Source: Haliotis cracherodii
Taxonomy: Eukaryota
DNA length: 64,000 nt
Direction of reading: 5' to 3'
Assembly (NCBI RefSeq): GCF_022045235.1
Contig: NW_027266308.1
Coordinates: forward strand, 13,888,001 to 13,952,000
The notes under the pieces are model-generated. The model was not told where the DNA came from. It worked only from the letters and a program-made list of their open reading frames with translations, and did not search any database. Positions within the stretch are counted from its first letter, which is position 1; each line of letters opens with the position of its first letter. Positions 1 through 64,000 of the stretch are shown one piece after another. A program made the translations under genes and the position numbers.

Positions 1-699
1 CTGGTGTCATCCATGATTTCTGTGATCCATTTTTATCAAAATATTCCACTAGTTTGCTCTTTACTCCCAGTGGTATCTGTTTAGTGGGATCATCGAGAGT
101 GATTATTCTCTAGCGTTGACGTTTATATTTCCTGGCTATTAATGCAGAAAATAATTCAAATTTGAATTTGTTTTAAGTTTCTGTCTTTGCTGATAGTATA
201 AACTGGTGAATATCTTTCCAGGTGAGCTCTAATTATCAAAACCAAAACCCATCTTAGAAGAAACAACACTAAGAATTAAATTTGATCACCAAACAGTAGC
301 TATCCCACTCGCATATATCATAATGCCATATTTGTCAGACATTTTCCACATTTAACCTACTCCAAACCTGTTATATTTTTTTAAAAACCGGTGGTTTCGG
401 GAAACACAAATCAATCACAATGTTTGGTTCTTCTCCATAGTTTACAAAAAGCGGCGGTAAGTATTATGTGAATGTTCTTTTCCTCCACTGAAATGTAAAC
501 AAATATGTGACTAGAACACGGAAGACATAAAGACAAGATTGGGAAGATATAAATTATAAACAAATATTAGACTTAAGAAGTACGATTGTACGATTCCGAC
601 TTTATCATGAGCATGTGTCTTTGAATACCATCAAAAAGTGATGATATCCGCTGTTCGCGAAAAGTTGAGCGTATCCTTCACCACCGGTGGAACCCGTCA

Positions 700-1560
700 C
701 ATATCCCATACAAAGGCAAGTCAACTGTTCATCTAAGAAAACAGAAACATATGACACAAGTCCAGATATGGAATTGCCTTTTGCGTCACTATTTGTCACT
801 GATGCATCAAGATTGGAAATGCTCTCTACTATAACACCTTTTCAAAGCTTTGCTTAGGCCTTGAATGTTGTAACCACTATTAAATAACTTTCCAGCAAGT
901 GTGATATTGCGCTCTCTAAAAAGCGCGAAAAAAGAACATGCTTGGTCTCAAAATTTGTGATATGTAGACATGGGCTTGAGTTGATGGAATGTTGCTCGAC
1001 AGAAAGGGAAAGTTGACTATTGGATCCCTCTTGTCATACAGTCTTGCGGATAGTTTTGGGTCACTTTAAATCTACATATGAAACAGATGAGATTGTTTCA
1101 CTGGTACCTTTTATTTCTAGTGCAGGTGGGAAAATCAGTGGAAGGGATGTGGTTCTTTGACCATTATTGAATTGTATCAGATCTTCGATATTCCTGAAGC
1201 ATATGTTAAACTTCTTGGTTAAATTCCTCTGTTTTAATGTTGCTAAGCCAAGCAGAAATTCTGCAAAAGCTCATAGAGAAACAAATCAACAATGAGGGGA
1301 AGAGCACAATTGGTAGATGTGGGGACGCCTACTTTATGCCCCAATATCTTATCCCCACATTTCACAAAGAAGTTATATGTCATGAAATCCAGCATTCACA
1401 TATTGTTGTGCCCAGTTAACTTCAGATGACATTTGCTTTCATTTTTGACAAAATGCCCTGAACTAAAACGTTTCGATGATCAAGAATGAAGTGTTTCATC
1501 AATAAAGTTCTCTATATCGTGTGTTCTCATTTCTCATCTAACTTTCAAAGTGGCTCTAAA
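700..1560 (-). mobile_element. Degraded Penelope-like retroelement reverse transcriptase fragment
   Basis: The mirror copy reads (with frameshifts) MLDFMTYNFFVKCGDKILGHKVGIPTSTNCALPLIVDLFLYE...CFRNIEDLIQFNN...SVSYVDL...LYDKRDPIVNFPLLSSNIP...YISQILR. This matches PLE RT motifs GIPMGTNCAPLLADLFLY, FRYIDD and LYDKRDDFNF.IVNFP. Boundaries are approximate. Confidence 0.8.
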
Positions 1561-1571
1561 TCATTTTCATA

Positions 1572-2796
1572 TACGAATGCTGGTCAAAAAGTTCTAAACC
1601 TGACAAAGATTTAACTGTGGGCAATAAGAAAGTGAACTTTGTTTGAGTTGTTCATTGCAAGTGGATATTGTCTGTTGATGCCATTTGTATAAAAGTGACA
1701 GCCAATTGAACGTGATATAGGTCCAAATGGACACAGAAATGGAAAAGAACGAGCACGAGCAGTCATGAAGGTTTTGATTTAGATAAAAGTACTCTCCAAA
1801 ATATTCATGACCGCACATCACAAGCGTATTGGGATAAGTGCCCTCGTTATTACTTTGTTAAACGTTGGGCAGCTATGTTTAAAGGCTGGGAGAAGAAGCC
1901 TTGATGATGACCCTAGATCTGGACGTCCCTCAATTTCCATCAATGATGATTCAATCAAGGAGATACACAAACTTATACTGTCAGATAGACGTATTACCTT
2001 TGCTGAACTTGAGGAAGACACAGGTCTAAGCCATGGATCCATTGGACCTTGTATTTATGAACATTTACAGATGAATAAGATATCTGCTCGTTGGGTGCCA
2101 AAGTTTATAAATTCTAAAGAAACTGACATTGCCAGAAAATATTTAGAGCTAATTGAAAAGGAATTCGTCAAATTCCGAAAGATATTAGTAACGGGTGATG
2201 GAACATGGGTCTACCACTATGATCCCGAGTCAAAACGTCAATCCATGGAATGGCACTATTCCACTTCTCTGGCACCAAAGAAATTCAAGTCTTCAAGATC
2301 AGTTAAGAAAGTTATGGCCACTGTATTCTGCAATGCAAAGGGTATGATCCTTGTTTGATTACTAAGAAGGTCAAAGAAGATTTTCGGTGTCCATTATGCT
2401 GATTTGCGTCATTGCCTGAGAGATTCTATCAAAGAAAAGCGGTGAGAAATGCTGACTGCTGGAGTTCTACTACTTCATGAGAATGCCTCTTCTCACACCT
2501 CTCGACATTGAGACAATGCGGGTTCGAAGAGCTTCCTCACCCTCCATACTTGCAAGACCTTTCACCAAGCGATTTCTACCTGTTTCCTAAACTGAAACAA
2601 CTTTTAAGTGGAAAGCGCTATGACAACAATGAAGACCTGCCGTGAATGTCTTTTTTTAACGTGGCTTCAGAAAACTTCTTCCTGACATATGAATTGCCTG
2701 ATATGAAATATGAATTGCCTGTATGTTATAAAACAACTATTTCATAATTGTTGGTTTTGTTTGTCAGGTTTCACACTTTTTGACCAGCCACCCGTA
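1572..2796 (+). mobile_element. Mariner DNA transposon, full length, inactive
   Basis: TIRs TACGAATGCTGGTCAAAAAGTTCTAAACCTGACAAA / TTTGTCAGGTTTCACACTTTTTGACCAGCCACCCGTA, flanked by TA. Transposase motifs DDPRSGRP, ARWVPK, TGDGTWVYHYDPESKRQSMEW, HENA and PYLQDLSPSDFYLF. Frameshifts and stops are present. Confidence 0.93.
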
Positions 2797-2864
2797 TATT
2801 AAAATCATGTTTCAAATATCTAATGAATTAACTATTTTATAATAATCTTTATAAGTGATCTTTT

Positions 2865-2935
2865 ACAAGCATAGCCGCCTTTTACGGCAAGCATGGGTTG
2901 CTTAAGATCTATTCTACCCCTGATTTTCACGGGTC
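2865..2935 (-). mobile_element. SINE fragment (same family as 25437-25690)
   Basis: ACAAGCATAGCCGCCTTTTACGGCAAGCATGGGTTGC closely matches 25626-25665. Confidence 0.65.
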
Positions 2936-3279
2936 GAGTTGGCAGTGCACATGCTTTGCAAATCCTGCAATAGACGGAAATCTGCATGACAGTTCACAAA
3001 CCGGATTTCGATTTCGTTGCGCGATTTTGATTGGACTTTGCAGAGACTCGTTAGTCCAGCCAAACTGTAACTCCATAATACCAGCCTAGTTCGGCAAGGG
3101 TGGAAACTGGACTTTTGTAGTCAGTTAAGTCTCTTGCCTCGAGAAGATGGAGCCAACCAGACACCATGGTGAATATCTATGACATGTGTCCTTGTGTGTT
3201 TTGCTCCATTATTAAGTTAACCCAATCTGTTTAATATTGAAGCAGTATTGATATTGGACCAAAACCACAAGGACACAAG

Positions 3280-3690
3280 GACCGTGTGACAAGAGGGATG
3301 ACTTCAACTTTCCAACTGTCAACTTTCCCTTCATGTGGAACAATATTCCAGCAGCTCTATCCTTTGGTGTTTAAATTTCCTACCTTTTGAGATACAATCG
3401 AGCATGTCTTTTAATCAAGATTGCAACGAGCGTCATACGACTCTTGCTATGAAGTTGTACGATCAAGGTTACAATATACAAGGCCACAGTAAAGCTTTCA
3501 AAAAGCTTTACGAGTGTTAGACATGAGAAATACATTGTGTTTATCCAGGTGAACAACTGACTTCCCTTTGCATGTGTTTGTGAAGGGTGCCACCGTTTGG
3601 GCAGGATACACTCACCTTTTCGCGAACACCTGATAATGATTCATAAACACATGTTCATGATATAGTCGGAATCGTGCAATCGACTCTGTT
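3280..3690 (+). mobile_element. Second Penelope-like RT C-terminal and 3' fragment
   Basis: Translates DKRDDFNFPTVNFPFMWNNIPAALSFGV*ISYLLRYNRAC. The downstream CATGATATAGTCGGAATCGT is shared with 21162-21181. Confidence 0.75.
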
Positions 3691-4431
3691 TTATGCAGAG
3701 ATTTCTAATGGATATGGAAAGGGTTCTATCGCTTTATTTATTGTTATTTGGTTCACTAAGGTAACACAAACTGTTAAAAGCAGCGCAGCCTTTGTGTGGA
3801 TGGAATATTTCTGAGTTAAACAAGAAGCAAACAAATAAAAGCAGCGTTAAACACAACTCACTCACTTAACCTGAATACATGATGCATGCGTGTAGGTGCA
3901 CGTGCACCCTTGGTTGATGCAGTGCAGAGTTGTGTAAGTGTCATGATTCGCTCCACACCAAGGCTTAAAGTAAAATAAAAACTTTCAATTAATTGTTGAT
4001 ATCGATAATGCAAGTTATTTAGCCTATCATATTATATGGCCGCTTCAAGTGGTAACTGATTTCCAACTGACACATAATAGCAGATAAGAGTCGAGACGAT
4101 AACAGATATAAACTTGACTTTAAAAACTTTATATAAACGTCTCGACTGGGTGTGTCCTCGGATTCGCCAATGGGGATTATAGATTCAATTTGCCCTCCAG
4201 CAAACTACGCCTGTCGTACTAGGGGACTCATGGATCGAGGAATCAGGTTCAGTGTTTGGGTTGATTTCTTGTCATCATTCCATGGTGTGGGCAGGGCGCA
4301 ACTAATCGATAATATTATTTTTATGTGTTTTCCATGTTTATTCGAAGCTATGTGATTTTATTTTTTTTATTTTTCAACGCGAGCCGTCTATTATAATAAT
4401 AAAAATAATTGTGAAAGTCACAAAGTAAGTA

Positions 4432-4595
4432 CAGAAAACTACGATTATAACGAACTCAACGGGACCACTAATTTTAGTTCGTTATAACCGTAGTTCGTTA
4501 TTAAGCATATATATATACAGCATAACTACAACAAATAGTCAGAGACAAAAAAGTAAGTTCGTTATAAGCGTGTTCGTTATAAACGTAGTTTACTG
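4432..4595. mobile_element. ~165 bp MITE, Tc1/mariner-pogo (Tigger-like) type
   Basis: TA|CAGAAAACTACGATTATAACGAAC ... GTTCGTTATAAACGTAGTTTACTG|TA terminal inverted repeats, with internal GTTCGTTAT repeats. Confidence 0.8.
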
Positions 4596-5114
4596 TATAT
4601 TTTGTGAAACACTTACTTTCAAGGACTCTCTGCTCGCCTGAGGGAAATACTAGCAAGCCTAGTTATGTGAAATGTTCATATAACTATACTTACTAGTATT
4701 TCTTCATATTATTTCCTAAAGGTTTCGTTACTTCATTACTGATACCTCAATGCAAGATTCCGATTTTCAAGTTAGACAATAAATATCATGTTCGACCGTG
4801 TAGAGTTTGAATTAAAAAAATACTGCATAGATTGTAAATCGAGGTTTACTTATCTTTGATAAAATGTGCTTTTTAATTGTAATCAACTGCTTTTCTGCTA
4901 CTATGGTAGTTTCGCCAAGGGTGGGACATTGCTCAAAACATGGCAAGCTTCTCTACAGGCCGCCGTCATATACATTGAGGATGGGATATTGCTGAGGTCG
5001 TGAAACAACAAAATACTGTTCCCTGACGGCGTTGATGCAGATGACTGTCATACTCACTGACAGCAACTGCTGATACAGCGAGGAATAATATGTACTTCAT
5101 GTTTAATGGAAACG

Positions 5115-6044
5115 AAATTGAAGGAAAAAGGCATAATTTGACAAAATTGGCTTTTAAATTTTTATTAAGTCATTAAACTATCCAAATTATGTCTTTGATT
5201 ACAGGTAATATGTTCGGTTATCTGAATTTGGCAAACATTTTGTTTCATTTAACTGTTATTCTAATTCTCAGTGGAAACATTGGTAAAAATCATGTTTTTT
5301 TACTTCATTTTCAAATCTTGTGAGTAGGTAAAACACTAATTCCATTGGATTAGCTTTCAATATTTCCTTTTTTCATTGTTGGGGATCAATTTTCCACAGG
5401 AGTCAGTGAATAATGTACATCATTGAAAAGACAATGTGAAAAGCTTTCATATGATATATTACATGACCATGTTGAAGAACTATATAAGATCTTGATTTTG
5501 AAAACAGGTCAAAATGGCGGCCATCTTGAAATTCAAGATGGCCACCATAAATGCTCACAGAAAAACTTGAAACATTTTTCTTTATGAGTTTACTATTTAG
5601 GTGTTTTTAAGCATTGTTGCAATTATCCCACTCATCGACTACAGCATCATCATCTACCACCATATCTCAATAAGCAATTTTCGTCAAAATTGGTCTTTGG
5701 GGGGTTGGGTCACATTGTATACAATATCTCAACCCCTATGTAATATATTTTCATTTTGTTTTTTGTATAGGATAGTACAATGGTTGAGACAGATTTTAAT
5801 ACCCAGTTATCGTGGTTTTATTGTCACAATCCAATGGAATTAGTGTTTTACCTACTCACAAGAAAATGATTTTTACCAATGTTTCCACTGAGAATTAGAA
5901 TAACAGTTAAATGAAACAAAATGTTTGCCAAATTCAGATAACCGAACATATTACCTGTAATCAAAGACATAATTTGGATAGTTTAATGACTTAATAAAAA
6001 TTTAAAAGCCAATTTTGTCAAATTATGCATTTTTCCTTCAATTT
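5115..6044. repeat. Fold-back: arms 5115-5351 and 5828-6044, ~476 bp spacer
   Basis: The arms are near-perfect reverse complements (AAATTGAAGG...TTCCATTGGATT / AATCCAATGGAA...CCTTCAATTT), with a ~20 bp indel. The spacer contains AAAATGGCGGCCATCTTGAAATTCAAGATGGCC. Confidence 0.9.
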
Positions 6045-7439
6045 ATGCAATTATGACCCCCTGAAACTTCCTGCACACACTTGCAAGCTTACTACCCAAT
6101 GGAAATTGTGTACAGATACCTCCTTTATGCAATAGAAAATGTTTAAGGTATACAGGAAAATGTGGGAACGAAAATCTTGTTTTTCACCCCTGGCCAACCG
6201 ACTATTAGGGCATGATCATGTACATGTTCACTGTAGTAATGTACATACTAGTCAACTTGATTATAATTTTTATTATAGTGTAGCGCGGCATCAACGCTTA
6301 CTATATCATCCTCACTTGTCATTGATGTATTGACATCGAACAATGGACGACAATTCGAAATTCTTATTTGAGCTATAAATAGCTTCAATAGGGACAGTCC
6401 CGGTGTCAGTACAATTTTCGTAGTTAAAAATGTGTATCGACAAAATATAATCTGAAGCAGCCAAGAACAATATTTTTTATTAACGCTTACTTTCATGGAT
6501 AGAAATGAGGCAATCTAGGCTTGACAAATAGTTCTAGACTTGAGTTGGATTCCTTTTAAATTTATTCTCTATGGACTGGGAGACGTACAAGACCGACAGT
6601 ATCGCATGGAGAACTGGAGAACTGGGTCAGTGTAATCGGATATGTTGTGTAGTTTCGGGTTCAGGCTGTTTGCTGAATAGAACAAGGGCTCACGATCATG
6701 GGCACAAATAAGAGATTAAACCATTAGCACCTCTGTTTATATAAGATATGTTATTGTGATTTGAAATCTCTTTTGAACAATTGCGAGTTATTGTATACTC
6801 TGTATTCTTTCGTTATGGTAGAATATATATTTTCTATGTTGCTTGTTGAATTATCCACAAATAATGAGAACTACAATGTAAACCTCTCTCTGGAGATATA
6901 CAGTAATACTACTGAAGGGCATATCTGACTAATCGACTAATATTTCCTTCTTAAATACTGTCCGTTACAGGAATTCACATCAATATATTATACTTTGTAT
7001 AGTTTAAAAGTCAAATAATGGCAAATTGTGTATCTTTCTACATTTTGAATTCATTATAATCTCTGCAATAATACCTTAATTTTCGTGGTTAAAAATAGAT
7101 AGATCAGATAGTGATATAAACGAATATGATCTATACTGTGATAAATGAATTATTATTTTCGTATTATGAATTAAATAAACTGAAATATGATAGTAAAAAC
7201 AAATGATTTTAATCTGTTCGTGTGAGAAGGTAACGAGAGATCTAGGCAACTCACTAACGTAACCATTTGTGAAAAAATCAAATATTCAAACTTTTGGGGT
7301 TTGGACATGTACATTGAATGACAGACAAGAAAGCAACGCAATAATTAAATTATGAATCAAATTACGTTATAAATATAACAGAATATATAGAAAATATAAG
7401 TTTAATTTCTCATTGTTGGAAGGTGTTTAATAATAGTTT

Positions 7440-7683
7440 TTGTTTGAGTGTTTGTTGTTAAACGCCGCACTCAGCAATATACCAGCTATATGACGGTGGT
7501 TCGTAAATAATCCAGTCTGGACCAGACAATCCAGTTTTCATCATCAAGAGCACCGATCTTCGCAATTCGGATACGAAGACATGCATCAACCAAGTCAGCG
7601 AGCCTGACCACCCGATAATGTGAGTCGCCTTTGTACAAGCATGGGTTGTTGAAGGCCTATTCAAACCCCGATCTTCAAGGGTA
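7440..7683 (-). mobile_element. SINE (family shared with the array-unit copy)
   Basis: AACGCCGCACTCAGCAATA...TCTGGACCAGACAATCCAG...GCCTGACCACCCGA...AAGCATGGGTTG is collinear with 25440-25690. Confidence 0.8.
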
Positions 7684-9633
7684 TTTTTGTAATAATAAGG
7701 TACAATGAAATTATGTATATGTCCATAATGAGTGTGTATAAGTCCTTACACGGCAATAAGATGGGTTAGACTGCAAATGGTTCAATTAATAGATTTAGCG
7801 CGAGGTTCCAATTTATAATAAAGAGGTTTCTATTCTACAGTGGGACTACATCAAATTTCAAAACACAGTAGGTTTATCTCCATTCTACCATGACGGCAAC
7901 AACGCTTTGGAAACGGCGCTCTCTTGCAACGCGTAATAACACAGGTGCACAGGTCCGCGATCTTAGAACATTCCGAAAAGTGGTCACAGGTAGTTATATA
8001 TGTAACAAATATTACTAAAGTTCAAGATTAAAAAACACCAAGGTCGTGAGTAGTTCATAATAAGTGTTCAAAACACATAGTTTTTCAAACGAAGTTGACA
8101 AATGACACTATTAACTTAATCCAAAGAGAGATGTTTTAATTTCTTTCAAACTGTTGCACACTGTTGTACACTGTGGACTGGCTGTCGTTTCTCGGAAATT
8201 TGTGCGAGAGGTCATTTCTTGGAAATGGAACATGCCATCATTTCTATTGTAGGGGTGACGGGTAATAGAGAAAGGTTTTAAAATGCTAAACGAATATATT
8301 TCTACAGCAAACTTTATGAATTACCATTCTAATATATATTTAACATGTCTAAGAGTTATTAGTTAGATAGCAATTACCCCCAGTAAACAATAATAACATC
8401 AAAGTAAATGCCTCTCCACCCCGAACTTGGATGTGGCAGAACTTGACCTAAATCACGGTTACTCACACCTCCCAGCTGTCAATGGCTGACAATCATGTGT
8501 TTACATTGACTTGATCTAGTTAAAAGAAGCAAGATGACAACCCCGATCTATGATGTGGTTCAACATTTACCTTTAGATTTACTGGGATTGATCGAGCCTG
8601 CTGGTTCATCCATATGATTACCAATGGAACTGAGTATGACTGAACAGCCGCTGTTTAGGCTGCAAACGAGCCGGATATTTTGAAACGAGGAATCTGCATG
8701 GTGTGACCTGTCAATTTCAAGATTTCACGGATCCAAAGCCAAATAGTGACAAAACTTAGACATTTCTGGTCCAGAAATAGTAGGTCGTGTATAATTTTCA
8801 CAATTGTGCGTGTTCTGAAATGAATTTCATCAAGTTTGATAAGCTGTCACTTCAGTTGGGACATTGTTTTCGTGGACATTCGAAAGGGAGTGTTTTCTGA
8901 TGCACTTTCAAATCCCCTCCTGCCAAATTCTAACGGTGGTGGTTGACGGTGATGGTAATGGATATCGATCAGAAAAAGGTTTGTAAACACCATGTTGTCA
9001 TGAATAAAATGTCTTCAAACACATTTCATTATGTTATATTTCACTTTCATTGTCGGTTGTTTCAATAATGAAATTACCTGTTCGTGGGTTTCAGAAAAAG
9101 TTACCAAAAAAATGAACAATTATTATTTTCTCGACAAAATTTATTAGATATCATTCTTTCACTTATTTTGAATGTGTGAATCTTTGAATTATACCTCCCC
9201 ACCCTGAAATGAGAACCGTACTAACGTGTCCCGGTTGTCACTGTATCTGCACTACACTCTCAGTTATGGCTGCCAAAGAAATTGTTAACAGTAACAGTGC
9301 TGTTAAAGAATTGCAGGAAACCAGAAGACAGCCCAGTACTGATGCACAGTGTGATGCTGTTCAACATTAACACGTTGACTAACTATCCCTGCTGATGTTA
9401 TGTTGTTTTTTCAAACAATTTTTATATAATGTTATATTTTACTTTCATTGTCGGTTGTTTCAATGAGGAAATAGCTTAAATTGTTCCAATTCTGGTCACC
9501 ATAGAACATTTCTCTAACATTTCATAAACATTTCATTTGTATGCAAAAGATATGCCTTCGTTAAATCTTTTAATGTCATCATCGAAGCAGTCAGGGTTGC
9601 GGCCTAGAACGCCCCAAACATCCGATATCAAAC

Positions 9634-9755
9634 TACCGTATTTCCTCTATTTGACACTATACGCCGTCTATTAATTTCGCGAGAGCCCTTGACTCGGCGT
9701 GTATTAGAGACCTGTCTGGTATTAGAGACCCAGCGTGTATTAGAGGAAATATAGA
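9634..9755. mobile_element. Short MITE relic with TA-CCGTA-type TIR
   Basis: TACCGTATTTCCTCTAT ... ATTAGAGGAAATATAG, with internal GTATTAGAG repeats. Confidence 0.6.
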
Positions 9756-12516
9756 TATGTTTAACAGTTCATATGGGGGTGATCGACCGGCAGCCATTTT
9801 CTGTGAATCGATATGTAGGCTATCTATGTATTCATACGCACGTTTTTTTGTGTGAAAAGGCTTAATATATTTGAAAGGGGTTTCCGTAGCAAAAAGGAAA
9901 CCTCTTTTTAACCAATCAGAATCAAGCATTCATCAATGTCATGGTAGAATGATGGGTTCTGTTACAAGTCCATATTTCAAGACATGTATTTGATATTCAT
10001 AGCAACTCCACAAAAGCTAGACAATGGCGGCAAAACGGTACCAGCACCACAGATACCAATAATACATTTTTTGAACATGAGATACATATAATTACTTTAA
10101 AGTTGTTCGTGATAACTCAACCTTGAAAAATATTGAAAGATGAGTGGTAACTATTTATGTCATTATTTCAAATTAGAATGATAACACATCAGGAAAGAAT
10201 GGCACTTTGATATACGTATCTTGTTAACCCAATATTTTTTTTTAAGTAAGCGCGGCATGTATATCGAGAGTATAGGTTTGGTGCGTGACTTATCACACAT
10301 TACTTTCAGAAAGTGTGCATATTCTGTTTATCGGCAATAAATGACATAAGACGATTCATACGGGTAAATACGATTTACTTCAGAACTAGTATATATATAC
10401 GTATCAATGACCAAAATGATGTCTGATGCAATTCTCTGCCTTTTCGTGTGAACAATTTGCTTGCCTTTGCGGGTGCCACTAGTGGATCGGAATGAGCTCG
10501 CATTTTTGCGAGCACCCAGTGTCATCATTTTTATGGTGAATCATGAAACATGCTTCTGGTCTTGTCGTAATCGTGCAGTTGGCGCTACTTTTGGCAAGGG
10601 TTTCTTATGGTAATGGAAAATGCTTATGTCGCTTTTGTTGACTGATAAACATGAAAAGATATAATGTTAGTGTATATGGTCATGTAATTAAGAAACAAAC
10701 GACAAGTTGGAGTTGTTTACTGTACGATAAACAACGACTACGCCTCTTTCATTTTTATATGAAATATCCACATTATTTACAGCCTCTTTTTAGGGTGTTA
10801 AATTAGGAAAAAGTACACGTTTTAAAATATTTACCCGTACTTAAAAAATTATGACTCCTTGAATAGAATCCGACCGCGGCCATGCCAGATAAATCCCATT
10901 TATGAACAGAAGGGTTTGAATTTAGTCTTTCTTTTGGTCTTTGGTCATATTCTCACCCTTTTTTTTGTCGATTATCTGTACCTTTTCTCCCAATACCGAT
11001 TGCCATTTCGCTCTCACTTTCGGATGCGATTGTTCGGGCACTGCCTTTATCTACCTTCTCCAGCTACATCTAATGGAAACAACACACTAGACACATACCT
11101 CTAAGAAATAAGGTCAAATTTACGACGTTTTCAAGTTGCGAGTGCATGTTCGAATCTCCATAAATGACGTCATGATAGAACAATGTTTTATCGTGAAATA
11201 AATATCGCTTCATTCTTTATTCTTTGCGATTGATCGCGTAGCTATCTTATATCATGAAATATCAATTTCTCATTGCTTTATCATGACGTATCCGATTCAT
11301 AGCCAATCATGTAGCAATGGCATACACAAATATCGTTGACTTCGACGTAGAATAGTGTCATGAAATATGATTATCCTTTGGTGTGCAATATTTCTGGTTG
11401 ATAATCTAATCTATTTTAAGAATAGCGACTATACAATATTAAATCACTTATCAGGTCTCTGTAACATTTGCAAAATAATACAAATTTAAAAATACAACTG
11501 AACCTAAATGTATGTATGTTGTAATATCCTTAAGTTGCTGCGTTTGGCATTAAACAACAAACAAATAAAACAAAATATCTATAAGAATTATGTGAACAAT
11601 TCCTGTGCTAAAAATATCTCCCACAATCCCCATACCTCTTTCTCTATATTTAATATGAAAACATACTCACTTTTTGTAATAATCTGAGGGAATAACAATG
11701 ATAATAGCATAATAATATCATTATTTATGTTACTTATCCACACTATACTTTCAGTGATGAAGCCCATGAACACATCAACTATGTAACATACATTAATGGA
11801 AATTAGATGAACAGTTGAAGTTAGACGTTCGACCGAACAATATCATTTGCTATCAGCCAATACTACATTATTGAATTGTGAGTCTACGGTGATATTGAAA
11901 GGCTACTCTCATAAATGTCATGATGCATTTTCTATAGGGCTCTATACTCTCATTAATGTGCTGACTTATTATTGCGTTAACTTCATGATTTACATTATTC
12001 ATGAAGAACATTTCACTTTGGACAAACAGTGGGAATTATGACTATCGACTTGCTAAATATTTTTGATATTCATGCTAGCTCAAACGATCTATTGGTTTGA
12101 TTTATTGTTATGGTATCCACAAAATAAGTAGGATTTTTTTCCGTTTTTGTTGAAATAAAACTGAACTATATTTGCTGTTTACATATCAAAGTTTGCCAAA
12201 TTGTTACAAAATGTTTGGCCACAGCAAGGCACCACAACATATTGTGCTACGCATGGTACAACTGGAATGTGGGAGGGCCGTATTTCTCCTTGTGGGTGAC
12301 CTGCTTGGCAATATGGGACGGGAAAACTGCAGGGGGTGAGGGCACAGTTGGTGTTACAGACGGATGAGGGAGATCATTTTACAAATGTGAAACCTCATTC
12401 CACAAAGGAATTCGAAGAGGCGAAAGCTGAAACTTGGTGAGATTTACAGAACAAAGGCAGTAATTTCTAGTTTCTTACTGATACTCGATGATACATTTAA
12501 TGAAACAATTAATGTG

Positions 12517-12540
12517 AATGTGTGTGTGTCTCTCTCTCTC

Positions 12541-12588
<48 letters not shown>
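12517..12588. repeat. Compound (TG)n/(TC)n microsatellite
   Basis: Direct inspection. Confidence 0.95.
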
Positions 12589-12590
<2 letters not shown>

Positions 12591-12786
12591 GAAGAAGTAG
12601 AAGAATTGTACAGCATAAAAATGGCTACGTAGTTTGAATAGTTATGTAGAATGCCCGGTCAGTATGACCTTTGAGACACTGCATTTTCAGTCATTAAAAT
12701 CCGTAACACATCTTTTTGAGTAAAAGAAAACTCTCATTCTTCTTTCCCCACCATTATGTCTACGTCAGCCATCATGGATCCATGCG

Positions 12787-12960
12787 CATGCTTACATACA
12801 TAACCCATCCTCCCACCATTCCCCAACATCCATCGAACAATAACTATATCCGCCCTCATGTATCGGTATTCGTGCTTACATACATTCACCCTCCTACCAT
12901 TCCCCTATATCCATCGCACTATAACTATGACTATAACCGCATTCGTGCATCCGCAATAAT
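12787..12960. repeat. Two-unit diverged ~84 bp tandem repeat
   Basis: TGCTTACATACAT..CATCCTCCCACCATTCCCC..ATCCATCG..AACTAT occurs at ~12789 and ~12873. Confidence 0.7.
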
Positions 12961-14607
12961 GTTTACATTGCATTGCATGCATCGAATTACACGTTTAAAA
13001 TATCGTTCATATTAATTATATTAAATATCAGCAAACAGAGATTAGCAATAGATTTCATTCGTCGAAACATCACAGAAAGAAGGGCAGCCTGGAATTTTCC
13101 AATGGCATCATAATGCACTAAGAAGTTCAACTGGTCAGGATGAGAGAATTGCGGAAGATTACGATAAACTTACAGATCTCCATTTCGAGTATCTAAAGTG
13201 TGAATAAAGATCACAGCTTGCTATGACGTGTACTGCATTCCTGCAGATTTAGCAATGTCATCAGCTATAAAAGTTATGTTAAAATGCTCTAGTAGACAAA
13301 GACCCAAATGTTTATAGGCATGACCATATTACATTCTAAGCAAATATCTCCACATTTAAAAACAAAGCTAGATTGAGTCTTTGAAGCGCATTAAGAAGTG
13401 ATACACATAAGGAAGAAAATATGAATGTCAACGTCTTTATTATGAGGAACACAACGTTTCGGTGTATATACGCACTCCTTCATCGGGTGAATAAATGCTA
13501 TGAGGCAGAGAACATATATATGTATCTGTAAGAACACCAAAAGTTAAAAGATAGCAAAGAAGGAAACGTAACAAGGGAAGCCAACAGATGATTAGCGCTG
13601 ATTAACCCGGCCTCCCGTTTGCCCATTGTCCATTGCCCATTACCAATCGTTCATAAGTTAAGTTTTGGCTTTAATTTGTCCGTCGACGTCTATATTCTCA
13701 ACCCTAAAAATTACGAGAATATGTAGTTTACTGAGAATGGGTTAGATCGCTGACTTGTGTGCTGGCGATTGGGTGCCTCACTCACAGTGTGGGCTCAGTC
13801 GGAAGTCAACCCAAAAAAGTACGAGAATCTGTACTTTACTGAGAATGTGTTATCCCAATTATGACATTTGTCGCCAAGAAAGCACAATAAATATATTCGG
13901 CTTTTGATGGGTAATAACATCACAGACATTTACGGATATTGATGACGACTTGGACGTCTTCTCAATTCAGGGATTGGTAAATCAAAATTCATCTTCGGCG
14001 GGATGGTAGTTCGAGTCGGATAAGCATATTAACTATGATCTTCTTAAGGTAGAGAATGCCGCGCATGAATGTATTAATGAGATTCCCAGGTACATGGTGC
14101 CTTTTCGTCACCAGGAATACGCACAGTGGAGACTTAAATGAGGATAGGGTGTACACAATGTCATCAAACCAGACAACGTTGGTCTTTGACTGATTGTGGC
14201 GTAAAAAACACTTATTCATTTACTTGTATCGGAAATTAAATGTTCATCTTAAATGTTATTCATGAACACGTAATATATTTCTAAAGAAACGAAACAGTGA
14301 CATAATAACTACAACTTTATGTGAGCACGAGTAGCTCTATTGGAATGAGATGAATAAGTGTTACAAAGTTGGTTAGCTTCTTCACAACCGTATACTTTGA
14401 ATTGACTTTATTGGGTAATCAAAAAAGAGATCGCGTCCTAAAATAGCCCAAATATCATACGATTTCACTTGTCCACCATCTTGGGGGCAAGGCGAAAACT
14501 TTTCAGGGCGTTTGAAGCCACTGAGAATGCCCCCTGCAGAGTTGGACGAACATCCTGCGGTAGCGCGACGGAGTTGACCAGAGGCTATCAGCAGTATTTC
14601 CTGTCCG

Positions 14608-14668
<61 letters not shown>

Positions 14669-14670
14669 CG
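14608..14670. repeat. (TG)n microsatellite
   Basis: Direct inspection; it explains the HT/CV-repeat ORFs. Confidence 0.95.
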
Positions 14671-16461
14671 TGGGGGTGAGAGTGGGGTATACATGATAGT
14701 TTTAGCAACAAGTAAGGTCATCTTGAAGGGGACGGTATTCGCAGATGGATCAGCATATGAACTTTGATTCTCAAAATGAAGATCCTCGATGTTCGACCTG
14801 GTAGAAGTGTGTAATCAAACCTCACAGCACTGGTTTTTGACCGTGATCCAGTGTACAGGGTGTCATTACATAAAAAATAAAGTAATAATAGGATAACCAG
14901 AAAAACGGGGTGTAACACCCAGGCCAATAAGCTTCGCTTAGGAACACCAGAGTAAGTCAGTACAAGATTGAAAACTGCCTCATAATTATGTATGACAGGT
15001 TTGTCGGGTATTGCTACATATATATGTGAAAACAAAGTTATTAAAATGAAGAGCAAAACTGACGAAAGTTACCAATAAACGTGTTTAAGGGTTATATCGT
15101 CCCTGCAAAAATAATGAGTGCTTGTCTTTAGTATTAACATTCAAATACGTTATATCTGTATTAGCGGTATTGTCTACGTTCCACCGGTGAGTAAGCCTTA
15201 CCCTTACTATCTCGTAGTATAAATATTGAAAGAAATTTGTAATTCTGAAGACATCACGATACAGTTTGGATCGGTTTGGGTGGCAGCCTTGATAGCCATA
15301 GAATAGGTTCATCTCGGAATCTCCCATTACACTGGGGCTCCTCTTCAGTTTTGATTTAGTTACTTGTTTCTTTCAAAACTATACAGCTTTAGAGACTAAG
15401 CATTAGTCTGAACAGGCATCACCAGTTTGGAATTTTACGATTCCGAACTTTCACGAGACTGTGTTTATGAATCATTGTCAAATAGTGGTGACATGAAATC
15501 TCGGAAACAATACGCGAAATCGCGCATGCACAGAACGGACAATTTGGACAAGGCATTAAGTAATCCGCATGCGCAGAACCATTGATTTCAATACTTCCGC
15601 TAAGCGCTTCGAGTGCAGCTTCAAACGCGGGCCTGTAATCTAACACGAGAGAACTGACCAATGAAATCTGAGAAGTAGAAATACCGGTAGACGCTGTTGC
15701 TTGATTGACAATGTCAATCAAGAAAAAGAGGAGCTTGATGATATCGTTCTCTCCCAGTAAATTCCAATGTCAAATAACGACATTATTTGGACGGAAAAAC
15801 GATGGTTTGAAAACGTCCAAATAACGTCGTTTTTCCGTCCAATGACCATATACGGAAAAAAACGCTGCAGTAAGAGCAGTATGACGCTCATGTAATGGAA
15901 ATACTTATAATACATTATAATCTTCACCGTTATTAAATTCTCTCTTTTCTATTCCCGTTGTTACTGATATCTCTTAAACTCAGGGACATAATTTGATGAT
16001 GAAGAATGTTTGGCTGGAGTTTCGCTTAAGTTTATTTTCAATGTCAGATTTATCAGTTATCAATTTCTCAAAGTCTTCAAGATGGGATACGGACGATTTT
16101 AACCTTTGCCTTTTATTTTTTATGTTCCATACCTTGGACATATGTCTGCATGAATTAATTTTGGCGACATAGTTTCTCCAAGATTGGCGCTCATTTGTTC
16201 ATAATCACGTCGTGCCTTGGCAATAATAACTGTAACATTATCAAAGTTATGAACTGTAGGATGTTTGCAGGAAATATTTTCCCGCTTTCTTCCTGCACTT
16301 TCTTGCTTGTTTGCAGTTGTTATTAAACCATGGTTTACAAATATTTTTAGAGGACTTAGGGATTATTTGGTCAGCAATATTATATAGTTGACCCGAAAAC
16401 AACTAGATGGAATCTGGTAAGTATCTGAAATTGTCAGCTTTTAGCTTTTCAGCACATAATA

Positions 16462-17956
16462 TACTCAACAACAAAAGTTCCTGTGACACCAATATTTTAG
16501 TGTTTATTTCAAACAAGTAAAATTTGGTTTTCAGTATTGTAGTACATGTATCGAATCTAGTCACAAAAACGCAACTACAGAAAAGCATGCATTCCATGCA
16601 AAAGTTGACTTTTATGCAAGCCCCATGCATTTCACTACCCAAGAGTGGGTATAAAACATATGCGTTAACGGGAATCCATATGCATTGTTTAGCATCGTGC
16701 TGACAACAACCACTCAGAAAAACAACAAAATTACGCAATTATTCAACATTTCGAAATGTCACGCCTGTCCGAAAATGAGCGTCTTCGAGCCATTGGTATG
16801 CTTGAAGCAGGGTCGAATCAACGTGATGCTGCAAGACAATTTAACGTCCACAGAAACGCCATTTGGTGTTTATGGCAACGTTGGCAACAGACGAATGCAG
16901 TCAGAGACCATTCTCGGAGTGGCACACCACGCGTAACCAATAATCGACGAGACAACTGAATTCGAACAACACACCTACGAAAGCGATTCCAGCCAGCAAC
17001 AGCGACTGCAAGAAGCATCCCTGGCCTTCGACGAATATCTTCACAAACCGTACGTCGTCGCCTCAGATGTGCAGGGATTGTCGCCAGAAGACCCGCCAGA
17101 CGTCCCATTTTGACAGGAAACCACCGTCAAGCACGTCTACAGTGGTGCAGATAGTGTCTTCGCTGGACGGCCATACAGTGGGGACAGGTTCTATTCACCG
17201 ACGAGTCTCGTTTTCACCTCAGCCACAGCGATGGACGGATTCGAGTGTACCGACGTCGAAGTGAACGTTACGTCAATCATTGTGTCATGGAAGAAGATCG
17301 GTTCGGGGGCGGCAGCGTTATGGTATGGGGTGGAATTACAGCAAGACAGAGCACACGTTTGATAGTGGTAGAGGGAAATCTCAATGGACAGCGCTACCGC
17401 GACGAGATCATTGGCTCTGTTGTTCTACCGTTTTTGCGTCGTCATTGCTCAAGCATTACCTTTCAACATGACAACGCCCGGCCTCATATTGCTCGACTTG
17501 TTCAGGATTCTCTTCAACAAAACAACGTGCACGTCATCCCTTGGCCGGCTCGCTCCCCTGATCTCTCACCAATCGAGCACATGTGGGATGAGATGGATCG
17601 GCGCCTTCGACGTCAACCACGTGTTCCACAGACACTCCAGGAACTTCGAAACATGCTCCAGCAGATATGGACAGATATCCCACAGGACTTTGTGCGACGC
17701 CTGGTCTATTTCATGAGATGAAGATGTGTTGCTTGCATCGCAACCAGAGGACACACACGCTATTGATTTCTAAATTGACATTTTGACATGTTCATGTTTT
17801 TTATTATTTTCTGAAGTCAGTATGGCAAATTAAACCATTTGAACACTTACAGGAGTCTGTTATCTGTTGCAAACCGAAATTGTTTCAGATTTGGTAAAAA
17901 AACATAACTTTGCATGAAATCTTATTCAATGTCACATGAACTTTTGTTGTTCAGTA
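16462..17956 (+). mobile_element. Tc1-family (DD34E) transposon, full length, inactivated by nonsense codons
   Basis: TIRs TACTCAACAACAAAAGTTCCTGTGACA / TGTCACATGAACTTTTGTTGTTCAGTA with TA flanks. One reading frame 16756-17766 (MSRLSENERLRAIGML...FTDESRF...FQHDNARPH...SPDLSPIEH...GHTRY*) with 34 residues between the second D and the E. Premature stops at 16957, ~17152 and 17719. Confidence 0.95.
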
Positions 17957-18075
17957 TACATACATAGTATGACCTTGTTCAAATGTAAGTTGATCTGAAA
18001 CTTATTTGAACCATACAGTTCAAAACAACGCTAATCTTGCCAGACGTTTTCAATGTGCACTGTTTTCCCTTTCAG

Positions 18076-18210
18076 CTGTTATCTACAGCGAGACCTGCAG
18101 AGATCAGAAAGACTGTAATCACGTGACATGTGACAGTTCCTAAAAGTTGGGCCGCTCTCATGGAGAATGTACCTGCCTGACTTCCGCCACTGCTGGCTCC
18201 TGCGTTCAAG
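18076..18210 (+). pseudogene. Pseudogenised exon 2 of a diverged paralog of the array cvSI-like gene
   Basis: Acceptor TTTTCCCTTTCAG| and donor G|GTATGA, phase 1-1 as in the array exon 2. Reads (A)VIYSETCRDQKDCNHVTCDSS*KLGRSHGECTCLTSATAGSCVQ, with an in-frame TAA and Cys->Arg. Confidence 0.88.
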
Positions 18211-18423
18211 GTATGATAAAGTTTAGACATAGTGTTACCATAAGTAGCATTTTTTCTTATAGCTGCTTAGGTAACTAAACATGATTCTCGTCTTATTTTT
18301 ACTCGAGATGCCAAGTGCATTTTTAATTTAAATATCACAATGCATAATAAAGAAACAGGTTTGAAGCATATGTACAGCTCTCAATACCTTTTAAGTCTAT
18401 GATCAATTGTTACACAAAGAAAG

Positions 18424-18473
18424 CACCGCCTCCTTGTTCTAGTGGCAGAGCGTTTGCACGGAGAGCGAAGGTC
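18424..18473 (+). mobile_element. Truncated tRNA-derived SINE head
   Basis: CACCGCCTCCTTGTTCTAGTGGCAGAGCGTTTGCACGGAGAGCGAAGGTC resembles the reverse complement of 26196-26247. Confidence 0.6.
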
Positions 18474-18539
18474 TTCAGCATAGGTTGATCGGGACATATT
18501 CTACTCCATACTAGTGTATAATTCACGATGTATAATTGA

Positions 18540-18760
18540 CGCTATTATTGTATAAAGGGGCACCCAGCAATATTATATCATATATCACGATCGGATGTTT
18601 ATAATCGATTGTGGACCAGACAATGGTGATTGACATCACAAGAATTGATCCACGGAATATTGGGACATGCAATCAGCCAAGTCACTGAGCCTGACCTCCC
18701 GATCCATTTAATCACCTCTTATGACACGCATATGTTTCTGGGACCTATGTGCTTATCTGG
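18540..18760 (-). mobile_element. Degraded SINE
   Basis: TGGACCAGACAAT...GAGCCTGACCTCCCGATCC matches the family at 7440 and 25440. Confidence 0.6.
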
Positions 18761-18956
18761 AATCCCTACGCGTCAGATTGCCCCTTTTAATAAGAGAGAG
18801 GAAGGCAATGGTGCTGATCCTTGGTGCAATAGCTATTCTTTTCTACTGTGATCTATATTGATTGGAGAATAAAGTGTGTGATCAACTGCGAAAATTCTGG
18901 ACCAAATGTATCACAAATGTCAACACATGACGTAACATCCAAACAGGATTAATATG

Positions 18957-21762
18957 AAAAGATCACTTATGAAGATTATTATAAAATAATTAATTTATTT
19001 GATATCTTAAACATATTCTGATATACGGGGGCTGGTCAAAAAGTGTGAAACCTGACAAACAAAACCAACAATTATGAAAGTGTTTTTTTATAACATACAC
19101 TTTTCATATCATGTAATTCATATGTCAGGAAGAAGTTTTCTGAAGCCACATTAAAAAAAGACATTCACGGCAGGTCTTCGTTGTCGTCATAGCGCTTTCC
19201 ACAAAAGTGTTGTTTAAGTTTAGGAAACAGGTAGAAATCTCTTGGTGCAAGATCTGGCGAGTATGGAGGGTGAGGAAGCTCTTCGAACCCGCATTGTCTC
19301 ATTGTCGGGAGGTGTAAGAAGAGACATTCTCATGAAGTAGTAGAACTCCAGCAGTCAGCATTCCCGCCGCTTTTCTTTGATAGAATGTCTCAGGTAATGG
19401 CGCAAATCAGCATAGTGGACACTGGTAATCTTCTTTGACCTTCTTAGTAATCAAACAAGGATTACACCCTTTGCATCGCAGAATACAGTGGCCATAACTT
19501 TTGTTACTGATCTTGAAGACTTGAATTTCTTTGATGCCGGAGAAGTGGAATAGTGCCATTCCATGGATTGACGTTTTGACTCGGGATCATAGTGGTAGAC
19601 CCATGTTTAATCACCCGATACTAATATCTTTTGGAATTTGACGAATTCCTTTTCAATTAGCTCTAAATATTTTCTGGCAATGTCAGTTTCTTTAGAATTT
19701 ATCAACTTTGGCACCCAACGAGCAGATATCTTATTCATCTGTAAATGTTCATAAATAATAGGTCGAATGGATCCATGGCTTAGACCTGTGTTTTCCTCAA
19801 GTTCAGCAAAGGTAATACGTCTATCTGACAGTATAAGTTTGTGTATCTCCTTGATTGAATCATCATTGATGGAAATTGAGGGACGTCCAGATTTAGGGTC
19901 ATCATCAAGGCTTGTTCTCTCAGCCTTAAACATAGCTGCCCAACGTTTAACAGTGTAATAGCGAGGGCACTTATCCCAATACGCTTGTGATGTGCGGTCA
20001 TGAATATTTTATTTTTATCTAAATCGAAAGCTTGATGACTGCTCATGCTCGTAGTTTTCCATTTCTGTGTCCATTTGGACCTATATCACGTTCAATTGGC
20101 TGTCACTTTTATACAAATTGCCTCAACAGACCATATTCACTTGCAATGAACAACTCAAACAAGGTACTACATTGACTAGTTCACTTTCTTATGGCCCACA
20201 GTTAAATTTTTTGTCAGGTTTAGAACTTTTTGACCAGCATTCGTATATGAAAATGATTTATAGCCACTTTGAAAGTTAGATGACAAATGAGAACACACGA
20301 TATAGAGAACTTTATTGATGAAACACTTCATTCTTGATCATGTAAACGTTTTAGTTCAGGGCATTTTGTCAAAAATGAAAGAAAATGTCATCTGAAGTTA
20401 ACTGGGCACAACAATATGTGAATGCTGGATTTCATGACATATAACTTCTTTGTGAAATGTGGGGATAAGATATTGGGGCATAAAGTAGGCATCCCCACAT
20501 CTACCAATTGTGCTCTTCCCCTCATTGTTGATTTGTTTCTCTATGAGCTTTTGCAGAATTCCTGCTCGGCTTAGCAACATTAAAACAGAGGAATTTAACC
20601 AAGAAGTTTAACATATGCTTCAGGAATATCGAAGATCTGATACAATTCAATAATGGTCAAAGAGCCACATCCCTTCCACTGATTTTCCCACCTGTACTAC
20701 AAATAAAAGGTACCAGTGAAACAGTCTCATCTGTTTCATATGTAGATTTAAACTGACCCAAAACTATCCGCAAGACTGTATGACAAGAGGGATCCAATAG
20801 TCAACTTTCCCCTTCTGTCCAGCAATATTCCATCAACTCCAGCCCATGTCTACATTTCACAAATTTTGAGATCAAGCATGTTCTCTCTTTGACGCTTTTT
20901 AAAGAGCGTCATATTGCACTTGCTGAAAAGTTTTTTTTATCAGGGTTATAATATTCAACGCCTAAGCAAAGTTTTGAAAAGGTGTTATAGTAGAGAGCAT
21001 TTCCAATCTTGATGCATCAGTGACAAATAGTGACGCAAAAGGCAATTCCATATCTGGACTTGTGTCATATGTTTCCGTTTTTTTAGATGAACAATTGACT
21101 TGCAACTTTTCGCGAACAGCGGATATCATCACTTTTTGATGGTGATTCAAAGACACATGCTCATGATATAGTCGGAATCGTACAATCATACTTCTTTAGT
21201 CTAATATTTGTTTATTATTTAATTCTTGCCAATCTTGTCTTTATGTCTTCCGTGTTCTAGTCACATATTTGTTTACATTTCAGTGGAGGAAAAGAACATT
21301 CATCTAATACTTACCGCCGCTTTTTGTAAACTATGGAGAAGAACCATACATTGTGATTGTTTTGTGTTTCGCAAAACAGGTTTGGAGTAGGTTAAATGTG
21401 GAAAATGTCTGACAGATATGGCATTATGATATATGCGAGTGGGATAGCTACTGTTTGGTGATCAAATTTAATTCTTAGTGTTGTTGCTACTAAGATGAGT
21501 TTTTGATAATAAGAGCTCACCTGGAAAGATATTCACCACTTTATAATATCAGCAAAGACAGAAACTTAAAACAAGTTGCTGTTAGCATGGACATTCAAAT
21601 ATTTTGAATTATTTTCTGCATTAATAGCCAGGAAATAAAAACGTCAACGCTAGAGAATAATCACTCTCGATTATCCCACAAAACAGATGCCACTGGGTTT
21701 AAAAAGCAAACTAGTGGAATATTTTGATAAAAATGGATCACTGAAATCATGGATGACACCAG
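18957..21762. repeat. Right arm of the inverted duplication (Penelope RT relic on + at ~20290-21100, plus mariner)
   Basis: Collinear reverse complement of 1-2864, with scattered substitutions and indels. Confidence 0.95.
19024..20245 (-). mobile_element. Mariner transposon, duplicate of 1572-2796
   Basis: TIRs TACGGGGGCTGGTCAAAAAGTGTGAAACCTGACAAA / TTTGTCAGGTTTAGAACTTTTTGACCAGCATTCGTA. The minus strand reads LPHPPYSPDLAPRDF. Same flanks as the first copy. Confidence 0.93.
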
Positions 21763-22427
21763 GTGTTCGCGAAAAGGACAAGCACGTCCTGCCCTATCAG
21801 TAGCATCCGCCACAATTTGCAAAAAAGGTATGTATTTGTTGCCTGACACTGCACAGCCATTCCCCTGTCATGCAATGCGTCATGTAAACCAACCAGACTA
21901 TCAAGTGAAGGTCAGAAATCCAGTCACACGATAGAGCATTTACTGATTTTGTTGAAACCAAAAAAAATATTTTAATATATTGTTGAAAATTCGTGAATAT
22001 AATTCAAAAACAGGAAGCAACAATTTCATGTACGCTCTAACATGGACTGTAATATATTATTTATGTTATTATACGCCAAGGATGTCATGTACAACATATT
22101 GGACAATCGAAGTGCTTGAAAGACAGAATGGGCGTCCATAAACAGATAAAGGACCCCATGCAAGGTTCAGCCCCTTAAGCGCTCGACAAATGCGCAGCAG
22201 GAAAAGAAATATAATTTAAGATATACCCTTTCTGTAAAATGAATACTGCTGATGCCCAGCAGTGTAAAGATAAAAAAATGTTTTCATTAAAAGGTTGTGA
22301 CCATCTGTAAATAAGTAGCGCATGGAACATTAACTATATTTGTATCTATTGTGAAAGTTACCGCTGTCATTATAAAGCCGCGGTGTTATAACTCTGTAAT
22401 CACTTCTCCCTGAAGATACAATAGAAG

Positions 22428-22726
22428 GTGAGGTGAAATGGGGTTTAACGTCGCGTCTAAGATTATTGCACTTATATAGCGACGTGCATGTACGTGTGTG
22501 TGTTTGTGTGGCTGCTTGTACTAGTCCGGACTGATGCCGATTTATAGTGCTAGCTCACTGAGATACCATGCCGCAATTTAACATGAATACCCAACTCAGA
22601 CACAGTATACTGACTCCGAGCCGGCCAGTCCTTGTTTTAGCCAGTCAGGGTAACAAAAAGTACCATCTTTAAACGTCTTTTGGCTCTCCAGGCGTACGCT
22701 CTACGACTAGACCACGGAGGCGGTCA
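22428..22726 (-). mobile_element. SINE at the left edge of the array
   Basis: Tail-like GTGAGGTGAAATGGGGTTTAACGTCGC and head GCTCTCCAGGCGTACGCTCTACGACTAGACCACGGAGGCGGTC resemble the in-unit SINE. The body differs. Confidence 0.7.
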
Positions 22727-23007
22727 GATACAATTGAAACATGTAGAACGATTCGTGTCATTATTGCGTGACTTTCATTTTATATATATTTCTTATATAT
22801 AAAATCGTGTTGTCTATATATTTGTAGGATCATGAACATGACTAGATAGCTATCGTGGGTCATCAGATCCCCACAAATGAACCTGTTATCTACATTTCAT
22901 GACATAACCGCGCACGGGAACATACATGTACGTCCCGCCTGCACCTGCTGTGCGCAGAATCACAACATCGTGACAGGGTTGGTGTTGGTATCATTTGAAA
23001 CAGAAAG

Positions 23008-23015
23008 TATATAAG
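23008..23015 (+). promoter_or_regulatory. TATA box of the array gene (present in every unit)
   Basis: TATATAAG 61 nt upstream of the ATG at 23069, implying a ~30 nt 5' UTR. Confidence 0.75.
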
Positions 23016-23068
23016 AGGATCAACCAAATGAAGACTTTACTTTGAAAGCTTTTCGCTTAACTCCAGAC

Positions 23069-25044
23069 ATGAAAGTAACACTGGTTCTCGTCATTGTCAG
23101 CACTATTATTGGTGAGTTGAAGATACTTAGGGCTTTTTATTAGTTAAGTTAGTGTCTACGTTAGCCGATGAGATTTGTTCTGTTCATGTTATTTTTATAA
23201 TGATAATAGTTCATATTATTCATAGATAATATTATTAATTTGCATTGCGCCTTTTTCCATGCTGGATATCAATGCGTTTTATTTCAGCTCCCTGGGCAAT
23301 ATATAACCTGATCTGCCTATGAGGCACTAGAAGACTAATTGTCACATAACCACCTCACCGAAAGGGGAACCCAATCTGAGTGAACAGAGGCATGTTTCGA
23401 ACAAAGGCACTAGCCTTTGGAAAACACCACATGTACTACTTGGGCTACAGTGTTGGGCAGGTCCAAGAAACTCTTAGGAAACAAAGCTGCCAAACACACT
23501 CAGCCATCCAATTGCTTTCTTCCACAAACTGTGCTTAAAGCCTTGACCTGTGACCTCCAAACAGGATCACGTGCCCCAACTTCTAATGAGATATTGTTTC
23601 TTTCGTTCAGCTGTGATCGACAGCGAGCCTTGCAGGGATGACAACGACTGTATCCACACGGTATGTGATAGTACCGGAAGGCTTGCCTGCTCTCATGACA
23701 TATGTACCTGTCTGGTTGCAGCCAATAGCTGCATCACAGGTAAGTCAGTTTACAAAATAGTGACCATAATAACAGCAGGCAACATATTTCATATGTGAAG
23801 GTTTTATTTAGGCATCTGGAAAGGTTCTCCTACAAGAAAAGGTGGTGACTATAAGTCAATAAACAAATTGGGTTTCACGCCGCTGATATAATATTTCAGA
23901 CAAATGTAGAAGGAACGACAAATATGATACAGAACTAAGATGATTACCATTTTGTTGAAACCATTGGCAATACAAAAAACCCAATCATGGCGAATCTGAG
24001 ATTCAAACCCACTACTAACGTAGCGTCAGCAAAACCCTTGCACAAAACTGCAAATAAGACATGCCCTTTAAATACAAGCCTGCATCAAATGAATGATGGA
24101 ATCTAGTTCAAACCTCTGACAAATGTTTTTGTCCTGTGTTGTTAAGAAGGAGGTTTATATTTCAGAAATTTGCAGAGACCGCCCTGACTGCGACACCTGC
24201 ATCTGTAGAGACACCCATGAAGAACACCACTGCTTCGACGGCCGCTGCCTATGTGGACGTATGGCACCTGTCGGCCCTGGTGGACCTGGCGGACCTGGCG
24301 TGTAAGTAACCATAATTACCGCCGGAGGTTGTCAGGCATAGTTTTGGTTGCTACACTTGAATCAGTTTGACGTTTCATTGGCTTTTTAATTACTGTCGAA
24401 AGAAAGTTGATGAATTTGTTTGCTTTTTCTGATTGTTTGGTTTTATGTCAGGGGCAAATGTCTAAATTTAGCCTGAATGTGATTTGGGACGTCAACGCTT
24501 TGATAGTGTTGGTTCAGAATGTTGGTGAAACACAATATTAGGAATATGATTTTAGTCGTGCATTTGTTGGTAAAACATACACTGTCGTCTTTGTATGGCA
24601 TGGATATTTGTCTCATCTCATTGCAGTGGTAATACTTAAATCATTCGACATATAGTAACACTATATCAGTCCTGTTTGTTTGTTTGTTTGTTTGTTGTTT
24701 AACGCCGCACTCAGCAATAGTCCAGCTATACGACGGCGGTTTATAGCAGTCCTATGCTATGTGTTTGGATATATGGTAAATAATGTAAATGTAAAACGTC
24801 GACGTTTAGCAATCAGTATCGATCATCTACCTAAACAGATTTCATTGGGCGTAAAAGGCAAAATTGCAGTGAAAATTATATGAATGGATCACTGAAAATT
24901 AATGATGACCCCAGGGGTTCGTTCCGCAAAACGATTGCCATCCACATCCATATTATAGTTCTTACTCCTATTCAATTTCTTACGAAATATTCAATTTTGA
25001 AAATGCCACTTTTCATCTACCTTTTTAATTTCAGAGGTAAATAA
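23069..25044 (+). CDS. Copy 1: secreted Cys-rich cvSI-2-like (I84-like) serine protease inhibitor, 105 aa; join(23069..23111,23611..23739,24166..24301,25035..25044)
   Basis: GT-AG introns (G|GTGAGT, TTCAG|, G|GTAAGT, TTTCAG|, GT|GTAAGT, TTTCAG|) keep one frame: MKVTLVLVIVSTIIAVIDSEPCRDDNDCIHTVCDSTGRLACSHDICTCLVAANSCITEICRDRPDCDTCICRDTHEEHHCFDGRCLCGRMAPVGPGGPGGPGVGK*. It has a signal peptide and two C-x5-C-x4-C-x7/8-C-x4-C-x-C modules. The family call is by Cys pattern; exon 4 is less certain than exons 1-3. Confidence 0.88.
24671..24740 (-). mobile_element. SINE 3' tail remnant with (TTTG)n in intron 3 (each unit)
   Basis: (TTTG)nTTGTTTAACGCCGCACTCAGCAATAGTCCAGCTATACGACGGCGGT matches the tails at 7450 and 25445. 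Confidence 0.8.
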
Positions 25045-25112
25045 ATCCTGAAAGGAGGAAAACCCATGGAAATTATTCCTACCTTGTTGGATACATACAT
25101 GTACACATGTGA

Positions 25113-25118
25113 AATAAA
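25113..25118 (+). terminator. Polyadenylation signal of the array gene (each unit)
   Basis: AATAAA ~70 nt after the exon-4 stop, followed ~20 nt later by GT-rich GGTTTGTTTTG. Confidence 0.65.
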
Positions 25119-25436
25119 CCTACTACTACCATTTACTGGTTTGTTTTGATGCTGAATATGTTTACTCTTATTGAATTGATGCGTTACCTGCTTATACCTA
25201 TGGAGAACATCCTGTGGTTATTCCGTGTTTCTAACCTATCCTCGTCAGATCAAGATACAATGTTCGGATCTGGATTGGCTAGATTTACGTGATGTCGATT
25301 TTCATACAGTCGCGACTCTCAAAGGGACGACATGTATTGGGTGGACAGGCCCGGTGGCTTAGTTGATTGATCAACCGATGATCTGTCTGCTTCATACTCG
25401 ACACATGCCCAAATAGTGTAAGTAAACCTTCGATTG

Positions 25437-25690
25437 GTAGGTTGGTTTGTTGTTTAACGCCGCACTCAGCATTATATCAGGTGTATGACGGCGGTCTGTA
25501 AATAATCGAGTCTGGACCAGACAATCCAGTGATTAACATCATAAGCATCGATCCACGCATTTGGGATCGATGACCTGCATCAAGTCAGCAAGCCTGACCA
25601 CCCGATCCCGTTAGTCGCCTTTTACGACAAGCATAGTCACCTTTTTACGGCAAGCATGGTTTGCTGAAGACCCCGGAATCTTCGCGGGAC
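25437..25690 (-). mobile_element. SINE body and tail in the intergenic spacer (each unit)
   Basis: Collinear with 7440-7683 and 2865-2935; contains GTTAGTCGCCTTTTACGACAAGCA. Confidence 0.8.
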
Positions 25691-25986
25691 TGAAAACCTT
25701 AGTGACAACATTGCTGGGATTCAAAAGATCGATTTCATGAACCTTGGCGTTTCGAAAATATTGTAAATAAAAGCGACAGAGGACAATTCCTTAATCAATG
25801 GAAATCTCTATTTAAAGTTTCCAACTAAATCATAAGGTTGTGTTTACGAGTGATGAAAGTGCAGCCGTTTCGTGAAAAATTATGTACTTTGTGGTGAAAA
25901 CATGAAACTTAGTACAGTCGTAGGTGATGACATTCGAAATAGTTAAAGATATGGGGCCACCCAAAAAATCCAACATGGCCTCCTTA

Positions 25987-26247
25987 GAGTGAGTGAGTGA
26001 GTGAGTGAGTGAGTGAGTGAGTGAGTGAGTTGGGTTTAACGCCGCTTTTAACATTATTCCAGTTATATCACGGCGTGTCAGCTTAATGTGGGAGGAAAGC
26101 CCGAAGTGATGCAGGTCTCAGACGTTTACCACTTCTGTGAAACCCACGAGCACGGGTATGGTGCTGACAATAGACGCGGCCGGGGATCGAACCCCGGACC
26201 TTCCGCTCTCCGGGCCGACGCTCTACGAATAGACCACGGAGGCGGTC
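25987..26247 (-). mobile_element. tRNA-derived SINE with (ACTC)n tail (each unit junction)
   Basis: The reverse complement starts GACCGCCTCCGTGGTCTATTCGTAGAGCG (A-box-like), contains GGTTCGATCCC (B box) and ends in an (ACTC)n microsatellite. Confidence 0.85.
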
Positions 26248-26614
26248 AGATACAATTGAAACATGTAGAAAAAATCGTGTAATTATTGCGTGACTTTCTT
26301 TTTATATATATACACGATTGCCATCCTTGCCATTTCTTATATATAAAATCGTGTTGTCTATATATTTGTAGGACCATGAACATGACTAGATAGCTATCGT
26401 TGGTCATCAGATCCCCACAAATGAACCTGTTATCTACATTTCATGACATAACCGCGCACGGGAACATTAGTCCTGCGTGCACCTGCTGTGCGCAGAATCA
26501 CAACATCGTGACTGGCTGACAGGGTTGGTGTTGGTATCATTTGAAACAGAAAGTATATAAGAGGATCAACCAAATGAAGACTTTACTTTGAAAGCTTTTC
26601 GCTTAACTCCAGAC

Positions 26615-28594
26615 ATGAAAGTAACACTGGTTCTCGTCATTGTCAGCACTATTATTGGTGAGTTGAAGATACTTATGGCTTTTTATTAGTTAAGTTAGTG
26701 TCTACGTTAGCCGATGAGATTTGTTCTGTTCATGTTATTTTTATAATGATAATAGTTCATATTATTCATAGATAATATTATTAATTTGCATTGCGCCTTT
26801 TTCCATGCTGGATATCAATGCGTTTTATTTCAGCTCCCTGGACAATATATAACCTGATCTGCCTATGAGGCACTAGAAGACTAATTGTCACATAACCACC
26901 TCACCGAAAGGGGAACCCAATCTGAGTGAACAGAGGCATGTTTCGAACAAAGGCACTAGCCTTTGGAAAACACCACATGTACTACTTGGGCTACAGTGTT
27001 GGGCAGGTCCAAGAAACTCTTAGGAAACAAAGCTGCCAAACACGTTCAGCCATCCAATTGCTTTCTTCCACAAACTGTGCTTAAAGCCTTGACCTGTGAC
27101 CTCCAAACAGGATCACGTGCCCCAACTTCTAATGAGATATTGTTTCTTTCGTTCAGCTGTGATCGACAGCGAGCCTTGCAGGGATGACAACGACTGTATC
27201 CACACGGTATGTGATAGTACCGGAAGGCTTGCCTGCTCTCATGACATATGTACCTGTCTGGTTGCAGCCAATAGCTGCATCACAGGTAAGTCAGTTTACA
27301 AAATAGTGACCATAATAACTGCAGGCAACATATTTCATATGTGAAGGTTTTATTTAGGCATCTGGAAAGGTTCTCCTACAAGAAAAGGTGGTGACTATAA
27401 GTCAATAAACAAATTGGGTTTCACGCCGCTGATATAATATTTCAGACAAATGTAGAAGGAACGACAAATATGATACAGAACTAAGATGATTACCATTTTG
27501 TTGAAACCATTGGCAATACAAAAAACACAATCATGGCGAATCTGTGATTCAAACCCACTACTAACGTAGCGTCAGCAAAACCCTTGCACAAAACTGCAAA
27601 TAAGACATGCCCTTTAAATACAAGCCTGCATCAAATGAATGATGGAATCTAGTTCAAACCTCTGACAAATGTTTTTGTCCTGTGTTGTTAAGAAGGAGGT
27701 TTATATTTCAGAAACTTGCAGAGACCGCCCTGACTGCGACACCTGCATCTGTAGAGACACCCATGAAGAACACCACTGCTTCGACGGCCGCTGCCTATGT
27801 GGACGTATGGCACCTGTCGGCCCTGGTGGACCTGGCGGACCTGGCGTGTAAGTAACCATAATTACCGCCGGAGGTTGTCAGGCATAGTTTTGGTTGCTAC
27901 ACTTGAATCAGTTTGACGTTTCATTGGCTTTTTAATTACTGTCGAAAGAAAGTTGATGAATTTGTTTGCTTTTTCTGATTGTTTGGTTTTATGTCAGGGG
28001 CAAATGTCTAAATTTAGCCTGAATGTGATTTGGGACGTCAACGCTTTGATAGTGTTGGTTCAGAATGTTGGTGAAACACAATATTAGGAATATGATTTTA
28101 GTCGTGCATTTGTTGGTAAAACATACACAGTCGTCTTTGTATGGCATGGGTATTTGTCTCATCTCATTGCAGTGGTAATACTTAAATCATTCGACATATA
28201 GTAACACTATATCAGTCCTGTTTGTTTGTTTGTTTGTTTGTTTGTTGTTTAACGCCGCACTCAGCAATAGTCCAGCTATACGACGGCGGTTTATAGCAGT
28301 CCTATGCTATGTGTTTGGATATATGGTAAATAATGTAAATGTGAAACGTCGACGTTTAGCAATCAGTATCGATCATCTACCTAAACAGATTTCATTGGGC
28401 GTAAAAGGCAAAATTGCAGTGAAAATTATATGAATGGATCACTGAAAATTAATGATGACCCCAGGGGTTCGTTCCGCAAAACGATTGCCATCCACATCCA
28501 TATTATAGTTCTTACTCCAATTCAATTTCTTACGAAATATTCAATTTTGAAAATGCCACTTTTCATCTACCTTTTTAATTTCAGAGGTAAATAA
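26615..28594 (+). CDS. Copy 2 cvSI-2-like inhibitor; join(26615..26657,27157..27285,27712..27847,28585..28594)
   Basis: Same structure as copy 1; Thr59. Confidence 0.87.
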
Positions 28595-30144
28595 ATCCTG
28601 AAAGGAGGAAAACCCATGGAAATTATTCCTACCTTGTTGGATACATACATGTACACATGTGAAATAAACCTACTACTACCATTTACTGGTTTGTTTTGAT
28701 GCTGAATATGTTTACTCTTATTGAATTGATGCGTTACCTGCTTATACCTATGGAGAACATCCTGTGGTTATTCCGTGTTTCTAACCTATCCTCGTCAGAT
28801 CAAGATACAATGTTCGGATCTGGATTGGCTAGATTTACGTGATGTCGATTTTCATACAGTCGCGACTCTCAAAGGGACGACATGTATTGGGTGGACAGGC
28901 CCGGTGGCTTAGTTGATTGATCAACCGATGATCTGTCTGCTTCATACTCGACACATGCCCAAATGGTGTAAGTAAACCTTCGATTGGTAGGTTGGTTTGT
29001 TGTTTAACGCCGCACTCAGCATTATATCAGGTGTATGACGGCGGTCTGTAAATAATCGAGTCTGGACCAGACAATCCAGTGATTAACATCATAAGCATCG
29101 ATCCACGCATTTGGGATCGATGACCTGCATCAAGTCAGCAAGCCTGACCACCCGATCCCGTTAGTCGCCTTTTACGACAAGCATAGTCACCTTTTTACGG
29201 CAAGCATGGTTTGCTGAAGACCCCGGAATCTTCGCGGGACTGAAAACCTTAGTGACAACATTGCTGGGATACAAAAGATCGATTTCATGAACCTTGGCGT
29301 TTCGAAAATATTGTAAATAAAAGCGACAGAGGACAATTCCTTAATCAATGGAAATCTCTATTTAAAGTTTCCAACTAAATCATAAGGTTGTGTTTACGAG
29401 TGATGAAAGTGCAGCCGTTTCGTGAAAAATTATGTACTTTGTGGTGAAAACATGAAACTTAGTACAGTCGTAGGTGATGACATTCGAAATAGTTAAAGAT
29501 ATGGGGCCACCCAAAAAATCCAACATGGCCTCCTTAGAGTGAGTGAGTGAGTGAGTGAGTTGGGTTTAACGCCGCTTTTAACATTATTCCAGTTATATCA
29601 CGGCGTGTCAGCTTAATGTGGGAGGAAAGCCCGAAGTGATGCAGGTCTCAGACGTTTACCACTTCTGTGAAACCCACGAGCACGGGTATGGTGCTGACAA
29701 TAGACGCGGCCGGGGATCGAACCCCGGACCTTCCGCTCTCCGGGCCGACGCTCTACGAATAGACCACGGAGGCGGTCAGATACAATTGAAACATGTAGAA
29801 AAAATCGTGTAATTATTGCGTGACTTTCTTTTTATATATATACACGATTGCCATCCTTGCCATTTCTTATATATAAAATCGTGTTGTCTATATATTTGTA
29901 GGACCATGAACATGACTAGATAGCTATCGTGGGTCATCAGATCCCCACAAATGAACCTGTTATCTACATTTCATGACATAACCGCGCACGGGAACATTAG
30001 TCCTGCGTGCACCTGCTGTGCGCAGAATCACAACATCGTGACTGGCTGACAGGGTTGGTGTTGGTATCATTTGAAACAGAAAGTATATAAGAGGATCAAC
30101 CAAATGAAGACTTTACTTTGAAAGCTTTTCGCTTAACTCCAGAC

Positions 30145-32124
30145 ATGAAAGTAACACTGGTTCTCGTCATTGTCAGCACTATTATTGGTGAGTTGAAGAT
30201 ACTTATGGCTTTTTATTAGTTAAGTCAGTGTCTACGTTAGCCGATGAGATTTGTTCTGTTCATGTTATTTTTATAATGATAATAGTTCATATTATTCATA
30301 GATAATATTATTAATTTGCATTGCGCCTTTTTCCATGCTGGATATCAATGCGTTTTATTTCAGCTCCCTGGACAATATATAACCTGATCTGCCTATGAGG
30401 CACTAGAAGACTAATTGTCACATAACCACCTCACCGAAAGGGGAACCCAATCTGAGTGAACAGAGGCATGTTTTGAACAAAGGCACTAGCCTTTGGAAAA
30501 CACCACATGTACTACTTGGGCTACAGTGTTGGGCAGGTCCAAGAAACTCTTAGGAAACAAAGCTGCCAAACACGTTCAGCCATCCAATTGCTTTCTTCCA
30601 CAAACTGTGCTTAAAGCCTTGACCTGTGACCTCCAAACAGGATCACGTGCCCCAACTTCTAATGAGATATTGTTTCTTTCGTTCAGCTGTGATCGACAGC
30701 GAGCCTTGCAGGGATGACAACGACTGTATCCACACGGTATGTGATAGTACCGGAAGGCTTGCCTGCTCTCATGACATATGTACCTGTCTGGTTGCAGCCA
30801 ATAGCTGCATCACAGGTAAGTCAGTTTACAAAATAGTGACCATAATAACTGCAGGCAACATATTTCATATGTGAAGGTTTTATTTAGGCATCTGGAAAGG
30901 TTCTCCTACAAGAAAAGGTGGTGACTATAAGTCAATAAACAAATTGGGTTTCACGCCGCTGATATAATATTTCAGACAAATGTAGAAGGAACGACAAATA
31001 TGATACAGAACTAAGATGATTACCATTTTGTTGAAACCATTGGCAATACAAAAAACCCAATCATGGCGAATCTGTGATTCAAACCCACTACTAACGTAGC
31101 GTCAGCAAAACCCTTGCACAAAACTGCAAATAAGACATGCCCTTTAAATACAAGCCTGCATCAAATGAATGATGGAATCTAGTTCAAACCTCTGACAAAT
31201 GTTTTTGTCCTGTGTTGTTAAGAAGGAGGTTTATATTTCAGAAATTTGCAGAGACCGCCCTGACTGCGACACCTGCATCTGTAGAGACACCCATGAAGAA
31301 CACCACTGCTTCGACGGCCGCTGCCTATGTGGACGTATGGCACCTGTTGGCCCTGGTGGACCTGGCGGACCTGGCGTGTAAGTAACCATAATTACCGCCG
31401 GAGGTTGTCAGGCATAGTTTTGGTTGCTACACTTGAATCAGTTTGACGTTTCATTGGCTTTTTAATTACTGTCGAAAGAAAGTTGATGAATTTGTTTGCT
31501 TTTTCTGATTGTTTGGTTTTATGTCAGGGGCAAATGTCTAAATTTAGCCTGAATGTGATTTGGGACGTCAACGCTTTGATAGTGTTGGTTCAGAATGTTG
31601 GTGAAACACAATATTAGGAATATGATTTTAGTCGTGCATTTGTTGGTAAAACATACACAGTCGTCTTTGTATGGCATGGGTATTTGTCTCATCTCATTGC
31701 AGTGGTAATACTTAAATCATTCGACATATAGTAACACTATATCAGTCCTGTTTGTTTGTTTGTTTGTTTGTTTGTTGTTTAACGCCGCACTCAGCAATAG
31801 TCCAGCTATACGACGGCGGTTTATAGCAGTCCTATGCTATGTGTTTGGATATATGGTAAATAATGTAAATGTAAAACGTCGACGTTTAGCAATCAGTATC
31901 GATCATCTACCTAAACAGATTTCATTGGGCGTAAAAGGCAAAATTGCAGTGAAAATTATATGAATGGATCACTGAAAATTAATGATGACCCCAGGGGTTC
32001 GTTCCGCAAAACGATTGCCATCCACATCCATATTATAGTTCTTACTCCAATTCAATTTCTTACGAAATATTCAATTTTGAAAATGCCACTTTTCATCTAC
32101 CTTTTTAATTTCAGAGGTAAATAA
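30145..32124 (+). CDS. Copy 3; join(30145..30187,30687..30815,31242..31377,32115..32124)
   Basis: Same structure; Ile59; silent GTC>GTT in exon 3. Confidence 0.87.
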
Positions 32125-33696
32125 ATCCTGAAAGGAGGAAAACCCATGGAAATTATTCCTACCTTGTTGGATACATACATGTACACATGTGAAATAAACC
32201 TACTACTACCATTTACTGGTTTGTTTTGATGCTGAATATGTTTACTCTTATTGAATTGATGCGTTACCTGCTTATACCTATGGAGAACATCCTGTGGTTA
32301 TTCCGTGTTTCTAACCTATCCTCGTCAGATCAAGATACAATGTTCGGATCTGGATTGGCTAGATTTACGTGATGTCGATTTTCATACAGTCGCGACTCTC
32401 AAAGGGACGACATGTATTGGGTGGACAGGCCCGGTGGCTTAGTTGATTGATCAACCGATGATCTGTCTGCTTCATACTCGACACATGCCCAAATGGTGTA
32501 AGTAAACCTTCGATTGGTAGGTTGGTTTGTTGTTTAACGCCGCACTCAGCATTATATCAGGTGTATGACGGCGGTCTGTAAATAATCGAGTCTGGACCAG
32601 ACAATCCAGTGATTAACATCATAAGCATCGATCCACGCATTTGGGATCGATGACCTGCATCAAGTCAGCAAGCCTGACCACCCGATCCCGTTAGTCGCCT
32701 TTTACGACAAGCATAGTCACCTTTTTACGGCAAGCATGGTTTGCTGAAGACCCCGGAATCTTCGCGGGACTGAAAACCTTAGTGACAACATTGCTGGGAT
32801 ACAAAAGATCGATTTCATGAACCTTGGCGTTTCGAAAATATTGTAAATAAAAGCGACAGAGGACAATTCCTTAATCAATGGAAATCTCTATTTAAAGTTT
32901 CCAACTAAATCATAAGGTTGTGTTTACGAGTGATGAAAGTGCAGCCGTTTCGTGAAAAATTATGTACTTTGTGGTGAAAACATGAAACTTAGTACAGTCG
33001 TAGGTGATGACATTCGAAATAGTTAAAGATATGGGGCCACCCAAAAAATCCAACATGGCCTCCTTAGAGTGAGTGAGTGAGTGAGTGAGTGAGTGAGTGA
33101 GTGAGTTGGGTTTAACGCCGCTTTTAACATTATTCCAGTTATATCACGGCGTGTCAGCTTAATGTGGGAGGAAAGCCCGAAGTGATGCAGGTCTCAGACG
33201 TTTACCACTTCTGTGAAACCCACGAGCACGGGTATGGTGCTGACAATAGACGCGGCCGGGGATCGAACCCCGGACCTTCCGCTCTCCGGGCCGACGCTCT
33301 ACGAATAGACCACGGAGGCGGTCAGATACAATTGAAACATGTAGAAAAAATCGTGTAATTATTGCGTGACTTTCTTTTTATATATATACACGATTGCCAT
33401 CCTTGCCATTTCTTATATATAAAATCGTGTTGTCTATATATTTGTAGGACCATGAACATGACTAGATAGCTATCGTGGGTCATCAGATCCCCACAAATGA
33501 ACCTGTTATCTACATTTCATGACATAACCGCGCACGGGAACATACATGTACGTCCCGCCTGCACCTGCTGTGCGCAGAATCACAACATCGTGACTGGCTG
33601 ACAGGGTTGGTGTTGGTATCATTTGAAACAGAAAGTATATAAGAGGATCAACCAAATGAAGACTTTACTTTGAAAGCTTTTCGCTTAACTCCAGAC

Positions 33697-35668
33697 ATGA
33701 AAGTAACACTGGTTCTCGTCATTGTCAGCACTATTATTGGTGAGTTGAAGATACTTATGGCTTTTTATTTGTTAAGTTAGTGTCTACGTTAGCCGATGAG
33801 ATTTGTTCTGTTCATGTTATTTTTATAATGATAATAGTTCATATTATTCATAGATAATATTATTAATTTGCATTGCGCCTTTTTCCATGCTGGATATCAA
33901 TGCGTTTTATTTCAGCTCCCTGGGCAATATATAACCTGATCTGCCTATGAGGCACTAGAAGACTAATTGTCACATAACCACCTCACCGAAAGGGGAACCC
34001 AATCTGAGTGAACAGAGGCATGTTTCGAACAAAGGCACTAGCCTTTGGAAAACACCACATGTACTACTTGGGCTACAGTGTTGGGCAGGTCCAAGAAACT
34101 CTTAGGAAACAAAGCTGCCAAACACGCTCAGCCATCCAATTGCTTTCTTCCACAAACTGTGCTTAAAGCCTTGACCTGTGACCTCCAAACAGGATCACGT
34201 GCCCCAACTTCTAATGAGATATTGTTTCTTTCGTTCAGCTGTGATCGACAGCGAGCCTTGCAGGGATGACAACGACTGTATCCACACGGTATGTGATAGT
34301 ACCGGAAGGCTTGCCTGCTCTCATGACATATGTACCTGTCTGGTTGCAGCCAATAGCTGCATCACAGGTAAGTCAGTTTACAAAATAGTGACCATAATAA
34401 CTGCAGGCAACATATTTCATATGTGAAGGTTTTATTTAGGCATCTGGAAAGGTTCTCCTACAAGAAAAGGTGGTGACTATAAGTCAATAAACAAATTGGG
34501 TTTCACGCCGCTGATATAATATTTCAGACAAATGTAGAAGGAACGACAAATATGATACAGAACTAAGATGATTACCATTTTGTTGAAACCATTGGCAATA
34601 CAAAAAACACAATCATGGCGAATCTGTGATTCAAACCCACTACTAACGTAGCGTCAGCAAAACCCTTGCACAAAACTGCAAATAAGACATGCCCTTTAAA
34701 TACAAGCCTGCATCAAATGAATGATGGAATCTAGTTCAAACCTCTGACAAATGTTTTTGTCCTGTGTTGTTAAGAAGGAGGTTTATATTTCAGAAACTTG
34801 CAGAGACCGCCCTGACTGCGACACCTGCATCTGTAGAGACACCCATGAAGAACACCACTGCTTCGACGGCCGCTGCCTATGTGGACGTATGGCACCTGTC
34901 GGCCCTGGTGGACCTGGCGGACCTGGCGTGTAAGTAACCATAATTACCGCCGGAGGTTGTCAGGCATAGTTTTGGTTGCTACACTTGAATCAGTTTGACG
35001 TTTCATTGGCTTTTTAATTACTGTCGAAAGAAAGTTGATGAATTTGTTTGCTTTTTCTGATTGTTTGGTTTTATGTCAGGGGCAAATGTCTAAATTTAGC
35101 CTGAATGTGATTTGGGACGTCAACGCTTTGATAGTGTTGGTTCAGAATGTTGGTGAAACACAATATTAGGAATATGATTTTAGTCGTGCATTTGTTGGTA
35201 AAACATACACAGTCGTCTTTGTATGGCATGGGTATTTGTCTCATCTCATTGCAGTGGTAATACTTAAATCATTCGACATATAGTAACACTATATCAGTCC
35301 TGTTTGTTTGTTTGTTTGTTGTTTAACGCCGCACTCAGCAATAGTCTAGCTATACGACGGCGGTTTATAGCAGTCCTATGCTATGTGTTTGGATATATGG
35401 TAAATAATGTAAATGTAAAACGTCGACGTTTAGCAATCAGTATCGATCATCTACCTAAACAGATTTCATTGGGCGTAAAAGGCAAAATTGCAGTGAAAAT
35501 TATATGAATGGATCACTGAAAATTAATGATGACCCCAGGGGTTCGTTCCGCAAAACGATTGCCATCCACATCCATATTATAGTTCTTACTCCAATTCAAT
35601 TTCTTACGAAATATTCAATTTTGAAAATGCCACTTTTCATCTACCTTTTTAATTTCAGAGGTAAATAA
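33697..35668 (+). CDS. Copy 4; join(33697..33739,34239..34367,34794..34929,35659..35668)
   Basis: Same structure; Thr59. Confidence 0.87.
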
Positions 35669-37240
35669 ATCCTGAAAGGAGGAAAACCCATGGAAATTAT
35701 TCCTACCTTGTTGGATACATACATGTACACATGTGAAATAAACCTACTACTACCATTTACTGGTTTGTTTTGATGCTGAATATGTTTACTCTTATTGAAT
35801 TGATGCGTTACCTGCTTATACCTATGGAGAACATCCTGTGGTTATTCCGTGTTTCTAACCTATCCTCGTCAGATCAAGATACAATGTTCGGATCTGGATT
35901 GGCTAGATTTACGTGATGTCGATTTTCATACAGTCGCGACTCTCAAAGGGACGACATGTATTGGGTGGACAGGCCCGGTGGCTTAGTTGATTGATCAACC
36001 GATGATCTGTCTGCTTCATACTCGACACATGCCCAAATGGTGTAAGTAAACCTTCGATTGGTAGGTTGGTTTGTTGTTTAACGCCGCACTCAGCATTATA
36101 TCAGGTGTATGACGGCGGTCTGTAAATAATCGAGTCTGGACCAGACAATCCAGTGATTAACATCATAAGCATCGATCCACGCATTTGGGATCGATGACCT
36201 GCATCAAGTCAGCAAGCCTGACCACCCGATCCCGTTAGTCGCCTTTTACGACAAGCATAGTCACCTTTTTACGGCAAGCATGGTTTGCTGAAGACCCCGG
36301 AATCTTCGCGGGACTGAAAACCTTAGTGACAACATTGCTGGGATACAAAAGATCGATTTCATGAACCTTGGCGTTTCGAAAATATTGTAAATAAAAGCGA
36401 CAGAGGACAATTCCTTAATCAATGGAAATCTCTATTTAAAGTTTCCAACTAAATCATAAGGTTGTGTTTACGAGTGATGAAAGTGCAGCCGTTTCGTGAA
36501 AAATTATGTACTTTGTGGTGAAAACATGAAACTTAGTACAGTCGTAGGTGATGACATTCGAAATAGTTAAAGATATGGGGCCACCCAAAAAATCCAACAT
36601 GGCCTCCTTAGAGTGAGTGAGTGAGTGAGTGAGTGAGTGAGTGAGTGAGTTGGGTTTAACGCCGCTTTTAACATTATTCCAGTTATATCACGGCGTGTCA
36701 GCTTAATGTGGGAGGAAAGCCCGAAGTGATGCAGGTCTCAGACGTTTACCACTTCTGTGAAACCCACGAGCACGGGTATGGTGCTGACAATAGACGCGGC
36801 CGGGGATCGAACCCCGGACCTTCCGCTCTCCGGGCCGACGCTCTACGAATAGACCACGGAGGCGGTCAGATACAATTGAAACATGTAGAAAAAATCGTGT
36901 AATTATTGCGTGACTTTCTTTTTATATATATACACGATTGCCATCCTTGCCATTTCTTATATATAAAATCGTGTTGTCTATATATTTGTAGGACCATGAA
37001 CATGACTAGATAGCTATCGTGGGTCATCAGATCCCCACAAATGAACCTGTTATCTACATTTCATGACATAACCGCGCACGGGAACATACATGTACGTCCC
37101 GCCTGCACCTGCTGTGCGCAGAATCACAACATCGTGACTGGCTGACAGGGTTGGTGTTGGTATCATTTGAAACAGAAAGTATATAAGAGGATCAACCAAA
37201 TGAAGACTTTACTTTGAAAGCTTTTCGCTTAACTCCAGAC

Positions 37241-39212
37241 ATGAAAGTAACACCGGTTCTCGTCATTGTCAGCACTATTATTGGTGAGTTGAAGATACTT
37301 ATGGCTTTTTATTAGTTAAGTTAGTGTCTACGTTAGCCGATGAGATTTGTTCTGTTCATGTTATTTTTATAATGATAATAGTTCATATTATTCATAGATA
37401 ATATTATTAATTTGCATTGCGCCTTTTTCCATGCTGGATATCAATGCGTTTTATTTCAGCTCCCTGGGCAATATATAACCTGATCTGCCTATGAGGCACT
37501 AGAAGACTAATTGTCACATAACCACCTCACCGAAAGGGGAACCCAATCTGAGTGAACAGAGGCATGTTTCGAACAAAGGCACTAGCCTTTGGAAAACACC
37601 ACATGTACTACTTGGGCTACAGTGTTGGGCAGGTCCAAGAAACTCTTAGGAAACAAAGCTGCCAAACACGCTCAGCCATCCAATTGCTTTCTTCCACAAA
37701 CTGTGCTTAAAGCCTTGACCTGTGACCTCCAAACAGGATCACGTGCCCCAACTTCTAATGAGATATTGTTTCTTTCGTTCAGCTGTGATCGACAGCGAGC
37801 CTTGCAGGGATGACAACGACTGTATCCACACGGTATGTGATAGTACCGGAAGGCTTGCCTGCTCTCATGACATATGTACCTGTCTGGTTGCAGCCAATAG
37901 CTGCATCACAGGTAAGTCAGTTTACAAAATAGTGACCATAATAACTGCAGGCAACATATTTCATATGTGAAGGTTTTATTTAGGCATCTGGAAAGGTTCT
38001 CCTACAAGAAAAGGTGGTGACTATAAGTCAATAAACAAATTGGGTTTCACGCCGCTGATATAATATTTCAGACAAATGTAGAAGGAACGACAAATATGAT
38101 ACAGAACTAAGATGATTACCATTTTGTTGAAACCATTGGCAATACAAAAAACCCAATCATGGCGAATCTGTGATTCAAACCCACTACTAACGTAGCGTCA
38201 GCAAAACCCTTGCACAAAACTGCAAATAAGACATGCCCTTTAAATACAAGCCTGCATCAAATGAATGATGGAATCTAGTTCAAACCTCTGACAAATGTTT
38301 TTGTCCTGTGTTGTTAAGAAGGAGGTTTATATTTCAGAAACTTGCAGAGACCGCCCTGACTGCGACACCTGCATCTGTAGAGACACCCATGAAGAACACC
38401 ACTGCTTCGACGGCCGCTGCCTATGTGGACGTATGGCACCTGTCGGCCCTGGTGGACCTGGCGGACCTGGCGTGTAAGTAACCATAATTACCGCCGGAGG
38501 TTGTCAGGCATAGTTTTGGTTGCTACACTTGAATCAGTTTGACGTTTCATTGGCTTTTTAATTACTGTCGAAAGAAAGTTGATGAATTTGTTTGCTTTTT
38601 CTGATTGTTTGGTTTTATGTCAGGGGCAAATGTCTAAATTTAGCCTGAATGTGATTTGGGACGTCAACGCTTTGATAGTGTTGGTTCAGAATGTTGGTGA
38701 AACACAATATTAGGAATATGATTTTAGTCGTGCATTTGTTGGTTAAACATACACAGTCGTCTTTGTATGGCATGGATATTTGTCTCATCTCATTGCAGTG
38801 GTAATACTTAAATCATTCGACATATAGTAACACTATATCAGTCCTGTTTGTTTGTTTGTTTGTTGTTTAACGCCGCACTCAGCAATAGTCCAGCTATACG
38901 ACGGCGGTTTATAGCAGTCCTATGCTATGTGTTTGGATATATGGTAAATAATGTAAATGTAAAACGTCGACGTTTAGCAATCAGTATCGATCATCTACCT
39001 AAACAGATTTCATTGGGCGTAAAAGGCAAAATTGCAGTGAAAATTATATGAATGGATCACTGAAAATTAATGATGAACCCAGGGGTTCGTTCCGCAAAAC
39101 GATTGCCATCCACATCCATATTATAGTTCTTACTCCAATTCAATTTCTTACGAAATATTCAATTTTGAAAATGCCACTTTTCATCTACCTTTTTAATTTC
39201 AGAGGTAAATAA
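37241..39212 (+). CDS. Copy 5 (signal peptide L5P); join(37241..37283,37783..37911,38338..38473,39203..39212)
   Basis: Same structure; CTG>CCG at 37254. Confidence 0.85.
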
Positions 39213-40780
39213 ATCCTGAAAGGAGGAAAACCCATGGAAATTATTCCTACCTTGTTGGATACATACATGTACACATGTGAAATAAACCTACTACTACCAT
39301 TTACTGGTTTGTTTTGATGCTGAATATGTTTACTCTTATTGAATTGATGCGTTACCTGCTTATACCTATGGAGAACATCCTGTGGTTATTCCGTGTTTCT
39401 AACCTATCCTCGTCAGATCAAGATACAATGTTCGGATCTGGATTGGCTAGATTTACGTGATGTCGATTTTCATACAGTCGCGACTCTCAAAGGGACGACA
39501 TGTATTGGGTGGACAGGCCCGGTGGCTTAGTTGATTGATCAACCGATGATCTGTCTGCTTCATACTCGACACATGCCCAAATGGTGTAAGTAAACCTTCG
39601 ATTGGTAGGTTGGTTTGTTGTTTAACGCCGCACTCAGCATTATATCAGGTGTATGACGGCGGTCTGTAAATAATCGAGTCTGGACCAGACAATCCAGTGA
39701 TTAACATCATAAGCATCGATCCACGCATTTGGGATCGATGACCTGCATCAAGTCAGCAAGCCTGACCACCCGATCCCGTTAGTCGCCTTTTACGACAAGC
39801 ATAGTCACCTTTTTACGGCAAGCATGGTTTGCTGAAGACCCCGGAATCTTCGCGGGACTGAAAACCTTAGTGACAACATTGCTGGGATACAAAAGATCGA
39901 TTTCATGAACCTTGGCGTTTCGAAAATATTGTAAATAAAAGCGACAGAGGACAATTCCTTAATCAATGGAAATCTCTATTTAAAGTTTCCAACTAAATCA
40001 TAAGGTTGTGTTTACGAGTGATGAAAGTGCAGCCGTTTCGTGAAAAATTATGTACTTTGTGGTGAAAACATGAAACTTAGTACAGTCGTAGGTGATGACA
40101 TTCGAAATAGTTAAAGATATGGGGCCACCCAAAAAATCCAACATGGCCTCCTTAGAGTGAGTGAGTGAGTGAGTGAGTGAGTGAGTGAGTTGGGTTTAAC
40201 GCCGCTTTTAACATTATTCCAGTTATATCACGGCGTGTCAGCTTAATGTGGGAGGAAAGCCCGAAGTGATGCAGGTCTCAGACGTTTACCACTTCTGTGA
40301 AACCCACGAGCACGGGTATGGTGCTGACAATAGACGCGGCCGGGGATCGAACCCCGGACCTTCCGCTCTCCGGGCCGACGCTCTACGAATAGACCACGGA
40401 GGCGGTCAGATACAATTGAAACATGTAGAAAAAATCGTGTAATTATTGCGTGACTTTCTTTTTATATATATACACGATTGCCATCCTTGCCATTTCTTAT
40501 ATATAAAATCGTGTTGTCTATATATTTGTAGGACCATGAACATGACTAGATAGCTATCGTGGGTCATCAGATCCCCACAAATGAACCTGTTATCTACATT
40601 TCATGACATAACCGCGCACGGGAACATACATGTACGTCCCGCCTGCACCTGCTGTGCGCAGAATCACAACATCGTGACTGGCTGACAGGGTTGGTGTTGG
40701 TATCATTTGAAACAGAAAGTATATAAGAGGATCAACCAAATGAAGACTTTACTTTGAAAGCTTTTCGCTTAACTCCAGAC

Positions 40781-42760
40781 ATGAAAGTAACACTGGTTCT
40801 CGTCATAGTCAGCACTATTATTGGTGAGTTGAAGATACTTAGGGCTTTTTATTAGTTAAGTTAGTGTCTACGTTAGCCGATGAGATTTGTTCTGTTCATG
40901 TTATTTTTATAATGATAATAGTTCATATTATTCATAGATAATATTATTAATTTGCATTGCGCCTTTTTCCATGCTGGATATCAATGCGTTTTATTTCAGC
41001 TCCCTGGGCAATATATAACCTGATCTGCCTATGAGGCACTAGAAGACTAATTGTCACATAACCACCTCACCGAAAGGGGAACCCAATCTGAGTGAACAGA
41101 GGCATGTTTCGAACAAAGGCACTAGCCTTTGGAAAACACCACATGTACTACTTGGGCTACAGTGTTGGGCAGGTCCAAGAAACTCTTAGGAAACAAAGCT
41201 GCCAAACACGCTCAGCCATCCAATTGCTTTCTTCCACAAACTGTGCTTAAAGCCTTGACCTGTGACCTCCAAACAGGATCACGTGCCCCAACTTCTAATG
41301 AGATATTGTTTCTTTCGTTCAGCTGTGATCGACAGCGAGCCTTGCAGGGATGACAACGACTGTATCCACACGGTATGTGATAGTACCGGAAGGCTTGCCT
41401 GCTCTCATGACATATGTACCTGTCTGGTTGCAGCCAATAGCTGCATCACAGGTAAGTCAGTTTACAAAATAGTGACCATAATAACTGCAGGCAACATATT
41501 TCATATGTGAAGGTTTTATTTAGGCATCTGGAAAGGTTCTCCTACAAGAAAAGGTGGTGACTATAAGTCAATAAACAAATTGGGTTTCACGCCGCTGATA
41601 TAATATTTCAGACAAATGTAGAAGGAACGACAAATATGATACAGAACTAAGATGATTACCATTTTGTTGAAACCATTGGCAATACAAAAAACCCAATCAT
41701 GGCGAATCTGTGATTCAAACCCAATACTAACGTAGCGTCAGCAAAACCCTTGCACAAAACTGCAAATAAGACATGCCCTTTAAATACAAGCCTGCATCAA
41801 ATGAATGATGGAATCTAGTTCAAACCTCTGACAAATGTTTTTGTCCTGTGTTGTTAAGAAGGAGGTTTATATTTCAGAAACTTGCAGAGACCGCCCTGAC
41901 TGCGACACCTGCATCTGTAGAGACACCCATGAAGAACACCACTGCTTCGACGGCCGCTGCCTATGTGGACGTATGGCACCTGTCGGCCCTGGTGGACCTG
42001 GCGGACCTGGCGTGTAAGTAACCATAATTACCGCCGGAGGTTGTCAGGCATAGTTTTGGTTGCTACACTTGAATCAGTTTGACGTTTCATTGGCTTTTTA
42101 ATTACTGTCGAAAGAAAGTTGATGAATTTGTTTGCTTTTTCTGATTGTTTGGTTTTATGTCAGGGGCAAATGTCTAAATTTAGCCTGAATGTGATTTGGG
42201 ACGTCAACGCTTTGATAGTGTTGGTTCAGAATGTTGGTGAAACACAATATTAGGAATATGATTTTAGTCGTGCATTTGTTGGTAAAACATACACAGTCGT
42301 CTTTGTATGGCATGGATATTTGTCTCATCTCATTGCAGTGGTAATACTTAAATCATTCGACATATAGTAACACTATATCAGTCCTGTTTGTTTGTTTGTT
42401 TGTTTGTTTGTTGTTTAACGCCGCACTCAGCAATAGTCCAGCTATACGACGGCGGTTTATAGCAGTCCTATGCTATGTGTTTGGATATATGGTAAATAAT
42501 GTAAATGTAAAACGTCGACTTTTAGCAATCAGTATCGATCATCTACCTAAACAGATTTCATTGGGCGTAAAAGGCAAAATTGCAGTGAAAATTATATGAA
42601 TGGATCACTGAAAATTAATGATGACCCCAGGGGTTCGTTCCGCAAAACGATTGCCATCCACATCCATATTATAGTTCTTACTCCAATTCAATTTCTTACG
42701 AAATATTCAATTTTGAAAATGCCACTTTTCATCTACCTTTTTAATTTCAGAGGTAAATAA
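40781..42760 (+). CDS. Copy 6; join(40781..40823,41323..41451,41878..42013,42751..42760)
   Basis: Same structure; silent ATT>ATA in exon 1. Confidence 0.87.
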
Positions 42761-44322
42761 ATCCTGAAAGGAGGAAAACCCATGGAAATTATTCCTACCT
42801 TGTTGGATACATACATGTACACATGTGAAATAAACCTACTACTACCATTTACTGGTTTGTTTTGATGCTGAATATGTTTACTCTTATTGAATTGATGCGT
42901 TACCTGCTTATACCTATGGAGAACATCCTGTGGTTATTCCGTGTTTCTAACCTATCCTCGTCAGATCAAGATACAATGTTCGGATCTGGATTGGCTAGAT
43001 TTACGTGATGTCGATTTTCATACAGTCGCGACTCTCAAAGGGACGACATGTATTGGGTGGACAGGCCCGGTGGCTTAGTTGATTGATCAACCGATGATCT
43101 GTCTGCTTCATACTCGACACATGCCCAAATGGTGTAAGTAAACCTTCGATTGGTAGGTTGGTTTGTTGTTTAACGCCGCACTCAGCATTATATCAGGTGT
43201 ATGACGGCGGTCTGTAAATAATCGAGTCTGGACCAGACAATCCAGTGATTAACATCATAAGCATCGATCCACGCATTTGGGATCGATGACCTGCATCAAG
43301 TCAGCAAGCCTGACCACCCGATCCCGTTAGTCGCCTTTTACGACAAGCATAGTCACCTTTTTACGGCAAGCATGGTTTGCTGAAGACCCCGGAATCTTCG
43401 CGGGACTGAAAACCTTAGTGACAACATTGCTGGGATACAAAAGATCGATTTCATGAACCTTGGCGTTTCGAAAATATTGTAAATAAAAGCGACAGAGGAC
43501 AATTCCTTAATCAATGGAAATCTCTATTTAAAGTTTCCAACTAAATCATAAGGTTGTGTTTACGAGTGATGAAAGTGCAGCCGTTTCGTGAAAAATTATG
43601 TACTTTGTGGTGAAAACATGAAACTTAGTACAGTCGTAGGTGATGACATTCGAAATAGTTAAAGATATGGGGCCACCCAAAAAATCCAACATGGCCTCCT
43701 TAGAGTGAGTGAGTGAGTGAGTGAGTGAGTGAGTGAGTTGGGTTTAACGCCGCTTTTAACATTATTCCAGTTATATCACGGCGTGTCAGCTTAATGTGGG
43801 AGGAAAGCCCGAAGTGATGCAGGTCTCAGACGTTTACCACTTCTGTGAAACCCACGAGCGCGGGTATGGTGCTGACAATAGACGCAGCCGGGGATCGAAC
43901 CCCGGACCTTCCGCTCTCCGGGCCGACGCTCTACGAATAGACCACGGAGGCGGTCAGATACAATTGAAACATGTAGAAAAAATCGTGTAATTATTGCGTG
44001 ACTTTCTTTTTATATATATACACGATTGCCATCCTTGCCATTTCTTATATATAAAATCGTGTTGTCTATATATTTGTAGGACCATGAACATGACTAGATA
44101 GCTATCGTGGGTCATCAGATCCCCACAAATGAACCTGTTATCTACATTTCATGACATAACCGCGCACGGGAACATTAGTCCTGCGTGCACCTGCTGTGCG
44201 CAGAATCACAACATCGTGACTGGCTGACAGGGTTGGTGTTGGTATCATTTGAAACAGAAAGTATATAAGAGGACCAACCAAATGAAGACTTTACTTTGAA
44301 AGCTTTTCGCTTAACTCCAGAC

Positions 44323-46306
44323 ATGAAAGTAACACTGGTTCTCGTCATTGTCAGCACTATTATTGGTGAGTTGAAGATACTTAGGGCTTTTTATTAGTTA
44401 AGTTAGTGTCTACGTTAGCCGATGAGATTTGTTCTGTTCATGTTATTTTTATAATGATAATAGTTCATATTATTCATAGATAATATTATTAATTTGCATT
44501 GCGCCTTTTTCCATGCTGGATATCAATGCGTTTTATTTCAGCTCCCTGGGCAATATATAACCTGATCTGCCTATGAGGCACTAGAAGACTAATTGTCACA
44601 TAACCACCTCACCGAAAGGGGAACCCAATCTGAGTGAACAGAGGCATGTTTCGAACAAAGGCACTAGCCTTTGGAAAACACCACATGTACTACTTGGGCT
44701 ACAGTGTTGGGCAGGTCCAAGAAACTCTTAGGAAACAAAGCTGCCAAACACGCTCAGCCATCCAATTGCTTTCTTCCACAAACTGTGCTTAAAGCCTTGA
44801 CCTGTGACCTCCAAACAGGATCACGTGCCCCAACTTCTAATGAGATATTGTTTCTTTCGTTCAGCTGTGATCGACAGCGAGCCTTGCAGGGATGACAACG
44901 ACTGTATCCACACGGTATGTGATAGTACCGGAAGGCTTGCCTGCTCTCATGACATATGTACCTGTCTGGTTGCAGCCAATAGCTGCATCACAGGTAAGTC
45001 AGTTTACAAAATAGTGACCATAATAACTGCAGGCAACATATTTCATATGTGAAGGTTTTATTTAGGCATCTGGAAAGGTTCTCCTACAAGAAAAGGTGGT
45101 GACTATAAGTCAATAAACAAATTGGGTTTCACGCCGCTGATATAATATTTCAGACAAATGTAGAAGGAACGACAAATATGATACAGAACTAAGATGATTA
45201 CCATTTTGTTGAAACCATTGGCAATACAAAAAACACAATCATGGCGAATCTGTGATTCAAACCCACTACTAACGTAGCGTCAGCAAAACCCTTGCACAAA
45301 ACTGCAAATAAGACATGCCCTTTAAATACAAGCCTGCATCAAATGAATGATGGAATCTAGTTCAAACCTCTGACAAATGTTTTTGTCCTGTGTTGTTAAG
45401 AAGGAGGTTTATATTTCAGAAACTTGCAGAGACCGCCCTGACTGCGACACCTGCATCTGTAGAGACACCCATGAAGAACACCACTGCTTCGACGGCCGCT
45501 GCCTATGTGGACGTATGGCACCTGTCGGCCCTGGTGGACCTGGCGGACCTGGCGTGTAAGTAACCATAATTACCGCCGGAGGTTGTCAGGCATAGTTTTG
45601 GTTGCTACACTTGAATCAGTTTGACGTTTCATTGGCTTTTTAATTACTGTCGAAAGAAAGTTGATGAATTTGTTTGCTTTTTCTGATTGTTTGGTTTTAT
45701 GTCAGGGGCAAATGTCTAAATTTAGCCTGAATGTGATTTGGGACGTCAACGCTTTGATAGTGTTGGTTCAGAATGTTGGTGAAACACAATATTAGGAATA
45801 TGATTTTAGTCGTGCATTTGTTGGTAAAACATACACAGTCGTCTTTGTATGGCATGGATATTTGTCTCATCTCATTGCAGTGGTAATACTTAAATCATTC
45901 GACATATAGTAACACTATATCAGTCCTGTTTGTTTGTTTGTTTGTTTGTTTGTTTGTTGTTTAACGCCGCACTCAGCAATAGTCCAGCTATACGACGGCG
46001 GTTTATAGCAGTCCTATGCTATGTGTTTGGATATATGGTAAATAATGTAAATGTAAAACGTCGACTTTTAGCAATCAGTATCGATCATCTACCTAAACAG
46101 ATTTCATTGGGCGTAAAAGGCAAAATTGCAGTGAAAATTATATGAATGGATCACTGAAAATTAATGATGACCCCAGGGGTTCGTTCCGCAAAACGATTGC
46201 CATCCACATCCATATTATAGTTCTTACTCCAATTCAATTTCTTACGAAATATTCAATTTTGAAAATGCCACTTTTCATCTACCTTTTTAATTTCAGAGGT
46301 AAATAA
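44323..46306 (+). CDS. Copy 7; join(44323..44365,44865..44993,45420..45555,46297..46306)
   Basis: Same structure. Confidence 0.87.
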
Positions 46307-47867
46307 ATCCTGAAAGGAGGAAAACCCATGGAAATTATTCCTACCTTGTTGGATACATACATGTACACATGTGAAATAAACCTACTACTACCATTTACTG
46401 GTTTGTTTTGATGCTGAATATGTTTACTCTTATTGAATTGATGCGTTACCTGCTTATACCTATGGAGAACATCCTGTGGTTATTCCGTGTTTCTAACCTA
46501 TCCTCGTCAGATCAAGATACAATGTTCGGATCTGGATTGGCTAGATTTACGTGATGTCGATTTTCATACAGTCGCGACTCTCAAAGGGACGACATGTATT
46601 GGGTGGACAGGCCCGGTGGCTTAGTTGATTGATCAACCGATGATCTGTCTGCTTCATACTCGACACATGCCAAATGGTGTAAGTAAACCTTCGATTGGTA
46701 GGTCGGTTTGTTGTTTAACGCCGCACTCAGCATTATATCAGGTGTATGACGGCGGTCTGTAAATAATCGAGTCTGGACCAGACAATCCAGTGATTAACAT
46801 CATAAGCATCGATCCACGCATTTGGGATCGATGACCTGCATCAAGTCAGCAAGCCTGACCACCCGATCCCGTTAGTCGCCTTTTACGACAAGCATAGTCA
46901 CCTTTTTACGGCAAGCATGGTTTGCTGAAGACCCCGGAATCTTCGCGGGACTGAAAACCTTAGTGACAACATTGCTGGGATACAAAAGATCGATTTCATG
47001 AACCTTGGCGTTTCGAAAATATTGTAAATAAAAGCGACAGAGGACAATTCCTTAATCAATGGAAATCTCTATTTAAAGTTTCCAACTAAATCATAAGGTT
47101 GTGTTTACGAGTGATGAAAGTGCAGCCGTTTCGTGAAAAATTATGTACTTTGTGGTGAAAACATGAAACTTAGTACAGTCGTAGGTGATGACATTCGAAA
47201 TAGTTAAAGATATGGGGCCACCCAAAAAATCCAACATGGCCTCCTTAGAGTGAGTGAGTGAGTGAGTGAGTGAGTGAGTGAGTTGGGTTTAACGCCGCTT
47301 TTAACATTATTCCAGTTATATCACGGCGTGTCAGCTTAATGTGGGAGGAAAGCCCGAAGTGATGCAGGTCTCAGACGTTTACCACTTCTGTGAAACCCAC
47401 GAGCACGGGTATGGTGCTGACAATAGACGCGGCCGGGGATCAAACCCCGGGCCTTCCGCTCTCCGGGCCGACGCTCTACGAATAGACCACGGAGGCGGTC
47501 AGATACAATTGAAACATGTAGAAAAAATCGTGTAATTATTGCGTGACTTTCTTTTTATATATATACACGATTGCCATCCTTCCCATTTCTTATATATAAA
47601 ATCGTGTTGTCTATATATTTGTAGGACCATGAACATGACTAGATAGCTATCGTGGGTCATCAGATCCCCACAAATGAACCTGTTATCTACATTTCATGAC
47701 ATAACCGCGCACGGGAACATTAGTCCTGCGTGCACCTGCTGTGCGCAGAATCACAACATCGTGACTGGCTGACAGGGTTGGTGTTGGTATCATTTGAAAC
47801 AGAAAGTATATAAGAGGATCAACCAAATGAAGACTTTACTTTGAAAGCTTTTCGCTTAACTCCAGAC

Positions 47868-49847
47868 ATGAAAGTAACACTGGTTCTCGTCATTGTCAGC
47901 ACTATTATTGGTGAGTTGAAGATACTTAGGGCTTTTTATTAGTTAAGTTAGTGTCTACGTTAGCCGATGAGATTTGTTCTGTTCATGTTATTTTTATAAT
48001 GATAATAGTTCATATTATTCATAGATAATATTATTAATTTGCATTGCGCCTTTTTCCATGCTGGATATCAATGCGTTTTATTTCAGCTCCCTGGGCAATA
48101 TATAACCTGATCTGCCTATGAGGCACTAGAAGACTAATTGTCACATAACCACCTCACCGAAAGGGGAACCCAATCTGAGTGAACAGAGGCATGTTTCGAA
48201 CAAAGGCACTAGCCTTTGGAAAACACCACATGTACTACTTGGGCTACAGTGTTGGGCAGGTCCAAGAAACTCTTAGGAAACAAAGCTGCCAAACACGCTC
48301 AGCCATCCAATTGCTTTCTTCCACAAACTGTGCTTAACGCCTTGACCTGTGACCTCCAAACAGGATCACGTGCCCCAACTTCTAATGAGATATTGTTTCT
48401 TTCGTTCAGCTGTGATCGACAGCGAGCCTTGCAGGGATGACAACGACTGTATCCACACGGTATGTGATAGTACCGGAAGGCTTGCCTGCTCTCATGACAT
48501 ATGTACCTGTCTGGTTGCAGCCAATAGCTGCATCACAGGTAAGTCAGTTTACAAAATAGTGACCATAATAACTGCAGGCAACATATTTCATATGTGAAGG
48601 TTTTATTTAGGCATCTGGAAAGGTTCTCCTACAAGAAAAGGTGGTGACTATAAGTCAATAAACAAATTGGGTTTCACGCCGCTGATATAATATTTCAGAC
48701 AAATGTAGAAGGAACGACAAATATGATACAGAACTAAGATGATTACCATTTTGTTGAAACCATTGGCAATACAAAAAACACAATCATGGCGAATCTGTGA
48801 TTCAAACCCACTACTAACGTAGCGTCAGCAAAACCCTTGCACAAAACTGCAAATAAGACATGCCCTTTAAATACAAGCCTGCATCAAATGAATGATGGAA
48901 TCTAGTTCAAACCTCTGACAAATGTTTTTGTCCTGTGTTGTTAAGAAGGAGGTTTATATTTCAGAAACTTGCAGAGACCGCCCTGACTGCGACACCTGCA
49001 TCTGTAGAGACACCCATGAAGAACACCACTGCTTCGACGGCCGCTGCCTATGTGGACGTATGGCACCTGTCGGCCCTGGTGGACCTGGCGGACCTGGCGT
49101 GTAAGTAACCATAATTACCGCCGGAGGTTGTCAGGCATAGTTTTGGTTGCTACACTTGAATCAGTTTGACGTTTCATTGGCTTTTTAATTACTGTCGAAA
49201 GAAAGTTGATGAATTTGTTTGCTTTTTCTGATTGTTTGGTTTTATGTCAGGGGCAAATGTCTAAATTTAGCCTGAATGTGATTTGGGACGTCAACGCTTT
49301 GATAGTGTTGGTTCAGAATGTTGGTGAAACACAATATTAGGAATATGATTTTAGTCGTGCATTTGTTGGTAAAACATACACAGTCGTCTTTGTATGGCAT
49401 GGATATTTGTCTCATCTCATTGCAGTGGTAATACTTAAATCATTCGACATATAGTAACACTATATCAGTCCTGTTTGTTTGTTTGTTTGTTTGTTTGTTG
49501 TTTAACGCCGCACTCAGCAATAGTCCAGCTATACGACGGCGGTTTATAGCAGTCCTATGCTATGTGTTTGGATATATGGTAAATAATGTAAATGTAAAAC
49601 GTCGACGTTTAGCAATCAGTATCGATCATCTACCTAAACAGATTTCATTGGGCGTAAAAGGCAAAATTGCAGTGAAAATTATATGAATGGATCACTGAAA
49701 ATTAATGATGACCCCAGGGGTTCGTTCCGCAAAACGATTGCCATCCACATCCATATTATAGTTCTTACTCCAATTCAATTTCTTACGAAATATTCAATTT
49801 TGAAAATGCCACTTTTCATCTACCTTTTTAATTTCAGAGGTAAATAA
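47868..49847 (+). CDS. Copy 8; join(47868..47910,48410..48538,48965..49100,49838..49847)
   Basis: Same structure. Confidence 0.87.
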
Positions 49848-51417
49848 ATCCTGAAAGGAGGAAAACCCATGGAAATTATTCCTACCTTGTTGGATACATA
49901 CATGTACACATGTGAAATAAACCTACTACTACCATTTACTGGTTTGTTTTGATGCTGAATATGTTTACTCTTATTGAATTGATGCGTTACCTGCTTATAC
50001 CTATGGAGAACATCCTGTGGTTATTCCGTGTTTCTAACCTATCCTCGTCAGATCAAGATACAATGTTCGGATCTGGATTGGCTAGATTTACGTGATGTCG
50101 ATTTTCATACAGTCGCGACTCTCAAAGGGACGACATGTATTGGGTGGACAGGCCCGGTGGCTTAGTTGATTGATCAACCGATGATCTGTCTGCTTCATAC
50201 TCGACACATGCCCAAATGGTGTAAGTAAACCTTCGATTGGTAGGTTGGTTTGTTGTTTAACGCCGCACTCAGCATTATATCAGGTGTATGACGGCGGTCT
50301 GTAAATAATCGAGTCTGGACCAGACAATCCAGTGATTAACATCATAAGCATCGATCCACGCATTTGGGATCGATGACCTGCATCAAGTCAGCAAGCCTGA
50401 CCACCCGATCCCGTTAGTCGCCTTTTACGACAAGCATAGTCACCTTTTTACGGCAAGCATGGTTTGCTGAAGACCCCGGAATCTTCGCGGGACTGAAAAC
50501 CTTAGTGACAACATTGCTGGGATACAAAAGATCGATTTCATGAACCTTGGCGTTTCGAAAATATTGTAAATAAAAGCGACAGAGGACAATTCCTTAATCA
50601 ATGGAAATCTCTATTTAAAGTTTCCAACTAAATCATAAGGTTGTGTTTACGAGTGATGAAAGTGCAGCCGTTTCGTGAAAAATTATGTACTTTGTGGTGA
50701 AAACATGAAACTTAGTACAGTCGTAGGTGATGACATTCGAAATAGTTAAAGATATGGGGCCACCCAAAAAATCCAACATGGCCTCCTTAGAGTGAGTGAG
50801 TGAGTGAGTGAGTGAGTGAGTGAGTGAGTGAGTTGGGTTTAACGCCGCTTTTAACATTATTCCAGTTATATCACGGCGTGTCAGCTTAATGTGGGAGGAA
50901 AGCCCGAAGTGATGCAGGTCTCAGACGTTTACCACTTCTGTGAAACCCACGAGCACGGGTATGGTGCTGACAATAGACGCGGCCGGGGATCGAACCCCGG
51001 ACCTTCCGCTCTCCGGGCCGACGCTCTACGAATAGACCACGGAGGCGGTCAGATACAATTGAAACATGTAGAAAAAATCGTGTAATTATTGCGTGACTTT
51101 CTTTTTATATATATACACGATTGCCATCCTTGCCATTTCTTATATATAAAATCGTGTTGTCTATATATTTGTAGGACCATGAACATGACTAGATAGCTAT
51201 CGTGGGTCATCAGATCCCCACAAATGAACCTGTTATCTACATTTCATGACATAACCGCGCACGGGAACATTAGTCCTGCGTGCACCTGCTGTGCGCAGAA
51301 TCACAACATCGTGACTGGCTGACAGGGTTGGTGTTGGTATCATTTGAAACAGAAAGTATATAAGAGGATCAACCAAATGAAGACTTTACTTTGAAAGCTT
51401 TTCGCTTAACTCCAGAC

Positions 51418-53399
51418 ATGAAAGTAACACTGGTTCTCGTCATTGTCAGCACTATTATTGGTGAGTTGAAGATACTTAGGGCTTTTTATTAGTTAAGTTA
51501 GTGTCTACGTTAGCCGATGAGATTTGTTCTGTTCATGTTATTTTTATAATGATAATAGTTCATATTATTCATAGATAATATTATTAATTTGCATTGCGCC
51601 TTTTTCCATGCTGGATATCAATGCGTTTTATTTCAGCTCCCTGGGCAATATATAACCTGATCTGCCTATGAGGCACTAGAAGACTAATTGTCACATAACC
51701 ACCTCACCGAAAGGGGAACCCAATCTGAGTGAACAGAGGCATGTTTCGAACAAAGGCACTAGCCTTTGGAAAACACCACATGTACTACTTGGGCTACAGT
51801 GTTGGGCAGGTCCAAGAAACTCTTAGGAAAAAAAAAGCTGCCAAACACGCTCAGCCATCCAATTGCTTTCTTCCACAAACTGTGCTTAAAGCCTTGACCT
51901 GTGACCTCCAAACAGGATCACGTGCCCCAACTTCTAATGAGATATTGTTTCTTTCGTTCAGCTGTGATCGACAGCGAGCCTTGCAGGGATGACAACGACT
52001 GTATCCACACGGTATGTGATAGTACCGGAAGGCTTGCCTGCTCTCATGACATATGTACCTGTCTGGTTGCAGCCAATAGCTGCATCACAGGTAAGTCAGT
52101 TTACAAAATAGTGACCATAATAACTGCAGGCAACATATTTCATATGTGAAGGTTTTATTTAGGCATCTGGAAAGGTTCTCCTACAAGAAAAGGTGGTGAC
52201 TATAAGTCAATAAACAAATTGGGTTTCACGCCGCTGATATAATATTTCAGACAAATGTAGAAGGAACGACAAATATGATACAGAACTAAGATGATTACCA
52301 TTTTGTTGAAACCATTGGCAATACAAAAAACACAATCATGGCGAATCTGAGATTCAAACCCACTACTAACGTAGCGTCAGCAAAACCCTTGCACAAAACT
52401 GCAAATAAGACATGCCCTTTAAATACAAGCCTGCATCAAATGAATGATGGAATCTAGTTCAAACCTCTGACAAATGTTTTTGTCCTGTGTTGTTAAGAAG
52501 GAGGTTTATATTGCAGAAACTTGCAGAGACCGCCCTGACTGCGACACCTGCATCTGTAGAGACACCCATGAAGAACACCACTGCTTCGACGGCCGCTGCC
52601 TATGTGGACGTATGGCACCTGTCGGCCCTGGTGGACCTGGCGGACCTGGCGTGTAAGTAACCATAATTACCGCCGGAGGTTGTCAGGCATAGTTTTGGTT
52701 GCTACACTTGAATCAGTTTGACGTTTCATTGGCTTTTTAATTACTGTCGAAAGAAAGTTGATGAATTTGTTTGCTTTTTCTGATTGTTTGGTTTTATGTC
52801 AGGGGCAAATGTCTAAATTTAGCCTGAATGTGATTTGGGACGTCAACGCTTTGATAGTGTTGGTTCAGAATGTTGGTGAAACACAATATTAGGAATATGA
52901 TTTTAGTCGTGCATTTGTTGGTAAAACATACACAGTCGTCTTTGTATGGCATGGATATTTGTCTCATCTCATTGCAGTGGTAATACTTAAATCATTCGAC
53001 ATATAGTAACACTATATCAGTCCTGTTTGTTTGTTTGTTTGTTTGTTTGTTGTTTAACGCCGCACTCAGCAATAGTCCAGCTATACGACGGCGGTTTATA
53101 GCAGTCCTATGCTATGTGTTTGGATATATGGTAAATAATGTAAATGTAAAACGTCGACTTTTAGCAATCAGTATCGATCATCTACCTAAACAGATTTCAT
53201 TGGGCGTAAAAGGCAAAATTGCAGTGAAAATTATATGAATGGATCACTGAAAATTAATGATGACCCCAGGGGTTCGTTCCGCAAAACGATTGCCATCCAC
53301 ATCCATATTATAGTTCTTACTCCAATTCAATTTCTTACGAAATATTCAATTTTGAAAATGCCACTTTTCATCTACCTTTTTAATTTCAGAGGTAAATAA
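51418..53399 (+). CDS. Copy 9; join(51418..51460,51962..52090,52517..52652,53390..53399)
   Basis: Same structure; intron 1 is 2 nt longer (A-run); intron 2 acceptor is TTGCAG instead of TTTCAG. Confidence 0.87.
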
Positions 53400-54965
53400 A
53401 TCCTGAAAGGAGGAAAACCCATGGAAATTATTCCTACCTTGTTGGATACATACATGTACACATGTGAAATAAACCTACTACTACCATTTACTGGTTTGTT
53501 TTGATGCTGAATATGTTTACTCTTATTGAATTGATGCGTTACCTGCTTATACCTATGGAGAACATCCTGTGGTTATTCCGTGTTTCTAACCTATCCTCGT
53601 CAGATCAAGATACAATGTTCGGATCTGGATTGGCTAGATTTACGTGATGTCGATTTTCATACAGTCGCGACTCTCAAAGGGACGACATGTATTGGGTGGA
53701 CAGGCCCGGTGGCTTAGTTGATTGATCAACCGATGATCTGTCTGCTTCATATTCGACACATGCCCAAATGGTGTAAGTAAACCTTCGATTGGTAGGTTGG
53801 TTTGTTGTTTAACGCCGCACTCAGCATTATATCAGGTGTATGACGGCGGTCTGTAAATAATCGAGTCTGGACCAGACAATCCAGTGATTAACATCATAAG
53901 CATCGATCCACGCATTTGGGATCGATGACCTGCATCAAGTCAGCAAGCCTGACCACCCGATCCCGTTAGTCGCCTTTTACGACAAGCATAGTCACCTTTT
54001 TACGGCAAGCATGGTTTGCTGAAGACCCCGGAATCTTCGCGGGACTGAAAACCTTAGTGACAACATTGCTGGGATACAAAAGATCGATTTCATGAACCTT
54101 GGCGTTTCGAAATTATTGTAAATAAAAGCGACAGAGGACAATTCCTTAATCAATGGAAATCTCTATTTAAAGTTTCCAACTAAATCATAAGGTTGTGTTT
54201 ACGAGTGATGAAAGTGCAGCCGTTTCGTGAAAAATTATGTACTTTGTGGTGAAAACATGAAACTTAGTACAGTCGTAGGTGATGACATTCGAAATAGTTA
54301 AAGATATGGGGCCACCCAAAAAATCCAACATGGCCTCCTCAGAGTGAGTGAGTGAGTGAGTGAGTGAGTGAGTGAGTGAGTTGGGTTTAACGCCGCTTTT
54401 AACATTATTCCAGTTATATCACGGCGTGTCAGCTTAATGTGGGAGGAAAGCCCGAAGTGATGCAGGTCTCAGACGTTTACCACTTCTGTGAAACCCACGA
54501 GCACGGGTATGGTGCTGACAATAGACGCGGCCGGGGATCGAACCCCGGACCTTCCGCTCTCCGGGCCGACGCTCTACGAATAGACCACGGAGGCGGTCAG
54601 ATACAATTGAAACATGTAGAAAAAATCGTGTAATTATTGCGTGACTTTCTTTTTATATATATACACGATTGCCATCCTTGCCATTTCTTATATATAAAAT
54701 CGTGTTGTCTATATATTTGTAGGACCATGAACATGACTAGATAGCTATCGTGGGTCATCAGATCCCCACAAATGAACCTGTTATCTACATTTCATGACAT
54801 AACCGCGCACGGGAACATTAGTCCTGCGTGCACCTGCTGTGCGCAGAATCACAACATCGTGACTGGCTGACAGGGTTGGTGTTGGTATCATTTGAAACAG
54901 AAAGTATATAAGAGGACCAACCAAATGAAGACTTTACTTTGAAAGCTTTTCGCTTAACTCCAGAC

Positions 54966-56945
54966 ATGAAAGTAACACTGGTTCTCGTCATTGTCAGCAC
55001 TATTATTGGTGAGTTGAAGATACTTAGGGCTTTTTATTAGTTAAGTTAGTGTCTACGTTAGCCGATGAGATTTGTTCTGTTCATGTTATTTTTATAATGA
55101 TAATAGTTCATATTATTCATAGATAATATTATTAATTTGCATTGCGCCTTTTTCCATGCTGGATATCAATGCGTTTTATTTCAGCTCCCTGGGCAATATA
55201 TAACCTGATCTGCCTATGAGGCACTAGAAGACTAATTGTCACATAACCACCTCACCGAAAGGGGAACCCAATCTGAGTGAACAGAGGCATGTTTCGAACA
55301 AAGGCACTAGCCTTTGGAAAACACCACATGTACTACTTGGGCTACAGTGTTGGGCAGGTCCAAGAAACTCTTAGGAAACAAAGCTGCCAAACACGCTCAG
55401 CCATCCAATTGCTTTCTTCCACAAACTGTGCTTAAAGCCTTGACCTGTGACCTCCAAACAGGATCACGTGCCCCAACTTCTAATGAGATATTGTTTCTTT
55501 CGTTCAGCTGTGATCGACAGCGAGCCTTGCAGGGATGACAACGACTGTATCCACACGGTATGTGATAGTACCGGAAGGCTTGCCTGCTCTCATGACATAT
55601 GTACCTGTCTGGTTGCAGCCAATAGCTGCATCACAGGTAAGTCAGTTTACAAAATAGTGACCATAATAACTGCAGGCAACATATTTCATATGTGAAGGTT
55701 TTATTTAGGCATCTGGAAAGGTTCTCCTACAAGAAAAGGTGGTGACTATAAGTCAATAAACAAATTGGGTTTCACGCCGCTGATATAATATTTCAGACAA
55801 ATGTAGAAGGAACGACAAATATGATACAGAACTAAGATGATTACCATTTTGTTGAAACCATTGGCAATACAAAAAACACAATCATGGCGAATCTGTGATT
55901 CAAACCCACTACTAACGTAGCGTCAGCAAAACCCTTGCACAAAACTGCAAATAAGACATGCCCTTTAAATACAAGCCTGCATCAAATGAATGATGGAATC
56001 TAGTTCAAACCTCTGACAAATGTTTTTGTCCTGTGTTGTTAAGAAGGAGGTTTATATTTCAGAAACTTGCAGAGACCGCCCTGACTGCGACACCTGCATC
56101 TGTAGAGACACCCATGAAGAACACCACTGCTTCGACGGCCGCTGCCTATGTGGACGTATGGCACCTGTCGGCCCTGGTGGACCTGGCGGACCTGGCGTGT
56201 AAGTAACCATAATTACCGCCGGAGGTTGTCAGGCATAGTTTTGGTTGCTACACTTGAATCAGTTTGACGTTTCATTGGCTTTTTAATTACTGTCGAAAGA
56301 AAGTTGATGAATTTGTTTGCTTTTTCTGATTGTTTGGTTTTATGTCAGGGGCAAATGTCTAAATTTAGCCTGAATGTGATTTGGGACGTCAACGCTTTGA
56401 TAGTGTTGGTTCAGAATGTTGGTGAAACACAATATTAGGAATATGATTTTAGTCGTGCATTTGTTGGTAAAACATACACAGTCGTCTTTGTATGGCATGG
56501 ATATTTGTCTCATCTCATTGCAGTGGTAATACTTAAATCATTCGACATATAGTAACACTATATCAGTCCTGTTTGTTTGTTTGTTTGTTTGTTTGTTGTT
56601 TAACGCCGCACTCAGCAATAGTCCAGCTATACGACGGCGGTTTATAGCAGTCCTATGCTATGTGTTTGGATATATGGTAAATAATGTAAATGTAAAACGT
56701 CGACTTTTAGCAATCAGTATCGATCATCTACCTAAACAGATTTCATTGGGCGTAAAAGGCAAAATTGCAGTGAAAATTATATGAATGGATCACTGAAAAT
56801 TAATGATGACCCCAGGGGTTCGTTCCGCAAAACGATTGCCATCCACATCCATATTATAGTTCTTACTCCAATTCAATTTCTTACGAAATATTCAATTTTG
56901 AAAATGCCACTTTTCATCTACCTTTTTAATTTCAGAGGTAAATAA
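54966..56945 (+). CDS. Copy 10; join(54966..55008,55508..55636,56063..56198,56936..56945)
   Basis: Same structure. Confidence 0.87.
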
Positions 56946-58506
56946 ATCCTGAAAGGAGGAAAACCCATGGAAATTATTCCTACCTTGTTGGATACATACA
57001 TGTACACATGTGAAATAAACCTACTACTACCATTTACTGGTTTGTTTTGATGCTGAATATGTTTACTCTTATTGAATTGATGCGTTACCTGCTTATACCT
57101 ATGGAGAACATCCTGTGGTTATTCCGTGTTTCTAACCTATCCTCGTCAGATCAAGATACAATGTTCGGATCTGGATTGGCTAGATTTACGTGATGTCGAT
57201 TTTCATACAGTCGCGACTCTCAAAGGGACGACATGTATTGGGTGGACAGGCCCGGTGGCTTAGTTGATTGATCAACCGATGATCTGTCTGCTTCATACTC
57301 GACACATGCCAAATGGTGTAAGTAAACCTTCGATTGGTAGGTCGGTTTGTTGTTTAACGCCGCACTCAGCATTATATCAGGTGTATGACGGCGGTCTGTA
57401 AATAATCGAGTCTGGACCAGACAATCCAGTGATTAACATCATAAGCATCGATCCACGCATTTGGGATCGATGACCTGCATCAAGTCAGCAAGCCTGACCA
57501 CCCGATCCCGTTAGTCGCCTTTTACGACAAGCATAGTCACCTTTTTACGGCAAGCATGGTTTGCTGAAGACCCCGGAATCTTCGCGGGACTGAAAACCTT
57601 AGTGACAACATTGCTGGGATACAAAAGATCGATTTCATGAACCTTGGCGTTTCGAAAATATTGTAAATAAAAGCGACAGAGGACAATTCCTTAATCAATG
57701 GAAATCTCTATTTAAAGTTTCCAACTAAATCATAAGGTTGTGTTTACGAGTGATGAAAGTGCAGCCGTTTCGTGAAAAATTATGTACTTTGTGGTGAAAA
57801 CATGAAACTTAGTACAGTCGTAGGTGATGACATTCGAAATAGTTAAAGATATGGGGCCACCCAAAAAATCCAACATGGCCTCCTTAGAGTGAGTGAGTGA
57901 GTGAGTGAGTGAGTGAGTGAGTTGGGTTTAACGCCGCTTTTAACATTATTCCAGTTATATCACGGCGTGTCAGCTTAATGTGGGAGGAAAGCCCGAAGTG
58001 ATGCAGGTCTCAGACGTTTACCACTTCTGTGAAACCCACGAGCACGGGTATGGTGCTGACAATAGACGCGGCCGGGGATCAAACCCCGGGCCTTCCGCTC
58101 TCCGGGCCGACGCTCTACGAATAGACCACGGAGGCGGTCAGATACAATTGAAACATGTAGAAAAAATCGTGTAATTATTGCGTGACTTTCTTTTTATATA
58201 TATACACGATTGCCATCCTTCCCATTTCTTATATATAAAATCGTGTTGTCTATATATTTGTAGGACCATGAACATGACTAGATAGCTATCGTGGGTCATC
58301 AGATCCCCACAAATGAACCTGTTATCTACATTTCATGACATAACCGCGCACGGGAACATTAGTCCTGCGTGCACCTGCTGTGCGCAGAATCACAACATCG
58401 TGACTGGCTGACAGGGTTGGTGTTGGTATCATTTGAAACAGAAAGTATATAAGAGGATCAACCAAATGAAGACTTTACTTTGAAAGCTTTTCGCTTAACT
58501 CCAGAC

Positions 58507-60486
58507 ATGAAAGTAACACTGGTTCTCGTCATTGTCAGCACTATTATTGGTGAGTTGAAGATACTTAGGGCTTTTTATTAGTTAAGTTAGTGTCTACGTT
58601 AGCCGATGAGATTTGTTCTGTTCATGTTATTTTTATAATGATAATAGTTCATATTATTCATAGATAATATTATTAATTTGCATTGCGCCTTTTTCCATGC
58701 TGGATATCAATGCGTTTTATTTCAGCTCCCTGGGCAATATATAACCTGATCTGCCTATGAGGCACTAGAAGACTAATTGTCACATAACCACCTCACCGAA
58801 AGGGGAACCCAATCTGAGTGAACAGAGGCATGTTTCGAACAAAGGCACTAGCCTTTGGAAAACACCACATGTACTACTTGGGCTACAGTGTTGGGCAGGT
58901 CCAAGAAACTCTTAGGAAACAAAGCTGCCAAACACGCTCAGCCATCCAATTGCTTTCTTCCACAAACTGTGCTTAACGCCTTGACCTGTGACCTCCAAAC
59001 AGGATCACGTGCCCCAACTTCTAATGAGATATTGTTTCTTTCGTTCAGCTGTGATCGACAGCGAGCCTTGCAGGGATGACAACGACTGTATCCACACGGT
59101 ATGTGATAGTACCGGAAGGCTTGCCTGCTCTCATGACATATGTACCTGTCTGGTTGCAGCCAATAGCTGCATCACAGGTAAGTCAGTTTACAAAATAGTG
59201 ACCATAATAACTGCAGGCAACATATTTCATATGTGAAGGTTTTATTTAGGCATCTGGAAAGGTTCTCCTACAAGAAAAGGTGGTGACTATAAGTCAATAA
59301 ACAAATTGGGTTTCACGCCGCTGATATAATATTTCAGACAAATGTAGAAGGAACGACAAATATGATACAGAACTAAGATGATTACCATTTTGTTGAAACC
59401 ATTGGCAATACAAAAAACACAATCATGGCGAATCTGTGATTCAAACCCACTACTAACGTAGCGTCAGCAAAACCCTTGCACAAAACTGCAAATAAGACAT
59501 GCCCTTTAAATACAAGCCTGCATCAAATGAATGATGGAATCTAGTTCAAACCTCTGACAAATGTTTTTGTCCTGTGTTGTTAAGAAGGAGGTTTATATTT
59601 CAGAAACTTGCAGAGACCGCCCTGACTGCGACACCTGCATCTGTAGAGACACCCATGAAGAACACCACTGCTTCGACGGCCGCTGCCTATGTGGACGTAT
59701 GGCACCTGTCGGCCCTGGTGGACCTGGCGGACCTGGCGTGTAAGTAACCATAATTACCGCCGGAGGTTGTCAGGCATAGTTTTGGTTGCTACACTTGAAT
59801 CAGTTTGACGTTTCATTGGCTTTTTAATTACTGTCGAAAGAAAGTTGATGAATTTGTTTGCTTTTTCTGATTGTTTGGTTTTATGTCAGGGGCAAATGTC
59901 TAAATTTAGCCTGAATGTGATTTGGGACGTCAACGCTTTGATAGTGTTGGTTCAGAATGTTGGTGAAACACAATATTAGGAATATGATTTTAGTCGTGCA
60001 TTTGTTGGTAAAACATACACAGTCGTCTTTGTATGGCATGGATATTTGTCTCATCTCATTGCAGTGGTAATACTTAAATCATTCGACATATAGTAACACT
60101 ATATCAGTCCTGTTTGTTTGTTTGTTTGTTTGTTTGTTGTTTAACGCCGCACTCAGCAATAGTCCAGCTATACGACGGCGGTTTATAGCAGTCCTATGCT
60201 ATGTGTTTGGATATATGGTAAATAATGTAAATGTAAAACGTCGACGTTTAGCAATCAGTATCGATCATCTACCTAAACAGATTTCATTGGGCGTAAAAGG
60301 CAAAATTGCAGTGAAAATTATATGAATGGATCACTGAAAATTAATGATGACCCCAGGGGTTCGTTCCGCAAAACGATTGCCATCCACATCCATATTATAG
60401 TTCTTACTCCAATTCAATTTCTTACGAAATATTCAATTTTGAAAATGCCACTTTTCATCTACCTTTTTAATTTCAGAGGTAAATAA
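58507..60486 (+). CDS. Copy 11; join(58507..58549,59049..59177,59604..59739,60477..60486)
   Basis: Same structure. Confidence 0.87.
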
Positions 60487-62047
60487 ATCCTGAAAGGAGG
60501 AAAACCCATGGAAATTATTCCTACCTTGTTGGATACATACATGTACACATGTGAAATAAACCTACTACTACCATTTACTGGTTTGTTTTGATGCTGAATA
60601 TGTTTACTCTTATTGAATTGATGCGTTACCTGCTTATACCTATGGAGAACATCCTGTGGTTATTCCGTGTTTCTAACCTATCCTCGTCAGATCAAGATAC
60701 AATGTTCGGATCTGGATTGGCTAGATTTACGTGATGTCGATTTTCATACAGTCGCGACTCTCAAAGGGACGACATGTATTGGGTGGACAGGCCCGGTGGC
60801 TTAGTTGATTGATCAACCGATGATCTGTCTGCTTCATACTCGACACATGCCCAAATGGTGTAAGTAAACCTTCGATTGGTAGGTTGGTTTGTTGTTAACG
60901 CCGCACTCAGCATTATATCAGGTGTATGACGGCGGTCTGTAAATAATCGAGTCTGGACCAGACAATCCAGTGATTAACATCATAAGCATCGATCCACGCA
61001 TTTGGGATCGATGACCTGCATCAAGTCAGCAAGCCTGACCACCCGATCCCGTTAGTCGCCTTTTACGACAAGCATAGTCACCTTTTTACGGCAAGCATGG
61101 TTTGCTGAAGACCCCGGAATCTTCGCGGGACTGAAAACCTTAGTGACAACATTGCTGGGATACAAAAGATCGATTTCATGAACCTTGGCGTTTCGAAAAT
61201 ATTGTAAATAAAAGCGACAGAGGACAATTCCTTAATCAATGGAAATCTCTATTTAAAGTTTCCAACTAAATCATAAGGTTGTGTTTACGAGTGATGAAAG
61301 TGCAGCCGTTTCGTGAAAAATTATGTACTTTGTGGTGAAAACATGAAACTTAGTACAGTCGTAGGTGATGACATTCGAAATAGTTAAAGATATGGGGCCA
61401 CCCAAAAAATCCAACATGGCCTCCTTAGAGTGAGTGAGTGAGTGAGTGAGTGAGTGAGTGAGTTGGGTTTAACGCCGCTTTTAACATTATTCCAGTTATA
61501 TCACGGCGTGTCAGCTTAATGTGGGAGGAAAGCCCGAAGTGATGCAGGTCTCAGACGTTTACCACTTCTGTGAAACCCACGAGCACGGGTATGGTGCTGA
61601 CAATAGACGCGGCCGGGGATCGAACCCCGGACCTTCCGCTCTCCGGGCCGACGCTCTACGAATAGACCACGGAGGCGGTCAGATACAATTGAAACATGTA
61701 GAAAAAATCGTGTAATTATTGCGTGACTTTCTTTTTATATATATACACGATTGCCATCCTTGCCATTTCTTATATATAAAATCGTGTTGTCTATATATTT
61801 GTAGGACCATGAACATGACTAGATAGCTATCGTGGGTCATCAGATCCCCACAAATGAACCTGTTATCTACATTTCATGACATAACCGCGCACGGGAACAT
61901 TAGTCCTGCGTGCACCTGCTGTGCGCAGAATCACAACATCGTGACTGGCTGACAGGGTTGGTGTTGGTATCATTTGAAACAGAAAGTATATAAGAGGATC
62001 AACCAAATGAAGACTTTACTTTGAAAGCTTTTCGCTTAACTCCAGAC

Positions 62048-63280
62048 ATGAAAGTAACACTGGTTCTCGTCATTGTCAGCACTATTATTGGTGAGTTGAA
62101 GATACTTAGGGCTTTTTATTAGTTAAGTTAGTGTCTACGTTAGCCGATGAGATTTGTTCTGTTCATGTTATTTTTATAATGATAATAGTTCATATTATTC
62201 ATAGATAATATTATTAATTTGCATTGCGCCTTTTTCCATGCTGGATATCAATGCGTTTTATTTCAGCTCCCTGGGCAATATATAACCTGATCTGCCTATG
62301 AGGCACTAGAAGACTAATTGTCACATAACCACCTCACCGAAAGGGGAACCCAATCTGAGTGAACAGAGGCATGTTTCGAACAAAGGCACTAGCCTTTGGA
62401 AAACACCACATGTACTACTTGGGCTACAGTGTTGGGCAGGTCCAAGAAACTCTTAGGAAACAAAGCTGCCAAACACGCTCAGCCATCCAATTGCTTTCTT
62501 CCACAAACTGTGCTTAAAGCCTTGACCTGTGACCTCCAAACAGGATCACGTGCCCCAACTTCTAATGAGATATTGTTTCTTTCGTTCAGCTGTGATCGAC
62601 AGCGAGCCTTGCAGGGATGACAACGACTGTATCCACACGGTATGTGATAGTACCGGAAGGCTTGCCTGCTCTCATGACATATGTACCTGTCTGGTTGCAG
62701 CCAATAGCTGCATCACAGGTAAGTCAGTTTACAAAATAGTGACCATAATAACTGCAGGCAACATATTTCATATGTGAAGGTTTTATTTAGGCATCTGGAA
62801 AGGTTCTCCTACAAGAAAAGGTGGTGACTATAAGTCAATAAACAAATTGGGTTTCACGCCGCTGATATAATATTTCAGACAAATGTAGAAGGAACGACAA
62901 ATATGATACAGAACTAAGATGATTACCATTTTGTTGAAACCATTGGCAATACAAAAAACACAATCATGGCGAATCTGTGATTCAAACCCACTACTAACGT
63001 AGCGTCAGCAAAACCCTTGCACAAAACTGCAAATAAGACATGCCCTTTAAATACAAGCCTGCATCAAATGAATGATGGAATCTAGTTCAAACCTCTGACA
63101 AATGTTTTTGTCCTGTGTTGTTAAGAAGGAGGTTTATATTTCAGAAACTTGCAGAGACCGCCCTGACTGCGACACCTGCATCTGTAGAGACACCCATGAA
63201 GAACACCACTGCTTCGACGGCCGCTGCCTATGTGGACGTATGGCACCTGTCGGCCCTGGTGGACCTGGCGGACCTGGCGT
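62048..63280 (+). CDS. Copy 12 (partial; exon 4 falls just beyond the window); join(62048..62090,62590..62718,63145..63280)
   Basis: Same structure; the window ends just before the intron-3 acceptor. Confidence 0.85.
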
Positions 63281-64000
63281 GTAAGTAACCATAATTACCG
63301 CCGGAGGTTGTCAGGCATAGTTTTGGTTGCTACACTTGAATCAGTTTGACGTTTCATTGGCTTTTTAATTACTGTCGAAAGAAAGTTGATGAATTTGTTT
63401 GCTTTTTCTGATTGTTTGGTTTTATGTCAGGGGCAAATGTCTAAATTTAGCCTGAATGTGATTTGGGACGTCAACGCTTTGATAGTGTTGGTTCAGAATG
63501 TTGGTGAAACACAATATTAGGAATATGATTTTAGTCGTGCATTTGTTGGTAAAACATACACAGTCGTCTTTGTATGGCATGGATATTTGTCTCATCTCAT
63601 TGCAGTGGTAATACTTAAATCATTCGACATATAGTAACACTATATCAGTCCTGTTTGTTTGTTTGTTTGTTTGTTGTTTAACGCCGCACTCAGCAATAGT
63701 CCAGCTATACGACGGCGGTTTATAGCAGTCCTATGCTATGTGTTTGGATATATGGTAAATAAGGTAAATGTAAAACGTCGACGTTTAGCAATCAGTATCG
63801 ATCATCTACCTAAACAGATTTCATTGGGCGTAAAAGGCAAAATTGCAGTGAAAATTATATGAATGGATCACTGAAAATTAATGATGACCCCAGGGGTTCG
63901 TTCCGCAAAACGATTGCCATCCACATCCATATTATAGTTCTTACTCCAATTCAATTTCTTACGAAATATTCAATTTTGAAAATGCCACTTTTCATCTACC

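Follow-up and report, generated by a model that had tools for sequence, protein, structure and literature searches.

We asked why a 64,000-nucleotide window of the Haliotis cracherodii genome (contig NW_027266308.1, positions 13,888,001 to 13,952,000; coordinates below are window positions) repeats one small gene for a secreted, Cys-rich protein, what that protein is likely to do and what its amplification means. Our main reading, to which we assign a probability of about 0.72, is that a gene for an I84-type inhibitor was recently amplified into a SINE-mediated array, which raises the dose of a single variant and differs in length between animals.

The tandem amplification described in a first-pass annotation was borne out by self-BLAST and by a MAFFT alignment of the units. 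With a 4-kb probe, self-BLAST returned 12 successive plus-strand matches from 22683/22933 to 64000, spaced 3530–3552 bp apart at 98.9–99.5% identity and corresponding to 11.7 head-to-tail units that run to the window end; TRF missed the array because its longest period is 500, and self-BLAST was used instead. Full units differ by 0–26 substitutions, the rest of the difference being mostly microsatellite length. At 0.0–0.7%, this divergence is well below the roughly 2.5% between related species (from shared 31-mers), so the amplification is indeed recent. Every unit carries a TATA box, four exons and a polyA signal. Variable sites amount to 0.9% of exons, 1.3% of introns and about 1.5% of spacers; the exons are therefore no more uniform than the rest of the unit, in keeping with the earlier observation that introns and SINEs are as homogeneous as exons. 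All visible gene copies are open, and the two amino-acid differences first listed are the only ones among them, namely L5P (unit 5) and I/T59, with I59 in units 1 and 3; two further exonic changes are both synonymous. Within the pairs 7/10 and 8/11 the units show zero substitutions. Across the assembly there are 14 exon-2 copies, spaced about 3.54 kb apart, and 14 gene copies, of which 12 start inside the window.

The encoded product is a 105-aa precursor whose mature peptide holds 14 Cys in two disulfide-rich modules on separate exons (Table 1). Exon 1, reported as the ATG plus 43 nt, is followed by a phase-1 donor, GTGAGT; the module in exon 2 has the pattern C-x5-C-x4-C-x7-C-x4-C-T-C; and exon 3, which also encodes a His-rich loop and a (GPG)n tail, has a donor, GTAAGT, that overlaps an in-frame TAA. 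The precursor ends in a Gly-Pro tail and then Gly-Lys, which probably leaves an amidated valine. The gene had been called hidden, but RefSeq annotates exactly this product: a Haliotis cracherodii protein named 'uncharacterized' is identical to it, letter for letter.

Table 1 Features of the array and its flank. Exons and motifs are those of the reference unit (gene copy 3).
Feature	Position	Strand	Remarks
Relic of a second-type I84 gene	18057..18329	+	Ancestral flank; exon-2-like stretch with in-frame stop and lost Cys
Left-edge SINE	22426..22682	.	From alignment and SINE-level read depth; loose ends at 22426/22642
Tandem array	22683..64000	+	11.7 units; extends about 6.9 kb past the window
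TATA box, TATATAA	30084..30090	+	60 nt before ATG; intact in 12/12 units
Exon 1, coding part	30145..30187	+	Signal peptide MKVTLVLVIVSTII plus 1 nt
Exon 2	30687..30815	+	129 nt; end of signal peptide, first 6-Cys module and one extra Cys
Exon 3	31242..31377	+	136 nt; second Cys module (6 canonical Cys and 1 extra)
Exon 4	32115..32215	+	Completes Val, then Gly-Lys-stop (32115-32124), then 3' UTR
PolyA signal, AATAAA	32195-32200	+	In exon 4
SINE-type repeat within each unit	32501..32894 (approximate)	.	Reference unit
(GAGT)n microsatellite and unit-closing SINE	33060..33310	.	Head of the SINE is the unit junction
Gene copy 1	23069..25044	+	ATG to stop; I59 form
Gene copy 2	26615..28594	+	
Gene copy 3	30145..32124	+	Reference unit; I59 form
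Gene copy 4	33697..35668	+	
Gene copy 5	37241..39212	+	L5P in signal peptide
Gene copy 6	40781..42760	+	Synonymous change at I9
Gene copy 7	44323..46306	+	Unit without substitutions relative to unit 10
Gene copy 8	47868..49847	+	Unit without substitutions relative to unit 11
Gene copy 9	51418..53399	+	T>G in pyrimidine tract before exon 3; AG acceptor intact
Gene copy 10	54966..56945	+	
Gene copy 11	58507..60486	+	
Gene copy 12	62048..64000	+	Exons 1-3 in window; exon 4 lies 14 nt past its end

The RefSeq identity and the RNA together back the four-exon model. In two runs, RNA contigs connect exon to exon across each of the three predicted GT..AG introns (in copy 1, 23111>23611, 23739>24166 and 24301>25035), and loose ends of the RNA spell the neighbouring exon. 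RNA word depth in runs X15 and X16 is 4,500–119,000 on the four exon bins versus 0–450 on most intron bins; for exon 4 of copy 1, bin 25031-25227 is deeply covered and the bin after it hardly at all. The array-type gene is genuine, is spliced in the predicted way and has a high transcript level. In the dominant spliced contig of X15 there is one 9-nt GGP repeat fewer than in the window copies, so the RNA may come from near-identical paralogs as well as from array copies. The variants specific to the array are V32 together with three GGP repeats.

To which family does this protein belong? Queried with phmmer against 1.84 billion representatives, the 105-aa RefSeq protein (our query in all full-length searches) gave 15 matches at E<=1e-3, and all that are named come from molluscs. 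The cluster holding oyster cvSI-3 (AQM52281), and with it a C. gigas Cvsi-2-like protein, was matched at E 7.5e-8 with 42% identity to the cluster representative, and red abalone proteins in the product's own 90% cluster are named Cvsi-2-like by RefSeq. All 12 family Cys align (C22/28/33/41/46/48 and C60/66/71/80/85/87) and are invariant or at least 90% conserved in the alignments, with T47 between C46 and C48; the other two, C55 and C69, are abalone-specific. The hydrophobic N-terminal signal is conserved across the family, GPG tails and GK ends are present in bivalve members too, and exons 1–3 with both phase-1 introns, the signal peptide being split over exons 1–2, fit the I84 gene structure. 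Published I84 motifs comprise C-x7-C-x4-C-T-C, one module per exon, phase-1 introns and three exons (PMC9198434). The phmmer match and the 12 aligned Cys support membership in MEROPS I84, the cvSI-type serine-protease inhibitors, a family of small secreted peptides that occurs in molluscs only and is characterised by slow, tight-binding inhibition of subtilisin-family serine proteases, and so uphold the original family call. The gene is a further I84 member rather than a family or mechanism new to science, and protease inhibition by its product is a prediction from this kinship.

Other searches contributed little to the assignment. A word-based protein search of exon 2 (the open stretch 30623-30871, region 22-64) matched only the 105-aa protein itself. 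Pfam has no model for I84, and the 105-aa protein had no meaningful Pfam match: it and the single exons returned noise only (EGF_BRNP, E 2.9; HROB, E 0.24), and the EB module PF01683, which matched 5 of 29 relatives (best E 0.035), did not match it. No ESM Atlas score exceeded 0.81, the matches being plant nodulin/defensin-like, EB and CC domains and all under the atlas's own reliability line, and a PDB sequence match to Nup153 zinc fingers (E 0.85) was set aside as chance agreement of Cys pattern. An AlphaFold2 model from a 29-sequence alignment was weak (pLDDT 64.7), and with it Foldseek found no match in the PDB at E<=0.001 and no solved inhibitor.

It is conceivable, though quite unlikely, that the product is not mainly a protease inhibitor but a defensin-like, amidated peptide with an antimicrobial or signalling role, homologous to I84 proteins yet doing a different job in abalone. 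Module 1 spaces its Cys as do plant NCR/defensin-like peptides (E 0.19 for exon 2 against PDB NCR13), 15 of 29 family members match the late-nodulin/NCR profile Nodulin_late (PF07127) at E<=1 (best 1.2e-5), and in fold comparison the closest, though weak, resemblance is to scorpion toxins and CS-alpha-beta defensins (top Foldseek rows, at E 2–5: K+ channel toxins and the pea defensin Psd1). The gene also pairs a conserved signal exon with a mature peptide that changes fast, and it encodes a Gly-Lys signal for amidation; such traits are typical of antimicrobial peptides and toxins. However, all such matches fall below significance for the 105-aa protein itself, which PF07127 does not match, and its mature peptide, as read from the sequence, lacks a strongly cationic character, being acidic to neutral. 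We took the NCR13 match, too, as chance, and read the resemblance to plant NCR/late-nodulin peptides as one of Cys spacing only. Those relatives that have been characterised, cvSI-1 and cvSI-2, act as inhibitors (PMC9198434); according to work cited in the same paper, purified cvSI-1 inhibits subtilisin and perkinsin. The likely predicted function of the abalone protein is that of a secreted, tight-binding inhibitor of pathogens' subtilisin-type proteases.

The edges of the units bear on how the array may have formed. Array homology starts in the head of the left-edge SINE, whose last ~50 bp (the head) are common to the SINE that closes every unit, and the location of this junction suggests that the array arose by unequal crossing-over. 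The SINE-type repeat inside each unit was recognised from genome-wide matches to unit positions 2514–2775 and from DNA-read depth hundreds of times that of the flank; ARAGORN found no tRNA in the SINEs. The ancestral order would have been flank, SINE, promoter, gene and SINE, an arrangement that about six older nearby paralogs keep. The first duplicate probably came about when the two SINEs crossed over unequally at their heads, and later unequal exchange between units, with a block of three units duplicated recently, would then have produced the 14 copies.

The array lies within a roughly 280-kb I84 cluster of older paralogs, which evolved in another way. These paralogs keep all 14 Cys and differ at 22–23 of 73 residues, with non-synonymous change of 14.6–15.4% versus 4.6–6.4% for introns (Fisher p 1.6e-6 and 8e-5), so that their amino-acid change has run about three times faster than that of introns. 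Because it outpaced the introns, diversification and dosage amplification coexist at the locus; the exon speed-up could also reflect gene conversion that was confined to exons and drew on a more distant donor. The first-pass statement that this is not a diversifying cluster fits the uniform array but not the older paralogs around it. The locus would display two modes of evolution in one family, in which older paralogs diversified their mature peptides and one variant was then amplified, raising its dose.

How general is the long array? Raw DNA reads from two other animals, sampled at about 1.6x coverage by reading 1% of each Illumina run, gave unit-to-flank depth ratios of about 1.4 (X21) and 3.4 (X22), not 14. 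Such ratios imply either copy-number variation or an over-expanded assembly; the long array is not general, and part of it could have been created by assembly. Animals do appear to differ in copy number, as had been anticipated, and the first-pass count of at least 12 copies is valid for this assembly only.

A largely artefactual array, in which a short array of 2–4 units was over-expanded, strikes us as improbable. It would account for the low depth in two runs under the same species label, for the unit-1-private base at position 23498 in 2 of 6 X22 reads (about 1 in 14 expected) and for the substitution-identical pairs of units. Yet the contig is chromosome-scale, the two runs, each read at 1%, may come from other animals, and in red abalone, too, several loci with consecutive numbers encode proteins of the same 90% cluster. 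Moreover, units carry private and shared substitutions in a neighbour-like structure, and microsatellite lengths differ even within the substitution-identical pairs; on these two grounds a plain assembly duplicate was rejected as the main reading. The red abalone loci can also be taken to mean that the uniformity reflects concerted evolution, by gene conversion, of an old array common to sister species: adjacent loci LOC125384279-84284 encode identical or near-identical proteins, and RNA/DNA runs of two related organisms hold 25–45% of the unit 31-mers. We regard this as unlikely, since animals of one species seem to have very different copy numbers, the block of three units duplicated without substitutions points to very recent expansion, and spacers and SINEs match the exons in uniformity. 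A recent, SINE-mediated amplification remains our preferred account. That its length is a segregating polymorphism, from about 1–3 to 14 copies, which sets the dose of circulating inhibitor, has been under recent selection by a pathogen whose protease is blocked by the amplified variant and marks a candidate resistance locus in a species that disease has made collapse, is a long shot. Black abalone is an endangered species that has been hit hard by infectious disease. If a highly transcribed I84 gene does range from a few to 14 copies between animals, it would offer a concrete, genotypable locus at which to test whether effector dosage varies with disease outcome.

Compared with known systems, the gene shares with the cvSI family a signal peptide and, after it, two 6-Cys modules, each on its own exon with phase-1 introns, as well as the module-1 pattern C-x5-C-x4-C-x7-C-x4-C-T-C and the module-2 ending H-C-x-D-G-x-C-x-C. 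It differs in the extra C55 and C69, in a longer Gly-Pro tail and in an additional intron, which sets the last three codons on a fourth mini-exon. Within the genus, H. discus hannai has the relatives hdhSI-1/2, and both Haliotis rufescens and H. rubra have Cvsi-2-like proteins; those of H. rufescens fall in the 90% cluster of the 105-aa protein, to which H. rubra P0016 shows 63% identity. In oysters and clams, resistance to parasites and to Vibrio has been linked with I84 inhibitors (PMC9198434). Tandem expansion of I84 genes has already been described for a razor clam, Sinonovacula constricta, whose scSI-1 to scSI-14 arose through tandem duplications grouped in clusters of some 100 kb and, as at the abalone locus, duplicates diverged in sequence and also in expression (PMC9198434). 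Whereas the scSI duplicates are diverged three-exon paralogs (for example, 88% similar), the 14 abalone units are 99.3–100% identical in substitutions, with near-identical introns and spacers, and their number appears variable between animals. In this respect the array may be likened to other tandem arrays of secreted effector genes with variable copy number, such as the human beta-defensin cluster at 8p23.1 and AMY1, which share near-identical units, unequal crossing-over and copy-number differences between individuals, although protein family and host are unrelated and the dosage effect in abalone is presumed.

Comparison of the window with itself, using a 4-kb probe from its middle, returned 12 plus-strand matches between position 22683 and the window end, spaced 3530-3552 bp apart at 98.9-99.5% identity. 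A protein search of the whole assembly (1.18 Gb in 80 contigs, with the window at G000:C45:13888001-13952000) found exon 2 14 times at ~3.54-kb spacing, and the array extends ~6.9 kb beyond the window; TRF reported nothing for it, solely because of its period limit of 500. These counts bear out the recent tandem amplification to at least 12 copies proposed in the first-pass annotation, as does a multiple alignment in which full units differ by 0-26 substitutions, the remaining difference being microsatellite length. Substitutions are absent between units 7 and 10 and between units 8 and 11, and exact runs of 4327 and 2068 bp recur at a three-unit lag (window 43937-54579 versus 54580-64000), so a three-unit block was duplicated last; this higher-order repeat points to a very recent event. 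All 12 visible copies are open. At the protein level they differ, exactly as first read, only by I/T59 (units 1 and 3 have Ile) and by L5P (unit 5), and two more exonic changes are both synonymous; each detail given in the first-pass annotation was recovered. Introns were likewise found to be as homogeneous as exons (variable sites 1.3% and 0.9%, with ~1.5% in spacers), and uniformity that is alike across all three reflects youth or homogenisation rather than constraint. Copy 14 carries a ~4.8-kb broken LINE in intron 3, with exon 4 lying past the insertion, and the right array end is a mosaic of unit fragments.

Every part of the four-exon gene model, including its TATA box and polyadenylation signal, could be located in the reference unit, copy 3, and all three introns are matched by RNA joints in contigs of two public runs with RNA-like behaviour: X15, labelled as the window's organism, and X16, from a related organism. 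Word depth in these contigs was 4,500-119,000 on the four exon bins versus 0-450 in most intron bins. The joints 23111>23611 and 23739>24166 are both GT..AG, and the loose RNA ends at 23111 and 23610 are the letters of the neighbouring exon. The third joint, which connects the exon 3 end with 25035, looks shifted (24291>25035, one letter in between) because the main transcript in X15 is one 9-nt GGP repeat shorter than copy 1; in X16 the joint (24300>25035, with C in between) puts the donor at GTAAGT, as predicted. X15 depth was 0 in the intron 3 bin adjoining this donor, indicating that read-through is rare and that the Gly-Lys end is the main form. The repeat missing from the dominant X15 spliced contig, relative to the window's array copies, lies at window 24292-24300 in copy 1, and this contig matches a 102-aa type encoded by an upstream inverted paralog (L004) and by copy 14.

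Coordinates of the reference unit and of neighbouring features (window positions unless a locus is named; L005 and L006 are extracted loci at the right array end)
Feature	Position	Strand	Detail
Reference unit	30001-33552		
TATATAA	60 nt 5' of ATG at 30145		
Exon 1 end	30187		donor GTGAGT
Exon 2	30687-30815		
Exon 3	31242-31377		
Exon 4	start 32115		encodes Val-Gly-Lys-stop
AATAAA	32195		
Second-type I84 relic in ancestral flank	18057-18329	+	~44-46% identity to P0017, a Haliotis relative
Tc1/mariner-type transposase remnant	16756-17721	+	
Mariner-like helix-turn-helix/transposase fragment in duplicated flank	1807-2358	+	
Mariner-like helix-turn-helix/transposase fragment in duplicated flank	19607-19933	-	
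Frame-broken LINE	L005:6950-10000 and L006:1-1740 (G000:C45:13958950-13963740)	-	endonuclease and reverse-transcriptase ORFs
Second LINE reverse-transcriptase ORF	L006:2271-3971		

A search with part of the open stretch of exon 2, rather than a joined splice product, as the query returned a single protein, P0001, whose 105 aa are identical to the predicted product in its T59 form. Contrary to what had been supposed, the gene is therefore not hidden: RefSeq already annotates P0001 as an "uncharacterized protein" of Haliotis cracherodii under several accession numbers, and its 90% cluster (19 sequences) contains proteins of red abalone carrying the RefSeq name "serine protease inhibitor Cvsi-2-like". 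The suggested kinship with I84 was upheld by an exhaustive phmmer search of 1.84 billion representatives, which gave 15 matches to P0001 at E<=1e-3; those with names came from abalone, oyster, Mya, Dreissena, Saccostrea and Mactra and were mostly Cvsi-2-like, and one match, at E 7.5e-8, represents a cluster containing cvSI-3 of Crassostrea virginica. Across the alignment the 12 family cysteines are invariant or nearly so, with T47 between C46 and C48 and H79 before C80. A razor clam study describes I84 by the spacings C-x5-C, C-x7-C-x4-C-T-C and C-x4-C-x-C, with one module per exon and phase-1 introns (PMC9198434). By sequence, cysteine framework, gene structure and taxon alike, the predicted product is a member of I84. 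Its function as a protease inhibitor would follow from homology to cvSI-1 and cvSI-2, inhibitors of subtilisin and of a Perkinsus protease as cited in PMC9198434.

The array unit and the 3.2 kb upstream of it recur jointly at ~6 other places on both strands at 86-94% identity (C45:13.80-14.05 Mb), every recurrence carrying a paralog with the four-exon structure and most of these paralogs having a second, more distant I84 type beside them. The second-type relic in the ancestral flank has an in-frame stop in its exon-2-like stretch and one Cys replaced by Arg; intact-looking counterparts adjoin older paralogs elsewhere in the cluster. Protein search of the assembly revealed over 30 genes or relics of I84 type within ~280 kb, with members out to 14.08 Mb, and further I84-like exons at C12:33574071-33580959 and C12:1150623 form a small second cluster on another contig. 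The first ~750 bp of 19500-22682 belongs to a dispersed repeat, of which the genome has many copies at 80-84% identity.

Between older paralogs and the array, identity is 97-100% in exons 1 and 4 but only 86-95% in exons 2 and 3. Comparison with the older paralogs L001 and L003 shows 22-23 changed residues among the 73 of the mature region, all 14 cysteines being kept; per-site non-synonymous change amounts to 14.6-15.4%, and the three introns reach 4.6-6.4% (Fisher p 1.6e-6 and 8e-5); dN/dS between the two paralog subgroups is 1.6-4.2. At the level of sequence, this non-synonymous excess over introns is the pattern typical of a mature peptide undergoing diversifying change; alternatively, exon-limited gene conversion from a distant donor would explain the fast exon change. 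The initial contrast of a dosage-type array with a diversifying cluster is drawn too sharply, since the locus has both. Tail length among paralogs ranges from two to four GGP repeats, and the paralog at L002:2453-2588 (minus strand; G000:C45:~13831450) has an in-frame TGA in its Gly-Pro tail, five codons ahead of the normal terminus; its tail would be shorter and lack the Gly-Lys end.

Alignment of the left array edge with two unit junctions showed that homology starts inside the last ~50 bp of a SINE, and 22426-22682 is a different copy of the SINE family that closes every unit; both SINEs are high-copy by read depth and loose ends. The simplest history suggested by this anatomy would begin with unequal crossing-over between two SINE heads flanking a single gene, after which unequal exchange between units would enlarge the array. 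Substitution differences of 0.0-0.7% between units, set against the ~97.5% identity calculated for two related organisms whose runs contain 0.43-0.45 of the unit 31-mers, place the amplification, or the last homogenisation, after the divergence of those species. The array may instead be older and homogenised by conversion, since consecutively numbered red abalone loci encode identical proteins of the P0001 90% cluster.

Copy number had been predicted to vary between individuals, and read depth in two Illumina runs from 2026 that bear the H. cracherodii label (X21 and X22; ~1 read in 100 sampled, ~1.6x coverage) agrees in part. Mean depth of the flank at 20500-22272, away from repeats, was ~1.3 in X22 and ~0.65 in X21, and non-SINE unit bins had depths of ~4.4 and ~0.9, giving unit/flank ratios of ~3.4 and ~1.4 versus the 14 expected for a homozygous array of assembled length. 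Small read counts (~14 versus 68 reads in X22) make these ratios rough, but 14x is excluded in both animals. At position 23498, where unit 1 has a private base, two of six X22 reads matched unit 1, which again fits few copies. SINE depth was 4x lower in X21 than in X22 for equal letters read; X21 therefore seems poorer in abalone DNA per read and its ratio the less reliable of the two. Such low ratios would also arise if the assembly over-extends the array, but the units carry structured variants and their microsatellites differ even between substitution-identical units, which favours strong variation in array length between animals over over-extension. A further run, X10, totals just 9 million letters and contains 69% of the 31-mers sampled from the unit, as might be seen in a targeted library or where an animal carries very many copies.

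No I84 model exists in Pfam, where P0001 had no meaningful match, and the plant late-nodulin profile was matched by 15 of 29 mollusc I84 proteins in our alignment (best E 1.2e-5); these 15 have the late-nodulin spacing C-x5-C-x4-C-x7-C-x4-C-x-C, through convergence or deep kinship. Exon 2 also gives a weak match to the solved NCR13 peptide, whose Cys spacing is identical. An AlphaFold2 model (pLDDT 64.7) gives each module a short helix and a beta-hairpin, and structural searching with it yielded no significant match; the best were defensins and scorpion toxins, a resemblance that offers a lead only.

The first-pass annotation read a real feature correctly and with unusual precision. The I84 family, the gene annotation and expansion by tandem duplication, published for a clam, were already known; what this analysis adds is a near-identical array of 14 units whose junction is SINE-bounded, evidence of large copy-number differences between animals, and the coexistence of a near-identical array and fast-diverging paralogs at one locus. 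In contrast to bivalve I84 proteins, which lack C55 and C69, the abalone product shares both extra cysteines with its Haliotis relatives P0016 and P0017, making a seventh disulfide likely, and its fourth mini-exon is an addition to the I84 gene structure. GPGGPGG tails are found in Mya, Mactra and other I84 members too, several with a GK or GRK end; a C-terminal Gly with a basic residue after it usually signals amidation, and the abalone product may likewise be amidated.
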